Shown piece after piece: positions 1 to 64,000 of a stretch of DNA of 64,000 nucleotides. Both the position numbers and the translations under genes were made by a program. The notes under the pieces were generated by a model that worked only from the letters and a program-made list of their open reading frames with translations, had not been told where the DNA came from and made no database searches. Numbering within the stretch: position 1 is the stretch's first letter; every line of letters starts with the position of its first letter. This stretch comes from a virus (Duplodnaviria; Heunggongvirae; Uroviricota; Caudoviricetes), in IMG/VR virus record IMGVR_UViG_3300037510_000012, positions 21,267 through 85,266 of that record; one strand, written 5' to 3'.

Positions 1-231
1 TGTAAGCGAAAGGGATACAATCTCTGTGTCGGACACAACCCAGGCCGTGACCTCGGTGCGACAATTGCGGCGGGTTTGCACAGAAAGGATATCCTCTGGG
101 CTTCCTATGAAGAAGGTATTGTTTATCCAGGATTGGCAAAGGATGCCGGTGACATGACGGACACTGAAATCCGTCAGTGCCTCAAGAATGCAGTTCCAAA
201 CTTCGTATATGAGGGTTGGCAAGTGTACTGA
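1..231 (+). CDS. 3' end of an upstream gene (partial), hypothetical
   Basis: Open frame from base 1 to the TGA at 229-231; no start in the window. Confidence 0.4.
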   Translation, partial: CKRKGYNLCVGHNPGRDLGATIAAGLHRKDILWASYEEGIVYPGLAKDAGDMTDTEIRQCLKNAVPNFVYEGWQVY

Positions 232-260
232 GGTACGGGAGGAACTTTCCTCCCAAGCTT

Positions 261-288
261 GCCTTTGCGAGAGCGAAGGTGGTACAAT
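261..288 (+). promoter_or_regulatory. sigma70-like promoter, -35 TTGCCT, -10 TACAAT (extended TGGTACAAT)
   Basis: TTGCCT-N16-TACAAT; the same GTGGTACAAT motif recurs at 18218-18227. Confidence 0.45.
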
Positions 289-343
289 AGTAGTTAGTAG
301 CCTCGGTAGTAGGCTCGAATATACATAGGAGATTACAAAACAA

Positions 344-1045
344 ATGGCAAAGGTTATTAAGGGACTCGCGTCCATTCAGGCAAACCAGAAGGCGCAGCAG
401 GAGCGTGCTGAGGCAGGTAACCGTCCTAAGGCGGAGTGGTTCAAGTTTCCGAAGGGTCAGTCTAATGTGACTGTTCGTTTCCTTCAGGAGCTTGATTCTG
501 GAATGGAGGGATACCGCGAGGACCGTGGAATCGGCTTTATTGCGACTGAGCACAATGCCCCTGGCCCTGATGGCTGGAAGCGTCGTGGTATGTGTACCAT
601 TGACGATGGAGCGTGCTACGCTTGTGAGCGTCACAAGTTGGACTACAAGGCTGGTTGGAGGCAGAAGCAGAACCTTTACATCAACGTTCTCGCTGACCTT
701 GGCGATGGACCTAAGGTTTACATTCTGACTCGTAACGGTAATTCTGCCTTTACTCAGTCTCTCATTGAAGAGGCTGTTCTTGAGGGTAGCATTACGAACG
801 CAAACTTCCGTATCACCAAGACTGGTGAGGGAACTTCCACGCAGTGGCTTCTTCGCCGTATGCGTGATGACCTGCTTGACGACAGCAAGGTTGAGGTCTG
901 GGACCTTGACAAGACTGCTGTGCGTGAGGTAGAGTACGAGAAGCAGCCGGAATACTACGGTGCTGTTGCCGACGAAGGCGATGCACCTGCGGTTTCTACG
1001 ACTAAGGCTTCTCCTTCCGTCAGCTCTGCTGACGACGAGTGGTGA
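344..1045 (+). CDS. hypothetical protein, possibly a gp32-like ssDNA-binding protein (CxxC/H zinc motif plus acidic C-terminal tail)
   Basis: ORF track; RBS GGAGAT upstream; CYACERH motif; acidic C-terminus SSADDEW; sits next to replication genes. Confidence 0.6.
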   Translation: MAKVIKGLASIQANQKAQQERAEAGNRPKAEWFKFPKGQSNVTVRFLQELDSGMEGYREDRGIGFIATEHNAPGPDGWKRRGMCTIDDGACYACERHKLDYKAGWRQKQNLYINVLADLGDGPKVYILTRNGNSAFTQSLIEEAVLEGSITNANFRITKTGEGTSTQWLLRRMRDDLLDDSKVEVWDLDKTAVREVEYEKQPEYYGAVADEGDAPAVSTTKASPSVSSADDEW

Positions 1046-1104
1046 TGTGATTTGGCTGGAACCCCCGCTGTTGATTCGGCGGGGGTTCTTTGCTATGATA
1101 AAGC

Positions 1105-1401
1105 ATGTACGAATTTTCAGAAGAGTATAAGAGATACATCGAGAGCGACCGATGGAAGCTTGTGTGTGCTAGATACTGGGCGAAGTTTGGCAGAAAGTGT
1201 CAAGCGTGTGGCTCAAGACAAAATCTGCACGTCCACCATAATACCTATGACAGATTCGGTCGGGAACGATTGTCAGACCTCACAGGAGTTTGTCAGCCAT
1301 GCCATAGAGCTATCCATGCGATTCATCGGCGGGATAGACGAAAGAGCCTCAGGTCTGTTACACTAAGCTTCGTAAACAAGAAGAGAATAAGTCGTCTGTG
1401 A
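1105..1401 (+). CDS. HNH endonuclease
   Basis: CQACGS...HVHH...CQPCH, the HNH Cys/His spacing. Confidence 0.6.
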   Translation: MYEFSEEYKRYIESDRWKLVCARYWAKFGRKCQACGSRQNLHVHHNTYDRFGRERLSDLTGVCQPCHRAIHAIHRRDRRKSLRSVTLSFVNKKRISRL

Positions 1402-1445
1402 CCCATAAGCCTATAAGCGTCACAGATTCATGAAAGGAAAAGGCT

Positions 1446-4400
1446 TTGGCATATACTGAACTACATTTGCACGACTACTATTCAACTCTGGATGGTCTTA
1501 ACTCTCCAGAGGAATACATGCAGCGCGCGAAAGAGCTGGGAATGACCCACCTTGCGCAGACTAATCACGGTACCCTTCTTGGTCACCGTGAATTCCAGAA
1601 GGCTGCCAATAACGCTGGAATCATTCCAATCCTTGGCGTTGAGGCGTACATTTCGCCAACCGACCGGTTTGACCGACGAGCCAAGGCTAAGCGTACTGAC
1701 GGTACAAACGTCTATAACCACCTTATCATTGTCTCTCAGAATGAGACTGGTTTGAAGACTCTTCAGACTCTCAATGAGAAGGCATGGATGGAAGGCTTCT
1801 ATAACAAGCCTCGTATCGATATGGAACTTCTTGAAGAGCACAACGAGGGTCTTATCGTTCTTTCTGGTTGTCTCAACTCGATGCTTTGTAAGGCGATTGA
1901 GGCAGGTAATTACGAAGAGGCTGAGCGTATTGCTCTGGAGTTCAAGCGTATTCTTGGTGACCGCTTCTACATTGAGGTGCAGGCTCACAACCCTGTGAAG
2001 ATGAATGAGGCTCTGTTCAAGATTGCTGACGACAATGGTATCAAGCCGGTCGTTACATCTGACTGTCACTATGCCCGTAAGGAAGACCTTTGGATTGAAG
2101 AGGCAATGCTTATTCTCTCGACCAATCCGAAGTTCAGCAAGGAGTACGACTTTAGCAAGTCTCAGAAGATGGACATGCTTGAGCGCTTCAATTACCTCTA
2201 TCCTGACCGTACCATGACGTTTGAGGAAATCCAGATTTACCTCAAGTCTGCTGAAGAGCAGCTTAATGATTTCCGAAGCCATGGATTCGACCGCGAGGAT
2301 ATCGTCAAGAACACTGAGGAAATTGCTTCTCGAATTGAGGAGTATCCTTTCCATCAGAACCTTGACCTTCTTCCGAAGCCTAAGAACGGTAACCCTGACG
2401 ACCTTCTGGAAAAGAAGGCGCGGGCGGGTCTGCGTAATCGTGGTTTGGACAAGAATCCAGAATACGTAGAGCGACTTGAGGAAGAGCTGGAGATTATCAA
2501 GTCTAAGGACTTCTCCACGTACTTTCTTGTTGTGGCGAATATGATTAAGTGGGCAAAGGACCAGGGAATTCTTGTTGGCCCCGGTCGTGGTTCTGGTGCT
2601 GGTTCTCTCGTGAACTACGCTCTCGGAATCACAGAGGTTGACCCAATTAAGTGGGGCTTGCTGTTCTTCCGCTTTATCAACCCTGAACGAAATGACTTCC
2701 CTGACATTGACACCGACTTTGAGGACCGTAGGCGTAACGAGATTAAGGACTACCTTACCAGGAAGTTCACTCATGTTGCATCTATTGCCACTGTAGGTTA
2801 CTTCAAGGATAAGGGTGTCGTTCGTGATGCTGCACGAGTTTTCAGAATTGACCCTAAGGAAACCGATGAGGCTCTGAAGACGATTGCAACATTTGAGGAA
2901 TACCAGACTTCATCTGCTACTGAGGAGTATCGTAAGAAGTATCCTGAGGTAGAGAAGTTGGCGAACGAGCTTCGTGGTCGTATTCGTCAGACTGGTATGC
3001 ACGCGGCCGGTATTGTAATCTCTAAGGAGCCTATTGCAAAGTATGCTCCAATTGAGACTGCTGCCGACCCTAAGGACAAGACAGCACCTAGGCGTGCGCT
3101 TGTTGCTTTGGACATGAATGAGGCTGCTGACCTTGGCCTGATTAAGTTGGATGCCCTTGGCCTTAAGACGCTTTCCGTTATGGGTGACGCAATCAAGATG
3201 ATTGAGAAGCGACACAATAGGAAGATTGTTCTTACTGACATTCCTCTTGAGGACCCAAAGGTTTACAACATGATTTCGGCTGGTCACACAAAGGGAGTCT
3301 TCCAGTGTGAAGCAACTCCGTATACTGGACTCATCATGAACATGGGTGGTGTTAATTCATTCGCTGAACTTGCTGCGTCTAACGCTCTTGTTCGGCCGGG
3401 TGCTATGAATACCATCGGTGCAGAGTATATTGCTCGTAAGAATGGCGAATCAGTCGTCACGTATCCACACGAGGATATGCGATGGTTCACTGAAGAGACG
3501 TATGGCGAGATTCTTTATCAGGAGCAGGTCATGCTTACCATGACTGAGCTTGCCGGAATGTCTATGGCAACTGCTGATAAGGTTCGAAAGATTATCGGTA
3601 AGAAGAAGGACGCTCGTGAATTCGACGCTTATCGTGACGAGTTTATTGAGGGTGCTTCAAAGAAGGTTTCAAAGGCTGTGGCTGAAAAGCTGTGGCACGA
3701 CTTTGAGGCTCACGCGGGTTACTCTTTCAACAAGAGTCACGCTGTTGCTTACTCGATGATTTCTTACTGGACTGCATGGCTGAAGACGTACTATCCTGTC
3801 GAGTTCATTTATGCTATGATGAAGAACGAAAACGACAAGGACGTTCGTACGACATACCTCATTGAGGCTAAGCGTATCGGCGTCAAGGTCAAGTTGCCTC
3901 ACGTCAATCACTCTGAACTTGACTTCTCTGTTGAGGACGATGGTATCAGATTCGGTCTTGCCAACATCAAGTTTATTTCTGACAACCTCGGAAAGAAGTT
4001 GATTGATGCTAGGCCGTATGAGAATTACGCAGCGCTTGAGGCAAAGGTCATGGAGAAGGGCAACGGACTGAACATCCGAGTGCTCAAGTCTCTGAACGCA
4101 ATTGGTGCAGCAACGTTCGTTGACAATCCAAAGCGTGGGGATGAACGGCATTTCTTCTACGAATACCTTAGCATCCCAGCGTTTGAAATTCCTGACATGC
4201 CACCGGGTGTTAATCAGCAGTTTACTCCACTCAGTGAATTCCGTGAAGATGGAAATAGCATCATCATGGGAATGGTCAAGAATGTAAAGCGCGGAAGTGG
4301 CTGGTCTCGAATTGAAGTTGTTGATGAAACTGGTGAGGCTTCGTTCTTCCACAAGGAAGACACGCTTATCGCTCCAGGCAATATGTATGCAATGCTTATC

Positions 4401-4736
4401 GCCAACAAGAGACTGGCACGATATGTAGAAATCAGCGATTTTGTCCGGGGTTCTAGTAACACATTCGTAAGATTCGTGTATACAAAGCATTTCACAACGT
4501 TGACCGATGGATTCTACTACGTTGTTTCCAATCAGACTCGAAAGACGAAGGCTGGAAAGAATATGGCAGACCTGGTGCTTGCGGATGCTGATAAGAACCT
4601 GTACTCTGTACTAGTGTTCCCACAGATGTTCCACAAGGCATACGGATTCTGTAAGGAAGGTGCCATTGTTGAGGCGACTATCAAGAAGACTCAGGATGGA
4701 GACAGCTACTTCCTTGACGAAGTAATTCCGCGTTGA
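1446..4736 (+). CDS. dnaE: DNA polymerase III alpha subunit (DnaE-like, with N-terminal PHP domain)
   Basis: 1096 aa; N-terminal HLHDYYS..DG PHP motif; finger region ~GxGRGSGAGSLV; TTG start after RBS AAAGGAAAAGG. Confidence 0.9.
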   Translation: MAYTELHLHDYYSTLDGLNSPEEYMQRAKELGMTHLAQTNHGTLLGHREFQKAANNAGIIPILGVEAYISPTDRFDRRAKAKRTDGTNVYNHLIIVSQNETGLKTLQTLNEKAWMEGFYNKPRIDMELLEEHNEGLIVLSGCLNSMLCKAIEAGNYEEAERIALEFKRILGDRFYIEVQAHNPVKMNEALFKIADDNGIKPVVTSDCHYARKEDLWIEEAMLILSTNPKFSKEYDFSKSQKMDMLERFNYLYPDRTMTFEEIQIYLKSAEEQLNDFRSHGFDREDIVKNTEEIASRIEEYPFHQNLDLLPKPKNGNPDDLLEKKARAGLRNRGLDKNPEYVERLEEELEIIKSKDFSTYFLVVANMIKWAKDQGILVGPGRGSGAGSLVNYALGITEVDPIKWGLLFFRFINPERNDFPDIDTDFEDRRRNEIKDYLTRKFTHVASIATVGYFKDKGVVRDAARVFRIDPKETDEALKTIATFEEYQTSSATEEYRKKYPEVEKLANELRGRIRQTGMHAAGIVISKEPIAKYAPIETAADPKDKTAPRRALVALDMNEAADLGLIKLDALGLKTLSVMGDAIKMIEKRHNRKIVLTDIPLEDPKVYNMISAGHTKGVFQCEATPYTGLIMNMGGVNSFAELAASNALVRPGAMNTIGAEYIARKNGESVVTYPHEDMRWFTEETYGEILYQEQVMLTMTELAGMSMATADKVRKIIGKKKDAREFDAYRDEFIEGASKKVSKAVAEKLWHDFEAHAGYSFNKSHAVAYSMISYWTAWLKTYYPVEFIYAMMKNENDKDVRTTYLIEAKRIGVKVKLPHVNHSELDFSVEDDGIRFGLANIKFISDNLGKKLIDARPYENYAALEAKVMEKGNGLNIRVLKSLNAIGAATFVDNPKRGDERHFFYEYLSIPAFEIPDMPPGVNQQFTPLSEFREDGNSIIMGMVKNVKRGSGWSRIEVVDETGEASFFHKEDTLIAPGNMYAMLIANKRLARYVEISDFVRGSSNTFVRFVYTKHFTTLTDGFYYVVSNQTRKTKAGKNMADLVLADADKNLYSVLVFPQMFHKAYGFCKEGAIVEATIKKTQDGDSYFLDEVIPR

Positions 4737-4740
4737 CGGG

Positions 4741-4764
4741 GCGGCCCTTCGGGGCCGCAAGCTT
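4741..4764 (+). repeat. hairpin-CAAGCTT intergenic element (representative copy)
   Basis: GCGGCCC-TTCG-GGGCCGC followed by AAGCTT, then TAAGGAGG and ATG 4782. Confidence 0.8.
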
Positions 4765-4781
4765 TTCTTGTAAGGAGGAAT

Positions 4782-4973
4782 ATGGCTGAGGAGCCTACAC
4801 AAATTGACCTTGCTCCATTTCTCGCGGCGGTAGTTGAAGAGGCTGGTGGGGAAGTAAGGATTCCATATGATGTATTCAGGAATCAGGTTGGCAGTAAGGC
4901 AATTGCGATTGATATTGAAGATGATGGTGCAACCATCGTTCTAAGTCTAGTTGAGGAGATTCCAAGTGAGTGA
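4782..4973 (+). CDS. hypothetical small acidic protein
   Basis: ORF track; RBS TAAGGAGG 8 nt upstream; follows a hairpin-AAGCTT element. Confidence 0.55.
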   Translation: MAEEPTQIDLAPFLAAVVEEAGGEVRIPYDVFRNQVGSKAIAIDIEDDGATIVLSLVEEIPSE

Positions 4974-5322
4974 TTACAGCATGTCAATGAATCAGTATCA
5001 GGACTATACCCTTGATACTGCAATGTATCCTGGTGCGGGTGAGGGTGACCTTCAGGCCATCCTTTATACTACGCTAGGTCTGGCCGGTGAGGCTGGAGAA
5101 ATTCCTAACAAGGTAAAGAAGATTCTCCGGGATGATAATGGTGTCCTGAGTGAAGAGAAGCGTAAGGCAATTCTTGACGAGATTGGCGACGTGCTGTGGT
5201 ACACTGCTCGACTGGCTCATGAATTGGGAGCGAGGCTTGGTGACATTGCTGAGGCAAATGTTGACAAGTTGGAGGACCGAGCAAATCGCGGGGTTATCCA
5301 GGGTAGTGGAGACTACCGCTAA
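4966..5322 (+). CDS. mazG: MazG-like nucleoside triphosphate pyrophosphohydrolase
   Basis: EAGE....IGDVLWYTARLA MazG core; GTG start 7 nt after GAGGAG (track ORF begins at TTG 4951). Confidence 0.7.
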   Translation: MSDYSMSMNQYQDYTLDTAMYPGAGEGDLQAILYTTLGLAGEAGEIPNKVKKILRDDNGVLSEEKRKAILDEIGDVLWYTARLAHELGARLGDIAEANVDKLEDRANRGVIQGSGDYR

Positions 5323-5339
5323 CCTGGTATAATCATAGT

Positions 5340-5540
5340 ATGATGAACGGCTACTTCCTCAGGGGAATCACAGAAGATAACATTTTGGTGTTCCGAAGTG
5401 ATGACCCTGAGGAGCTTCTGCGAATTATTAGGCGACTTTGCGCTAGCCGCGACAAACAAATAAGAGCGCTCGCACAGCAACTAGAAATCGACTGGAATAG
5501 TCGAGAAAATACAAGAAAAGGTAATAATCGTAACAGATGA
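5340..5540 (+). CDS. hypothetical protein
   Basis: ORF track only. Confidence 0.4.
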   Translation: MMNGYFLRGITEDNILVFRSDDPEELLRIIRRLCASRDKQIRALAQQLEIDWNSRENTRKGNNRNR

Positions 5541-6559
5541 GTTTTGAAGATTTCATGTCGAAATTGGACCCAAAGACGGCTAAGCGTCTTCAGGTTGCGC
5601 AGGAGATTGAGACTAAGCAGCTCCCTCTTGCGAGCATTGGTCTAACACACGCTCTGAATGGAGGAATCGGAACCGGCCGGGTTTCTACCTTCTACGGTAA
5701 TCAGAGTAGTGGTAAGTCCCTAGTTCTCATGCAGACAATTGGTTTGCTACAGAAGTTGGGTTATGTTTGCGTATATGCAGATGCAGAGGGTACCTACACA
5801 AAGGAATTCGGTAAGCGTCTCGGTATCAACAATGAAGAGTTGATTTATGTACGCAAGAAGTCTACTGGTGCAATGACTGACAGCATCATTCCTTATATTG
5901 AGGCTGGTGTTGACTTCATGGTCATTGACAGTATCAGTGACTTGCTTCCTGAGGTTTTCGTTGGAACTGATGGAAATGTAAAGGAGTTTGCTGACATGAA
6001 GCAGATTGGTGCTCACGCCAAGTCTATTACTGCCATGCTCAATGCAATTCACTATGCCAACGAAAAGACAGCGGTTGCAATGGTGAGCCAGACAACCACA
6101 AAGATTGAGGCAGCATACGTGCAGCAGGTTCCACACGGTGGGCAGAAGGTTCTATTTGGGTCTTCTCAAATTGTGAAGTTGACCTCAAGCAATACAGATG
6201 CAAAGCAGATTAAGGGTATGGTTCAGCAGGGTGATAGGCTAGTGGAAAAGCCTATTGGTCGTAGAGTTGACCTAATTGTTGAAAAGAACAAGTTGGGTCC
6301 TCAGCATCGTCGTTGTGCATACGATATGTATTACGATGGTCCCCAGGTCGGTGTAGACCTTGCTGGTGAGGTATTTGACCTTGCCGTTGATTTTGGTATC
6401 GTAAACAAGTCAGGCGCATGGTTCAATTACAATGACAAGACTGTTTATACACAGGGTCGTCCAGCCTTCCTTGAGGAGATTAAGCGAGATGATGAATTGT
6501 ACTCACAGTTGAAGAAGGAGGTCAACATCGCCCTGAATGGTGGTGTGATTGACGAGTGA
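5537..6559 (+). CDS. RecA/UvsX-like recombinase (P-loop ATPase)
   Basis: Walker A GNQSSGKS; YADAEGTYTKEFGKRLGI matches RecA FIDAEHALDPIYARKLGV; Walker B MVIDSIS. Confidence 0.8.
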   Translation: MSFEDFMSKLDPKTAKRLQVAQEIETKQLPLASIGLTHALNGGIGTGRVSTFYGNQSSGKSLVLMQTIGLLQKLGYVCVYADAEGTYTKEFGKRLGINNEELIYVRKKSTGAMTDSIIPYIEAGVDFMVIDSISDLLPEVFVGTDGNVKEFADMKQIGAHAKSITAMLNAIHYANEKTAVAMVSQTTTKIEAAYVQQVPHGGQKVLFGSSQIVKLTSSNTDAKQIKGMVQQGDRLVEKPIGRRVDLIVEKNKLGPQHRRCAYDMYYDGPQVGVDLAGEVFDLAVDFGIVNKSGAWFNYNDKTVYTQGRPAFLEEIKRDDELYSQLKKEVNIALNGGVIDE

Positions 6560-6747
6560 AATTCGGAGACTTTGTTGCTCAAAGTCAAGAGGCTGACAAG
6601 CCAGAAGGAATGCCTGTAGAAGGCGGATTCAGTTGCCAGACTTGCTATGAGCAGGTTGACGTTGCGGAGTATTTCCGCATTGAGAAAATTTTGAAGTGGA
6701 AGTGTTCGGAGGGACACATTTCCTATGTTGAGGAATTTGTTCTCTGA
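6556..6747 (+). CDS. zinc-ribbon protein
   Basis: CQTC...CSEGH; GTG start overlaps the upstream stop. Confidence 0.45.
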   Translation: MKFGDFVAQSQEADKPEGMPVEGGFSCQTCYEQVDVAEYFRIEKILKWKCSEGHISYVEEFVL

Positions 6748-6859
6748 GATTGTAGAGAACGTAAGTCTATTTCTCGGCGGTATGCTTTTGGGGGTGGCTT
6801 TGGGAATCATTGCCACCCTCATTGGCGTTACGGCTTATATGAATAAGGATAAAAATTAA

Positions 6860-7087
6860 ATGTGGTGGTCATGGATTTTGACCGCTGTCGGTGTGACAGG
6901 TCTGTATTTTGCAGGCAAGAACAATAAGATTGGTTGGGCCATCGGCATCTTTGCTCAGACCTTGTGGACAGCCTACGCTCTGACGACAGAGCAGTATGGA
7001 TTCCTGGTCTCAGCTTTTGCCTACGGCTGGGTTTATGTGAAGAACTACCTTGCATGGAGGAAAATTGAGCGAAGCGGAAGAGATTAA
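6860..7087 (+). CDS. small membrane protein
   Basis: Two hydrophobic helices. Confidence 0.5.
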   Translation: MWWSWILTAVGVTGLYFAGKNNKIGWAIGIFAQTLWTAYALTTEQYGFLVSAFAYGWVYVKNYLAWRKIERSGRD

Positions 7088-7373
7088 GCGAGACGGTGCC
7101 ACGCCAGTTAAGAATTCTGGGCGGGGTATGCACAAGGGTGATGCAATTCTTGAGCCGTTTCTGGTAGACTATAAGGAATACAGCAAGTCCTTTGGCGTGA
7201 CTCAGGAGATGTGGGCAAAGATTTCTACAGATTCCATTAAGAATGGACGTAGGCAGCCTGCACTAAAGTTGGTCATCGGTAAGGAAGGCGAGGTTCGTAC
7301 CCGTCTTTGGGTTATCGGTGACAAGATGTTCCATGAGATGCTAGAGGCATGGAAGGAAAAGTATGACGTGTGA
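7050..7373 (+). CDS. hypothetical protein
   Basis: ORF track; an alternative TTG start after GGAGG at ~7064 is possible. Confidence 0.45.
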   Translation: MHGGKLSEAEEIKRDGATPVKNSGRGMHKGDAILEPFLVDYKEYSKSFGVTQEMWAKISTDSIKNGRRQPALKLVIGKEGEVRTRLWVIGDKMFHEMLEAWKEKYDV

Positions 7374-7566
7374 ATATGAAGATGGCTGCTGTGACACATG
7401 CGACGGAAAGGGAACATCGAATGATGCCCAAACGAGTGGCAAGTGTTGGGATTGCAGAGGGACAGGTCACGTTCATGTAATCGTGGAGGTCAGAGGAGTA
7501 ATTACAGCAGACCAAATCAATCGTGAGATTGGTAGAATGATTCAACAGAGTTCGAGGTTTAGGTGA
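7363..7566 (+). CDS. Cys-rich protein with DnaJ-type zinc-finger repeats (CxxCxGxG)
   Basis: CDTCDGKG ... CWDCRGTG. Confidence 0.5.
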   Translation: MTCEYEDGCCDTCDGKGTSNDAQTSGKCWDCRGTGHVHVIVEVRGVITADQINREIGRMIQQSSRFR

Positions 7567-7892
7567 CAGACGAGAATCCACTAGAGACTGTCTCTGTTCT
7601 AACAGAGTTCAATGATTTGACTGAGTTCATGCAGGACGAGCAACTAGACCGTGCTCTTGAACTTGCCATCAAATGTATCGCGCAACCAGATATTGCTGCG
7701 GTAAAGGCTCCACGACTAATTGTTGAGCTTCAGGCAATTTCGTTCAAGTTCGCTGTGAAGGCTGTTGAGTACGCGACCATTAAGAAGGACCGGGCGGGTA
7801 CAGATAACAACCATCGCAAGAACGTTTATTACTCAACCAAGGAAGCACTAGACCGCTTGGTAGATGCATTGAAGTATGCCGCTAGGGCATAA
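7563..7892 (+). CDS. hypothetical protein
   Basis: ORF track; GTG start. Confidence 0.5.
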   Translation: MTDENPLETVSVLTEFNDLTEFMQDEQLDRALELAIKCIAQPDIAAVKAPRLIVELQAISFKFAVKAVEYATIKKDRAGTDNNHRKNVYYSTKEALDRLVDALKYAARA

Positions 7893-7953
7893 ACTAGTCA
7901 ACCAAGATTTCATGTGTTACAATGGTTACATAATAAACAATGATTGGAATTAA

Positions 7954-8736
7954 ATGAAGCGAGAGATTATTCAGGGTCTCAAGTTTCGTAAGCAGCCCGA
8001 GGGTTTCGATGCTAATGAGCTTTCCGAAATCCTTGAGGCTGCTTATCTGAAGCAGCGACGCCCTAACAAGCATACACAGAAGAAGACATTTTCACCTAGC
8101 ACTATCGGATATGGGCATGGCACATGCCCACGATATTGGTTCCTTGCCTTTACGGGCGGGATGTTTATTGACCAGGTAGATGCTCTAGGAATTGCCAACA
8201 TGTCCAATGGTACTCAGGCTCACGAACGTATTGAGAAGTTGTTTGATGACTCTGGGATTCGCCTAGGAAATGAGATTGAAATTACGATGGACAGCCCGCC
8301 TATTCGCGGGTTTGCTGACGTAGAAATCAATTGGAAGGGTGAAGAGGTAATTGGTGAAATCAAGACAACACGTCAGGAATCGTTCCTTGTACGTCAGTCT
8401 ACGATGAAGCCTACAGCCAATCACCTATTCCAAATTCTCATTTATATGAAGGCTAGGAATCGAAAGATGGGCTTTCTGTTGTATGAGAATAAGAATTCAC
8501 AGGAATTCCTCATTCTTCCTATTGAGATGAATGAACAGAACGAGAAGATTGTCAATAATGCACTTGAGTGGATGAGAGAGACATACAAGGCATATACAGA
8601 AGGCAATGTTCCAAACAGACCACTACAGAAGCGCAGCAAGATTTGTAAGGGCTGCCCATTCTATGATTGGTGCTGGAGTGACGATTCTCCTGAGGGAAAG
8701 ATTGATATTCCTGTAATGGAGGTTCCAAAGATTTGA
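7954..8736 (+). CDS. Cas4/RecB-like PD-(D/E)XK exonuclease with Fe-S cysteines
   Basis: N-terminal CPRYWF; C-terminal CKGCPFYDWCW four-Cys cluster; nuclease core D..EIK. Confidence 0.7.
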   Translation: MKREIIQGLKFRKQPEGFDANELSEILEAAYLKQRRPNKHTQKKTFSPSTIGYGHGTCPRYWFLAFTGGMFIDQVDALGIANMSNGTQAHERIEKLFDDSGIRLGNEIEITMDSPPIRGFADVEINWKGEEVIGEIKTTRQESFLVRQSTMKPTANHLFQILIYMKARNRKMGFLLYENKNSQEFLILPIEMNEQNEKIVNNALEWMRETYKAYTEGNVPNRPLQKRSKICKGCPFYDWCWSDDSPEGKIDIPVMEVPKI

Positions 8737-9014
8737 TTACGTGTGCATACGCTGAGTGTGGTCGTTTGTTTGAGGCAAAGACGCATAATCAGCGTTATTG
8801 TTCAGACGAATGTTGCCGAAAGGCGACCAACGCTCGTTTGATGGAGCAATACTACGAAAAGAAGGCTCGTAGACAGGGCCACATTCGTGTATGCAAGAAT
8901 GCTGACTGTAATACAAGACTGTCCAGATACAATGACAGTAATGAATGTCAGCGTTGTGCTTCGGCCAAGGAAACTGAGCGCCGTAAGCAGTTGCTTAATC
9001 TAGTAGGAATTTAA
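8733..9014 (+). CDS. zinc-finger protein
   Basis: Several CxxC pairs. Confidence 0.5.
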   Translation: MITCAYAECGRLFEAKTHNQRYCSDECCRKATNARLMEQYYEKKARRQGHIRVCKNADCNTRLSRYNDSNECQRCASAKETERRKQLLNLVGI

Positions 9015-9601
9015 TGTCACTTGTAGACCTAAAGAAAACTAAGGCGAGTAGGGTCATGGGCATTGACTGCTCGACTCACTCGCTTGCTTTTACCATCTTC
9101 TTCAATAGACGTCCCATCAAGTGGGGCAAGATTAATTTCGAAGGCGCTGACGTTTTTGACAGGCTGGAGGATGCAGCAAATAAGCTGCGGGCAGTCAAGG
9201 ACGAGTTTGATGTTGACTACATCGCTTTTGAGAGTGCCATCTTGGCTAGGACCAAGAACGCAGACGTGACAATCAAGTTGGCTATGGTGTATGGTGCTTG
9301 TATCGCAGAGCTTATGCGTAAGGGTGTCAAGGTCGTAACAGTCAAGCCCTTGACATGGCAGTCGTACATCGGTAATCCTAACTTCAAGCCAGCAGAGAAG
9401 CTAGCTCTGAAGAAGGAGTTCCCAGACAAGTCAGCTTCGTGGTACTCTACAAAAATCAGAGAGCTTCGAAAGCAGAAGACGATGGACTACTTCAATAAGA
9501 AGTGGCCGCACATGGAGCTAACAGATAATGATGTTGGTGACAGCGCGGGAATTGCCTATTACGCCTACTACAGTCTAACGACTCGTGGTAAGGTGGACTA
9601 A
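9014..9601 (+). CDS. RuvC-like Holliday-junction resolvase (possible)
   Basis: N-terminal MGIDCS resembles the RuvC/A22 GIDxG motif; sits among recombination genes. Confidence 0.5.
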   Translation: MSLVDLKKTKASRVMGIDCSTHSLAFTIFFNRRPIKWGKINFEGADVFDRLEDAANKLRAVKDEFDVDYIAFESAILARTKNADVTIKLAMVYGACIAELMRKGVKVVTVKPLTWQSYIGNPNFKPAEKLALKKEFPDKSASWYSTKIRELRKQKTMDYFNKKWPHMELTDNDVGDSAGIAYYAYYSLTTRGKVD

Positions 9602-9635
9602 GGCGCAGGGCTTCGGCCCAAGCTTAGGAGGAGAA

Positions 9636-9845
9636 ATGTCAGAATACATGGATTGTGATGCATGTGATTGGGTTGACATTGGGGTAGGAATGCAAATGGT
9701 TCGTCCTGACCATTTCTGCCGGGTTAAGAGTCATCGAATCGATGCTTATGCATACTATGATGAACTACGTGGTCAAGAACTTGTTGATGCAGTTGAGGAA
9801 AATTGGCCACCATTTTGGGACCCTGAGGCGGTGAGTGTAGATTGA
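9636..9845 (+). CDS. hypothetical protein
   Basis: ATG 10 nt after AGGAGGAG, directly downstream of the hairpin-AAGCTT at 9607-9625 (track ORF 9585 extends through the motif). Confidence 0.5.
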   Translation: MSEYMDCDACDWVDIGVGMQMVRPDHFCRVKSHRIDAYAYYDELRGQELVDAVEENWPPFWDPEAVSVD

Positions 9846-10330
9846 AGGTAGGAATTACTGGACATAGACCAGAGCGTCTTGAGGACCATGAAGATGCTGT
9901 TAAAGAGCTTATATCAGAAGCACTTCAGCAATTGAATGCCACCCGTCTTTATCAGGGAATGGCTGCTGGTGTTGACCTTTGGTCTGCTAAAGAAGCATGG
10001 AAGCTAAAGATTCCTTATGCTGCCGTGAAGCCTTGGGCTGGACATAAGCCAAGAGTAGCAGACCGTATTGAGTATGCTAAGGTTCTTAAGCACGCTACCG
10101 CAATTATTGATGTTGACCCATCAATCGAATACCCAGGAGCTTGGGTATACAACAAGCGAAATGAATTTATTGTTGATGAGGTGGGCACGATGATTGCCGT
10201 TTGGGATGGAAAGCCATACGGAGGTACATACAACTGCATCGAATACGCGTGGAAGAAGGCAATCCCAGTTTTGAGGATTGACCCTGAAGAAAGGGTTATT
10301 GAATATGTCAGCGAAGAAGTACCTTTCTAA
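9842..10330 (+). CDS. SLOG/DUF2493-like Rossmann-fold protein (DprA/Smf-related)
   Basis: MKVGITGHR N-terminus is typical of the phage DUF2493/YpsA SLOG family. Confidence 0.5.
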   Translation: MKVGITGHRPERLEDHEDAVKELISEALQQLNATRLYQGMAAGVDLWSAKEAWKLKIPYAAVKPWAGHKPRVADRIEYAKVLKHATAIIDVDPSIEYPGAWVYNKRNEFIVDEVGTMIAVWDGKPYGGTYNCIEYAWKKAIPVLRIDPEERVIEYVSEEVPF

Positions 10331-10453
10331 GGCTTGGCTTTATAGGCAATTTGTAGTCTTGAAAAGAGATGCTGATGCAATCGCAGAGGAATGCGGGGTA
10401 AATCGAAGAACGATTTATCGAAAACTAGAAGATTTTGGAATCGTAAAGAAAAG

Positions 10454-11095
10454 ATGATTGACAGATACAAGTATACAATCTTTAGCGTAGATGATTCTAG
10501 AGCGCACTATATTGAAAAGATGCGCCCTGTGCTTTCAAGTTTTATGGATGAAGTAGAAACATATTGTGTTGATGGCAGAATTCCAGAAGAGCTAAAGAAA
10601 GCACAAGAAAAGCATCCATATGAAGTGAAATATGATGCGAAGGTTGGACAGCTAGGAATCTGGTACACTGTGCTCAATGCGCTGGAGAATGCGCCAATCC
10701 TGACTCTAGAAGATGATGCGCTGCTGCATGAAAACTTCCCAGATAGGTTCGGATGGAATATCAGAGAGTGGCAGCACGATACCGACTTCTTCTCTTTGTT
10801 CCTTCCACGAGATAGTGACCATCTTTATGACGAAAATAGAGATAGGATAGGCCACTACACTTGTCGAACGTATCAGAGATACGGCGGGGTATCTATGTAT
10901 TACACAAAGCAGGGTGCTGAAAAGATTAAGGCTTTGCTTGAAAGAGATGGAATTACAGGACAGTACGATGATACATTGTACGCATACTCTAAGGCTGGTG
11001 AGCTTAACGGTTATTGCTCAATCCCATCACTACCTGACCTAGTTTATATCACAGGTCTAGAAGACAGTATCGTTCAGGAGACGGAATACGCATGA
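10454..11095 (+). CDS. glycosyltransferase (GT25-like, putative)
   Basis: Adjacent to a GT2 gene and a cytidylyltransferase gene; the in-frame ATG at 10391 is an alternative start. Confidence 0.45.
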   Translation: MIDRYKYTIFSVDDSRAHYIEKMRPVLSSFMDEVETYCVDGRIPEELKKAQEKHPYEVKYDAKVGQLGIWYTVLNALENAPILTLEDDALLHENFPDRFGWNIREWQHDTDFFSLFLPRDSDHLYDENRDRIGHYTCRTYQRYGGVSMYYTKQGAEKIKALLERDGITGQYDDTLYAYSKAGELNGYCSIPSLPDLVYITGLEDSIVQETEYA

Positions 11096-11748
11096 GAATT
11101 TTGGTTATTGTGCCTACTCGCGGTAGGCCAGACAATATCGTTCGACTCGACAGGGCGATGCTTGACACACAGGTTGATGTTGAGGTAATGTACTGTGTTG
11201 ACGAGGACGACCCAAGTCTTGCAGATTATGTGAGAACTGGAATCCCGCTGGTTATTGGAACACGAAAGAGGCTTGTTGGAACACTGAATGATGTTGCCAA
11301 AAGATTTGCTGACGATTATGATATCATCGGTTTCCTTGGTGACGATGTTGTTCCTCGTACAATGAGGTGGGACAATGCTATCCGTGACAACTTCAAGCCA
11401 AATATGGTAGCCTATGGAAATGATGGCCACCAGCGCGAGGGACTTCCAACCGGGGTGTTCCTTGACGCACGAATCGTAAGTGTGCTAGGGTACATGGTAG
11501 TTCCAACGCTGATTCACCTCTTCGCAGATAATTATTGGAAGACTCTTGGTGAAGCACTTGGTACGCTTACATACTTGCCAGATATTGACTTGGAGCACAT
11601 GCATCCGTATGCTGGTAAGGCAGACCACGACCAAACTTATGCCGAAGCAAATTCAGGTCCCGTATGGGAACATGATGAAAAGGCATTCAGGTGGTACGTG
11701 GAAAACGAACTAGCATTTGATGTGGAGATTCTAAGTCTAAATGAGTAA
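11092..11748 (+). CDS. glycosyltransferase family 2-like
   Basis: N-terminal ILVIVPTRGRP is a GT-A signature. Confidence 0.6.
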   Translation: MRILVIVPTRGRPDNIVRLDRAMLDTQVDVEVMYCVDEDDPSLADYVRTGIPLVIGTRKRLVGTLNDVAKRFADDYDIIGFLGDDVVPRTMRWDNAIRDNFKPNMVAYGNDGHQREGLPTGVFLDARIVSVLGYMVVPTLIHLFADNYWKTLGEALGTLTYLPDIDLEHMHPYAGKADHDQTYAEANSGPVWEHDEKAFRWYVENELAFDVEILSLNE

Positions 11749-12193
11749 TGTAGTTTATACTGGTGGAACATTTGATTTGTTCCATGAAGGTCACGTTGAA
11801 TTGCTCCGGTCCTGCAAGAGAATTGCGGGGCCGGATGGTCTTGTCGTGGTATCACTGAACACTGATGAGTTCATTAAGCGATTCAAGATTAATCCTCCGG
11901 TTCAGACGTACCGAGAGCGTGAGGTGGTGTTGACTTCCTGCCGATACGTTGATATGGTAGTGCCGAACGTTGGAGAAGAAAATTCAAAGTTGACTATCGA
12001 GAAGTTCATGATTGATAACAAGCGTGGCGTAGATATTGTTGCGATTGGCTCTGATTGGGCCGGACGTGACTACTATGGCCAAATGGGATTCACCAAGGCT
12101 TGGCTTGATAGTCTAGATATCACGCTTATCTATGTTGATAGGCGTACTGGAATGTCAACTACAAAGATTAAGGATAAGTTGAGAAATGGCTGA
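11741..12193 (+). CDS. cytidylyltransferase (TagD/glycerol-3-phosphate cytidylyltransferase-like)
   Basis: GTFDLFHEGH nucleotidyltransferase motif. Confidence 0.75.
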   Translation: MSNVVYTGGTFDLFHEGHVELLRSCKRIAGPDGLVVVSLNTDEFIKRFKINPPVQTYREREVVLTSCRYVDMVVPNVGEENSKLTIEKFMIDNKRGVDIVAIGSDWAGRDYYGQMGFTKAWLDSLDITLIYVDRRTGMSTTKIKDKLRNG

Positions 12194-12380
12194 TGGACAG
12201 CACTACTCCGCCTGGCCCGATGATGGTATGTATCGTGGAGTGAAGATTCCAGCACGTATCAAGGCTAATTGGAATAACGTTTCCGGCCGGTGGTGGAAGC
12301 AGGGTGTAGATGATACACTTGATGCTGTAGCAGAGACAGAGGTATCAGATATGCCTCAGTTTGGAAGGTTTTTCGGATGA
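12186..12380 (+). CDS. hypothetical protein
   Basis: ORF track. Confidence 0.45.
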   Translation: MADGQHYSAWPDDGMYRGVKIPARIKANWNNVSGRWWKQGVDDTLDAVAETEVSDMPQFGRFFG

Positions 12381-12865
12381 AAGAACTTGTATTTGTTGAT
12401 ACTGAAACTACGGGCCTTGATGCATCGTCTGATTACCTAGTTGAGCTTTCATACGCTCGACTTGATGGCGATATCAAGACGCTGTATTTTGGTGTCAAGG
12501 AGGTTCCTGATTTCATTGACAACCTCACGAAGTTTTACGAGCGGGGTGTCGATAAGATGCCAGAGGCGACAATGGATGAAATCAGAGAATTCCTGAATGT
12601 AATGGAAGGCAACACAATGGTTGCTGCTAATCCTGCATTCGATAAGGCGTTTCTTGAAGCAGAGGCTCTTTGGAGCGCTCACTACAGGATGCTTGACATT
12701 GAGTCATACGCTATGGCAAGGTTGGGTCTTGATGAGGTTCCTTCCATGTTCCAGATTGTAAAGGAACTTGAGAAGCGAGGCTATGTCTTGACACAGCCCG
12801 ACCACTCGTCATACAATGACGTAAAGGCCCTTCGAGAGGCATACAAGATTTTGAGGTATATGTAA
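12377..12865 (+). CDS. DnaQ-like 3'-5' exonuclease (DEDD)
   Basis: Exo I motif FVDTETTGLD. Confidence 0.75.
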   Translation: MKELVFVDTETTGLDASSDYLVELSYARLDGDIKTLYFGVKEVPDFIDNLTKFYERGVDKMPEATMDEIREFLNVMEGNTMVAANPAFDKAFLEAEALWSAHYRMLDIESYAMARLGLDEVPSMFQIVKELEKRGYVLTQPDHSSYNDVKALREAYKILRYM

Positions 12866-13429
12866 ATGCAAATTGTCGGTTTGAGCGGTTACGCAAGAGT
12901 CGGCAAGGATACGGCAGCCGAGGCTCTTTCGAGCCTCGGCTTTGTCCGTATTTCCTTCGCTGATAAGTTGCGAGACTTCCTGTATGAATTCAATCCAATT
13001 ATCGATGTTGAATACGAAATTGGCGGGGGTGCTGGAGTAAGGCTCCGTAGCATCATTGATTCATATGGATGGGATGGGTATAAGGAAACAATCTATTACA
13101 ATGAGATTAGAAGGAATCTTCAGGTTCTTGGAACAGAATGCGGTCGAAAGATTGTTAGCGACAACATTTGGGTAGATGCTTTGCTAGATGGTCTAAGTGA
13201 TGGCAAGTACGTCATTGCAGATGTTAGATTCCCAAATGAGGCTAATGGCATTCGTGACCGTGGTGGTAAGATTTACCGCATTGAACGTGATGGAATTGGC
13301 GCATTTAATGACCATCCATCAGAGGTGTCACTTGACCATTATGAATTCGACGGGTTTATCCATAACGATGGAACCCCAGCAGAATTTAAGCATAGTGTAA
13401 GGAGAAAGATTCTTGAGGGTAGGATTTGA
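12866..13429 (+). CDS. P-loop (deoxy)nucleoside monophosphate kinase-like
   Basis: GLSGYARVGKDT P-loop. Confidence 0.55.
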   Translation: MQIVGLSGYARVGKDTAAEALSSLGFVRISFADKLRDFLYEFNPIIDVEYEIGGGAGVRLRSIIDSYGWDGYKETIYYNEIRRNLQVLGTECGRKIVSDNIWVDALLDGLSDGKYVIADVRFPNEANGIRDRGGKIYRIERDGIGAFNDHPSEVSLDHYEFDGFIHNDGTPAEFKHSVRRKILEGRI

Positions 13430-13982
13430 TATCGATGGCGTAATGTACGATTTCGCTGAATCGCTTCGCCAATACATGAGGTACTTTGGTTATGACAAGA
13501 AGTATAAGATGTGTGAGGGTGAAGTCAGCGAATGGTACTTTTACCGTCATTGGGGCATGACAGACAGTGAGTTCGTAAACCACTGTCACAAGGGTGTGGA
13601 CGCAGGGTTCGTCTTTGCCCACGGAGGCACCCGTGACAATTCTTCTGACGCTGTGAGATTTGTGAAGGACCTAGGTCACTCGGTTCATATCATCACGGAC
13701 AGAAGTTTTGGTAGCACCCCTGAACGGTCCCACTTTGCCACTAGGCAGTGGCTCTATCTGAACGACATTCCGTATGATACGATTGACTTCTCTGCTGACA
13801 AGACGTGTCGAGAGACTGACATGTTCATTGAGGACAAGTTGGAGAACTATGATGCACTTGTAGCGGCGGGTGTAGACTGCTACCTTGTAAACAGGCCATG
13901 GAACATGGTTCCTGGAGATGACAGGAAGCGTATCAAGAGTATCCAAGAGTATGCTACAATTATTGGAAATCTTAGTGTTTGA
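13413..13982 (+). CDS. HAD-family 5'(3')-deoxyribonucleotidase/phosphatase
   Basis: FDIDGVMYDF matches the DxDG(V/T) HAD motif I; TTG start after TAAGGAGAAAG. Confidence 0.65.
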   Translation: MRVGFDIDGVMYDFAESLRQYMRYFGYDKKYKMCEGEVSEWYFYRHWGMTDSEFVNHCHKGVDAGFVFAHGGTRDNSSDAVRFVKDLGHSVHIITDRSFGSTPERSHFATRQWLYLNDIPYDTIDFSADKTCRETDMFIEDKLENYDALVAAGVDCYLVNRPWNMVPGDDRKRIKSIQEYATIIGNLSV

Positions 13983-14025
13983 CTTTTTGGTTGACTAAGA
14001 TTACAATTGTTTTAGAAAGGATAAA

Positions 14026-14202
14026 ATGCCAATTTATACATACTGGTGTCAGTGTTGCGATAACGACCAGGAGAAGATGGCGAAGATTGATGAAAGAGAC
14101 AATCAGCGCTGTGACACATGTGGCAACCGACTTGTTCGAGCCATTGATAAGCCTGGTGCAGTTTGGGCACCAACGAGCACTAGTGGAGGTTTGAGGGTAT
14201 AA
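14026..14202 (+). CDS. FmdB-like zinc-ribbon protein (58 aa)
   Basis: MPIYTYWCQCC...CDTCG; not in the ORF track because it is under 60 aa; stop overlaps the next start (TAATG). Confidence 0.5.
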   Translation: MPIYTYWCQCCDNDQEKMAKIDERDNQRCDTCGNRLVRAIDKPGAVWAPTSTSGGLRV

Positions 14203-14510
14203 TGGCACCAAGAACAAAGCAGGCGGCCAATCCAAATTCATGGTGGGAACATGCTTATGCAACTCACCCTGATATTGAGGCCACATACGAGTACGAGCAC
14301 AATGGAGATATCATGGTGCCCGGTACGAAGTTCAAGGTAAAATACAGTAGAGGTGAATTTAAGTTCCGTTGTCTAGCGACTAATAAGCGTACTGGTAAGG
14401 TATGGATTGACTGCATTGAGGTTGGTTCTGCTTTTCGGTCGTTCTACCCAGAAGCAATTAAGGGTGTCGTAAAGCCTAAGATTCGCAGGCGACGAACAAA
14501 GAAAGCATGA
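14202..14510 (+). CDS. hypothetical protein, basic C-terminus
   Basis: ORF track. Confidence 0.5.
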   Translation: MAPRTKQAANPNSWWEHAYATHPDIEATYEYEHNGDIMVPGTKFKVKYSRGEFKFRCLATNKRTGKVWIDCIEVGSAFRSFYPEAIKGVVKPKIRRRRTKKA

Positions 14511-14725
14511 GAAGATTTAATCTTGTAAGGAATGAAGACGAGTCCGGTGTCTCTGGCACCGGTACCGTCGCACAGGGAATCCAGTTTGATGATGGAACTT
14601 GTGCGATGCGATGGCTTACGGCTAAGGCTAGTGTAGCATTCTATGACTCCATTGGAGACCTAGAGGAAATTCACGGCCATGGTGGTAAGACAGTTATTGA
14701 ATGGATTGATACGGTAAATGTCTAA
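14507..14725 (+). CDS. hypothetical protein
   Basis: ORF track. Confidence 0.5.
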   Translation: MRRFNLVRNEDESGVSGTGTVAQGIQFDDGTCAMRWLTAKASVAFYDSIGDLEEIHGHGGKTVIEWIDTVNV

Positions 14726-15260
14726 CGAAGTTGAATTGCTCGACAGATATGAGCAAATCAATAAGGTTGCCCAACTATACATTAAGGGCACAACGAACCC
14801 AACTACTATTGCTAAGGAGTTGGGTATTAAGCGTGCCGAAGCAGTTGACCTCATTCAGGAGTGGCGAGAAATCGCACGGGGTAATGATGACATTAAGGAA
14901 CAGGCTGCCGAAGCATTGCAGGCTGGTATTCAGCATTACTCTTTGATTGTGGAACGCTTTTGGGAAACCGTCGAACAGGCAGATACCAACCAGGATTATA
15001 AGACAAAGAATGCCGTCCTAAAGAATATCGCTGATGTTGAAGCAAAGAAGATTGATATGCTTCAAAAGGCGGGTCTTTATGACGATGCTGCAATTGGTGA
15101 CGAGCTTGCTGAAATGGAAGAGAAGCAAGCTATCCTCATTAACATTCTGAAGGAAGTTACCAGTGATTGTGAACATTGTAAGTATGAAGTTGCACGTCGC
15201 CTAGCAAAGGTGACAGGCAAGACCGAACCAGTTACTATTCCTGGGGAGGTGACAAGCTAA
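14718..15260 (+). CDS. terminase small subunit (putative, HTH)
   Basis: Lies immediately upstream of the large terminase; helix-turn-helix-like N-terminus. Confidence 0.5.
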   Translation: MSNEVELLDRYEQINKVAQLYIKGTTNPTTIAKELGIKRAEAVDLIQEWREIARGNDDIKEQAAEALQAGIQHYSLIVERFWETVEQADTNQDYKTKNAVLKNIADVEAKKIDMLQKAGLYDDAAIGDELAEMEEKQAILINILKEVTSDCEHCKYEVARRLAKVTGKTEPVTIPGEVTS

Positions 15261-15278
15261 TTACCCTGCCACCGAAAG

Positions 15279-17114
15279 GTGGCGGGGCTATTGGCGTTTC
15301 TAATGTCATTTGATTTTAACGACCTACTAAATATCCTGGACGGTGAAGATTTTGAAGAGCGTCCAGTGACCATTGAAGAATTTGTGCAGTCTGAGGATTA
15401 CCTGGGGCTACCTCCCCTGTCCAAGTATCAGTACACCCTTATCAAAGCATCCACGCAGATTTACAAGCGTGAGACGTTGCATAACCTGTACGGGTTTGAG
15501 GAGGGTGAGAAGCGTTGGGCGCAGACCTGTAACGAAGTCATCTTCCAGCTTGGCAAGGGAAGTGGTAAGGACTACACTTCCACCATTGCCTGTGCTTACA
15601 TCGTGTACTTGCTGCTGTGTCTAAAGGACCCGGCCAAGTATTATGGCAAGCCACCAGGAGACACAATCGATATTCTGAACATCGCTATTAACGCACAGCA
15701 GGCTACGAACGTCTTCTTCAAGGGCTTCAAGAACCGCATCGAGCGTTCGCCATGGTTCACAGGAAAGTATGATATCAAGAATGGTCAGGTAACCTTTGAC
15801 AAGAATGTGAACGTTTATTCAGGTCACTCCGAGCGTGAGGCTTGGGAGGGATATAACGTTCTTTATGTTGTTCTTGACGAGATTTCCGGATTTGCTCTTG
15901 AATCTACTTCAGGAAATGAGCAGGCAAAGACTGCTGAGGCTGTCTATAAGATGTATAGAGCTTCAGTTTCATCACGATTCCCAGACTTTGGTAAGCTTGT
16001 GTTGCTTTCGTTCCCACGTTTCCGCGATGACTTTATTCAGCAGCGTTACAAGGCTGTAATTGCGGAGAAGGAAACAATTATTCGCAAGCACACATTTAAG
16101 CTGGACCCTGATTTGCCTGAGGGTACTGAAGGAAATGAGTTCTCAATTGAGTGGGAAGAGGACAACATTATCTCATACAAGACACCTAGAGTCTATGCAC
16201 TCAAGCGTCCTACATGGGAGGTTAATCCAACAAAGTCTATTGATGATTTCACTCGTGATTTCTTTGATGACCCGATTGATAGTTTGTCCAGATTCGCATG
16301 TATGCCGCCTGACGCTATCGACGCGTTCTTCAAGGACAGGCAGAAGATTGAGAAGGCTTTTTCTGCACAGGACACGCTAAATCCAGACAACACGTTCCGC
16401 CCCAACTTTATTCCGAACCCTGAGAAAAGGTACTATGTCCACGTAGACCTTGCTCGTGTTCACGACCATGCGGCAGTTGCTCTTGCTCACGTAGAAAAGT
16501 GGGAGCAGCGTAATATTGGTGGTAAGATGACGGAACCGGCACCGGTGGTCATTGTTGACCAGGTTCGTTTCTGGACACCATCCAAGACGAAGAACGTAGA
16601 TTTTACTGACATTCGAGAATATATCCTGAGTCTCAAGAGACGTGGGTTCAATATCCGTCTCGTTACATTTGACCGCTGGGAGTCTCACGACACCATGCAG
16701 TATCTTAACGAGCGCGGGTTGAAGTCAGAAAGGCTATCTGTGGCAAAGAAGCACTATGACGACTTTGCTATGGTTATTGCTGAAGAAAGAGTGGTTGGTC
16801 CAGTAAATGAACTTCTAATTGAAGAGCTTTTGCAGCTTCGTATTATGAAGAATGACAAGGTTGACCACCCTCGTAAGGGTTCTAAGGACCTTGCTGACGC
16901 GGTTTGTGGAGCAATCTTCAACGCTATCGCATATACTCCAAAGGAGGAGAATGAGGTAGTTGAGGTAAAGACTCTTGAATCTGTGAGACAGGAAGTTAGA
17001 AGAAACACTATCGATGAGTATGAGCAAATGAAGAGTGATGGTGTGATTCGTGCCCCGAAGCGGAAGATGCCGAAGGAGCTTGAGGAATATCTTGCCAGAA
17101 TCTCTACAATCTAG
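15279..17114 (+). CDS. terminase large subunit
   Basis: 611 aa; Walker A GKGSGKD; Walker B VVLDEISGF; C-terminal RNaseH-like nuclease. Confidence 0.85.
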   Translation: MAGLLAFLMSFDFNDLLNILDGEDFEERPVTIEEFVQSEDYLGLPPLSKYQYTLIKASTQIYKRETLHNLYGFEEGEKRWAQTCNEVIFQLGKGSGKDYTSTIACAYIVYLLLCLKDPAKYYGKPPGDTIDILNIAINAQQATNVFFKGFKNRIERSPWFTGKYDIKNGQVTFDKNVNVYSGHSEREAWEGYNVLYVVLDEISGFALESTSGNEQAKTAEAVYKMYRASVSSRFPDFGKLVLLSFPRFRDDFIQQRYKAVIAEKETIIRKHTFKLDPDLPEGTEGNEFSIEWEEDNIISYKTPRVYALKRPTWEVNPTKSIDDFTRDFFDDPIDSLSRFACMPPDAIDAFFKDRQKIEKAFSAQDTLNPDNTFRPNFIPNPEKRYYVHVDLARVHDHAAVALAHVEKWEQRNIGGKMTEPAPVVIVDQVRFWTPSKTKNVDFTDIREYILSLKRRGFNIRLVTFDRWESHDTMQYLNERGLKSERLSVAKKHYDDFAMVIAEERVVGPVNELLIEELLQLRIMKNDKVDHPRKGSKDLADAVCGAIFNAIAYTPKEENEVVEVKTLESVRQEVRRNTIDEYEQMKSDGVIRAPKRKMPKELEEYLARISTI

Positions 17115-17179
17115 GGGTTGACAGGGTACAGACGGGAGGGTTAGACTAGAAACTAATTAAAACAATTAGTAGCAAAGAG

Positions 17180-17419
17180 ATGAAGATTACTCTAGTTAAT
17201 ACTAATGAAGAATGTGCGTGCGTAGGGAAGCATATCCCAAAGCCTCACAAGCTCTATCAGGTTGACTATGACGGTGGGACAGTGTACGTTTGTCCTACTG
17301 CCTACTCCAACTTGGTAGCTCTTGAGGAAGAGTATGCAAAGTACGGCGGGCTTCCGCCCGGCTCTGTACGCAAGCACTATTCAGAGTTTACACATAACCT
17401 CTACCGCCTCTTGACATGA
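17180..17419 (+). CDS. hypothetical protein
   Basis: ORF track. Confidence 0.5.
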   Translation: MKITLVNTNEECACVGKHIPKPHKLYQVDYDGGTVYVCPTAYSNLVALEEEYAKYGGLPPGSVRKHYSEFTHNLYRLLT

Positions 17420-17469
17420 CGGCGGGTGAGGGCTTAAGCTTCTAACACATCGAACGAAGGGAAACGAAA

Positions 17470-17757
17470 GTGTCCACTGTTGAAGAGCGTTTTGAGCTTG
17501 CCAAGGGTGCTGTTGAGGCAGTCTCTCAGGTGACTAAGGACATGCACGCAATTGGTGTGTATGACGAGCCTGAGTACAAGGCTGCTGCGGTATTGCTTAT
17601 CACCCTGACTCGTGCTATGGTTGTTCTTGACCCTGAGGCGACGAGGCAGTACAGTAAGGAGTCTCTTGAGGCTGCTAAGACGGACATTCTTGCGAATCGT
17701 CCTGACCTTGCAAGTCTTTTTGAGAGTTCTAACAAGGTTGCTGGTCCTTACCTCTGA
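17470..17757 (+). CDS. hypothetical protein
   Basis: GTG start after AAGGGAAA. Confidence 0.5.
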   Translation: MSTVEERFELAKGAVEAVSQVTKDMHAIGVYDEPEYKAAAVLLITLTRAMVVLDPEATRQYSKESLEAAKTDILANRPDLASLFESSNKVAGPYL

Positions 17758-17845
17758 TTGCACAAATCGGCTGGTTATGGTAGACTGAAATTGCAGGTTG
17801 AGGCTAAGGCGTATAGACTTGCTATCGAGTGAGGCCGCTCGTAAC

Positions 17846-17926
17846 AACGGCCAATGTGGATATAGTGAAGTGGTATAACGGGTGTTTTGGGAACATCTGA
17901 CGTCGGTTCGATTCCGGCTATCCGCA
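17846..17926 (+). tRNA. tRNA, atypical (long D region; anticodon possibly TGG)
   Basis: T-arm GTCGG-TTCGATT-CCGGC; acceptor GTGGATA/TATCCGC; anticodon arm GGTGT-TTTGGGA-ACATC. Confidence 0.4.
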
Positions 17927-18111
17927 CGATGGGGAATGTGGAATCTCTCCAGGAGTATCAATCACCCCTATATTAATGGGGAGCGCATGAGAGGATACGA
18001 AAACGATACCTAGGGGACGCCCGGCGTAGTATTGTGTCGATTCCACAAGCTCATTCAATGTGCATTGAAGAACCTCGGTATAGGCACACCGGGCGAAAGA
18101 AGTGCCTGCTT

Positions 18112-18185
18112 CGGGATATGGCGCAGTTTGGTAGCGCGGCGCGTTTGGGGCGCGATGGACGGGGGTTCAAATCCCTCTATCCCGA
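18112..18185 (+). tRNA. tRNA-Pro(TGG)
   Basis: Acceptor CGGGATA/TATCCCG; D GCGC..GCGC; loop TTTGGGG; T-loop TTCAAAT. Confidence 0.65.
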
Positions 18186-18233
18186 CAACTGTTCAAGTCT
18201 GCAACATATATTTGAATGTGGTACAATTCTTAT

Positions 18234-18572
18234 ATGCAAACTGAAGCACAGAAGGCTGCCAAGGCAGCACATTATCAGGCAAATAAGGAAGCGTACAAAG
18301 CAAGATTTACAGCTCGTAAGCGATTGTTTTCTAGAATTGCGGTAGAGCTGAAAACGTTTAACCCGTGTATGGATTGTAAGAACTACTTCCATCCATGCGC
18401 AATGCAGTTTGACCATCGTCCAGGAACAAATAAGCTTTTCCATGTCTCTGATTATGGAAAATTTAGTTCAGTAGTAAAGTTTCTGGAAGAGATTGATAAG
18501 TGTGACCTAGTATGTGCAAACTGTCATGCAGTTAGAACATATACTCGGCGGGTTGAAGAAGACTCTCAATAA
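18234..18572 (+). CDS. HNH endonuclease
   Basis: CMDC...H..DH...CANCH; the first track ATG (18216) lies inside the TGGTACAAT -10, so a start at 18234 is preferred. Confidence 0.6.
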   Translation: MQTEAQKAAKAAHYQANKEAYKARFTARKRLFSRIAVELKTFNPCMDCKNYFHPCAMQFDHRPGTNKLFHVSDYGKFSSVVKFLEEIDKCDLVCANCHAVRTYTRRVEEDSQ

Positions 18573-18594
18573 ATTGCCATGCGAGGAAAGAGAT

Positions 18595-19116
18595 ATGAAT
18601 GACATAATGACACGCGAGGAGCTTATCCTTGCGATTGAGGCTAGAGACGGTTTAGACTGTTTCTTGTGTAAGAAGCCATTTTCTAAGGATGTAAATAGTG
18701 AATGGCATGAGGTAACCATTGACCACTGGTACCCACAGTCTGTAGCATATGCAGAGGGATGGACCTATGAGCAGGTCAATGACCTTTCAAACCTTAGAAA
18801 GGCTCACAGACCTTGTAATACTCAAAAGAGTGACATTGTTCCTAATCCAGATGGTACGCTTCCTGAGCGTCCAAAGAAGGATAGAACAATTCGGGTCCCT
18901 CGTCCAGTGTCATGTGATACTTGCATGAATGGTAGAATTCTTCTTCTTGGAGAGCTTTGCCCAGATTGTAATTCTGGACCACAACCGGCTGCATTTCCTA
19001 AGACGCTTCAGAAGCGACCAAAGGAATGTGACCACAGTAAGTTTCACTGTTGGATGTGTGTCATCGGACACATACCACGTAAGAGCGCTATCCAAGCGAT
19101 AATAATTGGAGATTAA
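18595..19116 (+). CDS. HNH endonuclease
   Basis: CFLC...H.V.IDH...N.....CN; RBS GAGGAAAGAG. Confidence 0.65.
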   Translation: MNDIMTREELILAIEARDGLDCFLCKKPFSKDVNSEWHEVTIDHWYPQSVAYAEGWTYEQVNDLSNLRKAHRPCNTQKSDIVPNPDGTLPERPKKDRTIRVPRPVSCDTCMNGRILLLGELCPDCNSGPQPAAFPKTLQKRPKECDHSKFHCWMCVIGHIPRKSAIQAIIIGD

Positions 19117-19475
19117 TGTCTGAGTGGGATTGGCCACTGGAGTCATTTAAGGATGAGCCTGACAAGATTGAGAAGCACTATGCTGAACGTTCGAAGTCAG
19201 GCTTTTCCACATTTGACTGGTGGAATTTTGATACATACATTGCTGGAGTTATCGGCCGGGCTGTGAGAGAATTTGCATACGGTCATGGTTACCACAGTGA
19301 CTTCACCAATATGGAAGATTTTGCGGCTTTTTGCAAGACAATCTACGAACCCCTTGAGTTTTACGCAAGCAAGGAGTACGGTAGACTTAAGTTCGATGAA
19401 CAGGCAGTCAAGTATGAAGAGGCTGTTGAGGCAATGAAGAAGTTTTCCGAGCGTCTTGGCGCTTGGTGGGACTGA
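19116..19475 (+). CDS. hypothetical protein
   Basis: ORF track. Confidence 0.55.
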   Translation: MSEWDWPLESFKDEPDKIEKHYAERSKSGFSTFDWWNFDTYIAGVIGRAVREFAYGHGYHSDFTNMEDFAAFCKTIYEPLEFYASKEYGRLKFDEQAVKYEEAVEAMKKFSERLGAWWD

Positions 19476-19476
19476 C

Positions 19477-19506
19477 TTGACAACCCCAGTCGTCAAGTGG
19501 TAAGGT
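19477..19506 (+). promoter_or_regulatory. promoter TTGACA-N18-TAAGGT at the head of the main tRNA array
   Basis: CTTGACAACCCCAGTC motif, shared with 26775. Confidence 0.5.
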
Positions 19507-19577
19507 AGTAACACGTCCACAGGAACCGACGAATTTGTTCCTCGCAGTTACATCTCTGCGATAGCAAAAGATGGCAA

Positions 19578-19649
19578 TGCTCATTGGTGTAATCGGCAGC
19601 ACACGGGTCTCTGGAACCTTTAGTCCGAGTTCGAATCTTGGGTGAGCAG
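19578..19649 (+). tRNA. tRNA-Gln(CTG)
   Basis: Acceptor TGCTCAT/GTGAGCA; D GTGT/ACAC; loop CTCTGGA; T-arm CCGAG-TTCGAAT-CTTGG. Confidence 0.55.
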
Positions 19650-19662
19650 CTTTGCAAAACAT

Positions 19663-19733
19663 ATCTCAGAGCGTAGGTTGTGTCGGTCGGTCTCCAAAAC
19701 CGACTCGTGAGAGTTCGAATCTCTCCTGGGGTG
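19663..19733 (+). tRNA. tRNA-Trp(CCA)
   Basis: Anticodon arm TCGGT-CTCCAAA-ACCGA; T-arm GAGAG-TTCGAAT-CTCTC; acceptor ATCTCAG/CTGGGGT with G-U pairs. Confidence 0.55.
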
Positions 19734-19734
19734 C

Positions 19735-19764
19735 TTGACTTCCAAGTCTTGGAGGTGCTAAGAT
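19735..19764 (+). promoter_or_regulatory. promoter TTGACT-N18-TAAGAT
   Basis: Sequence match. Confidence 0.45.
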
Positions 19765-19856
19765 GGTATATAGATTGAAGGCGCTGTTCTTCAAGTTCCG
19801 CCCGGTGGTTGACAAGCTACTGAGCAGATGGTACGTTAGAAGAACAAAGTAAGCAA

Positions 19857-19985
19857 CAAGCTTTCGGGTCGGCTGGATGAGGGTTATCTAACCTAAACAA
19901 TTATACAGTCAATGGTAATTCCTGGTGGATTCCAGGGAGTGTGGTGACTATAACACCTCTCCCTCGCCAATAACATATCCGAAAA
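19857..19985 (+). ncRNA. structured leader/sRNA unit U1 (5' AAGCTT-TCGGGTCGG ... AACATATCCG 3') immediately upstream of tRNA-Ile
   Basis: 5' GGATGAGGGTTATC pairs with 3' AATAACATATCC (5 bp + 5 bp); internal hairpins TCCTGG/CCAGGG and GGGAG/CTCCC. Confidence 0.35.
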
Positions 19986-19988
19986 CAA

Positions 19989-20063
19989 TGGGGTATAGCT
20001 CGGTCTGGTTAGAGCATTCCGCTGATAACGGAACGGTCGTCGGTTCAAATCCGACTGCCCCAA
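19989..20063 (+). tRNA. tRNA-Ile(GAT)
   Basis: D GCTC..GAGC; anticodon arm TTCCG-CTGATAA-CGGAA; T GTCGG-TTCAAAT-CCGAC. Confidence 0.7.
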
Positions 20064-20462
20064 CTTTATGGGTCGGATTCAGTAGTTTAACTTAAATCCA
20101 AACCGCGTGTCCTAGGTTCGAATCCTAGTCCCGGCTTTCTTGTCGGGGTAGCTCAGTGGCAGAGCAGTGGTCCTTAAAAAACACTATTGAAACAACATAT
20201 CCATTAAATAACTTAAAATTTGCGGGTCGGAAGAATTCAGTTATCTTTCTACCACAAACAATCAGAAAACCGCAGGTTCGACTCCTCGGAGGGATGAATG
20301 TGAGAGGTCACAGCTAGGCATGAAGCTTAGTGAATCCAGCTTCTGAATTCTATAATATATCCGCAAAAGCTTTGGGTCGGATGAAGACGTTTATCGTAAG
20401 TTCAACTCTTATCATCCCCCCTCATGGGGATGGGGCGTGGTGCCCACTCGTTTTCTACAACA

Positions 20463-20559
20463 TACCCATTATGGAAGGTCAATCCGATTGGCGACGGAAC
20501 TTGTCTTGAAAACAAGCGAGGTGTGAAAGCCCTTAGGAGTTCGACTCTCCTACCTTCCG
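20463..20559 (+). tRNA. tRNA-Ser(TGA), class II with a long variable arm
   Basis: Acceptor GGAAGGT/ACCTTCC 7/7; anticodon arm CTTGT-CTTGAAA-ACAAG; T AGGAG-TTCGACT-CTCCT. Confidence 0.6.
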
Positions 20560-20579
20560 CTTTACCCTAAGGAGTAAAA

Positions 20580-20765
20580 TTGACTGAGACAGAGAATGTC
20601 GGTCCTACATCGTATCAGCTAGCAATCATCCTTGCACTTCAGAGCAAGCATGTATACGCTAACACAGTTAGTTACGATGAGATTGCACGACGACGTAAGG
20701 CAAGCAAGCGAGCGCGGCTACAGCGCAGAACAAACAGAAGGCTTGACACGACACGTCGCTCGTGA
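20580..20765 (+). CDS. hypothetical small basic protein
   Basis: TTG start 5 nt after AAGGAG; lies between tRNA-Ser and tRNA-Asp. Confidence 0.35.
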   Translation: MTETENVGPTSYQLAIILALQSKHVYANTVSYDEIARRRKASKRARLQRRTNRRLDTTRRS

Positions 20766-20844
20766 TAAGGTTTTATTAGATGGTCGGCAAGCAGGGAAGA
20801 GAAGGCTACAGGAGCTTGAGCAACAACACCTTCCACCATCACAT

Positions 20845-20917
20845 GCGTCGTTAGTTCAGCGGTCAGAGCACTGCCCTGTCAAGGCAGAAGTCGCGGGTTC
20901 GAATCCCGTACGGCGCG
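20845..20917 (+). tRNA. tRNA-Asp(GTC)
   Basis: Acceptor GCGTCGT/ACGGCGC; anticodon arm CTGCC-CTGTCAA-GGCAG; T GCGGG-TTCGAAT-CCCGT. Confidence 0.85.
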
Positions 20918-20947
20918 CTTTCGTAAAGGAATAAAGAGGGAGTTCTA

Positions 20948-21148
20948 ATGGCACGAGTTAAGAAGTTTGACCTTGTTGAGCTTGACAAGGAAGGCTGGTT
21001 CTCTGCTAAGGTAAGTGGAAAGTTCCGGGGTTTGGTCGAGAAGACTGGACGAAGCAACTACACTCTTCACCTTGGCAAGAACGATGTAACTAACTTCAAG
21101 ACTAAGAAGGCTCTTGAGACTTGGCTCACCGAGAAGTGGGCATCATAA
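20948..21148 (+). CDS. hypothetical protein
   Basis: ORF track; RBS GGAATAAAGAGGGAG. Confidence 0.5.
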   Translation: MARVKKFDLVELDKEGWFSAKVSGKFRGLVEKTGRSNYTLHLGKNDVTNFKTKKALETWLTEKWAS

Positions 21149-21239
21149 TTAAATATTGATAAACGTTCGGGTCGGATGTAATTGCTTATCTATTATGGGA
21201 ATAAAACGCGATTACTCTAACATATCCGTTCTAAACTTC

Positions 21240-21395
21240 TAGCCCTAACAATTTCGGGTCGGAGTTTCTTGGTTACCTTACTATGCATGAGAAGTTGTCG
21301 GTTCGAATCCGGCCGGGTCCATTCATGGGCCTGTAGTTTAATTGGCAAAACTTACACCGAGGAACGTTTCATATCCGTCTTAATTGTTAGGGCTA
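21240..21395 (+). ncRNA. candidate Y RNA-like tRNA-mimic: a 14-bp terminal helix enclosing a tRNA-like T-arm module
   Basis: TAGCCCTAACAATT (21240-53) is the perfect reverse complement of AATTGTTAGGGCTA (21382-95). Inside are GGGTCGGAG, a T-arm GTCGG-TTCGAAT-CCGGC and tRNA-5'-half-like GGGCCTGTAGTTTAATTGGCAAAACT. It lies 650 nt upstream of the Ro60 gene. Confidence 0.4.
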
Positions 21396-21421
21396 AGCTT
21401 TTGTCTAGAAAAGGAGAGACA

Positions 21422-21607
21422 ATGCCTCGCTACGAGAAGAAGGTCAAGATTAACGCAAACCTCGTAAAGAAGTATGACGAGGAATACTACCGAGTCCTTG
21501 ACGATGTGCAGATGCGTGAGCTAAAGTTCAAGGGACATGTCCGGCCGGAAGGTAAGGTTGTTGAAACCAGGACACACATCATCAGCTATTACATTGAGGT
21601 GGATTGA
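21422..21607 (+). CDS. hypothetical protein
   Basis: ATG after AAAGGAGAG; the track ORF 21269 extends upstream into a structured-RNA region. Confidence 0.5.
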   Translation: MPRYEKKVKINANLVKKYDEEYYRVLDDVQMRELKFKGHVRPEGKVVETRTHIISYYIEVD

Positions 21608-21608
21608 T

Positions 21609-21974
21609 ATGCTTAACTGGCTTGGCCAGGACGTAAAGGTAGGCTCTGTGGTTTTTCGCGGGGCTCGGCAAGGTAACTCTTCCAGTCACAAGATTGGTGT
21701 GGTAGAGTCTCTTAACGAGAAGACGCGAAAGGCACGGGTGGCCTGGAAGTACGAGCTTGGTGTAGAGTGGATTCGTCCAGTCCAAGGACAGTCTTACTAC
21801 CTTGAGTGCCCACACAAGTTGAGTGAACGTGCAAAGGGGAGTCCTGACGTTGGTCCGCTTGTAGTTGTGCCCCATGGTCTGCTAACCTCAGCAGAGAACA
21901 TGATTAAGGGTGCAGAGATGGCTAAGGCACAGAATGTACCATCACATGAGGTTGACAACTTCATTCAGATTTGA
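21609..21974 (+). CDS. hypothetical protein
   Basis: Internal ATG after GAGGTGG; overlaps the upstream stop. Confidence 0.5.
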   Translation: MLNWLGQDVKVGSVVFRGARQGNSSSHKIGVVESLNEKTRKARVAWKYELGVEWIRPVQGQSYYLECPHKLSERAKGSPDVGPLVVVPHGLLTSAENMIKGAEMAKAQNVPSHEVDNFIQI

Positions 21975-22047
21975 TAATTTCATAGCCGGTAATACCGGCA
22001 AGCTTCCATAAACAATATGCCCAAAATGGGCCGAAAGGATTAGAAAA

Positions 22048-23664
22048 ATGTCTAATGCACTTGGTAAGTTTGCTGCTTCTCAGAAGCAGGAGCGCGTTGC
22101 TACGCCTCAGACAAAGCGTACCCCTGGTCGTACGGATGAGGTCAAGAACAACGCGGGCGGGTTTGTGTTCAAGGTAGACGACAAGTCTCGTCTTGAGCGC
22201 TTCCTGGTGTTGGGTACTGACAAGGGTACCTATTACGTTGGTGAGCAGAAGTTGACGGCTCAGAACATTTCCTTCCTGAAGGAGATGGTCCGTAAGGATG
22301 AGCGTCTGGTCGTGGACACTGCTGTTGACGTCTCTGTAAACGCTCGTGCGCTTAAGAATTCTCCTGCGCTGTTCGCTATGGCTCTGGTCATGACGGAGGG
22401 CAAGGACAAGGCTTACGCTCGTGAGGCCGTACAGAAGGTTGCTCGTACGTCTACCCACCTTTTCGAGTACGCACAGTACATCGATGACCTGGGTGGTTGG
22501 GGTCGAGCAAAGCGTCGTTCTGTCGCTGAGTGGTACGAGAACAAGTCTATCGATGCGCTTGCGTATCAGGCTGTGAAGTACCGTCAGAGGAACGGTTGGA
22601 CGCACCGTGACCTTTTCCGTCTTGCTCACCCTCAGGGTGTAGACCAGGGTGTTGGTAACTTCATCCTTGGCAAGGACGTTGAGGCTGAGGTGGAAATTCT
22701 TAAGGGCTTCGCTGCAATGCAGTCTGCGACTTCGGTCAAGGATGTTATTCGCACGCTGGAGACTTTCAAGAACCTTCCTTGGGAGACCATCCCTACTCAG
22801 TTCCTCAAGGATGTGAAGGTCTGGAAGACTCTGTTCTACAACGGTCAGCTTCGTGGCCAGGCTCTCATTCGCAACATTACTCGACTCGCTCGAATTGGTG
22901 CGTTTGATGACATGGTTTTCGCAACTGACTACGCGAACGCAATTGCTAACCAGGAAATGATTCAGAAGACTCGTCTTCACCCAATCAACTTCCTGAATGC
23001 GGTTGTTGTTCACGAGAGTGGACAGATTGACCGTAACGGTTACAGCATGTGGAGTGCCGGACGTAAGAAGGATTGGAAGTCTAACGGAAAGATTGTGGAT
23101 GCTCTCAATGAGGGATTCCACATGGCATTCAAGACTGTCGAGCCTTCTGGCAAGAGGACTCTGGTTGCGACTGACGTGTCTGGCTCAATGAGTCAGGCTG
23201 CCATCGGACTTGACCTCTCTTGTGCTCAGGTTTCTGCGGCTGTTGCTATGACGGTTGCGCGTTCCGAGCCTTACAGTGACATTGTTGGCTTCTCTAGCAG
23301 CATTGTTGACTTGGGCATTACCGCTAAGAGTTCTTTTGCCGACGCAATGCGTAAGGTGAGTAACAGGAACTTTGGTGGTACGGATGCGGCTGCTGCAATT
23401 AAGTACGCTAACCAGAAGGGAATTCAGGTTGACACCTTCGTAGTTATCACTGATAACGAGACGTGGGGCGGAAGCCAGAAGCCTTTCCAGGCACTTAAGC
23501 AGTACCGTCAGAAGACCGGAATTGATGCGCGTCTTGCGGTTCTCGGTGTGGCGTCTACGGACTTCACCATCGCTGACCCTACGGACCGTGGAATGATGGA
23601 CTTCGTTGGTTTCGATGCAAATGCGCCTAAGGCCCTCGCGGACTTCAGCGCTGGTCGTATCTGA
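22048..23664 (+). CDS. rsr: Ro60/Rsr ortholog (TROVE domain plus C-terminal vWA with a MIDAS motif)
   Basis: 538 aa; C-terminal vWA with DVSGSM MIDAS motif at ~370; N-terminal HEAT-like TROVE region; bacterial and phage Rsr genes usually sit beside Y RNA genes. Confidence 0.7.
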   Translation: MSNALGKFAASQKQERVATPQTKRTPGRTDEVKNNAGGFVFKVDDKSRLERFLVLGTDKGTYYVGEQKLTAQNISFLKEMVRKDERLVVDTAVDVSVNARALKNSPALFAMALVMTEGKDKAYAREAVQKVARTSTHLFEYAQYIDDLGGWGRAKRRSVAEWYENKSIDALAYQAVKYRQRNGWTHRDLFRLAHPQGVDQGVGNFILGKDVEAEVEILKGFAAMQSATSVKDVIRTLETFKNLPWETIPTQFLKDVKVWKTLFYNGQLRGQALIRNITRLARIGAFDDMVFATDYANAIANQEMIQKTRLHPINFLNAVVVHESGQIDRNGYSMWSAGRKKDWKSNGKIVDALNEGFHMAFKTVEPSGKRTLVATDVSGSMSQAAIGLDLSCAQVSAAVAMTVARSEPYSDIVGFSSSIVDLGITAKSSFADAMRKVSNRNFGGTDAAAAIKYANQKGIQVDTFVVITDNETWGGSQKPFQALKQYRQKTGIDARLAVLGVASTDFTIADPTDRGMMDFVGFDANAPKALADFSAGRI

Positions 23665-23716
23665 AACACTGCCCCCTCTTCGGAGGGGGCAAGCTTGTTA
23701 AAGGAGAACAGTTTGA

Positions 23717-24664
23717 ATGTTCATGTATAATGATGCGTATGTAACATACGAGCAAAGAGTAAATCACGAATATAAGGATGTTTATGCTGATGCATTTTCG
23801 CCACCATATCAGATGCTTGGTAGCGCTAGCATTGTCCACATCCTGAACGTTCGTAGTCTGGATGTTGAAGTTACAGTGACCGCTGAGACTGGCTACGGTT
23901 TTTCTCAGGCTGTCGTAATGTCGTGCCTAGCTGCTGCCGTCAAAAATATTGACGATGGCTACCTTTACACTCTGGTCCGCAAGAGGATTGAGAATCAGAT
24001 GGGGTTCGAGCTTGACGATTTTATTCCGGCCGGGGTTGCTAATCCAACCGACGTAGACCATTCTATTGATGGAACACATTGGAGATTCAACGTAATTGCA
24101 AGTCTGAATCACAAGTATGTTCGGAGACCAAAGTTCGAGCTTATCAAGAATGAGCATCAGTTCGGAATGGTCGAGATGAGGTTGAATTACTATTCTGGAG
24201 TACATCCCGGTCACATTAGTCTTCTGATTGAAGAGGGTGTTATCGCAGAAAGCGATTGGAATTCAGTTGAACATGCTCAGATGATGCTTTGGTATAAGGC
24301 TTATGAAGAGATGCCAATGCTTGCACCAGACCTATCCTACATGAGGTATACAGAAGGATTGCTAAACGGAAGTAAGTATCACACGGGCGGGTATTATGTT
24401 GATGCCCCCAATAAGGCACCAAACTTCTCAGGACCACTTGCCAAGCCTGCTGTTTCAGGGTATGGTAAGGATAGTAGGGTCAATGAGTTGCCGGGTGTGA
24501 AGGAAATGGTTACACATCCGCTAAGTAAGCAAAAGATGACTCTTGAACGTGCTATCATTAGTCTTAATGACCAGCACAAGTGGACAAGGGAACAAATCGC
24601 GGATTGGCTTGAAACCCTTGACATTGACATTACATTTAAGGTGAATACAGATGAACAAGATTGA
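23717..24664 (+). CDS. hypothetical protein
   Basis: ORF track; preceded by a hairpin-AAGCTT-AAGGAG element. Confidence 0.6.
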   Translation: MFMYNDAYVTYEQRVNHEYKDVYADAFSPPYQMLGSASIVHILNVRSLDVEVTVTAETGYGFSQAVVMSCLAAAVKNIDDGYLYTLVRKRIENQMGFELDDFIPAGVANPTDVDHSIDGTHWRFNVIASLNHKYVRRPKFELIKNEHQFGMVEMRLNYYSGVHPGHISLLIEEGVIAESDWNSVEHAQMMLWYKAYEEMPMLAPDLSYMRYTEGLLNGSKYHTGGYYVDAPNKAPNFSGPLAKPAVSGYGKDSRVNELPGVKEMVTHPLSKQKMTLERAIISLNDQHKWTREQIADWLETLDIDITFKVNTDEQD

Positions 24665-24857
24665 TGAGAAGGCAAAGGAACTTCAGGACACCATCAACGA
24701 GATTGGCATGAGCGTGCTTACGGGTTACACTCTTGCTGATGCAATTCGTGAGGGTTCCATGGTATCAAAGCAGGAGTATGGTTGGGGCGATGGGGCTACT
24801 GCATGTGCTCTTACTGCTGCTGTGATTGGTGCCAAGTCTCGTGGCTACGTCGATTGA
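24651..24857 (+). CDS. hypothetical protein
   Basis: ORF track. Confidence 0.45.
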   Translation: MNKIDEKAKELQDTINEIGMSVLTGYTLADAIREGSMVSKQEYGWGDGATACALTAAVIGAKSRGYVD

Positions 24858-24949
24858 CATTGCCCGAACTAAGTGTTAAGATGTAATAAGTCAGGTAGCA
24901 GTGGTTACTGCTCATAAGGAAGCGACGGTTGCTCGCCCGCCTGATTTAT

Positions 24950-25022
24950 GGTCCCGTAGCTCAGTGGATAGAGCAACGGCTTGCGGAGCCGTGTGTCGGA
25001 GGTTCGAATCCTCTCGGGACTA
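24950..25022 (+). tRNA. tRNA-Arg(GCG)
   Basis: D GCTCAGTGGATAGAGC; anticodon arm ACGGC-TTGCGGA-GCCGT; T-loop TTCGAAT. Confidence 0.75.
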
Positions 25023-25026
25023 CTTT

Positions 25027-25104
25027 GCCCCAGTATCGCCACTGGCTTCTAACCAGTCGTTAACAGCGTAATGGAGTATGCAGGTTCGAATCCTGTCTGG
25101 GGTA
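25027..25104 (+). tRNA. tRNA, atypical (possible TCT anticodon; D-arm unclear)
   Basis: Acceptor GCCCCAG/CTGGGGT 7/7; T GCAGG-TTCGAAT-CCTGT; internal hairpin ACTGG-CTTCTAA-CCAGT. Confidence 0.45.
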
Positions 25105-25276
25105 CGTGAGTCGTAGAGAACTAATTGTGATGTATGATGGTCTGAGCAATGAGGAAGAAGATGCTCTATTTGAAGCCATCGAAAACGTAATTTGTCCCGA
25201 CATTGAGGAGGAAGACCATTCCGAATCGTGTCGGCTTTTCTGTATGTCAATCAAAACAGTAGAAGAAAGTAATTAA

Positions 25277-25441
25277 ATGGATTGGTTGAGAAAAGATGAG
25301 AGGGTAGAAGTCATCGCAGGAGAATACGACGGTAAGCGAGGGAAGGTTACCAAAGTAATCTCAAATGACAGATATCTAGTCTCACTTAACGGAGGTTTTA
25401 CAGTTGAACTTCCGCGTAGGTCATTGAAGCGACTGGACTAA
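25277..25441 (+). CDS. small KOW/SH3-like protein (54 aa), member of a paralogous family
   Basis: Read by eye: MDWLRKDERVEVIAGEYDGKRGKVTKV...; under the 60-aa track cutoff. Confidence 0.45.
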   Translation: MDWLRKDERVEVIAGEYDGKRGKVTKVISNDRYLVSLNGGFTVELPRRSLKRLD

Positions 25442-25490
25442 GAATAATATGGATGGTAGGATACTCCTAAGAAGGTTTAGGAGGATGAAA

Positions 25491-26051
25491 ATGCCTAAGA
25501 GAAAGTTTTTCTATGATACCGAGTTTCACGAAGATGGTAAAACTATTGATTTGATTTCAATTGCTATGGTTCGTGGAGACGGTAAGGAATATTATGCTGT
25601 ATCATCTGATGCGGATTACAAGCGGGTTTTTGAGAACAGTTGGTTGATGAATCATGTTATGAATACAATCGACCATGTTGTTGTTGAAGACCATCACGGT
25701 GGCGGATATACAATTATCCCAAAGGGTCCTTTCGTAAGAACCAGAGAACAAATCCGTGATGAAATCCTTGAATTCGTAATGGAAAGTCAGGATGAATTTA
25801 ACGACCCTCATGGTGAGGCAAAGGCTGAGTTGTGGGCATGGTATGCTGACTATGACCACGTAGCACTTTGTCAACTGTTTGGTAAGATGATTGACCTTCC
25901 AACAGGTTTCCCTATGTTTACTAGAGATTTGAGGCAGCATTGGGAGTATAAGGGATATCCTGAGCTTCCAAGACAAGACGATGGTGAACACAACGCACTT
26001 GACGATGCACGTCACAACCTGGTAATGTATAACTACATGGAAGGTCTGTGA
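25491..26051 (+). CDS. DEDDh 3'-5' exonuclease (RNase T/oligoribonuclease-like)
   Basis: Exo I FYDTEF; Exo III H..ALDDARHN; start 6 nt after TAGGAGG. Confidence 0.6.
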   Translation: MPKRKFFYDTEFHEDGKTIDLISIAMVRGDGKEYYAVSSDADYKRVFENSWLMNHVMNTIDHVVVEDHHGGGYTIIPKGPFVRTREQIRDEILEFVMESQDEFNDPHGEAKAELWAWYADYDHVALCQLFGKMIDLPTGFPMFTRDLRQHWEYKGYPELPRQDDGEHNALDDARHNLVMYNYMEGL

Positions 26052-26056
26052 GAAGC

Positions 26057-26215
26057 ATGGAAGAGTATACTCTGACTTTGCAGTTGACTGTGAAGATTGA
26101 GGCACCAGACGCAGGTGACGCATTGGACGTAGCACTCGACACTTTTGGCAAGGGTTGCGCTGGTGGCGTGGATGTGGTAGAGTATGAGGTGTTGAAGATT
26201 GCTGAACCTAAGTGA
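26057..26215 (+). CDS. hypothetical small protein (52 aa)
   Basis: Translated by eye. Confidence 0.35.
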   Translation: MEEYTLTLQLTVKIEAPDAGDALDVALDTFGKGCAGGVDVVEYEVLKIAEPK

Positions 26216-26402
26216 ACTTGAAAAGGCCGGGGTTACGGTCAAGAAGTTCTGTGGCCTAGATATGAATGATATGGGTTGCACAGGAGAGGCAGTTGGTGAT
26301 ATCATCGCAGAGATGGAAGACGGAGTACAGATTCCAATTCCTGTATGCCAGCAACACCTTGACGTAATTCAGTCACAATATGATGTTGAAAGTCTAGGTT
26401 GA
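26199..26402 (+). CDS. hypothetical protein
   Basis: ORF track. Confidence 0.4.
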   Translation: MLNLSELEKAGVTVKKFCGLDMNDMGCTGEAVGDIIAEMEDGVQIPIPVCQQHLDVIQSQYDVESLG

Positions 26403-26439
26403 CACACACACGGACTCTTGCTATGATAGAAGAGTCAAT

Positions 26440-26512
26440 GGGGGCTTAGCTCATCTGGTAGAGCATCTGCCTTGCAAGCAGAAGGTGACCGGTTCAAGTC
26501 CGGTAGTCTCCA
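26440..26512 (+). tRNA. tRNA-Ala(TGC)
   Basis: G3-U70 pair; anticodon arm TCTGC-CTTGCAA-GCAGA; T ACCGG-TTCAAGT-CCGGT. Confidence 0.8.
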
Positions 26513-26774
26513 CTGGTCATATTTGACCTACAAGGAGGTATGCACTATGTTGTATACACTACTAGTAATCTTGGTAATCGTCATTATCTTGATGCTGATT
26601 TTCTAAGGAGGTTAGCATGAGAGGTAGCGACGTAGTATGGACCATCGCAGGAGTTCTTATCTGTATTGCTCTCATCGTATGGCTTGCAGATAACGTAAGC
26701 TTCTGATAGAGTAAAGCTCACGAACCTAGGTCGCCTCTGATGCAAGCTGCCTATCAAGTTGTAGTGCACTGCGC

Positions 26775-26804
26775 TTGACACCCCAGTCCTGGGTCGGGTA
26801 ATAT
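26775..26804 (+). promoter_or_regulatory. promoter TTGACA-N18-TAATAT upstream of tRNA-Lys
   Basis: GCTTGACACCCCAGTCCTGGGTCGGGTAATAT; the tRNA begins 9 nt after the -10. Confidence 0.5.
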
Positions 26805-26812
26805 GGACACAT

Positions 26813-26885
26813 GCTCCGGTAGCTCAGTTGGCAGAGCAGGCGGCTCTTAACCGTCGTGTCGGGAGTTCAAGTCTCCCTCGGAGTA
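26813..26885 (+). tRNA. tRNA-Lys(CTT)
   Basis: D GCTCAGTTGGCAGAGC; anticodon arm GGCGG-CTCTTAA-CCGTC; T GGGAG-TTCAAGT-CTCCC. Confidence 0.8.
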
Positions 26886-26907
26886 CGTAATATTGTAAAG
26901 TAAATTA

Positions 26908-26939
26908 AATCCCCGTTAGAATAATCTGGCGGGGATTTC
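26908..26939 (+). terminator. terminator-like hairpin after tRNA-Lys (AAATCCCCG...CGGGGATTT family)
   Basis: A homologous hairpin AAATGCCCCGCTGG...CGGGGATTTGTTGTTT sits at 49796-49835 after tRNA-Gly. Confidence 0.45.
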
Positions 26940-26964
26940 CTATTAAACAAACAAGGAGAAAACA

Positions 26965-27768
26965 ATGTTCGGTCGTCGTAAGGCTGCTTTCGTTCCCGAT
27001 ACCACCAAGCGTGTTCTTAAGACTGTCAAGGTTGTTAAGCGAGACCCTTCTACGGCTGCTGCGCCTGTTGACCTGATTAAGAAGGTTGGTGTTTCTTTCG
27101 AAAAGAAGGTTGAGTCTGCTGTTAATCTGAACAAGAATGTCAGTGGCCCTTCTCGCGGTGTTGTCTGGAATGTTATCGGTCTGCTTGATGAGTCGTACTC
27201 TATGGCTCCGTTCTTCAGTGATGGCACTGTTCAGGAGATTGTTGACCGTGTGCTTGCTTGGTCTGCCTCGGTTGATGCTGATGGCCTGGTGCCTTTCGGC
27301 GGATTTGCTGACAGCCACGTTTGGCACGGTGACGTTGACCTGACTAACGTTAATAACGTCGTTGCTACAAACGGCTGGTCGCCTTGGGGTGGTACCAACC
27401 TTGCTGACTCTCTTCAGGCTATCCTTGACATGGTTCGGGACATGGGAGATGCTTGGCAGGAGAACCCCATCCTTCTGTTCATTGTGACAGACGGTATGCC
27501 GTTCAATCGGGACCTTGTAAAGCAGCTTATTCAGGAACTTTCTCAGTACCCTGTCTTTATCAAGATTCTGCGGGTTGGCAATGACCCTGGTGCTAAGGCT
27601 TTCGTTGAGGACCTTGACAACATGGTTGGTGGTCGTCTGGTGGATAATGTTGAGGCTCCGGATGATGGTCTCCGTAAGGGAATGTCTGACGACAAGTTCA
27701 ATGCAGCGATGATTCACGACATGGACAAGTATGTCAACGATGCAACTGCGGTTGGCCTGCTTAGTTGA
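26965..27768 (+). CDS. vWA-domain protein (MIDAS DESYS)
   Basis: VIGLLDESYSM MIDAS motif; RBS ACAAGGAGAA. Confidence 0.7.
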   Translation: MFGRRKAAFVPDTTKRVLKTVKVVKRDPSTAAAPVDLIKKVGVSFEKKVESAVNLNKNVSGPSRGVVWNVIGLLDESYSMAPFFSDGTVQEIVDRVLAWSASVDADGLVPFGGFADSHVWHGDVDLTNVNNVVATNGWSPWGGTNLADSLQAILDMVRDMGDAWQENPILLFIVTDGMPFNRDLVKQLIQELSQYPVFIKILRVGNDPGAKAFVEDLDNMVGGRLVDNVEAPDDGLRKGMSDDKFNAAMIHDMDKYVNDATAVGLLS

Positions 27769-27821
27769 CAAGCCCTTGCTAGTCATGTAAGATATAAGAA
27801 CAAGGCGTCGAAAGACGCTAT

Positions 27822-27895
27822 GGCGGTATAGCTCAGTTGGTTAGAGCGTTCCCCTCATAAGGGAAAGGCCACTGGTTCGAGTCCAGTTGCCGCTA
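27822..27895 (+). tRNA. tRNA-Met(CAT)
   Basis: Anticodon arm TTCCC-CTCATAA-GGGAA; T ACTGG-TTCGAGT-CCAGT. Confidence 0.85.
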
Positions 27896-27896
27896 C

Positions 27897-27969
27897 TGCG
27901 CGGTAGTGAAGGTAGGTATCACGCGGGGCTCATAATCCCGAATCAGGAGTTCAAATCTCCTCTGCGCCA
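27897..27969 (+). tRNA. tRNA(CAT), second copy; initiator or Ile2 candidate with a 1:72 mismatch
   Basis: Anticodon arm CGGGG-CTCATAA-TCCCG; T AGGAG-TTCAAAT-CTCCT; position 1 U opposite 72 C. Confidence 0.65.
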
Positions 27970-27970
27970 C

Positions 27971-28046
27971 GGTCCTTTAGCTGAGATGGATTAGCGCGTG
28001 TCTGAAGAACACGAGAGGTATTAGGGTTCGATTCCCACAGGGACCA
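27971..28046 (+). tRNA. tRNA-Phe(GAA)
   Basis: Acceptor GGTCCTT/AGGGACC; anticodon arm CGTGT-CTGAAGA-ACACG; weak T-stem. Confidence 0.65.
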
Positions 28047-28199
28047 CATGGTTAATATCAAGAAGAAGCCATTGTATAAGGCTCAGTCCAAGATGGAAGC
28101 TGATTCTTGGATTGACAGCACCGGCAAGCGTATGTATCCTGGTCAAAAGCTAATCGTTCACCGGCAGGGTGACGAGTGGCACGTCTATAAGGGGTAAAA

Positions 28200-28352
28200 A
28201 TGGCACTATTTAAGAAGGATTCTAAGCCTGCAAAGACAGGCGATGATTCTACACCGGAAGAGAAGGCAGAGCAAGCCTTGAAGTTCCACACTGCATCTGC
28301 TAGGTTTGGTAAGGTCGGAAAGAGAGACAAGACATGGGAGCAGAGCAAGTAA
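28200..28352 (+). CDS. hypothetical small protein (50 aa)
   Basis: Translated by eye; RBS AAGGGG. Confidence 0.35.
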   Translation: MALFKKDSKPAKTGDDSTPEEKAEQALKFHTASARFGKVGKRDKTWEQSK

Positions 28353-28525
28353 CAGTCTACGATGAAACAATCGCTCGAATGGCAGTCCGGTTGGGCTTGA
28401 CAGTCGAAGAGGTTGATGCCATCATGGATATGTATACAGAAGAGTCCAAGCAAGTTCACATTGAGCGAGGCCACTTTAGGCCAAAGCCAAGGGTTGCATC
28501 AACTAACCGCACTGTGCTAGACTAA
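28334..28525 (+). CDS. hypothetical protein
   Basis: ORF track. Confidence 0.4.
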   Translation: MGAEQVTVYDETIARMAVRLGLTVEEVDAIMDMYTEESKQVHIERGHFRPKPRVASTNRTVLD

Positions 28526-28535
28526 GGAGAACAAA

Positions 28536-28724
28536 ATGGGATGCTGGGATATCGAGCCTAAGACTGAAGAGGAAATTCAGGAACAGGCAAAGAAGATGCT
28601 CAATCACCCACTTTACATCAAGTTTTTCAAGATTCCACAGGACGAAAGTTTTCAGGAAATCTCTGAAAAGATGATGGAAAATCCATCAACACGAGTTGAT
28701 TATCTCAGATTGATGGGAAAGTAA
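28536..28724 (+). CDS. hypothetical protein
   Basis: ORF track; RBS TAAGGAGAACAAA. Confidence 0.45.
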   Translation: MGCWDIEPKTEEEIQEQAKKMLNHPLYIKFFKIPQDESFQEISEKMMENPSTRVDYLRLMGK

Positions 28725-28746
28725 GTAAGACGCCCGAAAGGGCAAT

Positions 28747-28832
28747 GGATGTGTAACACGTAATTGGTAGCGTCGCGGCCTGTAAAGCCGTTGTCCGAAA
28801 GGGCTCTGGGGGTTCAAGTCCCTCCGCATCCA
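28747..28832 (+). tRNA. tRNA-Tyr(GTA), class II
   Basis: Anticodon arm CGGC-CTGTAAA-GCCG; long variable arm; T GGGGG-TTCAAGT-CCCTC. Confidence 0.8.
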
Positions 28833-28834
28833 CT

Positions 28835-28906
28835 GTGTCGGTAGCTTAATGGTAGAGCGTTGCGTTGTGGTCGCAATGGTTGCGGGTTCAAATCCCGTCC
28901 GACACC
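28835..28906 (+). tRNA. tRNA-His(GTG)
   Basis: Acceptor GTGTCGG/CCGACAC 7/7; anticodon arm TTGCG-TTGTGGT-CGCAA. Confidence 0.85.
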
Positions 28907-28908
28907 CC

Positions 28909-28980
28909 GGTCCTTTGTTGCGAGTGGCTAGCAATCGGTCTGCAAAACCGAATACGTGGGTTCGAATCCCACAAGGGCCT
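28909..28980 (+). tRNA. tRNA-Cys(GCA)
   Basis: Anticodon arm TCGGT-CTGCAAA-ACCGA; T GTGGG-TTCGAAT-CCCAC. Confidence 0.8.
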
Positions 28981-29344
28981 CTATACATTCTCCGCCTGAA
29001 TGTAGAAGGTAACCGCAAGTGTAAAACGCCTTGAAAGCGTGCCTGTGAAAGCGGAACGGGACTCCTCTAGCAGGGAGATTGAAACCATAGGGAATAGCCC
29101 GTATAGACCTATGGCACCACGGACTACGATGTGCTAGCATTGGTGGTGGTTCCGGAGAAGAGGCTAGTCACCTCCAACTGGGTATTATGGTAAGATGAGT
29201 TTCGGATGTTGGCTCTTGAAATACTAAGCATTCAGCGGGTAATGTGAGTTAGGCGGGGGAGCCTGCAAACCTCACAGAATGGCCAGGACTGATACATCCT
29301 CCCGTGAAACGTATTCAGAGCGTAAGCTGCTACTTACGCATCAT

Positions 29345-29417
29345 TCCCCTATAGCATAATCGGCAGTGCACCGGACTGTTAATCCGCAAAGTTCTGGTTC
29401 GAATCCAGATGGGGGAG
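29345..29417 (+). tRNA. tRNA-Asn(GTT)
   Basis: Anticodon arm CGGA-CTGTTAA-TCCG; T TCTGG-TTCGAAT-CCAGA. Confidence 0.7.
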
Positions 29418-29671
29418 CCACACGCACAGAATTGGGAAAAGAACGGATTTGGAAACCACGCAATAACCATGGTAAAGGTGGTGAAAGATGAAGGGGAGAT
29501 ACTGAAGAGCGGTGCGCCAAGACTATTATCTTGGTAAGGCACCCGCGTGGGACCAAGCTTAGTGGCATCGGTCGAGTGCCCATCTAGAACAATTCGTTTA
29601 TCCTGGTATACGCGCTTTCGCGGCGGATTGTTTGAAGATAAAGGGGTCACGCCCATTCGGCCTTTTTTAAT

Positions 29672-29744
29672 GCCTCCGTAGTGAAATGGACAATCACGCT
29701 AGTCTTCGGAACTAGAATTACGGGTTCGAATCCTGTCGGGGGTA
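29672..29744 (+). tRNA. tRNA-Arg(TCG)
   Basis: D GTGA/TCAC; anticodon arm CTAGT-CTTCGGA-ACTAG; T ACGGG-TTCGAAT-CCTGT. Confidence 0.75.
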
Positions 29745-29921
29745 CATGGCAAAGGAAGCAAAGGTAGGCTCCATCGTTTTGATTCTTACAGGAGAGGGCG
29801 AAGGAGATACTGCAACCGTAGATAGAGTTGACAGAAGTGGCAATATTCGGGCCAAGATGAATAGAGGTCCGAAGTCTGGCCAGTCTGTCTTGTCTCGAAA
29901 GGGAAATTACAGGGTGATTTC

Positions 29922-30095
29922 ATGATTAAGAAGAATGATAAGGTACGCATCTTATACGGAAACCGGGCGGGTGTAATGGCCAAGGTGCTCCGTGTGTATG
30001 ACACCAATAACATCAAGGCTAGGGTAATTACTGACGGACCCTTCAAGGGCGAAATCCTTGAGGTAGTCAGAGAAGGTCACTACGCCAAGGCTTGA
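29922..30095 (+). CDS. small KOW/SH3-like protein (57 aa)
   Basis: Translated codon by codon: MIKKNDKVRILYGNRAGVMAKV... Confidence 0.45.
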   Translation: MIKKNDKVRILYGNRAGVMAKVLRVYDTNNIKARVITDGPFKGEILEVVREGHYAKA

Positions 30096-30128
30096 CAGTA
30101 CGAAGCACAGACTGTAAGGTCTGTGTAT

Positions 30129-30200
30129 GCCCTTGAAGTTCAAAGGATGAACAACTCCCTCCTAAGGAGCAGGCTGCTGGTTCGAATCCAGTCAGGGGCA
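30129..30200 (+). tRNA. tRNA-Arg(CCT)
   Basis: Acceptor GCCCTTG/CAGGGGC 7/7; D GTTC/GAAC; loop CTCCTAA; T GCTGG-TTCGAAT-CCAGT. Confidence 0.7.
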
Positions 30201-30305
30201 CAAGAAAAAATATACAAGGCACAGGGGTTTGGCCCGTCCCCGAATCATGAGCCTTGGGTTCTCGTCCATAGAGAATTTAAGTCAACGGGCCTGCCAAGGA
30301 GTGAT

Positions 30306-30500
30306 ATGGCTAAGACAAGGAAAATGATTGGCGTCTACTTCGGCAATGATAAGAAAAAGAACTGGATTGGTTCTGCTCATAACAAAGCCATGGTAGAGTT
30401 GCTTATTGAAGCACATATGGGCGCTACTGGAAGAAAGCGCAATGAGTACAAAACGTTCAACTATACTGATGACCCTGAAAAATTGGGGCCACCAGACTAA
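30306..30500 (+). CDS. hypothetical protein (64 aa)
   Basis: Internal ATG after AAGGAG; the track ORF 30123 begins inside a tRNA. Confidence 0.45.
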   Translation: MAKTRKMIGVYFGNDKKKNWIGSAHNKAMVELLIEAHMGATGRKRNEYKTFNYTDDPEKLGPPD

Positions 30501-30779
30501 GGGGTAGCTTGGTTTCGACTTTGCTGGACGGGATATAAACGCAACCCTTCTTGGTCAAAGAAGTAAAACGGGCCAACCAAATAAATGCAAACTCTATGAA
30601 TGCATCTGCTTTCGCTCTAGCAGCGTAAAAGCCGGGTTTGTCGGGAACCTAGGAACAGAATCCCGACTAGTACAAAATGTGTAGATAATGTGTAAGACCC
30701 TTCAGTGTGATTGACAATGGTTGTAGAACGGTTATATGCTAGATAGTAAAGGACGCGGGTTCGACTCCCGCCTACTCCA
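30501..30779 (+). ncRNA. ssrA: tmRNA (ssrA) with tag reading frame ANSMNASAFALAA*
   Basis: 5' GGGGTAGCTTGGTTTCGAC...GGGATATAAACGCAACCC matches E. coli ssrA GGGGCTGATTCTGGATTCGACGGGATTTGCGAAACCC. 3' GGACGCGGGTTCGACTCCCGCCTACTCCA matches GGACGCGGGTTCAACTCCCGCCAGCTCCA. Acceptor has the G3-U70 Ala identity pair; tag frame runs GCA...GCT CTA GCA GCG TAA. Confidence 0.75.
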
Positions 30780-31561
30780 CACAGAAAGATATGGTAATGA
30801 GAGTAACAAATCTCTACATCTATGGTACTGTCGAGTACCTGCGTAGGCTTGAGGAAGACTACGTGTTCATGGGTAGACAAGTGAGACTTGAAGATGATAG
30901 GCTCATCGTGTTCGCGCTTCCCAGGAAGAAGCGAAAGAAGTCTCCCAGTAAGCAGCGCCGTAGGCGTTGACAGACAGGGTTGGAACCTGTTAAGGTATAA
31001 GTAGAAGGTCAGGCAGTCGGACAAGGCTTAGGCGAGTGAGAGTAGTTCAAGCGGTGGTAACTTAAATGCCCACTTAATGATGCTCAACAAATCGGTGGGA
31101 TGCGAGTGGACTAGTCCTGACCTTTTAAGCTTCAATCTGTGGATAACGAAAGGGGTCCGGCGTTCTGTGAACTGGCAGTCGGGTAGCCTGGCATGATACA
31201 ATAAACCTCTAGCGGGGTTAGTCACCCAAGAGTAAAGTTCATTGAGGGTGAGCAGATTGAAAACTAGGTTGCGAGAGGGACAACGGGTGTGCTAAGGTTA
31301 GGTACCGAATCAAGGCACCAAGGTAGATAAGGGGAGAACAGCAAAGGGTCTCCGTGTATCGCAACCAAGCTTTGCAGCAAGCAGGCCAAACGCTATAGAC
31401 AGGGATACAAGGTTCTGAAAAGATAACGCCCATTTGGCAGGGTAGAAAGTTATCACCTGATGCTATCCACGCTGCAACTATGGAGATGACCGGAAACTTC
31501 TCCATAAGCTTCCTTCGTACAAAGCTGTAGGAATAAAAACAAACACGAAGGGTATTAAAAT

Positions 31562-32446
31562 ATGTGGTACATTGGTTTCGCCAGTCTCTTTATTCTCGTC
31601 GGTCTGGTCGCTTTCGTAGTCGGTTTCATGACTAAGAATGACCCGAGCGTTCGAAAGGGGGCCTATGGTGTAACTGCCGCAATGGTTCTTCTGCTTGTGG
31701 TTGTCACTGCGTTTAATTCTGTGACTAAGGTTGATGCTCGTAACGTCGGTATTCAGACTGCTTTTGGTCGGTACCAGGGACAGCTTGACAATGGTCTTCA
31801 GATTATCGCACCTTGGTCTGAGCACGAGGATTTCTCGACGCAGATTCAGTACCTTGACCTTGATGGCGACAAGTGGGCTGATGGCGCTCCGGTCACGTTT
31901 TCTGGTGGTGGTCGTGGTGTTGTTTACGCTACTCCGCGTTGGTACATCAACAAGGAGGATGCTGGTCAGCTCTGGAAGAAGTACAAGACTCTTGACAACG
32001 TGAGTGACCGTCTTGTAAGGTCTTCTGTGAAGGACTCGTTCCGAGCCGTCATGACGGAGTACACCCCGAATGACGCTCGTACCAACGTTCGTGAGATTAC
32101 TCAGAAGGTCGAAGATGACCTTGCCCGTACGCTTGGTGATGATGGTATTAAGATTGACTCCATCAGCATCCGTGATATTCAGCTTGACGACCGTACTCAG
32201 GCTTCTCTCGACAAGATTGTTCAGGCGAACAACGACATTGAGCGAGCCAAGGCGGAGCAGCAGCGTGCTAAGATTGACGCTGAGACGCTGAAGATTAAGC
32301 AGAAGGGCGGTAACCTTACCGAGGGTGGTCTTACTGACAAGTGTCTCACGGTGATGGACAAGTGGGACGTCAAGAAGAATGGTAACCTTCCTGCGGGATT
32401 CTCCTGCAATGGTGTGGGTACTCCGTTCACTGTCACCAACAAGTGA
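31562..32446 (+). CDS. SPFH/band-7 (stomatin/prohibitin/HflK-like) membrane protein
   Basis: N-terminal TM helix; SPFH core; coiled-coil tail. Confidence 0.7.
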   Translation: MWYIGFASLFILVGLVAFVVGFMTKNDPSVRKGAYGVTAAMVLLLVVVTAFNSVTKVDARNVGIQTAFGRYQGQLDNGLQIIAPWSEHEDFSTQIQYLDLDGDKWADGAPVTFSGGGRGVVYATPRWYINKEDAGQLWKKYKTLDNVSDRLVRSSVKDSFRAVMTEYTPNDARTNVREITQKVEDDLARTLGDDGIKIDSISIRDIQLDDRTQASLDKIVQANNDIERAKAEQQRAKIDAETLKIKQKGGNLTEGGLTDKCLTVMDKWDVKKNGNLPAGFSCNGVGTPFTVTNK

Positions 32447-32451
32447 CAATC

Positions 32452-32475
32452 GCGGCCCTTCGGGGCCGCAAGCTT
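32452..32475 (+). repeat. hairpin-CAAGCTT element (identical stem-loop to the 4741 copy)
   Basis: GCGGCCCTTCGGGGCCGCAAGCTT. Confidence 0.8.
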
Positions 32476-32502
32476 ACCTGACAATTTACCTAAGGAGTTG
32501 AA

Positions 32503-32805
32503 ATGGCTACCGGCAAGGAGCGCGGCTACAAGGATTGGAAGCTCTCCAAGGAATTCAAGCGCAGTGCTCGAAACTACACTGAGACCGATGTTATGCCCGC
32601 TCGTAAGGTTCGACCCAAGAACGCCAAGAAGTGGTGCAAGAAGAAGATTGGTCGTGAGCACAAGTTTGAGAAGACCGGAATGACTTTCTTCTGGGCGGGT
32701 TACTTTCCTTGGCAGATTCGTGACGAATGGCGCACTAGCTACAAGTGTACTGACTGTGGTGCTACCAAGACCGAAAGCGTTTTTCGAGACGTTCCGGTTG
32801 ACTGA
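32503..32805 (+). CDS. hypothetical protein with C-terminal zinc knuckle
   Basis: RBS TAAGGAG; preceded by hairpin-AAGCTT. Confidence 0.55.
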   Translation: MATGKERGYKDWKLSKEFKRSARNYTETDVMPARKVRPKNAKKWCKKKIGREHKFEKTGMTFFWAGYFPWQIRDEWRTSYKCTDCGATKTESVFRDVPVD

Positions 32806-32839
32806 TTGGACACTCAATCTCTCACTGGTATAATGGAGA

Positions 32840-33286
32840 ATGAATCCATCAAGTTGGGAGGAAATTATGAGCGATACATTCCTAGAACAAATGGGATTTA
32901 AGTTCATTGCCGACCTTTTGACGGAAATCCGAAATGGCCAGTTGAGATTGGAGGAAATCATGGCAGACCTACAGACAGAAGTTGCAGAGCTTCGTGATGC
33001 AGTTTCAGGCGTATCAGCACGTGTTGATGCACTCGTTGGACCACTTACGGATGCCGTACGAGAGGCACAGGATGCTCTAGCAGCAGAGCGTGAGGCAGCG
33101 GCTAATCTAGCAGCAGCAGAAGACGCTGAGGACGTTGAGCAGAATCGTCAGCTAGATGAGGCTAAGGCAGCTACAGACGCAGCCCTAGCAAACGCTCAGC
33201 AGGCATCAGATGAAATTAGTGCGGAAACAGACCGTCTAAATTCAATTGCACAGCCAACCACAACTCCAGAAGAGCCACAGGCTTGA
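32840..33286 (+). CDS. alanine-rich coiled-coil protein
   Basis: RBS GGGAGGAAA; Ala/Glu-rich repeats. Confidence 0.55.
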   Translation: MNPSSWEEIMSDTFLEQMGFKFIADLLTEIRNGQLRLEEIMADLQTEVAELRDAVSGVSARVDALVGPLTDAVREAQDALAAEREAAANLAAAEDAEDVEQNRQLDEAKAATDAALANAQQASDEISAETDRLNSIAQPTTTPEEPQA

Positions 33287-33306
33287 TAATTAAATAACTT
33301 TCAGAA

Positions 33307-33335
33307 CCCCGCTTCGGCGGGGTTTCTGTTTTTGG
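33307..33335 (+). terminator. rho-independent terminator
   Basis: CCCCGC-TTCG-GCGGGG followed by TTTCTGTTTTT. Confidence 0.7.
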
Positions 33336-33342
33336 AGGATAA

Positions 33343-33525
33343 ATGAGAAAGTTCTACGCTATTGGATATGATGAAGCATCAGCACTAAAGGCATGTGTGA
33401 ATGGCTGGTACACAAACCAACCTTTCTGGCCTGAGTATGATACACTCCTTCCATATCTTGAGCAAGCAAAGAAGATTGTTCCTGAGATTCCATTGAGGAT
33501 TTACACAATCAAGGTTGGTGGATAG
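33343..33525 (+). CDS. hypothetical protein
   Basis: Follows the terminator at 33307-33335; RBS GGAGGATAA. Confidence 0.45.
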   Translation: MRKFYAIGYDEASALKACVNGWYTNQPFWPEYDTLLPYLEQAKKIVPEIPLRIYTIKVGG

Positions 33526-33787
33526 AATGTCAAAGAGCCGGAAGAAGTTTCTTTGCCTGGACTGTGGAGTTGATACGGGCCGGATTGGCGAACACTACAT
33601 GCTCATTGATGAGACGTGGCACTTGACAGGGCTTCGCAAGTATGGAATGCTCTGTATTGAGCACGTAGAGAAGCGCATCGGTCGTGAGCTTACGGCCAGT
33701 GACTTCAACGACTCGTACCTGAACAACGCTCGTACAGGTATCGTAAGCCAAAGACTTGCAGAGCGTATGGGTCTTATGGTAAGGTAG
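33515..33787 (+). CDS. zinc-finger protein
   Basis: CLDCG...C..H. Confidence 0.5.
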   Translation: MVDRMSKSRKKFLCLDCGVDTGRIGEHYMLIDETWHLTGLRKYGMLCIEHVEKRIGRELTASDFNDSYLNNARTGIVSQRLAERMGLMVR

Positions 33788-33809
33788 ATTTATCGCCCTT
33801 CGGGGCAAT

Positions 33810-33892
33810 GCACATATGGCGGAATGGCAGACGCGCTAGCTTGAGGTGCTAGTCTCAGAAATGGGGTGGGAGTTCGACTCTCCCTATGTGCA
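33810..33892 (+). tRNA. tRNA-Leu(GAG), class II
   Basis: Acceptor GCACATA/TATGTGC 7/7; anticodon arm CTAGC-TTGAGGT-GCTAG; T GGGAG-TTCGACT-CTCCC. Confidence 0.8.
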
Positions 33893-33893
33893 C

Positions 33894-34048
33894 GTCCTTG
33901 TAGCTTAAAAGGAAGAGCGCCGTAAAAACGGAGACGGGTCATAATAGGAAAGGTTGCGGATGCACCGAATGGCTCTAGTAGGGTCTGTAGGGAAGCGCGT
34001 TTTCCAAGCCTATTTACAGTGGTGTGAGTTCGAATCTCACCAGGGACA
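33894..34048 (+). tRNA. tRNA-like gene with an ~80-nt insertion between the D-arm and T-arm (intron-containing, split or degenerate)
   Basis: Acceptor GTCCTTG/CAGGGAC pairs 7/7 across 155 nt; D-arm GCTT..GAGC; T GTGAG-TTCGAAT-CTCAC; no canonical anticodon arm found. Confidence 0.4.
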
Positions 34049-34219
34049 CATGGCTTATCTAAGAGTAGGTGCACAGGTTACAATTTGTGAGAACTTCAAT
34101 AAGAAGGGTCGAAATTGGAAGAACGTAACTGGCTATATTCTTATGATGACTCGCAAGGAAGTGACAGTGCAAACAGAGTATGGTCAAATTATCGTACCTA
34201 GGAAAAAGGTGGTGGCTAA

Positions 34220-34495
34220 TTGAGCTACATTGTCTGGCGCGACCTTCTTGATATGGATGAGAATGACCCACTTTTCGAGCGGGTTAGCGGTCTTGATGAC
34301 ATTATCACTCAGAAATACCAGCAGGGTTGGGTAGAAGATGAATTCGGAATTGGCTGGACCATTGAACAGGCTGAGGAATACATGAAGGAAAAGGGTTATC
34401 CATGTATCTTTCCAGAGCCTAGTTGCTACAATACTCTACTTATCCTGGCATACATGATTAAGAATGGAGAAATTGACCTCAATGGGAATCTTTAA
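34220..34495 (+). CDS. hypothetical protein
   Basis: ORF track. Confidence 0.5.
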   Translation: MSYIVWRDLLDMDENDPLFERVSGLDDIITQKYQQGWVEDEFGIGWTIEQAEEYMKEKGYPCIFPEPSCYNTLLILAYMIKNGEIDLNGNL

Positions 34496-34652
34496 TCGAG
34501 ACGGATTCAAGAACGGTCAGAAGGTTTATATCCCTAAGATGGCTCAGTATGGTACCGTAAAGATGAAGCGTGGTGGTCTCATCAAGGTTAAGCCGTACAA
34601 GAGTAGTGATGAAATTTGGGTTCACCCTCATGAGATTGAGGATGGACGCTGA
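34464..34652 (+). CDS. small KOW/SH3-like protein
   Basis: ORF track; NGQKVYIPKMAQYGTVKMK. Confidence 0.45.
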   Translation: MEKLTSMGIFNRDGFKNGQKVYIPKMAQYGTVKMKRGGLIKVKPYKSSDEIWVHPHEIEDGR

Positions 34653-34666
34653 GCCCGAAAGGGCAT

Positions 34667-34756
34667 GGAAGTGTGGCTGAGTCCGGTTTAAGGCGCTTCA
34701 CTGCTAATGAAGTGGTTTCGTAAAGAGGCCCGCAGGTTCGAATCCTGTCACTTCCG
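34667..34756 (+). tRNA. tRNA-Ser(GCT), class II
   Basis: Acceptor GGAAGTG/CACTTCC 7/7; anticodon arm CTTCA-CTGCTAA-TGAAG; variable arm GGTTTCGTAAAGAGGCC; T GCAGG-TTCGAAT-CCTGT. Confidence 0.85.
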
Positions 34757-34770
34757 CTGGAGTTGATAAC

Positions 34771-34929
34771 ATGAAACTCTTCAAGAGAAAGTTTCCTTTT
34801 AAGAAAAAGGATTGTCCACACATGCATGTTCGTAATATCTACGGTGATGAAATCATTGCTGCTGGATGGCGTAGAAGTCAGTGTATGGACTGTAGTACAT
34901 TCTTTAAGAGCCTAAACGGAAAGGCATAG
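34771..34929 (+). CDS. small zinc-finger protein (52 aa)
   Basis: Translated by eye; CPH...C..C. Confidence 0.35.
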   Translation: MKLFKRKFPFKKKDCPHMHVRNIYGDEIIAAGWRRSQCMDCSTFFKSLNGKA

Positions 34930-34931
34930 AA

Positions 34932-35999
34932 ATGGTACACGTTTCGAAGATTTTCTCGCTCGATGCGTTGCAGAAGGATATCGATGCGGGATTGGTACGT
35001 TCACAGGTAAATGAGGATGGGACGCTCCGCATTTACAATTACACCGAAGAGGTTCAGTACAAGCGAATGTGGAATGACGTTACGCTGAATTGTCGTGGCC
35101 TTATTCTCGACAATTACATGCACGTTGTTGCTCGTCCATGGAAGAAGTTCTTCAATTTCGGTGAGCGTCCTCTTCTATTCAGCACTGACACTCCGGTTGA
35201 GGTGACTGACAAGAAGGATGGTTCATTGGGTATTCTTTATCGTCACCCAATGACCGGGGATTACCGAATTGCAACTCGTGGCTCTTTCTTGTCTGACCAG
35301 GCTATTCACGCTACAAAGGTCTGGGACAACAAGTACAGCCACATCGCACAGCCTTGGGATGGAGTTACATTCCTGTTTGAGATTGTGTACCCTGACAATC
35401 GCATTGTGCTGGATTACGGTGAGCTTGATGACCTAATCTTGCTGGGTGCCGTTCACAATCAGTATGGATGGTACTACGGTCCGAACGAGGCTGCTGGGAT
35501 GCTCAACTGGACTGGTCCTGTCACTGAGGTCTTTGAGTACCGGACCACGAACGACTGCTTCAAGGTGCACCGTTCAAATGCTGAGGGTCTGGTAATTCGG
35601 GCCGGTAGCGAGATGGTCAAGTTGAAGCAGGAGGACTACGTGGCTTTGCACAAGCTAGTCACAGGTCTGAACGAGCGTGCTGTATGGGAGCGCTTGAAGG
35701 CAGGCGAGACACGTGATAGTATCTGTGCATCGCTTCCCGATGAGTTCCACGGATTTGTTGACAAGGTTGCGGATGAGCTAGAGACAAAGTTCAACGAGAT
35801 TTACCACAGTTCCCACGTGGATTACTGTAAGGTGTTGAACATAATGCCTGGCAAATCAAGCATGAGTAAGGCAGACTGGCGTAAGATGTTCGCATCGCAC
35901 GCTGTTAAGATGCCTAACTACGACTTGATTTTCAACTACCTTGACAACCGTCCGGTACAGGAGTCTATTTGGAAAATGATTCGTCCTAAGGGCGAGTAA
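34932..35999 (+). CDS. ATP-dependent RNA ligase, T4 Rnl1-like
   Basis: Motif I KKDGSL (T4 Rnl1 is KEDGSL); motif III FEIVY; IV EGLVIR; V KLK. Confidence 0.7.
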   Translation: MVHVSKIFSLDALQKDIDAGLVRSQVNEDGTLRIYNYTEEVQYKRMWNDVTLNCRGLILDNYMHVVARPWKKFFNFGERPLLFSTDTPVEVTDKKDGSLGILYRHPMTGDYRIATRGSFLSDQAIHATKVWDNKYSHIAQPWDGVTFLFEIVYPDNRIVLDYGELDDLILLGAVHNQYGWYYGPNEAAGMLNWTGPVTEVFEYRTTNDCFKVHRSNAEGLVIRAGSEMVKLKQEDYVALHKLVTGLNERAVWERLKAGETRDSICASLPDEFHGFVDKVADELETKFNEIYHSSHVDYCKVLNIMPGKSSMSKADWRKMFASHAVKMPNYDLIFNYLDNRPVQESIWKMIRPKGE

Positions 36000-36038
36000 T
36001 TTTTCGGCGGGGTTCGCCCCGCCAAGCTTGGAGGAGAA

Positions 36039-36317
36039 ATGAAAAATCTGGATTATGAAAAAGTCATTGATGGATATAACGACCTTCGTGAAACATGCCT
36101 TGTAATTGCTAAGCTTAACGATGAGCTGATGGGTCCTGACAGATGGCTGAAGTTTGCCATCCAAGACTCGGATATCACGTTGATGTTTACAGAGCGAGGC
36201 ATCGTGTGCTATGGTAGTGCTTACACGACACAGACGATGGACAACGAACACTTCAGTTTCATGATTCCGTTTGAATATCTAGAGGAGTTTGAGGCAAATG
36301 CTAGAACTGGTGATTAA
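36039..36317 (+). CDS. hypothetical protein
   Basis: RBS GGAGGAGAAATG after a hairpin-AAGCTT. Confidence 0.5.
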   Translation: MKNLDYEKVIDGYNDLRETCLVIAKLNDELMGPDRWLKFAIQDSDITLMFTERGIVCYGSAYTTQTMDNEHFSFMIPFEYLEEFEANARTGD

Positions 36318-36717
36318 CCGGGGGATTCCTGGTAGTGGAAAGTCAACATATGCTCGTGAGTGGGTATTGAAGCCAGGAACCAGACGTGCTAGGGTTAATC
36401 GTGATGACATTCGAATGCAGCTCTATGGAGTTGAATTCGGTGTCCCGATTGAGGAGACTGTAGTAACGGCGGTTGAAGACCAGATGATTAACACCTTGCT
36501 TTCTGAGGGTGTCTCAGTCATCATTGATGACTGTAACATCAGTCAGCGATACATCAACAGGTTTACAAAGATGGGCGAGAAGCATGGCGCAGAGGTGAGA
36601 GTTAATCTCATCAACGTTGACCTTGCGACTGCTCTGGACCGGAATAGCAAGCGTGACCGTTTCGTTCCAACCCATGTAATTCAGGATATGTATAAGAGAC
36701 TTCAGGAGTCGCTGTAA
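36289..36717 (+). CDS. pnk: polynucleotide 5'-kinase (T4 Pnk kinase-domain-like)
   Basis: GIPGSGKSTYAREWV...VNRDD matches the T4 Pnk kinase domain (GCPGSGKSTWAREF...NRDD). Confidence 0.75.
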   Translation: MRQMLELVINRGIPGSGKSTYAREWVLKPGTRRARVNRDDIRMQLYGVEFGVPIEETVVTAVEDQMINTLLSEGVSVIIDDCNISQRYINRFTKMGEKHGAEVRVNLINVDLATALDRNSKRDRFVPTHVIQDMYKRLQESL

Positions 36718-36911
36718 TGTTTCTAGGAATTCTGGGCGGACTGCTAGTGACCTGGTTTCTCGCCGGGTTTTTCCTTGCAGGTGCTTGGGCCGGTATAGGA
36801 GGAGATAGATGGTATGACAGACTGTTTGGATGGTCTGTCAGCATTGTTTGTTTCCTTCTATGGTATTGGATTGTAGGCACCCACATCAATTGGGGAGGTT
36901 TGATTAAGTGA
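36717..36911 (+). CDS. small membrane protein
   Basis: Two TM helices. Confidence 0.45.
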   Translation: MFLGILGGLLVTWFLAGFFLAGAWAGIGGDRWYDRLFGWSVSIVCFLLWYWIVGTHINWGGLIK

Positions 36912-37129
36912 ACATTCCTGAGGCGGATTACTTTGATAACATTGAGGTAATGCCGCATGAAGAAGACTTCACTATGTGGAAGGTTGTTGGTGTCAGGGTT
37001 GACATTGACAATATCAAGATGACCACTCTTAAGGAGTACATCGCTAACAAGCCTCTTGCGGAAGCGTTCGTAAGATGGTACACTGATAAGTATTGGTCGG
37101 ACATGCTCGATGGTGCACAAGACTGTTGA
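36908..37129 (+). CDS. hypothetical protein
   Basis: ORF track. Confidence 0.5.
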   Translation: MNIPEADYFDNIEVMPHEEDFTMWKVVGVRVDIDNIKMTTLKEYIANKPLAEAFVRWYTDKYWSDMLDGAQDC

Positions 37130-37153
37130 GCAACTGCGGCTTCGGCCGCAAGC

Positions 37154-37183
37154 TTGACAACCACATCGGTTGTCTGTTAAGAT
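37154..37183 (+). promoter_or_regulatory. promoter TTGACA-N18-TAAGAT upstream of tRNA-Leu
   Basis: AAGCTTGACAACC ... TTAAGATAGAAT. Confidence 0.55.
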
Positions 37184-37199
37184 AGAATACATAACGCAA

Positions 37200-37283
37200 G
37201 CGGGTGTGGCGGAACTAGGCAGACGCGATAGGTTTAGGTCCTATTGTCCTTGTGGCGTGCAGGTTCGATTCCTGTCACCCGTA
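37200..37283 (+). tRNA. tRNA-Leu(TAG), class II
   Basis: Anticodon arm ATAGG-TTTAGGT-CCTAT; T GCAGG-TTCGATT-CCTGT; promoter TTGACA-N18-TAAGAT upstream. Confidence 0.85.
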
Positions 37284-37315
37284 CTTCAATCGTTGATACG
37301 AGGGAGTTAAATATA

Positions 37316-37489
37316 ATGCAGTTTAAGCGTGGAGATAAGGTTATGACTGGTGATGGCCATGAGGGTAAGGTCATTGCTACAGACGCACGTCGTGGCCTGG
37401 TTGCTGTGAAGGTCGAGAAGCCTGGTACAGTTGGTCGTAACAAGGGTGACGAGATTAGTTATCGAGAGTCCGAGTTGCGAAAGCGCTAA
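37316..37489 (+). CDS. small KOW/SH3-like protein (57 aa)
   Basis: ATG 8 nt after GAGGGAG; the track ORF 37244 begins inside a tRNA. Confidence 0.45.
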   Translation: MQFKRGDKVMTGDGHEGKVIATDARRGLVAVKVEKPGTVGRNKGDEISYRESELRKR

Positions 37490-37529
37490 AAAACAGGTGG
37501 GGTTCGCCCCACCAAGCTTAGGAGGTAAA

Positions 37530-37730
37530 ATGGCTAGGAAGGTCAAAAACGGTACTCCCGTAAGAGTGCATGACCCAAGAAACTTGAACGCCTCTTATAG
37601 GAACCAGCTTGGAATTATCAAGGATAGCACGAAACTAATTGGCGGGGTTTGGTCATATAAGGTCAAGCTAAACAGTGGTCGTGAAGCCTGGTTTGATGAG
37701 GGAGAGCTAAGAGTTCTAAAGAATACATGA
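37530..37730 (+). CDS. small SH3-like protein
   Basis: ATG after hairpin-AAGCTT-AGGAGG. Confidence 0.45.
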   Translation: MARKVKNGTPVRVHDPRNLNASYRNQLGIIKDSTKLIGGVWSYKVKLNSGREAWFDEGELRVLKNT

Positions 37731-37915
37731 AACTACCACATTACATTAGTAGATTGTCATGGCACCAGGGAGACCGGGTTATCGTGGCAGTTGGACAGTT
37801 CAAGGGCAAGCATGGTACAGTAACCATGAGAGCTGAAAAGGGAAACTATCTAGTCCTTCTCGATGGAGAGAAGCGACCAAGGAAGTTCCTCAAGGGAGCA
37901 CTTGACCCAGAGTAG
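37727..37915 (+). CDS. small KOW-like protein
   Basis: ORF track. Confidence 0.45.
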   Translation: MKLPHYISRLSWHQGDRVIVAVGQFKGKHGTVTMRAEKGNYLVLLDGEKRPRKFLKGALDPE

Positions 37916-37929
37916 AAAGATGGTATAAG

Positions 37930-38094
37930 ATGCCTAGAGAAGATTTGGCAGCCCCAGGGATGCCACCTAAGGCACTACATCCTGTAGACTGTGAAAAGGG
38001 TGGAAAGCATAGGCCAACCACCAGAGAAATGAAGCAGGAAAACGGACAACACTTGAAGTACAATTACTGTACTAAGTGTCGTAAGATTCCGTGA
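37930..38094 (+). CDS. small zinc-finger protein (54 aa)
   Basis: Translated by eye. Confidence 0.35.
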   Translation: MPREDLAAPGMPPKALHPVDCEKGGKHRPTTREMKQENGQHLKYNYCTKCRKIP

Positions 38095-38119
38095 AATACC
38101 GCCCCGTAAGGGGCATCAA

Positions 38120-38191
38120 GCCGGTGTAGCTCAGTGGGAGAGCGTCTGCCTTACAAGCAGAGGGTCGGGAGTTCAATTCTCTTCGCCGGTA
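38120..38191 (+). tRNA. tRNA-Val(TAC)
   Basis: D GCTCAGTGGGAGAGC; anticodon arm TCTGC-CTTACAA-GCAGA; T GGGAG-TTCAATT-CTCTT. Confidence 0.85.
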
Positions 38192-38308
38192 CGTTCAGAG
38201 GAATGACAGCGCTGGATTTCCTCAGCTTTGAAATTCTGGATGCATACAGAACGATAGGTGAATCGCAGAGGACGATTGGGGGCTGCGTTAAAAAACATCC
38301 CAAGGCTT

Positions 38309-38382
38309 GGCCGCGTAGCCCAATGGCAGGAGGCGACTCTCTCAAAAAGAGTACAGTGTGGGTTCGAATCCCACCGTGGCTA
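38309..38382 (+). tRNA. tRNA with anticodon CAA on a class-I (short variable arm) body
   Basis: Acceptor GGCCGCG/CGTGGCT; anticodon arm ACTCT-CTCAAAA-AGAGT; T GTGGG-TTCGAAT-CCCAC; CAA reads the Leu codon UUG but there is no long variable arm. Confidence 0.55.
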
Positions 38383-38408
38383 CTTCCCGAAACAAAAAGG
38401 AGAAAATA

Positions 38409-38621
38409 ATGCAGTTTACCCAGGTTGATGAAGACGCTTACAATGTTCTCGTGAATCTTAACACGATTTCTCGAATCGGTGAAGCGTTCGATGCTCTTGT
38501 TGCTTCTGGCAATGCTGACGAGCGGGATGAGGCTCTTCGTAACTCCTTCAATGGTGCTTATGCGAAGTTGTCTGAGCCTGAGACTGATGTGGTTGACGAG
38601 TCCGATTCCGGACTTGAGTGA
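38409..38621 (+). CDS. hypothetical acidic protein
   Basis: RBS AAAAGGAGAAAATAATG. Confidence 0.5.
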   Translation: MQFTQVDEDAYNVLVNLNTISRIGEAFDALVASGNADERDEALRNSFNGAYAKLSEPETDVVDESDSGLE

Positions 38622-38625
38622 CCGT

Positions 38626-38649
38626 GCGGCCCTTCGGGGCCGCTAGCTT
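38626..38649 (+). repeat. hairpin-TAGCTT element (same stem-loop, variant tail)
   Basis: GCGGCCCTTCGGGGCCGCTAGCTTTTT. Confidence 0.7.
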
Positions 38650-38668
38650 TTTGAGAGAGGGTAGGATA

Positions 38669-38896
38669 ATGTCCAAATGGATTCAGCCTGGTAACAGGAT
38701 TATGGACAAGGCGTATTTGCGCCATGGTCGCGTGACATACACAGGTGAGCAGCTTGTACTTGCATTGCTGCTACACACGAAGGGTAAGACCCGAAGAGGT
38801 CAGAATGAGCTAGAGCAGGTTGCTAAGATGCTTGATGACCCTAATATTAATAGAAATCGAAAGAGAACACCCCGTAGGAAGCCTAAGGCAGCCTGA
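38669..38896 (+). CDS. hypothetical basic protein
   Basis: After the hairpin-TAGCTT; RBS GAGAGGGTAGG. Confidence 0.5.
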   Translation: MSKWIQPGNRIMDKAYLRHGRVTYTGEQLVLALLLHTKGKTRRGQNELEQVAKMLDDPNINRNRKRTPRRKPKAA

Positions 38897-38924
38897 CGGG
38901 GTTTTCCCGTTTAAGGAGATAAAC

Positions 38925-39278
38925 GTGGCACAAATCATTATCAATCGCTCTGAATCCCGTTGTGGTAGTTGTGGACAAGGAGCTTTCATGGAAGAAACGG
39001 GACATTATACAATTGCAGGATACAAGAACAATGGCCTACCTGGTTGCGGTGAGGCTTGGGATGGTGTAAGCTCTGACTATCTCAACATCCCCGCGATGCT
39101 TGCGGCTGGTAGTGAAGGCTACTGGTTCGCTGAGAATTTGCGTGGGCTTCCTGTTTATGATGCAGCACATGCAGAGCCGATTGGAGTTTATGGTGGCCCG
39201 TCAAGAAAGAATGCGGAAGTGTCAGCGTTGCGGCGTCAGGCGGATATCTCCGTTTCTCAAGACAACGACGTGCGGTAA
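38925..39278 (+). CDS. hypothetical protein
   Basis: GTG start 5 nt after AAGGAG. Confidence 0.5.
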   Translation: MAQIIINRSESRCGSCGQGAFMEETGHYTIAGYKNNGLPGCGEAWDGVSSDYLNIPAMLAAGSEGYWFAENLRGLPVYDAAHAEPIGVYGGPSRKNAEVSALRRQADISVSQDNDVR

Positions 39279-39298
39279 CTGTCAAGCACTAGAAATTA

Positions 39299-39481
39299 TT
39301 GAAGGGATTCGTAATGGCGGATTGGTACAAGGACCACAATGTGAGTCCGGACGCAGTGAGTGAAGAAGAGTATCGTGATTGGCTTGCTGTGAACGTGGGG
39401 GTTGAAGAGGCAGACCGTTTCTGGTATGGTATTGACGATGCAGAGTTCCTAGGGGATGATGATTATGGCCGGGCTTCCTAA
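39299..39481 (+). CDS. hypothetical acidic protein
   Basis: ORF track. Confidence 0.4.
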   Translation: MKGFVMADWYKDHNVSPDAVSEEEYRDWLAVNVGVEEADRFWYGIDDAEFLGDDDYGRAS

Positions 39482-39698
39482 GAAGATGTACTATGTGCTT
39501 ATCAAGCCTGGTGGTAAGCCTCTAAGATATGGTAGAAAGGGTGGTGGCTCATACACCCTTGAGAATAACGCTCGTGGTCAGTATGAACACTTGAAGTCTC
39601 AGGGTTGCAAGGTTGAGCTTTACACTACCGAAGTTGAGTGGAACATGCTAGAGTCCAATGTAAACGAACCAATTGAAGGGCAGGAGCCTCTATGGTAA
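39456..39698 (+). CDS. hypothetical protein
   Basis: ORF track. Confidence 0.45.
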   Translation: MMIMAGLPKKMYYVLIKPGGKPLRYGRKGGGSYTLENNARGQYEHLKSQGCKVELYTTEVEWNMLESNVNEPIEGQEPLW

Positions 39699-40168
39699 CG
39701 TATGTCAAGGGTGATGCAACTAAGCCTCAGGGTGATGGCAGGAAGATTATCGCCCATGTTTGTAATGACGAAGGTGGTTGGGGCGCGGGATTTGTCCTTG
39801 CTGTGGACAAGTTGTCTTCGCAGCCACGAATCAGTTATCGAATGGCTTATGACCACTGGACTAAGGAAGAGGGGTTGACTTTCATCCCACTTGGATGGAC
39901 TCAGCTTGATTATGTTGGCAATAACATTTACGTTGCCAATATGGTTGCTCAGCATCGTACAATCCGTAGTGTTGAGAAGCCAATTTGTTACAAGAGCCTT
40001 GAGGTATGCCTGGAAAAGGTTGCTAAGAGTGCAATTGCTCTTGATGCTACAGTACACATGCCTCGCATCGGATGTGGACTTGCAGGTGGCGACTGGAATG
40101 TGGTAGAGTCAATCATCAACCGAACCCTAACGCTGAGGGATGTTCATGTCACAGTCTACGACCTTTGA
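39692..40168 (+). CDS. macro-domain protein (ADP-ribose / Appr-1''-p processing)
   Basis: VKGDATKP...IIAHVCNDEGGWGAGF and C-terminal RIGCGLAGG resemble MacroD/YmdB GDIT...NAAN..GGGGV and ISTGVYG. Confidence 0.7.
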   Translation: MVTYVKGDATKPQGDGRKIIAHVCNDEGGWGAGFVLAVDKLSSQPRISYRMAYDHWTKEEGLTFIPLGWTQLDYVGNNIYVANMVAQHRTIRSVEKPICYKSLEVCLEKVAKSAIALDATVHMPRIGCGLAGGDWNVVESIINRTLTLRDVHVTVYDL

Positions 40169-40379
40169 GCAGATTCCATTGTTTGACGTTGACGAAATTC
40201 CATGGGGATATTGCTATGACTGCTATCTCAAGGTGGAATTTGACATCAACCACAGACTTCCATGGTGTTCAAATTGCAGCAAGGAAGTTCATTCATATGA
40301 TTGGACAACGACTGCAAAGTTCAAGCCAATTCGTATCTCACCATCACAAGTGTTGAAGTCTAACACTGTACCCTGGTAA
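40140..40379 (+). CDS. zinc-finger protein
   Basis: CYDC...CSNC. Confidence 0.45.
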   Translation: MFMSQSTTFEQIPLFDVDEIPWGYCYDCYLKVEFDINHRLPWCSNCSKEVHSYDWTTTAKFKPIRISPSQVLKSNTVPW

Positions 40380-40444
40380 TCAGGGCGGGGTTCATAAAGA
40401 GCCCCGCAAGCTTCATTGGTTCGAAAACAAAGGAGATATAACCA

Positions 40445-42370
40445 ATGCGACCTAATGCAAATGTGGCTGAACGCAAGGGTGACCTTGGTGGCCAGAAGAT
40501 TGCAATGACGTTCGACCAGAATAGTCTTGCACATCTTATGTCGGTTATGACTGACCTGTATTCTGACCCTGAGCTTGCGGTAATTCGTGAGTACAGCACA
40601 AATGCGTGGGATTCCCACAAGGCTGCTGGGGTTACTCGTCCTATTGAGGTTACGCTCCCTAATGGTCTTTCTCCTTACTTCAAGGTCAAGGATTACGGCC
40701 TTGGTATGGATATTGACGACATTGAGAATATCTATTCTCAGTATGGTGCGTCAACGAAGCGTGACACTGATGACCAGGTTGGTATGCTTGGTCTTGGTTG
40801 TAAGTCTGCGCTGTCTTATACTTCCCAATTCACGCTTATTGCTGTGAAGGATGGAATGAAGTATAATGTAGCTATTAGCCGTACAGAGAATGGCTCCGGA
40901 GTCATGGAGGTTGTTCTTGCAACCGAGACTGACGAAGAGAATGGCGTTGAAATTGTCATTCCGGCTAAGCGTGGTAACAACTTTGCACACAAGGCAAATG
41001 AATTCTACCAGTTCTGGGAGAAGGGCAGTGTGCTTATTGATGGTGAAGAGCCTAAGTACATTTCTGGCCGGGAGGTCAAGAATGGAATTATGATGGTCTC
41101 TGACCTTTCCAAGGATTATCTTATCATGGGTAACGTCGGTTATCCTCTTGATGAGCGTCACCAGATTGGTGAGCGCAATTACTATTCCCGCTATGGCGTA
41201 GTGGCGCGGGTTGACATTGGAGACGTGAACTTTACGCCTTCTCGTGAATCCCTGCATTACACTAAGCGTACTGAGGACACAATCAATCGAATTCGGACTG
41301 AATTCAAGGCGGGTCTCGATGGTATTGTTGAGCGAGACGTTACGGCATGTGCAACTCAGGAAGAGGCTCTTACGACTTACCTTGAGTGGTACAATCTTCT
41401 TGGTGGTGGTTACAGCCGTTACAAGTTCCCTGAGGTTGAGTACCGGGGTAAGAAGGTTCCGATGAACATTCAGCACCCGTTCCTCTCCTACAAGGTGAAC
41501 CACACGCGGTATGCAGTTGATTCACACAACTGGATTGATATTAAGACTGCTCGTGATACCCCCATCATTTATGGGTTCGCTGGTGAAAAGATTAGCGGCC
41601 ATCAGCGTGAGAAGATGCGTACTTGGCGCACGCTCAATGGATTCACTTCTAGCAACATCCTGATTTGTGATGAACTGCCGGATGTTCTTGAAGAGGATTG
41701 GATTCCTGAGAGCAAGGTATATTCTTGGGAGGATGTTAAGACTGCTAAGGTTCCGGGACAGAAGTCTGGTCGTCCTGCTGCTGTTTACGATGTTTACCTT
41801 CCTGGTTCTACTCGTATCAAGCAGGTAAAGGCTGACGAATTCCCTGACGACGTTGAGATTGCCCTTGTGGCTCCGCGAGATGTTCCTAATTTCCGGACCG
41901 TTAAGGCTTTCCTTGAGGAGAAGACGGATGTTATGATTGTTCGACTTCAGCAGTACCGATGGGAAAAGTTCCGCAGGACATATCCTGACGCTAAGGACCT
42001 TACGTCATTCTTCAAGGAGATGTACGAGAGCGCAGTAAAGGGCCTTACCGATGAGGACAAGTTCAACCTTGGCCTTGACTATCGTGTCCGCAATCTGCTA
42101 CAGTCTCTTAATGAGACGGAGATTGAAGACCCGGAACTTGTAAAGGCTATCATTGCTGCAAAGCAGGTCAAGCCTAGTGATACTCTCAAGCGATATGAGG
42201 AAATGAAGGAAACCTATGGTACCTTTAACTTCGCTCGATATGGTCAGGCTGAAATTGACCGGGTTAACCCGCTTGAGCAGTACGTTCTTCTGAAGTACCA
42301 TTACTACGACATGGATGTTACGCACGCTACGGTTTATATCAATGCAGCGTACCACGCTTTCGTAAAGTGA
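40445..42370 (+). CDS. Hsp90/MORC-like GHKL ATPase
   Basis: Bergerat motifs: REYSTNAWDS (Hsp90 ELISNASDA), YGLGMD (DxGxGM), GMLGLG (GxxGxG). Confidence 0.7.
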   Translation: MRPNANVAERKGDLGGQKIAMTFDQNSLAHLMSVMTDLYSDPELAVIREYSTNAWDSHKAAGVTRPIEVTLPNGLSPYFKVKDYGLGMDIDDIENIYSQYGASTKRDTDDQVGMLGLGCKSALSYTSQFTLIAVKDGMKYNVAISRTENGSGVMEVVLATETDEENGVEIVIPAKRGNNFAHKANEFYQFWEKGSVLIDGEEPKYISGREVKNGIMMVSDLSKDYLIMGNVGYPLDERHQIGERNYYSRYGVVARVDIGDVNFTPSRESLHYTKRTEDTINRIRTEFKAGLDGIVERDVTACATQEEALTTYLEWYNLLGGGYSRYKFPEVEYRGKKVPMNIQHPFLSYKVNHTRYAVDSHNWIDIKTARDTPIIYGFAGEKISGHQREKMRTWRTLNGFTSSNILICDELPDVLEEDWIPESKVYSWEDVKTAKVPGQKSGRPAAVYDVYLPGSTRIKQVKADEFPDDVEIALVAPRDVPNFRTVKAFLEEKTDVMIVRLQQYRWEKFRRTYPDAKDLTSFFKEMYESAVKGLTDEDKFNLGLDYRVRNLLQSLNETEIEDPELVKAIIAAKQVKPSDTLKRYEEMKETYGTFNFARYGQAEIDRVNPLEQYVLLKYHYYDMDVTHATVYINAAYHAFVK

Positions 42371-42430
42371 TTGGTCGGCCCCGAAAGGGGCCAAGCTCCG
42401 GAAATGTCTAATATTAGGAGATAAAACAAA

Positions 42431-43438
42431 ATGAAGTATAATCTCGTTCAGGTTGAAGATGGCGGAGAGGCAAACCTTACCGTTGTCCACGATGGAGAGA
42501 TGTATGTGGCCACTGACACTCACCCTAATTTCGAGCGAATTGTCGCGGGTGTTGTCGCCGGAGATGAAAGTGTAGTTGAACTGTTTGATGTTCAGAAGAC
42601 TGCACAGAAGCGATTCGACAGGCTTTCCGAGCGTGTCACTGTTTCAAATGGTAAGGTCTACCTTGATGGTGAAGAGGTTGACAATGCACTTACCCAGCAG
42701 GTTATCAACTTTGTGAATAACGGAGTTGAGGACTTTAAGCCTCTCGTTGCTTTCTTCGAGAAGGTTGAGACTAACCCGAATTCTCACAGCCGAGTTCAGC
42801 TTTACGCTTGGCTTCGTGACCGTAACATTACCCTTACTGAGGATGGAAACTTCATCGCTTACAAGGGTGTGAAGGTCGAGAATGGCGAGTATTTCAGCAT
42901 TTCCACTGGAAAGGCAATTTCCAATGGTGTTGAGTACAATGGTGCAATTCCTAACCCGCTCGGTGCGATTGTTGAGATGCCTCGCTCTGAGGTTCAGCAC
43001 GACCCTAGCGTTGGGTGCCACACCGGTCTCCATGCTGGTACGTGGAATTACGCCAGTGGTTTTGCGCGGGGTGCGGTTCTGACCGTAGAGATTAATCCGC
43101 GTGACGTTGTTTCCGTTCCTACGGACTGTGATGCGCAGAAGTTGCGTGTCTGTCGCTACGTGGTTAAGGACGTGACTGAGACTGAGCTTGACACTCCGGT
43201 CTACAGCACTTACCCTGACCTTGATGGTTACGAGGATGAGGAGTACGACGACTACGGCTACGATTATGACGAGCCGGATGTTGACACAGACGAGCCTGTT
43301 GAGGTAGAGTCTGAGGACAAGGAAGGAACCGAGTCCACCGGTGTTGTAACTGCGGATGTTTCTAGCGCAATTACGTGGCGTCCTGTGGAGTCCACTTGGG
43401 CTCCGGAAGACCCCGATGCACCTTGGAACCGAGTCTAA
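42431..43438 (+). CDS. hypothetical protein with a long acidic C-terminal tail
   Basis: ORF track; follows the GHKL ATPase gene. Confidence 0.55.
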   Translation: MKYNLVQVEDGGEANLTVVHDGEMYVATDTHPNFERIVAGVVAGDESVVELFDVQKTAQKRFDRLSERVTVSNGKVYLDGEEVDNALTQQVINFVNNGVEDFKPLVAFFEKVETNPNSHSRVQLYAWLRDRNITLTEDGNFIAYKGVKVENGEYFSISTGKAISNGVEYNGAIPNPLGAIVEMPRSEVQHDPSVGCHTGLHAGTWNYASGFARGAVLTVEINPRDVVSVPTDCDAQKLRVCRYVVKDVTETELDTPVYSTYPDLDGYEDEEYDDYGYDYDEPDVDTDEPVEVESEDKEGTESTGVVTADVSSAITWRPVESTWAPEDPDAPWNRV

Positions 43439-43479
43439 TCGGTTCGCCCCTTCGGGGGCAAGCTTACTAAGGAGGAACA

Positions 43480-43638
43480 ATGACGGTAGCGGAATTGATT
43501 GCGAAGTTGCAGACGTATCAGAACCAGGATGCTATGGTTAAGGTCTTGGTTGACGACGGATGTGGTTGTTGTTCGAGTGGGGGAACTTACGAGGACATTG
43601 ATGTTGATGTAGTTGATGGAGAAATCCGAATCTCGTGA
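43480..43638 (+). CDS. small hypothetical protein (52 aa)
   Basis: AGGAGGAACAATG after a hairpin-AAGCTT. Confidence 0.4.
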   Translation: MTVAELIAKLQTYQNQDAMVKVLVDDGCGCCSSGGTYEDIDVDVVDGEIRIS

Positions 43639-43685
43639 TACACTAGCCTCTCCGGAGGCAAGCTTCCTAACGAAAGGAGATATTA

Positions 43686-44462
43686 ATGTCCAAGATTATG
43701 ATTCTGGGCGACGTTCACGGTGAGACAAAGTGGCTGGTGAACATGATTAACAAGGCCAGTCGAATGGGCGTCAAGAAGATTCTCCAGGTTGGAGATTTCG
43801 GAATCTGGACTCATGAGGCTGAGGGACACCGGTTCCTTGACCGCGCAAATGAGGAGCTTCGTAAGCATGGCATTAAGCTCTATTTCGTTGGCGGCAATCA
43901 TGAGAACTGGGACCACCTGAATTGGCACGAGAAGAATGGTGCTAAGGACTGGAATGGTCACACATTTATTCGGTCTCACATTCTTTACACTGGTCGGGTG
44001 AATCGCTGGACCTGGGGTGAGAAGGGTGAGGAGAAGGTCTTTCAGGCTGTTGGTGGTGCCTTTTCAATTGACCGGCGTCGGCGGGTTGTTGGAAAGACTC
44101 TCTGGCTTGATGAGGAGATTCCTGACCGGGTTGTTTATGGTCTGGAGAAGGCTGGTCGGAAGTGTGATTACCTTTTCACGCATGATGGTCCTAGCTGTCT
44201 TCCATTCGCAAATCTGAAGCCTGATATCGACTCTGATATGCACCGGCAGAAGATGGACCGAATTGGGCGGGCTACTCGGCCTAATCTTTGGTTCCACGGT
44301 CACTATCACAAGTGGATGGAGTACAGCTTTATGCACCAGGAGGGTTATTCCTTCGTGTATGGGCTTGACCGGGACTATCAGTTCTACTCTTACGCCATTC
44401 TTGATACTGCATCTGGTGACGTTGAGACTGCAACTGGTAAGATTATCGAGCACGGAAACTGA
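43686..44462 (+). CDS. calcineurin-like metallophosphoesterase (lambda-PPase/Pnkp-phosphatase type)
   Basis: GDVHG; GDFG; GGNHE motifs. Confidence 0.75.
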   Translation: MSKIMILGDVHGETKWLVNMINKASRMGVKKILQVGDFGIWTHEAEGHRFLDRANEELRKHGIKLYFVGGNHENWDHLNWHEKNGAKDWNGHTFIRSHILYTGRVNRWTWGEKGEEKVFQAVGGAFSIDRRRRVVGKTLWLDEEIPDRVVYGLEKAGRKCDYLFTHDGPSCLPFANLKPDIDSDMHRQKMDRIGRATRPNLWFHGHYHKWMEYSFMHQEGYSFVYGLDRDYQFYSYAILDTASGDVETATGKIIEHGN

Positions 44463-44548
44463 GATTTGCCATTTGAATAGTTATCCAATACAATGAAATG
44501 TATGGAGGTTAGTCCTCCGATAGATTTTTGAGGAGGTGTACTATTCAA

Positions 44549-44983
44549 ATGGCAAATGAAGAGAAGAACGAGTCACGCATTCTTTCAGCCGATGAGCGCG
44601 CTGCTGCTCTGAAGGAGTCTGACGCTAAGGCTGCAAAGGCAGACTACAAGCCTGTTACGGCTGTTGACGCTGTTGAGCCACACGGCCCACACGGTGTTGA
44701 GGAGGCTGCCGCTAAGCGTGCGAAGGACGCTGGTGTGACTGACCCTGCATTCGTTAATTACGCAGAGGCTCTAGAAAACTACCAGGCTCGTCCAGACGTT
44801 GAGCCACTAGACGAGCGTCGCGCTCGTGAGGGTGGACGTGATTTCCAGGCTGCATCTTTCCGCCGTGAAATTGGTGGAACGGACAACTCTGGAGTTACGA
44901 CTTCTGAGGATGTATCAACCGATTCAGGTGATGACAAGACAGCTAACAAGACTGCTGCTGTCCGTAAGCCTGCTGGTAAGTAA
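44549..44983 (+). CDS. hypothetical acidic Ala-rich protein
   Basis: ATG after GAGGAGG. Confidence 0.5.
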   Translation: MANEEKNESRILSADERAAALKESDAKAAKADYKPVTAVDAVEPHGPHGVEEAAAKRAKDAGVTDPAFVNYAEALENYQARPDVEPLDERRAREGGRDFQAASFRREIGGTDNSGVTTSEDVSTDSGDDKTANKTAAVRKPAGK

Positions 44984-45011
44984 GGTTTATTCTTTGTGGC
45001 GAAACCCGGTG

Positions 45012-45041
45012 TTGACAAAGCACCGGGTTTTTGCTTATACT
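45012..45041 (+). promoter_or_regulatory. promoter TTGACA-N18-TATACT upstream of tRNA-Lys, embedded in a terminator hairpin
   Basis: CCCGGTG-TTGACAAAG-CACCGGGTTTTT hairpin plus TATACT. Confidence 0.5.
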
Positions 45042-45052
45042 ATAACAACAAC

Positions 45053-45125
45053 GATTCCTTAGCTCAGTTGGTAGAGCAGCGGACTTTTAATCCGAAGCGC
45101 GTCAGTTCGAGTCTGACAGGAATCA
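45053..45125 (+). tRNA. tRNA-Lys(TTT)
   Basis: Acceptor GATTCCT/AGGAATC 7/7; loop CTTTTAA; T GTCAG-TTCGAGT-CTGAC. Confidence 0.8.
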
Positions 45126-45195
45126 CTATTGACACTCAGTTGTCAATCATGTTAAGATGTTTGTATAATGCAACTTAAGCGAAAGGTAAGGACTA

Positions 45196-45429
45196 ATGCC
45201 TAATCTCGATTACAAGGCAGCGCACCGATTTGTGCGGGAGCAGCGTCGGAATGGAAATGACGTTCGTTGGGAAGGCTGGGATATGGTATTCTGGAAGCCT
45301 ACTCGACATGGATTCACCAGCATTAACGGAGCGTTCAAGAACGGCCGTTGGGGTGTTGAGTCTCGAATTTCCGTCAATTCTGACGGGGTGTGGATGGTCC
45401 CGAATAAGAATGTCAAGTCTACTCGATGA
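45196..45429 (+). CDS. hypothetical protein
   Basis: ORF track. Confidence 0.4.
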   Translation: MPNLDYKAAHRFVREQRRNGNDVRWEGWDMVFWKPTRHGFTSINGAFKNGRWGVESRISVNSDGVWMVPNKNVKSTR

Positions 45430-45718
45430 ACTAGGACTAGACCCCGAAGATTTCCAGTGGCAAGACTTGGCTCTGTGCTCCAATATGCCAACATCTTTCT
45501 TCTATGATTCGTATGAGTCAGACCAAGAAACGGCAAAGGCAACAGACCAAGTCTGCCTTCATTGTCCAGTAATAAAGCAATGCTTTTTTGCCGGGTCAGA
45601 TGGAGAACACGGAGTTTGGGGTGGGGTTTACTGGAATGGTGCAGGTAAGCCCGATAAGAACAGAAATGCACATAAAACTGAACAGGTTTGGGTTGAAATC
45701 AGGAGCAAGGTCGAATGA
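45410..45718 (+). CDS. whiB: WhiB-like Fe-S transcription factor
   Basis: Four Cys (C..C.....C....C) and the G[VI]WGG motif (GVWGGV) diagnostic of actinobacterial WhiB. Confidence 0.7.
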   Translation: MSSLLDELGLDPEDFQWQDLALCSNMPTSFFYDSYESDQETAKATDQVCLHCPVIKQCFFAGSDGEHGVWGGVYWNGAGKPDKNRNAHKTEQVWVEIRSKVE

Positions 45719-45975
45719 GTCTATATACGAATAACGTACAGAAAATCTTTAAGACCATGAAGGCTCCGTATCCAAATTTCGTCGTGGATATTGTAGAATA
45801 TCATGACTACCTTGCACTGAGAGTTTACAAGGATAATATCGAATCGTTCAGCGACAATCATAAGATTGCACTCGCTGAATATCTCTATCAACTTAGAGAT
45901 GCAATTAGGTCCGAATGTAAATGCCACATTGAAGGAGTCGAAAATGCACCACCGTCTAGAGGAAGACCGCAATAG
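45715..45975 (+). CDS. hypothetical protein
   Basis: ORF track. Confidence 0.45.
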   Translation: MSLYTNNVQKIFKTMKAPYPNFVVDIVEYHDYLALRVYKDNIESFSDNHKIALAEYLYQLRDAIRSECKCHIEGVENAPPSRGRPQ

Positions 45976-46141
45976 TTATCCTCTTATTTACATCATTGAA
46001 GAGCGAGTGTGGGGGTTTCTCGTCCAAGAGAATGCCTACTTTTCCGAAGTGAAGTATAGCATTGGCGGTATTGAATATAATACTTGTCTGGAGAATGATG
46101 AATTCTTTATTCCAGACCAGATTGGATATGAGAAGGGTTAA
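45944..46141 (+). CDS. hypothetical protein
   Basis: Internal ATG 6 nt after GAAGGAG. Confidence 0.4.
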   Translation: MHHRLEEDRNSYPLIYIIEERVWGFLVQENAYFSEVKYSIGGIEYNTCLENDEFFIPDQIGYEKG

Positions 46142-46380
46142 TGAGCCAAGCGGAATGCAGTTCATGCGGGAAGCAGCACAATGACCTGAGAGCATATAAG
46201 TCGAAGTTGCTACTAGGTACAACTTTTCTTATGTGTCCACATTGCCGAGCCGGAAAGATGGAGCCGAGATTTGCCATCATTCTTGCTGGCAGGGCTCAGG
46301 GTGTTGATTCCGTAGTTGAGTATGTCAAGAATAGACGCTATTGCGGCAATGAGATTCTTGCCAAGGAATTGATGGTTTAA
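46141..46380 (+). CDS. zinc-ribbon protein
   Basis: CSSCG...CPHC. Confidence 0.5.
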   Translation: MSQAECSSCGKQHNDLRAYKSKLLLGTTFLMCPHCRAGKMEPRFAIILAGRAQGVDSVVEYVKNRRYCGNEILAKELMV

Positions 46381-46412
46381 CAACTAAAAACGGGCGGGTT
46401 TAGACCCGCTAC

Positions 46413-46484
46413 CCCTGGTTAGCTAATAGGTAAAGCAGCCGATTTATAGTCGGATATATATGGGTTCGAATCCCGTACCGGGGA
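46413..46484 (+). tRNA. tRNA-Ile(TAT)?
   Basis: Acceptor CCCTGGT/ACCGGGG; anticodon arm CCGA-TTTATAG-TCGG; T ATGGG-TTCGAAT-CCCGT. Confidence 0.55.
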
Positions 46485-46516
46485 CTTTTGACATTTAAGT
46501 ATACGGAAGTTATACT

Positions 46517-46951
46517 TTGATTATGTCCAGACTAGTGAACCTAGCTAAGGCTGTGTCAGAAAAGCCTACAGAGGCAATCGAGTACATCATTTCGATGGCA
46601 GTGTTCTTTGTAGGAATCTGGTTCCTAAGTCCTTTCTATAAGCCGTCTACGTCAGTTCAGTCACAGATTTGGGAAAGTACCCACATTCCTCAATATACTG
46701 GTGCTGTTCAGGCATTTCTAGCCGCGCTTCTATTCATTGCACTGGTCAGAAAGAATTGGGTGAGGAGGCAAGCGGTCCGTCGGCAGACAACGTTTGCCAT
46801 TTTTGTTCTTTACCTGTTTTATGGATTCTCTTCTACAATCATCCTTGGGATGGGGAGGGTTTCTTGGGTATCCACATTCGCAATTGCGCTAATCTCAGGT
46901 GTGGTGAACCTAAGGTTGAAGTGGGAGGAGGGTAATCATGCCGGAAATTAG
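46517..46951 (+). CDS. membrane protein (4 TM helices)
   Basis: Hydrophobic helices. Confidence 0.55.
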   Translation: MIMSRLVNLAKAVSEKPTEAIEYIISMAVFFVGIWFLSPFYKPSTSVQSQIWESTHIPQYTGAVQAFLAALLFIALVRKNWVRRQAVRRQTTFAIFVLYLFYGFSSTIILGMGRVSWVSTFAIALISGVVNLRLKWEEGNHAGN

Positions 46952-47237
46952 CCAGGCGTGGCTTGCCCTTATCGGGGCTGTTCTTGGTGGTTCAGGACTT
47001 AAGATTATCGAATATTGGCTAAACCGCTCGAAAGTGAGGGAAGATGCTGCTACGCAAATGCGTACTGAGCTTAGAGATGAAATCAAGTCTCTTCGTGAGG
47101 AATTGCGTACAGTTGAAGACGAACTAGACAAGTGGCGTGGCAAGTATTATGAACTAATGGATGAGTTCATGAAGGCCAAGGGCGACCTTGCAGAAGCCTT
47201 GCGTAAAGCACAAAGCAAGCCTAGTGAAGACTCTTGA
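46938..47237 (+). CDS. membrane-anchored coiled-coil protein
   Basis: N-terminal TM helix plus a coiled coil. Confidence 0.5.
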   Translation: MPEISQAWLALIGAVLGGSGLKIIEYWLNRSKVREDAATQMRTELRDEIKSLREELRTVEDELDKWRGKYYELMDEFMKAKGDLAEALRKAQSKPSEDS

Positions 47238-47320
47238 CCTAAGCTGCGAGCGAGCGGAGCGCTATATCTCCGCATTTTCTTTCTAAACGATTATGTAGTA
47301 GAATAGTTACTGATAAGGAG

Positions 47321-47611
47321 GTGCTAATTTTGGCATTTTACCAGGTAACATCATTCTATTATGATGAGACGACAGGAAACATTTTCATCCAGCTTGCAAA
47401 GGATGTAGACGTTTCATATACCCACCTACCAGAGGAGCAGCCACAGGACATTTTTGAAGCTCAGATTTTCCTAGATGGCGGAACAACCCTAGTTGGAAAG
47501 TATCGTCCATCAAGTGAAGATGGTACAGTTACAGGTGGTCACTACGGTCGTCAGGCGGGTGCATCACCAGACTCAGCAGTCGTTGCCCCACTTGAAGACG
47601 CTCCAGAGTGA
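47321..47611 (+). CDS. hypothetical protein
   Basis: RBS AAGGAGG. Confidence 0.5.
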   Translation: MLILAFYQVTSFYYDETTGNIFIQLAKDVDVSYTHLPEEQPQDIFEAQIFLDGGTTLVGKYRPSSEDGTVTGGHYGRQAGASPDSAVVAPLEDAPE

Positions 47612-47685
47612 GCTTGACAGACTCCTTGAAGGTCTGATAAGGTATTAAGTACAAGGTAAGGCAACCGCCAAAGAGTTGCCAACAT

Positions 47686-47761
47686 GCTCCGGTGGTCTAG
47701 TTCGGTCTAGGATACTGCACTCTCAATGCAGAGGTCACGGGTTCAAATCCCGTTCGGAGTA
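47686..47761 (+). tRNA. tRNA-Glu(CTC)
   Basis: Anticodon arm CTGCA-CTCTCAA-TGCAG; T ACGGG-TTCAAAT-CCCGT. Confidence 0.75.
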
Positions 47762-47922
47762 CAAGCATTGACAATCTAGTGTACTAGCGCTAGTATATAA
47801 AGAGAATCACGAAGTTGTCAGTGAATAGGTTGAGTAGCTACCATTACGAACGCTCAATAACCGCAGCGGATTTTCGGCCTTCAAATCCCGAGTTTACCGC
47901 TATAGAAAAGAAACCGGGACAT

Positions 47923-47997
47923 GCCCCGTTAGTCTAGCGGCCTAGGATTCCGGATTTTCACTCCGCGAGAACATCGGTTCGAATCCGATACGGGGTA
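47923..47997 (+). tRNA. tRNA-Glu(TTC)
   Basis: Acceptor GCCCCGT/ACGGGGT; anticodon arm CGGA-TTTTCAC-TCCG; T ATCGG-TTCGAAT-CCGAT. Confidence 0.75.
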
Positions 47998-47998
47998 C

Positions 47999-48193
47999 AT
48001 GGGACAAAAGGGAAAGACACCAAAGTATCACAGAGGTCAGAGAGTATATTCAAAGACCTGGGGGTGCAATGCTACGGTAGTTGCATCTGATAACACCAGG
48101 TCTTTCCAAACTGTTTTTTACATCATCAGACTTGATGGTGCTAAGCAAGACAGTTACAATATTCCGGAGCACCTACTTGCTCCACCAAGATAA
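47999..48193 (+). CDS. small KOW/SH3-like protein
   Basis: ORF track; starts 2 nt after a tRNA and has no RBS. Confidence 0.35.
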   Translation: MGQKGKTPKYHRGQRVYSKTWGCNATVVASDNTRSFQTVFYIIRLDGAKQDSYNIPEHLLAPPR

Positions 48194-48215
48194 AAACTAT
48201 GGGCTTCGGCCCTAT

Positions 48216-48286
48216 TCCGGTGTAGTCCAATGGTAGGACACCACTTTGCCAAAGTGGTAGCGCGAGTTCGATTCTCGTCACCGGGA
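48216..48286 (+). tRNA. tRNA-Gly(GCC)
   Basis: Anticodon arm CCACT-TTGCCAA-AGTGG; T GCGAG-TTCGATT-CTCGT. Confidence 0.8.
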
Positions 48287-48359
48287 CCATGAACAGGCAC
48301 ACCAGGTAATGCTGCACTGCCTGTCTCTTTTTGTCCGATTAACATAGTTAGGATTACAA

Positions 48360-48878
48360 ATGATTCAGCCTGGTATTCGTGTTCGAGTCCGTGACAACTA
48401 CGCTGGCGGACTTGACAACGTAGTGGGTCGTACTGGTAAGGTTCTTCGTGTCAGTCAGGATGGTCTTTACCTGCTTGACATTAAGGGTCGTCGTAAGGCT
48501 TCTTGGGGTGACTACACCTATGACCGTGAGGTTATTGTCAACGAGTCTGAAATTGAGACTGTAGACTTTGACCTGAAGGATGCCAAGGGTCGTAAGATTG
48601 AGCTTGGCGATGAGGTTGCCTATGGTCCTCTCGGTGGTGGTGTTATCATTGGAACGGTCGTTGACATTGACGAGCGTGAGGGTCGGTATGGTCGAAAGAC
48701 TGTGAAGTTCCGTCTTGAAACTAAGACGAAGGAGTTTTACACTGATGGTGGTGACCGTACGATTAGTGGTGCTAACGTTACTAGCTATCGCTGGTATGAG
48801 CACTCTGGTCGTTGTGTTGTCATCAGTAAGAATCCGATTAATGACAACGTATTTACAATTAAGGTTCCTACTTTCTGA
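48360..48878 (+). CDS. hypothetical protein (tandem SH3/KOW-like)
   Basis: ORF track. Confidence 0.55.
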   Translation: MIQPGIRVRVRDNYAGGLDNVVGRTGKVLRVSQDGLYLLDIKGRRKASWGDYTYDREVIVNESEIETVDFDLKDAKGRKIELGDEVAYGPLGGGVIIGTVVDIDEREGRYGRKTVKFRLETKTKEFYTDGGDRTISGANVTSYRWYEHSGRCVVISKNPINDNVFTIKVPTF

Positions 48879-49069
48879 TGGCTAAGAAGAAGCCGAAGCC
48901 AATTGGCTCAGGCAATTACACTGTTTGTAGAAAGTGCAGAGGCACTGGTCAGACATTCGATATCAAGAAGGCAAACAATCCAAAGGGTCAAGCGATTCTG
49001 TGGATTCCCTGCCCTGATTGTAAGGATGGTACCGGCCAGTCTAGAGGTTGGGTTGACGCAGAGCGTTGA
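48878..49069 (+). CDS. zinc-ribbon protein
   Basis: CRKCRGTG...CPDC. Confidence 0.45.
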   Translation: MAKKKPKPIGSGNYTVCRKCRGTGQTFDIKKANNPKGQAILWIPCPDCKDGTGQSRGWVDAER

Positions 49070-49081
49070 CATGTGTTAAGA
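49053..49081 (+). promoter_or_regulatory. promoter TTGACG-N17-TAAGAT
   Basis: GTGTTAAGATAGATACAT matches the -10 context at 37178. Confidence 0.45.
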
Positions 49082-49137
49082 TAGATACATCGGGTCGGAC
49101 GGTTGACAAATAATCCGACCTAACATACACTTAGAGT

Positions 49138-49587
49138 ATGAAAACGTGCTCTAAGTGTAAGCTTGAAAAGCCTCTTGAGGATTTTCCAAAGAAGGGTTTC
49201 GTAAAGGGTAAGCAAGTTTATCGTTCGGACTGTAAAGATTGTAAGTCCGAATTGGATAAGAAGGTTTATGCCAATACAGACCTAGAAAGACGAAGAATTC
49301 TACAGGCCGAAGCCACTAAGCGAAGGCTTGCTAATAACAGGAAATTGGTGTATGACTACCTGAAGAACCATCCATGTGTAGATTGTGGACAGGACAACAT
49401 CATTGTGCTAGAGTTTGACCACGTAAGAGGTGAGAAGACGCAAAGCATTTCAACAATGGTTGCTAGACATAGACCAGAGTCAGAAATCCTAGAGGAAATT
49501 GAGAAGTGCGATGTTCGATGTGCAAATTGCCATCGTATCGTAACGGCTCAACGTGGTGGTTGGAATGTACTTGACCACCTAGACTGA
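49138..49587 (+). CDS. HNH endonuclease
   Basis: CVDC...H...CANCH. Confidence 0.7.
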   Translation: MKTCSKCKLEKPLEDFPKKGFVKGKQVYRSDCKDCKSELDKKVYANTDLERRRILQAEATKRRLANNRKLVYDYLKNHPCVDCGQDNIIVLEFDHVRGEKTQSISTMVARHRPESEILEEIEKCDVRCANCHRIVTAQRGGWNVLDHLD

Positions 49588-49605
49588 ATGTGTTAAACTT
49601 GAATA

Positions 49606-49712
49606 TATCGGGTCGATTGGATAGGGTTATCTAACAATCAATTGGTGATGAGCCTTCGGGCAACCCTGCGGCGGGTATAGCCGCATCTCCCTTCCTCAAC
49701 ATATCCGATGTA
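49606..49712 (+). ncRNA. structured leader/sRNA unit U7, homologous to U1, immediately upstream of tRNA-Gly
   Basis: Shares TCGGGTCG-TTGGATAGGGTTATCTAAC at the 5' end and AACATATCCGA at the 3' end with the unit at 19857. Confidence 0.35.
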
Positions 49713-49715
49713 TTT

Positions 49716-49788
49716 GCGGGTGTAACTCAATTGGCAGAGTGCTAGCCTTCCAAGCTAGATGTTGCCGGTTCGACCCCGGTCACCCGCT
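49716..49788 (+). tRNA. tRNA-Gly(TCC)
   Basis: Acceptor GCGGGTG/CACCCGC 7/7; anticodon arm CTAGC-CTTCCAA-GCTAG; T GCCGG-TTCGACC-CCGGT. Confidence 0.85.
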
Positions 49789-49795
49789 CGAAACA

Positions 49796-49835
49796 AATGC
49801 CCCGCTGGTAAATAACTGGCGGGGATTTGTTGTTT
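49796..49835 (+). terminator. terminator-like hairpin after tRNA-Gly (same family as 26908)
   Basis: AAATGCCCCGCTGGTAAATAACTGGCGGGGATTT followed by GTTGTTTCT. Confidence 0.45.
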
Positions 49836-49853
49836 CTATGGTAAGATGGAGTC

Positions 49854-50051
49854 ATGGAAGAAATCGTATCCTACAGTTTTGCTGTAGACATTTACAAGAA
49901 TGAGTCTGGAACGTACACTTATGGTGTGTTCCAAGAGATTGAATCTGATGAAGAGGACGAACTACAGTTGCTTGAGTCTGGTGAGACTGATACACTAGCT
50001 GAAGCGGCAGAGGTTGCGGGCCGAAGCATCAAGACACTGTTCACTGTTTGA
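49854..50051 (+). CDS. hypothetical acidic protein
   Basis: ORF track. Confidence 0.45.
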   Translation: MEEIVSYSFAVDIYKNESGTYTYGVFQEIESDEEDELQLLESGETDTLAEAAEVAGRSIKTLFTV

Positions 50052-50071
50052 CTATGGCCCGAAAGGGTCAA

Positions 50072-50143
50072 TCCCCCTTAGTGTAATTGGCAGCACAACG
50101 GATTTTGGTTCCGTTAGTTCGAGTTCGAGTCTCGCCGGGGGAG
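50072..50143 (+). tRNA. tRNA-Gln(TTG)
   Basis: Anticodon arm ACGGA-TTTTGGT-TCCGT; T (T)CGAG-TTCGAGT-CTCG(C); acceptor TCCCCCT/CGGGGGA 6/7. Confidence 0.6.
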
Positions 50144-50164
50144 CTTCCATCGTAAAAAGGAGAA

Positions 50165-50404
50165 ATGATGGTTATTGCAGCAACTGTTATTTGGATTGTC
50201 GGATTTCTCTTCCTCCTGATTTTCGGAGGTGTGGTGATTGTTGATTCAGAGATTCATCATGAAGAGCCTTTCGAACAGTATTATGAGTCATGGGGTGGAG
50301 TCAGATTCTACTCCGTTGTATTCCTTGCGCTGCTCATTGCAACGTCTGTCTGGCCTATCACTCTGCTCACTATCTACATCGTAGCTCTTATTAGGAAGTG
50401 GTAA
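50165..50404 (+). CDS. small membrane protein
   Basis: Two TM helices; RBS AAAGGAGAAATG. Confidence 0.5.
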   Translation: MMVIAATVIWIVGFLFLLIFGGVVIVDSEIHHEEPFEQYYESWGGVRFYSVVFLALLIATSVWPITLLTIYIVALIRKW

Positions 50405-50405
50405 G

Positions 50406-50621
50406 ATGATTTTCCTGTGGATTTATTTGGCCGGGTTGACTGTCTGCATCATTGGTGGTACGGTTACAGCACTGTACGAGAAGCGCAAGTTCGGTGAAGA
50501 CAAGGTATCAGCTACCGCATGGGGTTCTATCGTCCTGTATTCTTTTTGGTGGCCATTCATCATGCTTCTCAATCTTATCTGCCTCCCCTTCGACATTCTT
50601 GAGAAGAGGCGGGGTCAGTAA
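50406..50621 (+). CDS. small membrane protein
   Basis: Two TM helices. Confidence 0.5.
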   Translation: MIFLWIYLAGLTVCIIGGTVTALYEKRKFGEDKVSATAWGSIVLYSFWWPFIMLLNLICLPFDILEKRRGQ

Positions 50622-50627
50622 GATATC

Positions 50628-50648
50628 GGGGGTTCGCCCCCAAGCTTC
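50628..50648 (+). repeat. hairpin-CAAGCTT element, GGTTCG-loop subtype
   Basis: GGGGGTTCGCCCCC-AAGCTT; related copies at 36006-36029, 37495-37519 and 43446-43465. Confidence 0.8.
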
Positions 50649-50668
50649 CATTACAAAAGGAGAAGATA

Positions 50669-51124
50669 ATGGATATTCTGTTCTGGATTTGGGTAGTACC
50701 GGCCGGATTCTTCACTACAATTTTCCTGCTGGTTGCACTATTCGCTTCGTTGATTAACATTCAGACAGGCGCTGTTCTTGGCGGATTGGCAATTGGAATC
50801 TTTGGTCCGCCTGTTGCTGTCGCTCTTGGTGCTCTCTGGCCTGTTACTTGGCCTCTGTTTTCACTTCTTGGTAAGCTGGATGAAAAGCGAACCGAAAAGC
50901 GCAATCAGGAATATGAGAAGCAGCTTGCTAAGGGAAAGAACTATGGCAAGTTGATGAAGATTACCGAGAGCTATCCTCACCTTCCCGATGAGTACCTTGG
51001 TGCTATCGTAAAGGTCATTCAGTGGCATGAGCCTGGCAAGCACAATGCTTACGTTGAGTTTATTGACCAGAAGATTCGCCCTGGTCGATTCTATTGGCGA
51101 CACTCCATGATGGAGGAAGTCTGA
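50669..51124 (+). CDS. membrane protein
   Basis: After hairpin-AAGCTT; RBS AAAGGAGAAG. Confidence 0.55.
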   Translation: MDILFWIWVVPAGFFTTIFLLVALFASLINIQTGAVLGGLAIGIFGPPVAVALGALWPVTWPLFSLLGKLDEKRTEKRNQEYEKQLAKGKNYGKLMKITESYPHLPDEYLGAIVKVIQWHEPGKHNAYVEFIDQKIRPGRFYWRHSMMEEV

Positions 51125-51167
51125 TAGAATGGGACTTCGGTCCCAAGCTTCCCGAAAGGAGATTGTT

Positions 51168-51467
51168 ATGGGATGGGTGTTGGTCGTTGCTATCCTGGCT
51201 GCGCTATGGTACCGTAGCAATTACAAGGGTGCCATGAAGATGTACGAGCATGAGCGTGAACTGAGTAAGCTTGCTAGTGGCGAAAACTACCGTCGTCTGG
51301 TAAGGTTCACTCATAACAACAGGAAGTACGAGGCTCGTATTCGTAGGTGGGATGTTCCTGAGTCAGACGAGAATGTTGCTGAACTTTGGTGCGTTGAAGG
51401 TTCCAATCCTGACGGATGGACACAGTTCTTTCTTTGGGATAAGGATGAACTGAAGTTCGTTGATTGA
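51168..51467 (+). CDS. membrane-anchored protein
   Basis: ATG after GAAAGGAG; the track ORF 51129 begins inside the hairpin motif. Confidence 0.5.
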   Translation: MGWVLVVAILAALWYRSNYKGAMKMYEHERELSKLASGENYRRLVRFTHNNRKYEARIRRWDVPESDENVAELWCVEGSNPDGWTQFFLWDKDELKFVD

Positions 51468-51517
51468 GAATCCGCCCGGTTTCGTAAACGGGCAAGCTTT
51501 AGTAATAAGGAGGAAGT

Positions 51518-51766
51518 ATGACCGCTTGGATTATGGGAATCTATTTCGTTGGTTTCGGCCTCTGTTTCCTGTTTCTGCTTGTTATGGCGGGAGTTGGCAA
51601 TAGTCCTGGCCTTGGCAGTTCACTTGGTTCTGAGGTAGTAACGTTCGTAATGCTCGGTTCCTTTCTGTGGCCTGTGCTTCTTGTAATTTCAATTATGGCT
51701 GGTGGCTGGTATGCCGTCAGGCGACTGCTTGGAAAGGAAAAGAATGGACTTCGTAACACTGCATGA
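51518..51766 (+). CDS. small membrane protein
   Basis: After hairpin-AAGCTT; RBS AAGGAGGAAG. Confidence 0.5.
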   Translation: MTAWIMGIYFVGFGLCFLFLLVMAGVGNSPGLGSSLGSEVVTFVMLGSFLWPVLLVISIMAGGWYAVRRLLGKEKNGLRNTA

Positions 51767-52358
51767 AATGATTCCTCGGGCAACCGGAGATAAACTTCAT
51801 GTGATGGAAATGAAGCCATATCCTAACATTACCCTCGCTATGCCGGGAAGGCATCAGAATGATACCGACCCTGTTGGCGGGGATTTTGTTGTTATGGTAG
51901 ATGATGTAAATATGGGTTGGGTAAAGCATCAGTTTACTCATGGCGACCTTTGGGATGACCTTGAGAGCAAGTTGATTGCCGACCCTATGAGTGCTAAGAT
52001 GCTCATGCGTGATTACGCGATGGTCGTTCGTGGTGCTGCGCCTGAAGACACAGCATGGGACTTTGAGAACGGTTTGGTTCCTGAGGACCTAGATGAGCCT
52101 TGGGACAATACGCTGTTGCCTCAAACGTTTCTGTACGCCGTTCAGTGCCTAGCTGTGGCTGAGCATCGACGCTACTGGAAGCACGAACGAGACGGAGGCG
52201 GAAGGTACTTGCCAGCACGCTTCTCCATGGGTATCATAGAAGGCAGATGGAAGGCAGAAGACGCCAAGGCTTATCAGTATCGTGGTCGTCAAGGGCTTGA
52301 GAATCTGATTAAGGAGAAGGGCCGTCCGACTTCTCTGAAGAAGTTTGCTGAACAGTAA
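51744..52358 (+). CDS. hypothetical protein
   Basis: Internal ATG after GGAAAGGAAAAG. Confidence 0.5.
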   Translation: MDFVTLHEMIPRATGDKLHVMEMKPYPNITLAMPGRHQNDTDPVGGDFVVMVDDVNMGWVKHQFTHGDLWDDLESKLIADPMSAKMLMRDYAMVVRGAAPEDTAWDFENGLVPEDLDEPWDNTLLPQTFLYAVQCLAVAEHRRYWKHERDGGGRYLPARFSMGIIEGRWKAEDAKAYQYRGRQGLENLIKEKGRPTSLKKFAEQ

Positions 52359-52404
52359 ATTTCGTGGGGTTTCGTAAAGAAGCCCCAAGCTGTATACTAG
52401 ACAC

Positions 52405-52674
52405 ATGGATGAAATTTGTGAGGAACTAGCGCACTGGTTTCTAGTGCATGATTACAAGTGGAAGTTTGATTACGGCCATGGCAATCCCGATGAAAAGGAT
52501 ATTGCAGCAGTAATCAAAAAGGCAATGCAACTGCTTAGTGTTGAAGAAACAGATACCAGACTTGAGGTTGGTAGGCTAATCTTCATGAAGAATGCTGAGC
52601 TTGGTCTAGTAGACATTTATGTTCACGCTGGGACTATTGAGGAGAATTCACTAAATGAGGACAGCAACGTTTGA
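52405..52674 (+). CDS. hypothetical protein
   Basis: After hairpin-AAGCTG. Confidence 0.5.
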   Translation: MDEICEELAHWFLVHDYKWKFDYGHGNPDEKDIAAVIKKAMQLLSVEETDTRLEVGRLIFMKNAELGLVDIYVHAGTIEENSLNEDSNV

Positions 52675-53077
52675 CTACACTGAGATGGCCGTAGTTGACA
52701 GCAGCTTTATCGACGCTGTTTACTACAACGACAAGAGCAGTGAGCTTGCCGTTTCAATGCTGAATGGCGACACGCATTTCTATGCGGATGTGCCTGCACG
52801 CGTTTTCTACAGCATGGTTGACGGTTCTTCCGCTGGTGCTGCCTATAACCGAGAGGTTAAGGACCAGTACACAAACATTGCGGGCGGACCTGTTCATGAG
52901 GTACAGTTTGTTGAGCACGAGGTTGGTGTAACCAAGCGCTTCAACGTAAAGGCTGTGGTAGTATTTCAGCAGTGGTTTGACGCTGAATCTGCTGCGGACG
53001 CTGCCAAGCAGATGGAGAAGTACATGGCTCCGAACTATGGCAACGTATCAATCACGGAGGTTAAGGAAGTTGGGTGA
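52655..53077 (+). CDS. hypothetical protein
   Basis: ORF track. Confidence 0.5.
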   Translation: MRTATFDYTEMAVVDSSFIDAVYYNDKSSELAVSMLNGDTHFYADVPARVFYSMVDGSSAGAAYNREVKDQYTNIAGGPVHEVQFVEHEVGVTKRFNVKAVVVFQQWFDAESAADAAKQMEKYMAPNYGNVSITEVKEVG

Positions 53078-53381
53078 GGTTCGTAAGGTCCGTACACTAA
53101 CGGAACTTCACGAAATTATGAACGACAATGATAAGGTCGTTCTTGACTTGGCTGCACCGTCATGGTGTGTTCCTTGTCAGAGGCTTGAGCCTCATTTTAA
53201 GAAGGCTGCTGAAAAGTCGGAGGCTGCGTTCGTTCAGGTAGATATTGAGGATGCCGAACAGGATATTCTCAACACCTATCCGACACAAAGTGTTCCAACG
53301 GTTCTTCTCTTGCAGAAGGGTGAGCCAACTGCTACGCTTAAGGGACGTACTTCGGTAGCACTTCTTAAGGAGATTGGGTAA
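53070..53381 (+). CDS. trx: thioredoxin
   Basis: WCVPC active site about 31 aa from a TTG start that follows GGAGG. Confidence 0.65.
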   Translation: MGEVRKVRTLTELHEIMNDNDKVVLDLAAPSWCVPCQRLEPHFKKAAEKSEAAFVQVDIEDAEQDILNTYPTQSVPTVLLLQKGEPTATLKGRTSVALLKEIG

Positions 53382-53388
53382 ATCTCGC

Positions 53389-53417
53389 GGGGGTTTCGTA
53401 AAGAGACCCCCAAGCTT
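53389..53417 (+). repeat. hairpin-CAAGCTT element, TTTCGTAAAGA-loop subtype
   Basis: GGGGG-TTTCGTAAAGAGA-CCCCC-AAGCTT; similar copies at 52366-52392, 56028-56059, 51474-51499 and 58674-58697. Confidence 0.8.
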
Positions 53418-53432
53418 CTCAACAAAGGAGAA

Positions 53433-53690
53433 ATGATGCTGAGCGATATTGACCTTCCTGAACTTCCTTCTGGATATCGATGGAAGTTTTATAGGAGCAA
53501 GGCAAGTGGGAGCGATATCTTGGCTATCCAGAAGCGCTGGCTTGGTGTTTGGTATAGCGAAGAAATCTCATTCCCTAGTATTTATAAGTCATATGGTGAT
53601 AGTAATGAGAAGGCTATTAAGAAGGCTGCACAGTCAGCTTTCAGACGATTCAATCAGGACTTCTCTCGATACTATGGTACTAAGCCGTAA
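53433..53690 (+). CDS. hypothetical protein
   Basis: After hairpin-AAGCTT; RBS AAAGGAG. Confidence 0.5.
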   Translation: MMLSDIDLPELPSGYRWKFYRSKASGSDILAIQKRWLGVWYSEEISFPSIYKSYGDSNEKAIKKAAQSAFRRFNQDFSRYYGTKP

Positions 53691-53708
53691 TTCTATAAAG
53701 GAGACATA

Positions 53709-53873
53709 GTGGCTAACATTGGTGGTGCTTCCCCTAAGAATCTGATTATGCGGGCAGAGTTGATGATTGATAGCCTGCCTGACTATAATGCAGACCTTAA
53801 GGCTGAAAAGGCTGAGTTGCTTCTTCGTCTTGCTGAGGCTAAGATGGAGTTCCTGAAGCAACCCGAGGAGTAA
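53709..53873 (+). CDS. small hypothetical protein (54 aa)
   Basis: GTG after AAAGGAG. Confidence 0.4.
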   Translation: MANIGGASPKNLIMRAELMIDSLPDYNADLKAEKAELLLRLAEAKMEFLKQPEE

Positions 53874-53932
53874 CACAATGGGCCGAAAGGCCCAAGCTTT
53901 CCTACTAACATACACAGAAAAGGAATAGGAAA

Positions 53933-54169
53933 ATGACTAACATTACCCCTGAGCAGGAGCAGCAGAGCCGCGATTTCGTTAAGGTTGCTGCGCTTGCAGC
54001 GGTTCACATTCAGGCAGTGAATGAGGCCGTGAAGTTGGGTGACATGGACCTTCTTCAGGGAAGCCTTGACTTCGGTAACGAGGTTTCCACCACGATTCTT
54101 TCTCAGATTCCTGAGGAGATTCGTATGGAGGTTCTGCTTGAGCTGCTTGGTTCCGCTCTGAGCATCTGA
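53933..54169 (+). CDS. hypothetical protein
   Basis: After hairpin-AAGCTT. Confidence 0.5.
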   Translation: MTNITPEQEQQSRDFVKVAALAAVHIQAVNEAVKLGDMDLLQGSLDFGNEVSTTILSQIPEEIRMEVLLELLGSALSI

Positions 54170-54183
54170 TATTGCAGTACAAT

Positions 54184-54214
54184 TGGGCTAGGGGAGAAAT
54201 CCCCTAGCCTTTTT
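54184..54214 (+). terminator. rho-independent terminator
   Basis: GGGCTAGGGGAGAAATCCCCTAGCC followed by TTTTTG. Confidence 0.75.
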
Positions 54215-54232
54215 GTATTGGAGGAAGCTTGT

Positions 54233-54457
54233 ATGTCCATTGAGAGATGGGAAAATGAAGGAGGATTTATCCAGATGACTCATTCATATTTTGACAGAAT
54301 GGGTTTTGAGGAAACACACGAAGGCAGTCAGACAGACTGTCCAACCAAGCAGTGTCGTAAGGAACGCGCCTACTACCGCAGGATTCCAGCGATGGACCCG
54401 TGGCCTGATGGTTCCGGGCCATACGGCACCGACCCATGGATGCAGGAGGGTATCTAA
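54233..54457 (+). CDS. hypothetical protein
   Basis: Internal ATG after GGAGG; follows the terminator at 54184-54214. Confidence 0.5.
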   Translation: MSIERWENEGGFIQMTHSYFDRMGFEETHEGSQTDCPTKQCRKERAYYRRIPAMDPWPDGSGPYGTDPWMQEGI

Positions 54458-54461
54458 ACAA

Positions 54462-54956
54462 ATGCACGTCGTACCAAAATTTGAAGGTGACCACTTCTTC
54501 CTGTCTAACTTTTACGAGGCTCCCATACGTTTTGTGATGGGTGATGAGATGGTGGTCATGGCTACTGGGGAGCACGCTTTCCAGGCTGCCAAGGGCAACG
54601 CCATCCTTGACAAGGCAGAGAAGATGAGATACGTTCTTTCTGTTGCCGATGCCCCAACACCTGCCAAGGCAAAGTACCTTGGTCGTTCAGTCAAGATAGA
54701 CCTTGACTGGTGGGAACGCATCAAGGTAGACTGTATGCGCGAAATTGTATTCCAGAAGTTTTTGCAGAACCCTGAGCTGAGAGTTAAGCTCTTGAATACA
54801 GGTGATGCTATGCTTGTGGAAGGAAATACCTGGGATGATAAATTCTGGGGGCGAGTAGATGGCAAGGGCTATAATAAGCTTGGTGTCATTTTGATGGAAG
54901 TGCGCGGATACTGGTATTGGCAGACACGTAGAAACAATCCGGAGATGGGGTCATGA
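54462..54956 (+). CDS. NADAR/YbiA-family protein (ADP-ribose N-glycosidase superfamily)
   Basis: FFLSNFY...EHAFQAAK and WGRVDGKGYNKLGVILMEVR match E. coli YbiA FSNFA...EHYFQAQK and WGDGGHGKGKNRLGYLLMELR. Confidence 0.75.
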   Translation: MHVVPKFEGDHFFLSNFYEAPIRFVMGDEMVVMATGEHAFQAAKGNAILDKAEKMRYVLSVADAPTPAKAKYLGRSVKIDLDWWERIKVDCMREIVFQKFLQNPELRVKLLNTGDAMLVEGNTWDDKFWGRVDGKGYNKLGVILMEVRGYWYWQTRRNNPEMGS

Positions 54957-55114
54957 GCGATAGACAGCCCAATTTTGCCGTGCGAGATGAAGTGGTGTAT
55001 CTAGGAATGCTGGGTATCGTAAAGCGAGTTCTTCCTGGCAGGGGTATAAGGTATGTCGTGGAATTCGAGCATGGTAGGCAGACAATTCCCGAAGGAAAGT
55101 TGAAGAGAGCGTGA
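54953..55114 (+). CDS. small KOW/SH3-like protein (53 aa)
   Basis: ATGA overlap with the upstream stop; RBS GGAG. Confidence 0.4.
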   Translation: MSDRQPNFAVRDEVVYLGMLGIVKRVLPGRGIRYVVEFEHGRQTIPEGKLKRA

Positions 55115-55278
55115 GTCAAAAGTATCGTAAGGCTCAGCGTCTTATTGCGTCCCGCCGTTATTTTCGGCGGGTTCGTAATAGATGGCGCAAATACGGTTGT
55201 TCGTGCGGAAAGCACAACATGAGAGGCGACAGATAGTCGCTAGGGTTAGGGAAATAGCCCTGAAAGGAAAATAAAATA

Positions 55279-55443
55279 ATGGAAAAGAAGCCTAAGTACA
55301 AGGTTGGACAAAGAGTGAAGTTCAATGGAGACACTGGTACCATTACGAAGGTCTGGACTACAGACAAGAATATGCCAAAGTACACTGTTGATTTCATCTT
55401 CCACACCCATGTACTAAGGGAAGACCAGATTAGAAAGGCGTAA
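55279..55443 (+). CDS. small KOW/SH3-like protein (54 aa)
   Basis: Translated by eye: KYKVGQRVKFNGDTGTITKV. Confidence 0.4.
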   Translation: MEKKPKYKVGQRVKFNGDTGTITKVWTTDKNMPKYTVDFIFHTHVLREDQIRKA

Positions 55444-55444
55444 A

Positions 55445-55720
55445 ATGTGTAACTGTCAGTGCCAATGCAATCAGACTAAGAAGGTTTTTGCAGTTGGCGA
55501 TGTTATTCATGGATTCTGTGGTGGACATTTCGGGCGGGATTCCTATTCGTGCAAGAAGGTGGAATACATTGGTCCTGATTACATCGTATTCCGCATCCTA
55601 AATGATTGGGGCGCTGGTGGTGTTACCATTTATTCTGGTACGCAAGAGGCGATTTATAGCGACCTGTCTGAGTATATGGAAAAGCCAGACTCCGAATACT
55701 ACGAGACTTGCGACTGCTAA
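55445..55720 (+). CDS. Cys-rich protein
   Basis: CNCQCQCNQ... Confidence 0.5.
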   Translation: MCNCQCQCNQTKKVFAVGDVIHGFCGGHFGRDSYSCKKVEYIGPDYIVFRILNDWGAGGVTIYSGTQEAIYSDLSEYMEKPDSEYYETCDC

Positions 55721-55828
55721 AAATCTTGGAGGGTAGCTCTTGACAAGCTACCCTCAAGCTAGTTAAACTAGAAAAAGAATAAAACAAGTTATAGCAAAGA
55801 GAAGAATATAGAATAGGTTAATATAATT

Positions 55829-56017
55829 ATGACTATTTCAGTTATGTTGGTTCTCGGTGCACTTGTTGCAATGTTCATCATCAAGGATGGACTTAACAAG
55901 TTCCAGGCCATTGTCCTCATTCTCTTTGGTATCTACCTTGGTGATACTGCTTTTGGTGGAAACCTGCATGAATGGACGGACAACTTTTTCCACATGATTT
56001 CTCAGATGAATTTCTGA
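55829..56017 (+). CDS. small membrane protein
   Basis: ORF track. Confidence 0.45.
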   Translation: MTISVMLVLGALVAMFIIKDGLNKFQAIVLILFGIYLGDTAFGGNLHEWTDNFFHMISQMNF

Positions 56018-56076
56018 GGTATCGTAAAGGGGCTTTCGTAAAGAAGGCCCCTTAAGCTTCCTAAAGGAGAGGTGAT

Positions 56077-56727
56077 ATGAGAGAGTATTCAAAGACCGAT
56101 AACCTTTACAAGCGTAACCCTAAGAAGAAGTCTGAGCTTATCGTCGGAGATTACACCCGGCCGGAATTCGCTCATATCGTTTCTTGGTGGGTTACCGAGA
56201 AGGTTGATGGTACTAACGTTCGTCTTTGGTTCGACAAGGACGAGAACAGTGAATATCGTGGGCGTACAGACAATGCACATTTCAGCCCGGTGCAGCATGA
56301 ATTCATGAACAACCTTCGTGATTCAATTAAGGAAGATGCAGTAAGCCTTATCCATCGTTTTGGGCTTGATGAGCTGCTTATCTTTGGTGAGCTTTATGGA
56401 CCGAAGATTCTTTCTGGTGGCAACTACTCTGACAGTCTGGAGTTCCGAGCGTTTGACATGATGGTTAACGATAAGGTATGGTTGCGACCTGACGCAGTTG
56501 AGGAGAACGCAGCAGACCTTGGGCTGACCATGGTTCCGAACCTTGGCATGATGACTACGGCTCAAATCTTTTTCATGGTAGCTGGCGGATTCAAGTCCAC
56601 CTTTGCCAAGAACAAGGATTTCGATGCTGAGGGTGTTATTGCACAGCCTGCGGTAAACCTGTATGACCAGCGTGGAGAGCGTGTTAAGTTCAAGTTGAAG
56701 CACAACGATTTGAAGCATGTAAGTTGA
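56077..56727 (+). CDS. ATP-dependent RNA/DNA ligase-like nucleotidyltransferase (Rnl2/DraRnl-type)
   Basis: Motif I KVDGTN; III FGELYG; V KFKLK. Confidence 0.65.
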   Translation: MREYSKTDNLYKRNPKKKSELIVGDYTRPEFAHIVSWWVTEKVDGTNVRLWFDKDENSEYRGRTDNAHFSPVQHEFMNNLRDSIKEDAVSLIHRFGLDELLIFGELYGPKILSGGNYSDSLEFRAFDMMVNDKVWLRPDAVEENAADLGLTMVPNLGMMTTAQIFFMVAGGFKSTFAKNKDFDAEGVIAQPAVNLYDQRGERVKFKLKHNDLKHVS

Positions 56728-56758
56728 AGTGTGTGATATTTCATGCTATGATTAATGC

Positions 56759-57235
56759 ATGATTACATTCACAGATAAGCACTGGAATAAAATTGCGATT
56801 ACCGGTCCAAATGATTGCTGGATTTGGACCGGTTCTTGCGATTCTAGAGGATATGGACAAATTAGAGTATCTAAAAATTACGCACCAAGGGTTACAAGAG
56901 TAATGTTGGCATGGGTTGATGGAATTGAAATTCCAGACAAAAATACGTTCGTTTTGCATTCATGTGATACACCCTCATGCGTCAATCCAATGCATCTGAG
57001 ATGGGGTTCTCACAAAGAGAATGTTAAGGATGCAGTAGGAAGAAAAAGATACAAGAATAATTTCAATATGCAGGGCGAGACGCATTGGCGTGCTAAGCTG
57101 GCAGAAAATGACGTTATTGAAATTCGTAATCGTCATGACAATGGAGAAAAGAAGCGGGCTCTGTCTACTGAGTATGGAGTCAGTTTTCAAACAATTAGTC
57201 ATATTGTAAATAGGGTCACATGGACCCATATCTAA
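56759..57235 (+). CDS. HNH endonuclease (HNH_3/AP2-like)
   Basis: CWIWTGSCDSRGYGQIRV...H..C....C.NP.H. Confidence 0.7.
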   Translation: MITFTDKHWNKIAITGPNDCWIWTGSCDSRGYGQIRVSKNYAPRVTRVMLAWVDGIEIPDKNTFVLHSCDTPSCVNPMHLRWGSHKENVKDAVGRKRYKNNFNMQGETHWRAKLAENDVIEIRNRHDNGEKKRALSTEYGVSFQTISHIVNRVTWTHI

Positions 57236-57246
57236 GGAGAAATAAA

Positions 57247-57453
57247 ATGGCTCAGATGCCTGAAGAGATGAAGAACCTTGGTGCCCTTATCGCAGTTTCC
57301 AAGATTATTGAGGTTTTTGGTAACCTCTGTGATGCTGCGGAGAAGGCCACTCCTGAGGTTAAGGCTTTCGTAAAGCCTTTCCAAGATGAGGTTGAGAAGT
57401 CAGCAGAGGCTCTTGAGGCTCTGTTTGGCAAGGGTTTTATGGACACTAAGTGA
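57247..57453 (+). CDS. hypothetical protein
   Basis: ATG after AGGAGAAATAAA. Confidence 0.5.
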   Translation: MAQMPEEMKNLGALIAVSKIIEVFGNLCDAAEKATPEVKAFVKPFQDEVEKSAEALEALFGKGFMDTK

Positions 57454-57497
57454 AATTGGGCGGGTTGTTCGTTGACCCGCCAAGCTTTGGAGGAAAC

Positions 57498-57695
57498 ATG
57501 GCTATTTACAAGTATGAGATTACTGTGGTAGAGTCAGAGCGTGGTTGGGGCAGAGACTCATGGACTGAAGAATTTGACACCCCAGAAAAGGCTCAGGAAC
57601 GAATTAACGAAATCAATTCAAAGAACAAGCCCGGTCCTGCACCAGACTATTACATGCAGGCGTACGACGAAATCCGTGCCGTTCGTAAGGATTGA
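57498..57695 (+). CDS. hypothetical protein
   Basis: ATG after hairpin-AAGCTT-TGGAGGAAAC. Confidence 0.5.
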   Translation: MAIYKYEITVVESERGWGRDSWTEEFDTPEKAQERINEINSKNKPGPAPDYYMQAYDEIRAVRKD

Positions 57696-57718
57696 CACAG
57701 CCACGACTAGGAGGTAGG

Positions 57719-57862
57719 ATGGCTGCAAAGTTGCCCGGACACAAGTGGCAAGTCACTGGTTCGGATAAGAAGAAGTCTGCTTTTGTGTATACCTGTCGCA
57801 AGTGCAAGTGTGTTACACTTAGTGGTGAGCCGCTACCGGCTCCGTATGATAAGACATGCTAG
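57719..57862 (+). CDS. small Cys protein (47 aa)
   Basis: RBS TAGGAGGTAGG. Confidence 0.35.
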   Translation: MAAKLPGHKWQVTGSDKKKSAFVYTCRKCKCVTLSGEPLPAPYDKTC

Positions 57863-57863
57863 C

Positions 57864-57893
57864 TTGACAACCAACAAGGAAGGTTGGTAGTAT
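57864..57893 (+). promoter_or_regulatory. promoter TTGACA-N18-TAGTAT (leaderless gene at 57901)
   Basis: AGCTTGACAACC again. Confidence 0.5.
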
Positions 57894-57900
57894 CTGAGAC

Positions 57901-58080
57901 ATGAGATACGAAGTGAGACCGGAAGAAACCAAAGACGGTCGGAAGGTGATAAAGCAATGGGTTATTTGGGATAACGTCGAGAACAAGGTTTTCGCGCGGT
58001 TCAGTAATCCAGAGCAGCCTACTGACATTGTTAACAAGTATCACGCTGCGCAAATGGCAGCCGAAGCAAGAGCGGAGTAA
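57901..58080 (+). CDS. small protein (59 aa), probably leaderless
   Basis: ATG about 7 nt after the -10 TAGTAT of TTGACA-N18-TAGTAT. Confidence 0.4.
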   Translation: MRYEVRPEETKDGRKVIKQWVIWDNVENKVFARFSNPEQPTDIVNKYHAAQMAAEARAE

Positions 58081-58082
58081 AC

Positions 58083-58463
58083 ATGATTGAGTATAACACC
58101 ACCTGTATTGTCGGTGGAAGTGAGATGCTTTGTGACCTTAAGTATGATGTTGATAGTCCTGCTGAGGTCAGCTTTACATTCCATACCCCCGACAAGTCTC
58201 CTGAGTGGGTTTTCTCAAGGGAGCTTCTTAAGGAAGCAATGTCTGACCGTGGAATGTCTGGAGAAGGTGACGTTCTTTTCTATGACCATGGTGATGCAGT
58301 CAGTATGCTTCTAAAGTCTCCGGAGGGAACTGGACTCGCCATTTTCCAGCGGGGTGTTATCAAGGAATTCGTTGAAGAAATCTACCATGAGGTAGAAGAG
58401 GACGACGACAAGTATTTCCTTCCAGACCAGGAACTTAAGGAATGGCTGGAAGGTTTGGTTTAA
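58083..58463 (+). CDS. hypothetical acidic protein
   Basis: ORF track. Confidence 0.55.
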   Translation: MIEYNTTCIVGGSEMLCDLKYDVDSPAEVSFTFHTPDKSPEWVFSRELLKEAMSDRGMSGEGDVLFYDHGDAVSMLLKSPEGTGLAIFQRGVIKEFVEEIYHEVEEDDDKYFLPDQELKEWLEGLV

Positions 58464-58499
58464 TAAGCTCTTGGGGGTACAATGGACTCAGGAGGCAAT

Positions 58500-58667
58500 A
58501 TGAATCTGGATTTCAGCATGAACCCTGGCTTGGAAGTATGGCTAGGAATTCTTCCACCACAATGGGATGACGATGACTTTGATGATTGGGAAGAGGAAGA
58601 CATGAGGGTTCAGCAAAAGAGACGAATCATTAAGATTCGCAAGTCAGATTTCAAGAGGAGTTCGTAA
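58500..58667 (+). CDS. small acidic protein
   Basis: ATG after GGAGGCAAT. Confidence 0.45.
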   Translation: MNLDFSMNPGLEVWLGILPPQWDDDDFDDWEEEDMRVQQKRRIIKIRKSDFKRSS

Positions 58668-58703
58668 AGGACTCGCCCCACGAAAGTGGGGCAAGCTTCA
58701 GGG

Positions 58704-58733
58704 GTTGACAAGGGGTCCCCCTCTCATCTAAGG
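58704..58733 (+). promoter_or_regulatory. promoter TTGACA-N18-TAAGGT (leaderless gene at 58742)
   Basis: Sequence match. Confidence 0.5.
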
Positions 58734-58741
58734 TGGTTCAC

Positions 58742-58945
58742 ATGCAGGTCGGAGGAATTTACAGGTTCCAGGGTGCATCTACCACGGTTCGTGTGGTAGG
58801 CTTTGAGCGTGTCGGATGGTTTCGCCGGTACGTCAAGTTCGTAACGCTGCATAATGGTCAGGTTTGTGGTCCGACACGTGAAGTTCTCGTAAGCTACGCA
58901 AAGAACAACTGGGAACCGGTTGACGTAGACCACTCGGTAGTGTAA
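58742..58945 (+). CDS. small SH3-like protein, probably leaderless
   Basis: ATG about 8 nt after the -10 TAAGGT of the TTGACA promoter at 58704. Confidence 0.45.
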   Translation: MQVGGIYRFQGASTTVRVVGFERVGWFRRYVKFVTLHNGQVCGPTREVLVSYAKNNWEPVDVDHSVV

Positions 58946-58983
58946 GGTAGTCATCATAACGACAAGCCAAGGAGGCTAACACA

Positions 58984-59334
58984 ATGAAGGTTTCGACTCG
59001 TGTCTCTCGCAAGGGCGGTATCTCCATCAAGAAGCTGGGGCGTCAGTCTCAGTCTCACAAGGCTGGCACGGTTGTCATGCGTAAGGTTCGCTTCAACGGC
59101 TCCATCCTGGGTGACCTGGTTGAGGAGTCTCAGAACCGCTACGTGCCTCGTGTGAAGTCTTCTGTCACCTTCACGTCCGATGGTGAGCTGAACATCGTTC
59201 AGGGTATCATGGACTGGGGTCAGGCTCGTTACATCAAGTCTCTTGGTGGTTACTACAACATCAAGAACGGTCAGCGTGTTGAGTCTGCGGAGTACGTCTA
59301 CATCGTTGGTGACAAGATTTTCTACACCAACTGA
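58984..59334 (+). CDS. hypothetical protein
   Basis: RBS AAGGAGG. Confidence 0.55.
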   Translation: MKVSTRVSRKGGISIKKLGRQSQSHKAGTVVMRKVRFNGSILGDLVEESQNRYVPRVKSSVTFTSDGELNIVQGIMDWGQARYIKSLGGYYNIKNGQRVESAEYVYIVGDKIFYTN

Positions 59335-59393
59335 TTGACACGCACCACCCAAGTCCTGTAAGGTATGACTACCGACAACGAAGGAGAAGGAAA

Positions 59394-59969
59394 ATGGCAA
59401 CTGAGCGTGAGTACCTGGTAACCCTTGGTCTGGCCAAGGCTGGTCGTGGCCGATTTTCGGCGGAAGCTAAGGCGGCCCTGGCAAAGGCTAAGTCTGAGGG
59501 AATGACGTTCGACATGACTGCTGCTGAGGTTGCGAAGGCAGAGCGTCAGAACAAGCCTCAGAAGGTTCGTAAGACTGTCCAGGCTGTGAAGGAGGTTCGC
59601 CCCTCTCAGGATGCCTACGACGCCAAGTCTGTGCGTTCCTGGGGTGAGCAGGTGGGTATGATTGAGCGTGGCAAGCGTGGTAAGCTTCCTACGGCTCTCA
59701 TCAACGCTTACCTTGCAGCGAACAAGACTGAGAAGAAGGTGACCGTTCGTCGGTCCGTTGGTAAGATTGACAAGGTTCGTGACGTTGCAGTAGGCTTCAC
59801 TTACGCTCGTCGTGGTCCGAAGGACCCTGCCTTTATCTCTGAGCCGCTGGTGGCTGTTCAGTCTTGCGGTTCCTGCTCTAAGGGTGTAGCGTACTGCAAG
59901 TGCCAGAGTGGTCCCGTCGCCCCGAAGTACCTTGGTGGTGAGGTTCTGCTTCTGACTCGTCCGGAGTAA
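59394..59969 (+). CDS. lsr2: Lsr2-like nucleoid-associated protein (two RGR-type DNA-binding motifs)
   Basis: RGKRGKLPTALINAYLAA resembles Lsr2 RGRIPADVIDAYHAA; the N-terminal GRGRFSAEAKAALAKA is similar. Confidence 0.55.
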   Translation: MATEREYLVTLGLAKAGRGRFSAEAKAALAKAKSEGMTFDMTAAEVAKAERQNKPQKVRKTVQAVKEVRPSQDAYDAKSVRSWGEQVGMIERGKRGKLPTALINAYLAANKTEKKVTVRRSVGKIDKVRDVAVGFTYARRGPKDPAFISEPLVAVQSCGSCSKGVAYCKCQSGPVAPKYLGGEVLLLTRPE

Positions 59970-60064
59970 AAGTTCCCCGGCTGGGGAGTTGACACAAGAC
60001 TCCCCAGCCTGATAGTCTTAGTACATCAAGGCAAGACAAACAAACTCTAAGGAGAATACAGAAA

Positions 60065-61087
60065 ATGCCCGCTGGTATCGAGACCTACAAGGAAATGGCC
60101 GCGTTCGCTTCTCTCCGTCAGCCTGCCTGGCACGACCTGGGAACCGTTTTCGATAAGCCTGTCTCTACCGCTGAGATGCTTGAGCTTGCTCACATGGCCG
60201 GATGGAACCTCCGCTTTGAGGACGCTTCCGACTGGATGCCCGGATTCACTTTCGTGGATGAGACGCTTCACGTGGTCCGCGATAACCCGTTCATTCCTGG
60301 TCAGAAGGATGTTCTCGGAACTGTTGGTGGTCGGTATAACATCTTCTCGAATGAGCAGATTTTCGACTTTGCCGACACTCTGACGGATGGTCGTCGTCGG
60401 TGGGAAACGGCCGGTAGCATTAAGAACGGCCAGAAGGTTTTCGCAACGCTTGTTGCAACCGATGACCTGGTTCTTGACCCGAATGGCTCTGGTGATGTTA
60501 TTCGCCGGTACATCATGCTGGTTTCGTCTCACGACGGTTCCACCACCATGATTGTTAAGATGGTGAATACGCGAGTGGTTTGCCAGAACACGCTCAACAT
60601 CGCTCTTGGCGAGAAGGGTGCAGAATTCAAGATTCGCCACACTCAGGGAATGGAAACCAAGATTCAGGATGCAAAGAAGGCTCTTGGACTTGCTACCATC
60701 TACGATGAGGTTTTTGAAAAGGAAATGCAGGCGCTCTTTGAGGCTGAGATGACTCTCACTCAGTTTGAGAAGATTGTCATGGATGTTTTCCCTGAGCCGG
60801 AAGAGGACGTTCGCGGAAGTCAGAAGAAGTGGGATGACAAGATGGACACCATTCTGAACATGTGGCAGAATTCCACTGGTTCGGTTGAGAATCTTCCGAA
60901 CAACGCTTACAAGGGCCTTCAGGTCCTTACCGAGCACAACCAGTGGTTCCGTGGAATTCGTAAGGACAAGACTGGTAACCCGAACACTGAGAACTTCCTC
61001 GCTGCGGGTGGCGGTTTCGACCTTAAGACGAATGAGTTCCGGACTGACATGTTCCTTCGAATGAAGGAATTCGCTCTCTCCGCGTAA
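60065..61087 (+). CDS. hypothetical protein (340 aa)
   Basis: RBS AAGGAGAATACAGAAAATG. Confidence 0.6.
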   Translation: MPAGIETYKEMAAFASLRQPAWHDLGTVFDKPVSTAEMLELAHMAGWNLRFEDASDWMPGFTFVDETLHVVRDNPFIPGQKDVLGTVGGRYNIFSNEQIFDFADTLTDGRRRWETAGSIKNGQKVFATLVATDDLVLDPNGSGDVIRRYIMLVSSHDGSTTMIVKMVNTRVVCQNTLNIALGEKGAEFKIRHTQGMETKIQDAKKALGLATIYDEVFEKEMQALFEAEMTLTQFEKIVMDVFPEPEEDVRGSQKKWDDKMDTILNMWQNSTGSVENLPNNAYKGLQVLTEHNQWFRGIRKDKTGNPNTENFLAAGGGFDLKTNEFRTDMFLRMKEFALSA

Positions 61088-61093
61088 TACCTA

Positions 61094-61119
61094 GCGGCCC
61101 CTTCGGGGGCCGCAAGCTT
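61094..61119 (+). repeat. hairpin-CAAGCTT element
   Basis: GCGGCCCCTTCGGGGGCCGCAAGCTTTTT. Confidence 0.8.
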
Positions 61120-61140
61120 TTTCCTAGGAAGGGAAAATAA

Positions 61141-61338
61141 ATGAATGAATTCGGCTGGTCGCTTATCGGTTCTGCTGTAGTTGGTGGCGGAATTACTATG
61201 GTTGCCAACGGTCATTTTGGTCAGCACTGGAATTTTCTGATTGTATCTGCTATAGTATTTGTTATCTACTGGCTGGTGCGTCTTGGTTTCGGTGATGATA
61301 TAGACTTTGACCTTAGTGACGTTAACCCGTTTGATTAA
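61141..61338 (+). CDS. small membrane protein
   Basis: After hairpin-AAGCTTTTT; RBS GGAAGGG. Confidence 0.5.
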   Translation: MNEFGWSLIGSAVVGGGITMVANGHFGQHWNFLIVSAIVFVIYWLVRLGFGDDIDFDLSDVNPFD

Positions 61339-61378
61339 GAAAGACCGGGGTTTCGGCCCCAAGCTGCAAGGAGGAAAT

Positions 61379-61717
61379 ATGGAAATGCTAAACGTATCCA
61401 AAACATTGGGTACGAAGGTGGTAGATGGTCGAGTATATTTCGACCTAGAACAATTGCTGTCCATTATGTATGATTCATGTAATGAGATGGCTGTCCTTGC
61501 TACCGAAACAAGGGACCCTGTACTGGGGACCATGAACCTAGGCGTAGCGAACATGTGCAAGGCTCTGGACGCCGTTCTAAGCCTCAAGAAGGAGGCTCAC
61601 GGTATCTGGGATGACCCTCGCCCCTGTGGCTCGTCTAAGCCTCATACAGAGCATCTACGCTCGGTAGGAAGCAAGATGGTTCGGTGTCCTGGGGTTGCTA
61701 AGCCAGAGGAAACCTGA
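61379..61717 (+). CDS. hypothetical protein
   Basis: ATG after hairpin-AAGCTG-CAAGGAGG. Confidence 0.5.
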   Translation: MEMLNVSKTLGTKVVDGRVYFDLEQLLSIMYDSCNEMAVLATETRDPVLGTMNLGVANMCKALDAVLSLKKEAHGIWDDPRPCGSSKPHTEHLRSVGSKMVRCPGVAKPEET

Positions 61718-61997
61718 TAAACTAAATACATGTTCGTTAGGTGATAGGACACCTTTTCTCTCAAAGGATTCCGGTACCTCTATCAGTCTAGTCAGGCGAG
61801 AGGCTAAGTAACAAGTCGGCTGTTATGCCGGAATCCATTCACTTTGGTATATGGTAATGTAAACTACTATGAATGGAGAAGAAAGATGCCCAACGTTTTT
61901 GATTACGATGACGAGTCCAACGACGTTCGCATTGAGGCGGATTCTCCGGAGGACAGCATTTACATTCGTGATGGACTTATCGATTTCTAGGAGTTAA

Positions 61998-62258
61998 TTG
62001 ATGACCGGACTTGAGAATACCAGTGATGCCGTAATTATTCAGCTTATTAGTAATCTTAAGTCCGGCATCCTTAAGGTTGCAGAAATGGGAGATGAGGCTT
62101 ACAAGTCTCGTGGACCCAAGGAAAACCCCCCGATTTCAGCAGTTGAAGTTAACATGAGTTTGATTGGCGCGTTTGAGCCTGAGTGCAAGAGGCGTGGAAT
62201 TGATGTTGATGCAATTGAGCCTGATATCCGGGAGATTAGTATTGTATGGACTTACTAA
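61998..62258 (+). CDS. hypothetical protein
   Basis: ORF track. Confidence 0.5.
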   Translation: MMTGLENTSDAVIIQLISNLKSGILKVAEMGDEAYKSRGPKENPPISAVEVNMSLIGAFEPECKRRGIDVDAIEPDIREISIVWTY

Positions 62259-62273
62259 GAAAAGGAAAAAACA

Positions 62274-62483
62274 TTGGCAATTGTACGTATCAGCACTATT
62301 CTGAAGAATGCTCCGTCTGTTGGTATCCAGTCTTGTATCTATGGTGTCGAGTGTGAAACCATTGAGGCTAATGACCCGGCCGGAATTGTCTTTGAACTAA
62401 TGGGAAGCCGAGAGAAGATTGCCAACGTTGTTGGCCGCACTGGTTCCCGCATTCTTAGTGTTGCTGAGCCTGTAGGTAAGTGA
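62274..62483 (+). CDS. hypothetical protein
   Basis: ORF track; followed by a terminator. Confidence 0.45.
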   Translation: MAIVRISTILKNAPSVGIQSCIYGVECETIEANDPAGIVFELMGSREKIANVVGRTGSRILSVAEPVGK

Positions 62484-62488
62484 GACTG

Positions 62489-62516
62489 CCCCGTCAGAAA
62501 TGGCGGGGTTTTCTTG
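62489..62516 (+). terminator. rho-independent terminator
   Basis: CCCCGTCAGAAATGGCGGGG followed by TTTTCTT. Confidence 0.7.
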
Positions 62517-62586
62517 TCTCACTGGTAGGTTGACAGACCTACCAAGCTTGCTGTAGAGTTCTTCTCAGAACGAAGGGAGACATAGA

Positions 62587-63267
62587 GTGTCCAAGGCAAC
62601 GTATCCTCTGGGTAAGCTGATGAAGCGTGACAAGGGTGTCTGCTGGCTTTGTAGGAAGCTTGTAGACCGTGACCATGCTACGCGTGACCACGTGATTCCG
62701 TACTCGCATGGCGGACCGAATCATGAGGCCAACCTTAAGCTTGCTCATCGTAAGTGCAACGAGAAGCGTGAGAACAAGGTCTTGATTTCTAAGGCTGAAA
62801 AGCTTACAATTCTCCTGAAGGTACAGAGCCACATGTGCTTTAGGTGTGTAAAGCCTTTGCACAGTGATGATGCAATGATTTCTCAGGACTGCCCGCGTGG
62901 CTCTCTTCGTGAAATCAAGATTGCAATTTGTAAGTCGGGATGCGAAAAGAACTATGGCATTCCCTTCCAGCAGCGTCGGAAGTTGAATGAGGTTCGCATC
63001 GCTAAGCGAATTGAGTCGAGAAAGAATAGGATTCCAATGGAAATGGTTGTTGCTGATTCTCTTTCTGCTGACCAGCTTGAGTCTGGCGATTACGTCAGGT
63101 TTTTCGCTGAGAATGCTCTTCGGTTCGGAATTGTCCGGGATGTAGTGGACAATGACGAATTCTTTACCATCACCCTTGAAGATGACGTTGAGGGAGATGT
63201 TGAAGAGTACGCGGTTGACCCTGAAACCGTGTTTTCTCTTCTTGTTCATGAGGCTGTTGCAGTCTAA
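62587..63267 (+). CDS. HNH endonuclease
   Basis: CWLC...DH.IP.S.GG.N...N...AH..CN; GTG after AGGGAGACATAG. Confidence 0.65.
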   Translation: MSKATYPLGKLMKRDKGVCWLCRKLVDRDHATRDHVIPYSHGGPNHEANLKLAHRKCNEKRENKVLISKAEKLTILLKVQSHMCFRCVKPLHSDDAMISQDCPRGSLREIKIAICKSGCEKNYGIPFQQRRKLNEVRIAKRIESRKNRIPMEMVVADSLSADQLESGDYVRFFAENALRFGIVRDVVDNDEFFTITLEDDVEGDVEEYAVDPETVFSLLVHEAVAV

Positions 63268-63353
63268 TTGAACGGGCGGGTTGACAAAACTCGCCCAAGC
63301 TTGCTAGTCTTCTTACATAAGCCCAATGAAGGGAGAATTGTAAGGAGAAGACT

Positions 63354-63740
63354 ATGCGTAAGAATTGGATTATAGGTGGCTCACTAGCCATCCTAACAGC
63401 ACTAGCCGTGCTGATGGTACTATTGCTGAGTGGCGACAGTCACCACAGTAAGTTTGACAATTACGAAAGGTATGCAAAGCAGGTAAACGTTGTTGATTGG
63501 TCAATCAGCGAAGATACTGCTAAGCAGTTTGCTGAGGCCAATTGCGATAAGCTCGCAGTAGGCGAAATGCCAGCAATTAAGTTTAGAAGCACTGACCATG
63601 TAAAGTCTAGTGCTGCTGTTCTAGCAGCCTATTGCCCAAACTCGCTTGACAATTTTGAGGCGGGTATTATTATGAAGTATCCAGAATACAAGAGTACAGC
63701 TCTCTACCTAAACGAAAGGCTTAAGGTTGATTCTCATTGA
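63354..63740 (+). CDS. secreted or membrane-anchored protein
   Basis: N-terminal signal/TM helix; RBS AAGGAGAAGACT. Confidence 0.55.
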   Translation: MRKNWIIGGSLAILTALAVLMVLLLSGDSHHSKFDNYERYAKQVNVVDWSISEDTAKQFAEANCDKLAVGEMPAIKFRSTDHVKSSAAVLAAYCPNSLDNFEAGIIMKYPEYKSTALYLNERLKVDSH

Positions 63741-64000
63741 GACTCTTGTCAAGGCAGTCTGTTACGGACTTGCGGCGGCTGCTGGTGTTGTGGTAGGGTT
63801 CTACCTGTTCATGTTTATGGCAACTCACGGATGGCTGGGATGAAGAAGAATAAGATAAAGGACCCTTGGGAAGAATTCTTTGAAGAACTAGTAGGTCCAT
63901 TCGTAATTGGTGGTGCCCTAGCTGCTCTTGCAATCTTTGTTCTTCCTCTGATAGGAATTGGAATCGGTATTGGCTACTGGATTTGGGGATAAGAGAATGA

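Follow-up and report, generated by a model that had tools for sequence, protein, structure and literature searches.

A macrodomain and a YbiA-type NADAR protein as candidate ADP-ribose erasers in an uncultured Streptomyces phage

Introduction

Both bacteria and phages encode enzymes that cleave ADP-ribose from the bases of nucleic acids. The Streptomyces coelicolor macrodomain SCO6735 hydrolyses DarT-made thymidine-ADP-ribose (T-ADPr) on DNA faster than DarG or TARG1, requires Gln85, and rescues E. coli from DarT toxicity (PMC9411070); it also removes uridine-ADP-ribose (U-ADPr) from RNA (PMC13036486). Every tested NADAR family, the YbiA type included, takes guanosine-ADP-ribose (G-ADPr) off DNA and RNA (PMC11125620, PMC11543638, PMC11833690, PMC12945103), and YbiA-type NADARs additionally remove cytidine-ADP-ribose (C-ADPr) (PMC11125620, PMC11833690, PMC12945103). 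Neither E. coli YbiA nor the T4 NADAR rescued DarT1 toxicity (PMC11125620), so in vitro activity on G-ADPr does not predict protection in vivo. Among phages, it has been shown experimentally that the orphan NADARs AdfN and Bas32/Bas60 defeat DarTG1 (PMC11257639) and that the PhiKZ macrodomain AdfM defeats DarTG2 (PMC13309987); ADP-ribose erasure is therefore not a new phage strategy. On the host side, Actinobacteria are enriched for DarTG (PMC10482375), and DarTG2 and ScARP occur in numerous Streptomyces, with ScARP/Scabin restricted to Actinomycetes (PMC12945103). Additionally, the sirtuin and Macro pair of phage Moab is a predicted type II toxin-antitoxin system (Iyer et al. 2022; PMC9503650).

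Here we analysed a stretch of 64,000 nucleotides (the window) from an uncultured Gilsonvirus-like Streptomyces phage of the Stanwilliamsviridae. The original prediction had proposed that a macrodomain and a NADAR protein, treated as one feature spanning 39692-54956, counter ADP-ribosylating immunity of the host.

Results and Discussion

Features of the locus

Both ORFs were confirmed (39692-40168 and 54462-54956), and the features considered, all on the plus strand, were as follows:

39456..39698, +, small upstream ORF of 80 aa belonging to no family, overlapping the macrodomain gene start by 7 nt (context only)
39686..39700, +, junction of the small upstream ORF and the macrodomain gene, the site of Sir2 in sister phages (DNA alignment with Comrade)
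39692..40168, +, stand-alone macrodomain protein of 158 aa, SCO6735/BT1257 subclass (phmmer against the PDB, AF2, Foldseek)
40140..40379, +, small CxxC...CxxC zinc-ribbon ORF between the macrodomain gene and rIIA (context only)
40445-42370, +, rIIA-like gene (Pfam HATPase_c_3, in the rIIA/rIIB/phosphoesterase block 40445..44462; synteny with Francob and Comrade; context only)
42431-43438, +, rIIB-like gene (synteny with annotated Francob and Comrade; context only)
43686-44462, +, metallophosphoesterase gene (Pfam Metallophos; synteny with Francob and Comrade; context only)
54462..54956, +, stand-alone YbiA-type NADAR protein of 164 aa, lacking an N-terminal extension (Pfam PF08719, PDB matches, AF2)

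The macrodomain protein

The assignment of 39692..40168 to the macrodomains held. The ORF starts with ATG, preceded 8 nt upstream by AGGAG, and matches the Pfam Macro profile weakly (E 0.0039, 17.6 bits; gathering score 22 bits). A phmmer search against the PDB settled the matter, retrieving BT1257 (2fg1/2afc, E 2.5e-41) and SCO6735 of S. coelicolor (5e3b, E 7.7e-39), followed by weaker matches to ALC1 (about 3e-15), TARG1 (about 2e-6), and Poa1p (E 3e-6, confined to the N-terminal 35 residues). The AF2 model (pLDDT 92.4) was placed by Foldseek on 2fg1 and 5e3b with TM scores of 0.85-0.90, and then on ALC1, TARG1, DarG, and Poa1p, the last with a TM of about 0.75. The protein belongs to the SCO6735/BT1257 subclass of ALC1/TARG1/DarG-like macrodomains.

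Like SCO6735 (5E3B) and BT1257 (2FG1), the phage protein is a stand-alone single domain, with 45-47% identity to them over the full length (45% to SCO6735), and bears Gln in place of the catalytic Lys of TARG1 and DarG. Its V23, Q87, and PRIGCGLAGG phosphate loop correspond to Val25, Gln85, and Gly126 of SCO6735, and most of the basic "mobile loop" (PMC9411070) is kept, one residue shorter than in SCO6735 and two shorter than in BT1257. Residues Q87, N25, D26, G127, and G129 were invariant among 36 homologues, and the active site was conserved in homologues down to 45-50% identity. In contrast to the two bacterial proteins, this one is phage-encoded, has no RecA-NDp/DNA-damage promoter context, and is Sir2-adjacent in sister phages. 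Based on sequence and model, it is a predicted thymidine/uridine-ADP-ribose glycohydrolase.

The macrodomain AdfM (PhiKZ gp104) also comes from a phage, stands alone, and belongs to the wider DarG/TARG1-like class, and the job proposed here, removal of T-ADPr from phage DNA, would be the same. However, the two are only remotely similar (21% identity along a gapped stretch of 109 columns, E 0.02 in pairwise blastp), which weighs against a counter-defence role by comparison with this proven eraser. AdfM is also DarG2-like, its activity is lowered by mutation of the conserved active-site Asn (N23A), and it is imported into a phage nucleus, a structure that the siphovirus lineage of the window lacks.

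The NADAR protein

The product of 54462..54956 was correctly named as a YbiA/NADAR protein (Pfam PF08719, E 2.3e-25, 90 bits against a cut-off of 35.1). The ORF starts with ATG, with AGGAGG 12 nt upstream, and homologues of 164 aa favour this start over an upstream in-frame TTG at 54291. The best PDB matches were YbiA (2b3w, E 3.4e-13) and PnNADAR (8bau, 2.9e-7), and the AF2 model (pLDDT 94) gave a TM of about 0.75 to both. The statement that the protein closely parallels E. coli YbiA was right in substance and somewhat generous, since the overall identity is 33%; the motifs quoted for it were those of E. coli YbiA itself, the phage equivalents being LSNFY...GEHAFQAAK and WGRVDGKGYNKLGVILMEVR.

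Across 32 homologues, E37, K44, W84, E120, and D126 were invariant, and R75 and W129 were at least 90% conserved; in the order E37/K44/W84/E120/D126/R75/W129, these map to E43/K50/W89/E125/D130/R79/W133 of PnNADAR (PMC11543638), and all ADP-ribose-contacting residues are kept. On this basis and that of the model, the protein is a predicted guanosine-, possibly also cytidine-, ADP-ribose glycohydrolase. Both phage proteins look catalytically intact, with active-site residues that are retained, for the one as for the other, in homologues down to 45-50% identity.

When compared to AdfN (T4 gp30.3), E37 and K44 correspond to E36 and K43, the Glu and Lys of the E..FQ..K motif, and the stand-alone phage NADAR arrangement and the idea of an orphan eraser are shared with AdfN and Bas32/Bas60. 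In contrast, the last-strand His of the T4-type phage NADARs is the Glu of the YbiA family here, the protein falls in a different clade, and the host is an actinomycete, a group in which ScARP and Scabin are the guanine/cytidine ADP-ribosyltransferases known. The protein resembles YbiA (2B3W) in being a bare YbiA core with that last-strand Glu. Its best NCBIfam match is TIGR02464, a riboflavin-intermediate N-glycosidase, scored just below the cut-off (72.1 against 73.7 bits), an observation on the side opposing counter-defence. Unlike TIGR02464-type proteins and YbiA, it shows no ribA/ribD fusion or linkage and lies in no LexA operon. Since G-ADPr and C-ADPr are in vitro substrates of YbiA as well, membership in this family does not by itself point to one substrate.

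A full-length NADAR is missing in two relatives, Jada and, according to search results, Forrest; both are viable isolates that plate on S. viridochromogenes, which shows only that NADAR is dispensable on that host.

Genomic context

The two genes are located in the half of the genome that is non-structural and given to tRNAs and host takeover. Their region also holds 31 tRNAs, a tmRNA, Ro60, a polynucleotide kinase, a metallophosphoesterase, and one Rnl1-like and one Rnl2-like RNA ligase. The original span does not stand as a single 15-kb feature, and the genes form neither an operon nor a linked pair: they lie 14 kb apart, separated by about 35 unrelated genes and 7 tRNAs. The macrodomain was present in 38 Streptomyces phage records and NADAR in 126, a difference in phyletic spread that, like the lack of linkage, tells against the counter-defence reading. 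No transferase partner for either protein was found in the window.

Directly 3' of the macrodomain gene lie the rIIA-like, rIIB-like, and metallophosphoesterase genes. In a scan by consensus only, the strongest terminator-like site was at 38626-38643 (7/7 G-C pairs), and a weaker one (44503-44519) followed the metallophosphoesterase gene; no G+C-rich-stem terminator like that at 38626 was found between the macrodomain gene and the rIIA/rIIB/phosphoesterase genes, and the weak matches between the 38626 and 44503 sites were all inside coding sequence. That the macrodomain gene directly precedes genes of the anti-exclusion type (rIIA/rIIB), uninterrupted by any strong terminator-like site, is in line with counter-defence.

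Concerning the small neighbouring ORFs, the 80-aa ORF is 53-62% identical to its homologues in the sister phages Comrade, Faust, and Annadreamy, and the zinc-ribbon ORF is 53% identical to Faust gp158. In sister phages (Comrade, Faust, Annadreamy, Moab, and others), a canonical Sir2 of 225-227 aa (Pfam PF02146, E 1.9e-36; GAGIS, HG, and Zn-Cys motifs) lies between the upstream ORF and the macrodomain gene, whose start it abuts or overlaps in Comrade, Faust, and Annadreamy. DNA alignment with Comrade showed that Sir2 is cleanly absent from the window through an indel bounded by ATGGTAA, the start of both the Sir2 and macrodomain genes; CTCTATGGTAA is found at the junction of the upstream ORF and the next gene in the window and Comrade alike. 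No gene of the neighbourhood was better conserved than Sir2, at 84-86% identity; the genes around it showed 46-83%. Sir2 was closest to Af-Sir2/CobB/SIRT5-type deacylases and showed nothing indicative of ADP-ribosyltransferase activity. The macrodomain of the window is an orthologue of the Moab Macro partner (about 71% identity) in the same locus, from the small upstream ORF to rIIA; in contrast to Moab, the window has no sirtuin. The arrangement also differs from cellular SirTM-macrodomain operons, whose macrodomains are MacroD-type whereas the window's is ALC1-like, and the phage Sir2 resembles deacylase-type sirtuins.

Functional interpretation

We consider it somewhat better than an even bet that the two proteins are independent single-domain erasers of base-linked ADP-ribose that counter an ADP-ribosylating host defence. 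This reading draws on the fold and subclass observed here, on the conserved active sites, and on the retention of the proteins throughout the phage lineage. The literature adds the DNA-base activities of homologues, the precedents AdfN and AdfM, and the occurrence of suitable transferases among Streptomyces; by analogy, base-ADPr is the plausible in vivo substrate and a counter-defence benefit is plausible. In the macrodomain, Gln87 would set the distal ribose in place and the Val23 backbone would hold the attacking water. Single-stranded nucleic acid would be gripped by the long basic loop, and the bond cut would be that of N3-thymidine (or uridine)-ADP-ribose, a product of DarT2-type toxins. 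In NADAR, Glu37, Lys44, and Glu120 would surround the distal ribose, and the substrates would be N2-guanosine-ADP-ribose and possibly cytidine-ADP-ribose, the adducts that DarT1-type or pierisin-like (ScARP/Scabin) transferases produce. With adducts erased from replicating phage DNA, replication and packaging could continue after the defence has fired. The original prediction is partly supported: the genes are not a linked pair, and for the macrodomain Sir2 offers a rival.

Because Sir2 lies directly upstream in three sister genera, the macrodomain has a serious rival reading, in which writer and eraser both belong to the phage. The protein would be the eraser half of a sirtuin-Macro module whose Sir2 has been lost here: Sir2 would either modify a target with ADP-ribose or remove an acyl group from it, releasing O-acetyl-ADP-ribose, and the macrodomain would then undo the modification or clear the product. 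Here the orphan would persist in a residual or new role, perhaps immunity to Sir2-bearing relatives in co-infection. O-acetyl-ADP-ribose is deacetylated by TARG1/OARD1-class macrodomains, which fits. Sir2 was found in 14 Streptomyces phage records of three genera, 13-14 of which also carry the macrodomain, and this pairing in 13-14 of the 38 macrodomain-bearing records speaks for a partner within the phage and not for an enzyme of the host; the contact with the macrodomain start, the clean ATGGTAA-bounded indel, the leading conservation of Sir2, and the description of the Moab pair (PMC9503650) point the same way. However, about two thirds of the macrodomain-bearing records (24/38) have no Sir2 and keep the macrodomain intact with a conserved active site, so selection can act on a function of the macrodomain alone. 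The deacylase-like character of Sir2, the documented nucleic-acid base activity of SCO6735-type macrodomains, and a NADAR left unexplained also count against the module, and we regard it as unlikely.

In a further alternative, the two enzymes would degrade soluble derivatives of ADP-ribose instead of acting on modified DNA, blunting host signals such as the cyclic ADPR isomers of TIR/Thoeris-type immunity or other NAD-derived messengers or toxins; this would suit two small stand-alone enzymes in an early-type region. No anti-Thoeris enzyme is known to have a macro or NADAR fold. Phage NADARs and a phage macrodomain act on ADP-ribosylated DNA in vivo (PMC11257639, PMC13309987), and the phage protein retains most of the long basic loop that is the proposed DNA clamp of SCO6735 (PMC9411070), which makes this explanation improbable.

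A role in RNA repair, tRNA metabolism, or NAD housekeeping is very improbable. The macrodomain would dephosphorylate ADP-ribose-1''-phosphate left by Tpt1/KptA-dependent ligation, and NADAR would either deal with by-products of that kind or, as a YbiA-like N-glycosidase, work on intermediates of the riboflavin pathway. The 31 tRNAs, tmRNA, Ro60, RNA ligases, kinase, and metallophosphoesterase of the region, Poa1p among the structural neighbours, and the near-cut-off TIGR02464 score are consistent with it. The T4-type kinase/Rnl1/phosphoesterase pathway, however, yields ordinary 3'-5' junctions with no 2'-phosphate, and the RNA-repair set of this phage is of the T4 Pnk/Rnl1 type. The macrodomain is also far nearer to SCO6735 than to Poa1p (E 7.7e-39 against 3e-6, the latter over 35 residues), and the ORFs that were scanned yielded no gene for riboflavin or for NAD salvage. 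A tblastn search with E. coli KptA (a query validated by matches annotated kptA) gave 98 phage records, with no KptA/Tpt1 in any Streptomyces phage record. This result, together with the repair genes of the Pnk/Rnl1 type, weakens the tRNA-splicing alternative that had accompanied the original prediction.

Genomic context and phage relatives

A megablast search with positions 39000–55500 of the window matched 57 phage records, 55 of which were Streptomyces phages of ~126–131 kb, and the best match was phage Francob, with 84.5% identity over 90% of the query. The relatives are classified within Stanwilliamsviridae, Loccivirinae, Gilsonvirus, and the exact protein encoded at 39692–40168 is on record in metagenome assemblies only (JGI 3300037474, Logan SRR12692787, a 129-kb contig); the window is therefore read as part of an uncultured Gilsonvirus-like virulent siphovirus. 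All long ORFs of the window lie on the + strand, and replication genes were identified together with 31 tRNAs and a tmRNA, as was an RNA-handling set made up of Ro60/TROVE, the Rnl1-like and Rnl2-like ligases, a kinase, and a metallophosphoesterase. The main features are as follows.

17856–50144, tRNA region with 31 tRNA genes amid small ORFs
22048–23664, Ro60/TROVE+vWA protein
26965–27768, vWA-TerF-like protein
30501–30780, tmRNA, tag ANSMNASAFALAA
34932–35999, Rnl1-like RNA ligase
36289–36717, kinase of the RNA-handling set
39692–40168, + strand, macrodomain protein (158 aa)
43686–44462, metallophosphoesterase of the RNA-handling set
45230–45718, 58083–58463, 59394–59969 and 60065–61087, WhiB-like, SsgA-like, Lsr2-like and DUF932 genes (order unassigned)
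54462–54956, + strand, YbiA-type NADAR protein (164 aa)
56077–56727, Rnl2-like ligase

The WhiB-like, SsgA-like, and Lsr2-like genes are phage-borne versions of Streptomyces regulators of development or of the nucleoid, and a DUF932 protein is also encoded. The region 10391–13982 comprises genes for an exonuclease, a dNMP kinase, an NT5C-type phosphatase, a cytidylyltransferase-like protein (PF01467), and two glycosyltransferases, both glycosyltransferases being named from the Francob annotation and having no Pfam match in the window. It may represent a nucleotide or DNA modification module; DNA modification, if present, would matter for how sensitive the phage is to DarT-type enzymes.

The macrodomain protein

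The 158-aa product matched the Pfam Macro family (PF01661) below threshold (E = 0.0039), which was insufficient to settle its identity; phmmer searches against the PDB and structure prediction did so, bearing out the macro domain of the original prediction. The phmmer matches were led by B. thetaiotaomicron BT1257 (2fg1/2afc; E = 2.5e-41) and S. coelicolor SCO6735 (5e3b; E = 7.7e-39), followed by the ALC1/CHD1L macrodomain (~3e-15) and TARG1 (~2e-6). The AlphaFold2 model, obtained with 36 homologues as input, had a pLDDT of 92.4 and superposed on 2fg1 and 5e3b with TM scores of 0.85–0.90, with ALC1, TARG1, DarG, and Poa1p then at ~0.75–0.8. The phosphate loop PRIGCGLAGG is invariant among the homologues and, together with the fold and the PDB matches, places the protein in the macrodomain superfamily.

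SCO6735 and BT1257 form a subclass of ALC1-like macrodomains, described by Hlousek-Kasun et al. (PMC9411070), in which Gln85 replaces the catalytic Lys of TARG1 and DarG and in which mutation of Gln85 abolishes activity. In SCO6735, the Val25 backbone has been proposed to hold the catalytic water, and a basic "mobile loop", five residues longer, to act as a DNA clamp (PMC9411070). With residues counted through the phmmer alignment to the PDB entries, phage Q87 aligns with SCO6735 Gln85, where TARG1 has K84 and DarG K80, and V23, Q87, and G127 (within PRIGCGLAGG) correspond to SCO6735 Val25, Gln85, and Gly126. No substitutions occur at Q87, N25, D26, G127, or G129 across 36 phage and cellular homologues, whose identity goes down to 49%. 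The extended basic loop of the subclass, defined as about five residues longer than in TARG1 and DarG, is likewise present (QHRTIRSVEKPICY, with R89, R92, and K96), although SCO6735 has one residue more in it and BT1257 two; the pLDDT falls to 76 across this block, consistent with a flexible loop. By these sequence features, the phage macrodomain is assigned to the SCO6735/BT1257 subclass, with a predicted activity on thymidine-ADPr in ssDNA.

The NADAR protein

The YbiA/NADAR assignment of the 164-aa product was confirmed by Pfam (PF08719; E = 2.3e-25, 90.2 bits against a threshold of 35.1), by PDB matches to YbiA (2b3w; 3.4e-13) and the Phytophthora NADAR (8bau; 2.9e-7), and by an AlphaFold2 model with a pLDDT of 94 and TM scores of 0.74–0.75 to 2b3w and 8bau. 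The domain spans residues 10–148 of 164. The motifs first quoted for this protein are those of YbiA itself, and the phage versions align to them.

Among the ADP-ribose contacts of PnNADAR reported by Schuller et al. (E43, K50, R79, W89, R93, E125, D130, and W133; PMC11543638), seven could be mapped through the PDB alignment: E43 to phage E37, K50 to K44, R79 to R75, W89 to W84, E125 to E120, D130 to D126, and W133 to W129, each either invariant among 32 homologues or conserved in at least 90% of them. The last-strand residue differs between NADAR families, being Glu in YbiA, Asp in DarG1/BC4488, and His in T4 gp30.3-type phage NADARs (PMC11125620). In the phage protein, LVE120G aligns with LVEH of YbiA, and this Glu, combined with a bare core devoid of an N-terminal extension, places it in the YbiA family.

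Comparison with known ADP-ribose erasers

On DNA carrying DarT-made thymidine-ADPr, SCO6735 is a more efficient eraser than DarG or TARG1, and its expression saves E. coli from DarT (PMC9411070); uracil-ADPr on RNA is also a substrate (PMC13036486). Every NADAR family tested, YbiA-type included, removes guanosine-ADPr from DNA and RNA, and YbiA-type NADARs also remove cytidine-ADPr (PMC11125620, PMC11833690, PMC12945103). In phages, DarTG1 is overcome by T4 AdfN and by the unrelated NADARs of Bas32 and Bas60 (PMC11257639), and DarTG2 by the PhiKZ macrodomain AdfM (PMC13309987). Counter-defence by orphan erasers is already an established concept.

Several closer identities were considered and rejected. 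The phage macrodomain is not a DarG2 antitoxin: the hallmarks of DarG2 are Lys80 as catalytic residue, a domain at the C-terminus that binds DarT, and a neighbouring darT gene, whereas the phage protein has Gln at the Lys80 position, is a single domain of 158 aa, and has no transferase nearby. The NCBIfam model antitoxin_DarG scored 20.7 bits (cut-off 250), and the PADLOC DarG model matched only 37 residues (E = 2.4e-5). Membership of the AdfM (PhiKZ gp104) type was rejected because the similarity is only remote, the pairwise blastp match (E = 0.02) being confined to the phosphate-loop region; the phage macrodomain is a different branch from AdfM and DarG, plausibly doing the same job. For the NADAR protein, DarG1 was dismissed since it is marked by Asp, an N-terminal DNA-binding extension, and an adjacent darT1, while the phage protein has Glu, no such extension, and no adjacent transferase. 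A T4-type AdfN (gp30.3) was rejected on account of Glu rather than His in the last strand.

Weak full-length homologues of the macrodomain (~25–32% identity) were found in 831 phage records, including T4-like and many other myoviruses. In T4-like phages, the homologue adjoins the valyl-tRNA synthetase modifier gene, and the same phages carry the NADAR AdfN, so that both erasers together are common in large phages.

Gene organization and distribution

The two genes are separated by 14.3 kb containing rIIA, rIIB, the phosphoesterase, WhiB, a thioredoxin, seven tRNAs, and many small ORFs. By tblastn, 38 Streptomyces phage records carry the macrodomain, all of which seem to belong to Loccivirinae, and 126 carry the NADAR protein, including the macro-less Tomas, NootNoot, and Jay2Jay group. 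Both genes are indeed carried by this phage, as originally noted, but with this distance and these unequal distributions they are not a linked pair. An above-chance co-occurrence of Macro and NADAR in DNA viruses was reported by Iyer et al. 2022 (PMC9503650). No transferase partner or NAD-salvage gene was detected in Pfam scans of 30 window ORFs (60 to 641 aa, a set including few of the smallest ORFs), the sole nucleotidyltransferase among them being the generic cytidylyltransferase-like protein beside the two glycosyltransferases. Similarly, the annotation of the Francob right arm, where most genes are hypothetical, lists no ART, Nudix, or KptA. Promoters and terminators were scanned as consensus matches only and provide weak context. 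A small ORF encoding a CxxC...CxxC zinc ribbon (40140–40379), with 53% identity to Faust gp158, is inserted between the macrodomain gene and rIIA; in Francob, the gap at this position is shorter and no gene is annotated there.

Among the close relatives, NADAR is present in Gilson and Francob. In Jada (MZ820094; L004, 1813–2643), it has been lost together with several small genes, with a 26-residue C-terminal remnant kept beside a LAGLIDADG homing endonuclease. Forrest (MZ820093) carries the macrodomain and is missing from the list of full-length-NADAR records, and may thus be a second natural NADAR-less phage. Jada and, by search results, Forrest indicate that the phage does not need NADAR on the laboratory host.

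In three genera, represented by Comrade, Faust, and Annadreamy, a canonical Sir2 of 225–227 aa abuts the start of the macrodomain gene, at the following positions.

Comrade (L003), 3507–4190, Sir2
Faust (L005), 996–1676, Sir2
Annadreamy (L006), 882–1559, Sir2

The protein matches PF02146 (E = 1.9e-36), is nearest to the Af-Sir2/CobB/SIRT5 deacylases, and occurs in 14 Streptomyces phage records. It stands beside the macrodomain gene in Comrade and Moab but not in Gilson or Francob. In the window, the start of the macrodomain gene overlaps an 80-aa upstream ORF rather than following a sirtuin, and no Sir2 remnant was found in the window, the junction (39686–39700) being clean. The difference is a clean indel bounded by the 7-nt ATGGTAA that opens both the Sir2 and macrodomain genes; at the upstream junction, the window and Comrade have the same sequence. 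Across the three genera, Sir2 shows 84–86% identity compared to 46–83% for its neighbours (macrodomain 59–68%, rIIA 46–52%, rIIB 58–69%), a conservation far above the neighbours that suggests strong constraint or recent exchange.

Possible counter-defence and alternative functions

Actinobacteria are enriched in DarTG, among other systems (PMC10482375). DarTG2 occurs in numerous Streptomyces, and the guanine/cytidine transferases ScARP and Scabin, pierisin-like enzymes whose ADP-ribosylation targets are guanine and cytidine of DNA, RNA, and tRNA, are restricted to Actinomycetes (PMC12945103); the presence of DarT in hosts is taken here from PMC9411070, PMC10482375, and PMC12945103. Homologue activities, phage precedents, and host transferases together make the idea of counter-defence against ADP-ribosylating immunity well grounded. 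As proposed originally, such a role for the macrodomain and NADAR is partly supported: it is plausible on biochemical and ecological grounds and has direct phage precedent, while the Sir2 linkage and the independence of the two genes complicate it. A more specific version, which we consider quite improbable, is that the phage mirrors the two erasers of its host genus, the macrodomain answering DarT2 and the YbiA-type NADAR answering ScARP/Scabin rather than DarT1.

The strongest rival, though itself unlikely, takes the macrodomain as the partner of a phage sirtuin, as in the Moab sirtuin–Macro pair predicted to be a toxin–antitoxin system by Iyer et al. 2022 (PMC9503650); in about two thirds of the macro-bearing records (24/38), however, an intact macrodomain is kept in the absence of Sir2, and its function must therefore be independent. 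Soluble ADP-ribose-derived signals as the targets of both proteins (Iyer et al. 2022) appear more improbable still than either of these readings, given that phage enzymes of both kinds were later shown by in vivo experiments to act on DNA adducts. A role of NADAR as a riboflavin-intermediate N-glycosidase is improbable: the score for the NCBIfam model TIGR02464 lies just under its cut-off (72.1 against 73.7 bits), but contextual support is absent.

The tRNA-splicing/Appr1p role offered alongside the original prediction is a weak alternative. The E. coli KptA query, validated by matches annotated kptA, matched 98 records (annotated RNA 2'-phosphotransferase) in a tblastn search of all phage records, none of them from Streptomyces phages. 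The sequence match of Poa1p to the macrodomain covers 35 N-terminal residues only, and a Poa1p-type ADP-ribose-1''-phosphate phosphatase acting in Tpt1-dependent ligation was rejected for lack of Tpt1/KptA co-occurrence. Moreover, the kinase, Rnl1, and phosphoesterase set of the phage corresponds to the T4-type pathway, whose products carry no 2'-phosphate.

If confirmed, counter-defence by the macrodomain and NADAR would add actinophages to the users of the orphan-antitoxin strategy, so far shown in phages of E. coli and Pseudomonas (AdfN and AdfM). It would also help to identify, from the phage side, the DNA/RNA ADP-ribosyltransferases that serve Streptomyces as immunity; enzymes of ADP-ribosylation are unusually abundant in this genus. 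Should the host-mirroring version be true, ScARP-type enzymes, now seen as secreted toxins or developmental regulators, would also restrict phages in Streptomyces, and the present large tRNA-rich phage family would need NADAR for protecting its DNA or tRNAs from them. The lineage offers ready comparisons, namely close relatives with and without NADAR and with and without Sir2 beside the macrodomain.

Public labels for these proteins vary: the macrodomain appears as ADP-ribosyltransferase, phosphatase, hydrolase, or hypothetical, the Faust Sir2 as ADP-ribosyltransferase, and NADAR as glycosylase or hypothetical. Inconsistent records include PP537961 (Francob gp167), NC_070783 (Faust gp156/gp157), NC_048742 (Gilson gp168), and several "glycosylase" entries; the present assignments correct the public annotation of the macrodomain and NADAR.

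Follow-up and report, generated by a model that had tools for sequence, protein, structure and literature searches.

The locus raises the question of what a predicted GHKL ATPase and the acidic-tailed protein encoded just behind it are, and what they might do for the phage that carries them. The window analysed here is the whole 64,000-nucleotide stretch (positions 21,267 to 85,266 of IMG/VR record IMGVR_UViG_3300037510_000012), and a preliminary description had read the two genes as a novel phage pair. Both open reading frames were recovered where that description had placed them (Table 1), and homology searches identify them, almost certainly, as rIIA followed by rIIB of a Streptomyces phage, the kin of T4 rIIA and rIIB. 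The 641-aa protein matched phrog_612 (‘RIIA’) with an E-value of 2.2e-98, residues 1-593 lying on profile positions 1-651 of 725, and the 335-aa protein matched phrog_609 (‘RIIB’) with an E-value of 5.5e-64; the same two PHROGs, 612 and 609, are the best ones for rIIA and rIIB of T4. The T4 prototype proteins were taken from NC_000866 (NP_049616 for rIIA and NP_049889 for rIIB). BLASTP aligned residues 8-284 of rIIA with T4 rIIA at 28% identity (E 6e-23) and residues 10-250 of rIIB with T4 residues 82-309 at 30% identity (E 1e-31). The rIIA gene lies directly 5’ of rIIB with both genes on the plus strand, and the order is alike in T4, where it runs across the start of the map.

Table 1. Positions in the window of the rII genes, their domains and the surrounding RNA elements.
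Feature	Coordinates	Strand	Evidence or detail
Hairpin GCGGGG-11 nt loop-CCCCGC, then AAGCTT, 5’ of rIIA	40385..40413	+	
rIIA translation-initiation region	40414..40447	+	Shine-Dalgarno AAGGAG at 40430-40435
rIIA homologue, 641 aa	40445..42370	+	PHROG, T4 BLASTP, annotated orthologues
GHKL (Bergerat-fold) ATP-binding domain of rIIA, ~aa 38-175	40556..40969	+	Motifs I-III
Second conserved rIIA domain, ~aa 176-300, transducer position	40970..41344	+	FTPSRESL motif
rIIA C-terminal region, ~aa 301-641, alpha/beta then helical	41345..42367	+	
Hairpin GGCCCC-GAAA-GGGGCC, then AAGCTC, between rIIA and rIIB	42377..42398	+	
rIIB homologue, 335 aa	42431..43438	+	PHROG, T4 BLASTP, Foldseek BFVD
Conserved rIIB core, aa 1-250	42431..43180	+	AF2 model, residues common with T4
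Lineage-specific disordered acidic D/E/Y tail of rIIB, tip EDPDAPWNRV	43181..43435	+	
Hairpin GCCCC-TTCG-GGGGC, then AAGCTT, 3’ of rIIB and 5’ of the next small ORF	43446..43465	+	

The phage is a Gilsonvirus-like Streptomyces siphophage (Stanwilliamsviridae, actinophage cluster BE type). The window DNA is ~82-85% identical at the nucleotide level to the Streptomyces phages Phredrick, Gilson, Patelgo, Francob and Comrade, and its 31 tRNA genes and tmRNA, all on the plus strand, fit the content of the cluster BE phages of Hughes et al. 2018 (PMC5764925). The genomes of the five named phages are 128-130 kb long, and all five are members of the genus Gilsonvirus (Stanwilliamsviridae, Loccivirinae). 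The best match to the rIIA protein was a metagenomic protein of 99% identity (P0121). The window’s phage differs from every deposited isolate.

The rII pair is not rare. A tblastn search with the N-terminal 300 residues of rIIA gave matches in 2,921 of 50,697 phage records, and one with the rIIB core gave matches in 2,779 of the 50,697, with 93 Streptomyces phages among the matches in each case; about 6% of sequenced phages carry the rII pair. Since rII homologues are this common among phages, the statement that GHKL ATPases are unusual in phages fails together with the claim of a novel pair. RIIA and RIIB genes have already been noted in Streptomyces phages (PMC13587820), and the records of Patelgo, Comrade and Francob already name the orthologues rIIA-like and rIIB-like. 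The pair described here is thus of a known kind, annotated in close relatives, to which it adds one more orthologue.

The fold assignment made from the letters, an Hsp90/MORC-like GHKL, was right. All three Bergerat motifs are present in rIIA, motif I as REYSTNAWDS from residue 48, motif II as DYGLGMD from residue 83 (its YGLGMD part, as first described, from residue 84) and motif III as GMLGLGCK from residue 113 (GMLGLG in the first reading). Pfam HATPase_c_3 scored 26.6 bits against a gathering score of 25 (E 6.8e-6), and a profile of 42 homologues compared with the PDB matched TopoVI-B at E 8e-4, over motifs I-III only; together the two results show that the GHKL assignment is no chance motif match. 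We aligned the 42 homologues, which are 38-88% identical, and compared the invariant columns with T4 rIIA. The residues that are invariant and identical in T4 are R48, E49, T52, N53 and D56 in motif I (general base and Mg ligand), D83, G85 and G87 in motif II (adenine contact) and G113, G116, G118 and K120 in motif III (glycine loop). The catalytic Glu, Mg-binding Asn and adenine-binding Asp are kept, and the ATP site is apparently intact.

Adjoining the ATP-binding domain is a second domain in the transducer position, in which P265, R267, E268 and L270 are likewise invariant and identical in T4 (FTPSRESL here, IAPSREAL in T4). The middle domains of GyrB, MutL and Hsp90 carry a γ-phosphate-sensing Lys or Arg, and by analogy R267 is a candidate for the sensor residue of rIIA. 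With motifs of the form ExxxNxxD, DxGxG and GxxGxG followed by the transducer domain, the protein has the two-domain pattern of the GHL/MORC type. The first 37 residues belong to a low-confidence part of the structure model, from which we infer that they may fit a GHKL N-terminal strap. In the model the stretch from about residue 300 to residue 641 is well folded; it is conserved across the actinophage homologues, and BLASTP found no similarity to T4 rIIA past about residue 300. [quoted passage not shown] 2021, PMC7824862), and the window’s rIIA, with intact Bergerat motifs and then a variable C-terminal region, fits both features.

Remote homology to Hsp90, MORC, TopoVI-B and MutL, the families singled out for checking in the preliminary description, did not amount to membership in any of them, the family scores being 11-27 bits against cut-offs of 180-455. 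The NCBIfam HSP90 model scored 26.8 bits against a cut-off of 455 and covered residues 37-189 only, TopoVI-B scored 23 bits against cut-offs of 274-381, MutL scored 11 bits against cut-offs of 180-391, and MORC2 appeared in the PDB sequence search at E 0.39. The match to all four families was confined to the ATP-binding region. In structural comparison Hsp90/TRAP1, MORC2/3, the type II topoisomerases, MutL and TopoVI-B were 9-17% identical to rIIA, which lacks the Toprim, CW, MutL C-terminal and Hsp90 C-terminal domains of those GHKL families and has a C-terminal half of its own. The pair was also rejected as a candidate defence-system protein; PADLOC gave only TmtA for rIIA (E 0.002-0.003, ~14 bits) and zero matches between its defence-system models and rIIB.

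The AlphaFold2 model of rIIB (pLDDT 77) consists of N-terminal beta hairpins, a helical segment, a beta-rich C-terminal domain and a disordered tail. Foldseek against the predicted viral structures of BFVD returned 32 significant matches, every one of them a member of the rIIB family and drawn from very diverse phages. No related solved structure was found for rIIB. In the actinophage rIIB alignment 35 invariant columns are identical in T4 rIIB, and the residues in common with T4 include K145, N175, R185, C196, G199-L200-H201, Y207, P223-R224-D225-V-V-S228, P230, D232, K237, R239, C241 and Y243. This pattern of invariance points to a conserved functional patch. The domain search gave no HTH domain in the window’s rIIB. 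The N-terminus of T4 rIIB gave several weak HTH matches, among them HTH_7 at 5.6e-5, slightly under the threshold, and this segment underlies the reading of rIIB as a transcription factor. An N-terminal HTH is a feature of the T4 prototype and is not common to the whole rIIB family.

The acidic end of the 335-aa protein, put at about 90 residues rich in D, E and Y in the first description, was borne out; the last 89 residues hold 30 D/E and 7 Y and have a net charge of -26, and residues 263-320 are predicted to be disordered (pLDDT <50). We surveyed this part of the protein in the window’s rIIB and its 118 closest full-length homologues (n=119). The segment that follows the core is acidic in all 119 sequences, with a median of 30% D/E and a net charge that is never positive and has a median of -16. 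The tails are 32-125 aa long and align poorly, some of them with Cys-rich CxxC inserts. At the tip, ...DP(D/E)APWN was found in 54 of 118 rIIB sequences, the window’s copy included, and ...RDxxGRF(I/V/L)PK in 51 of 118, with the remainder finishing in acidic-aromatic residues. The window’s rIIB ends in ...WAPEDPDAPWNRV. An end peptide kept on an acidic linker that is otherwise unconstrained resembles a docking motif, and by analogy the tail may be compared with SSB-type acidic tails that carry a hydrophobic tip. Among all the proteins of the window, rIIB was the sole carrier of the ...APWN tip.

The preliminary description had also placed a hairpin-AAGCTT element before each gene. This was correct for rIIA; before rIIB the hairpin is present and the hexamer is AAGCTC. 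The window has 46 copies of the hexamer AAGCTT where 20.4 ± 4.6 are expected, and 23 intergenic elements have a perfect GC-rich stem of 4-8 bp with the 3’ arm abutting AAGCT(T/C). Their loops are mostly tetraloops of the TTCG or GAAA type, a Shine-Dalgarno sequence usually lies 6-26 nt past the element, and all 23 are on the plus strand, the opposite strand giving only 7 weak matches. One such element lies 5’ of rIIA and two lie 3’ of rIIB. With the element spread over the window in this way, a regulatory role specific to rII was ruled out, and no Rfam family was found for it. In Patelgo the element 5’ of rIIA has another stem sequence with the structure and AAGCTT kept, which shows that the hairpin is selected as a structure; the hairpin in the Patelgo rIIA-rIIB spacer is identical to that of the window. 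The elements are a window-wide punctuation between cistrons and may act in the processing or stabilisation of RNA or in termination. The initiation region of rIIA is itself predicted to fold, with an 8-bp stem between CATTGGTT (40414-40421) and AACCAATG (40440-40447) that takes in the start codon (MFE -24 kcal/mol, z -4.96). The initiation region of Patelgo rIIA is identical in sequence, so covariation evidence for this stem is absent.

The surroundings of the pair are an accessory, conflict-type region and not a structural, replication or lysis block. Upstream of rIIA the window has small ORFs together with a 158-aa protein of macro-like or ‘phosphatase’ type, which matches phrog_335 at 1.2e-25 and, below threshold, Pfam Macro at E 0.004, whereas Patelgo has a Sir2-like gene upstream. 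Downstream of rIIB are a 52-aa ORF and a metallophosphoesterase. The rII neighbourhood of Patelgo includes the Sir2-like deacetylase, an RNA ligase and a polynucleotide kinase. No lysis gene adjoins the rII pair.

The T4 rII question dates from Benzer, seventy years ago. T-even phages need rIIA and rIIB only on hosts with the RexAB abortive-infection system (PMC8594841; HIDEN-SEQ preprint), and a bacterial gasdermin system senses RIIB itself as a trigger (PMC10312443). By analogy with these phages, the reading that we favour, and consider fairly probable, is that rIIA and rIIB are an early counter-defence module against abortive infection in Streptomyces. In the proposed mechanism, soluble or peripheral rIIA and rIIB would form the module jointly and would keep a suicide system of the RexAB kind, encoded by the host or by a prophage, from collapsing the infected cell before the phage has finished. 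ATP binding would shut the N-terminal domains of rIIA into a dimer, as expected from the GHKL class, and the nucleotide-driven cycle, together with rIIB, would engage or neutralise the target. Host-specific contacts might be given by the C-terminus of rIIA and by the rIIB tail with its terminal peptide. The rII phenotype, a need for the two genes in growth against abortive infection of the Rex type, is established only for T-even phages (PMC8594841, PMC10312443, HIDEN-SEQ preprint), and T4 rII is itself described as ‘long-known yet poorly understood’ (PMC8594841). With no BLASTP similarity to T4 in the second half of rIIA and no HTH in rIIB, the function may have drifted.

We weighed three other explanations of the pair. 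The pair could act on DNA or transcription, with rIIA as an ATP-driven DNA clamp resembling MORC or a topoisomerase and rIIB as a phage transcription regulator, which we regard as unlikely. Among the structural relatives nearest to rIIA over both domains, most are GHKLs that act on DNA (topo II/IV, MutL, MORC, TopoVI-B, SMCHD1), the N-terminus of T4 rIIB has the weak HTH matches given above, and T4 rIIB was treated as a specific transcription factor by Iyer et al. 2021 (PMC7824862). The missing HTH and the acidic tail of the window’s rIIB weaken this explanation, and the exchange of the T4 HTH for an acidic tail speaks against a primary role of rIIB in transcription control. It is quite unlikely that the rIIB core is a divergent ADP-ribosyltransferase-like domain, using or binding NAD+, with rIIA as its ATP-dependent regulator; weak matches of rIIB to the ADP-ribosyltransferase fold form a cluster, and a Pfam scan of 42 rIIB homologues at E-values up to 10 for recurrent weak domains such as ART gave only noise (Pedibin, tify, CBM_6). 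A true regulation of lysis timing with holin and endolysin, to which the PHROG and RefSeq product names ‘RIIA/RIIB lysis inhibitor’ and the historical r phenotype of rapid lysis would point, is very unlikely, as the label goes back to T4 plaque morphology, the note in the T4 record ascribes rapid lysis to the effects of specific prophages, the T4 lysis-inhibition signal runs through rI, rIII and holin T and is not known to run through rII, no lysis gene adjoins the pair and neither rII protein has a transmembrane segment (top 19-residue Kyte-Doolittle mean 1.09).

What value the pair has lies in what the actinophage copies have kept and exchanged. The actinophage pairs show the universal parts, namely the GHKL and transducer domains of rIIA and the rIIB core with GLH and PRDVVSxPxD, and set them apart from interchangeable rIIB adaptors, an HTH in T4 and an acidic tail with a terminal peptide here. 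The rII module apparently also functions in Gram-positive hosts, which have no lambda RexAB. Only two points would repay more work, the tail of rIIB together with its terminal motif, and the rIIB core, which is without a structural relative.

Compared with T4, a myovirus, the window’s phage is a siphovirus of a Gram-positive actinomycete host. Its rIIA is shorter (641 aa against 725 aa in T4), with the Bergerat-motif residues and the PSRE of the second domain identical, and its rIIB keeps the GLH and PRDVVSxPxD of the T4 core. The differences in rIIB are at both ends; T4 rIIB has an HTH-like N-terminal segment of ~80 aa that the window’s rIIB is without (the alignment starts at T4 residue 82), and it stops 3 residues past the aligned core, where the window’s rIIB adds an acidic disordered tail of ~85-90 aa. 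The Gilsonvirus relatives have the same lengths, neighbours and hairpin elements as the window and the same acidic tail with the ...DPxAPWN tip, and the rIIB proteins of Phredrick and Comrade are 85-88% identical to that of the window. A natural RIIA-RIIB fusion of RB43 (UniProt Q56C47, 1049 aa), one of the 32 BFVD matches, shares the fold of the rIIB core (Foldseek E 3.6e-17, 32% identity), and this fusion accounts for the 1055-position phrog_609 profile being matched N-terminally by rIIA and C-terminally by rIIB. The partnership of the two proteins assumed in the preliminary description agrees with this fusion, which is good evidence that rIIA and rIIB work as partners, joined in one polypeptide in RB43 and encoded in the window by two cistrons with a 60-nt spacer that holds its own hairpin and Shine-Dalgarno sequence.

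An intergenic element, in which a perfect GC-rich hairpin directly adjoins AAGCT(T/C), recurs in 23 strand-specific copies in the window. The loop in most copies is a TTCG- or GAAA-type tetraloop, and the element is usually followed on its 3' side by a Shine-Dalgarno sequence and then a start codon. The window contains 46 AAGCTT hexamers, compared to about 20 expected. In Patelgo, a Gilsonvirus Streptomyces phage (cluster BE type) with rIIA-like and rIIB-like genes, the stem sequence is different but the structure and the hexamer are retained. Rfam has no family for the element, which may function in RNA processing, stabilisation or termination.

At the rIIA homologue, an 8-bp stem is predicted between CAUUGGUU, immediately 3' of AAGCUU, and AACCAAUG, which includes the rIIA start codon, placing the Shine-Dalgarno sequence inside the 18-nt loop (MFE -24 kcal/mol, z -4.96). 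The sequence of this region is identical in Patelgo, and the predicted stem is therefore without covariation support. The structure could be involved in translational control of rIIA.

The acidic tails of the rIIB homologues (the window protein and P0001-P0120) cannot be aligned, yet their tips are conserved and fall into two types. Among the 118 closest full-length homologues, 54 end in ...DP(D/E)APWN and 51 in ...RDxxGRF(I/V/L)PK. Some tails, such as those of Wakanda (P0037) and BillNye (P0041), harbor inserts of Cys-rich CxxC repeats, which resemble zinc-binding modules.

Coordinates of features in the window
Feature	Position	Strand	Detail
Hairpin-AAGCT(T/C) element, examples	4741-4764, 23671-23696, 32452-32475, 36006-36029, 37496-37519, 40385-40413, 42377-42398, 43446-43465, 43646-43665, 50628-50647, 53389-53417, 61094-61119		
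tRNA/tmRNA genes	17856-50144	+	31 tRNA, 1 tmRNA
tmRNA	30501-30780	+	tag ANSMNASAFALAA
Macro-like or 'phosphatase' protein	39692-40168		flanks rII pair; phrog_335 at 1.2e-25
Predicted rIIA stem	40414-40447		
rIIA homologue	40445-42370	+	641 aa
rIIB acidic tail	43181-43435		
Calcineurin-like metallophosphoesterase	43686-44462		flanks rII pair

The macro-like protein matched Pfam Macro below threshold, and annotations in relatives vary between hydrolase and ADP-ribosyltransferase. Patelgo carries a Sir2-like deacetylase gene immediately upstream of the macro-like gene; for the window, no counterpart was found in the ORF list or the relatives' annotation for the stretch flanking the rII pair.

The nearest rIIA is a metagenomic protein (P0121) from a 57-kb contig, 99% identical to that of the window, and a 241-aa rIIB fragment (P0011) is 100% identical to the window's rIIB. 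The nearest cultured phages are only ~84% identical in nucleotide sequence at the rII region. The probable source of the window is a Gilsonvirus-like phage that is uncultured or undeposited. The tRNA and tmRNA genes lie without exception on the + strand. Coding was examined between 38000 and 46000 and likewise runs on the + strand there, and the GC skew stays positive throughout. Streptomyces phages of cluster BE typically look like this.
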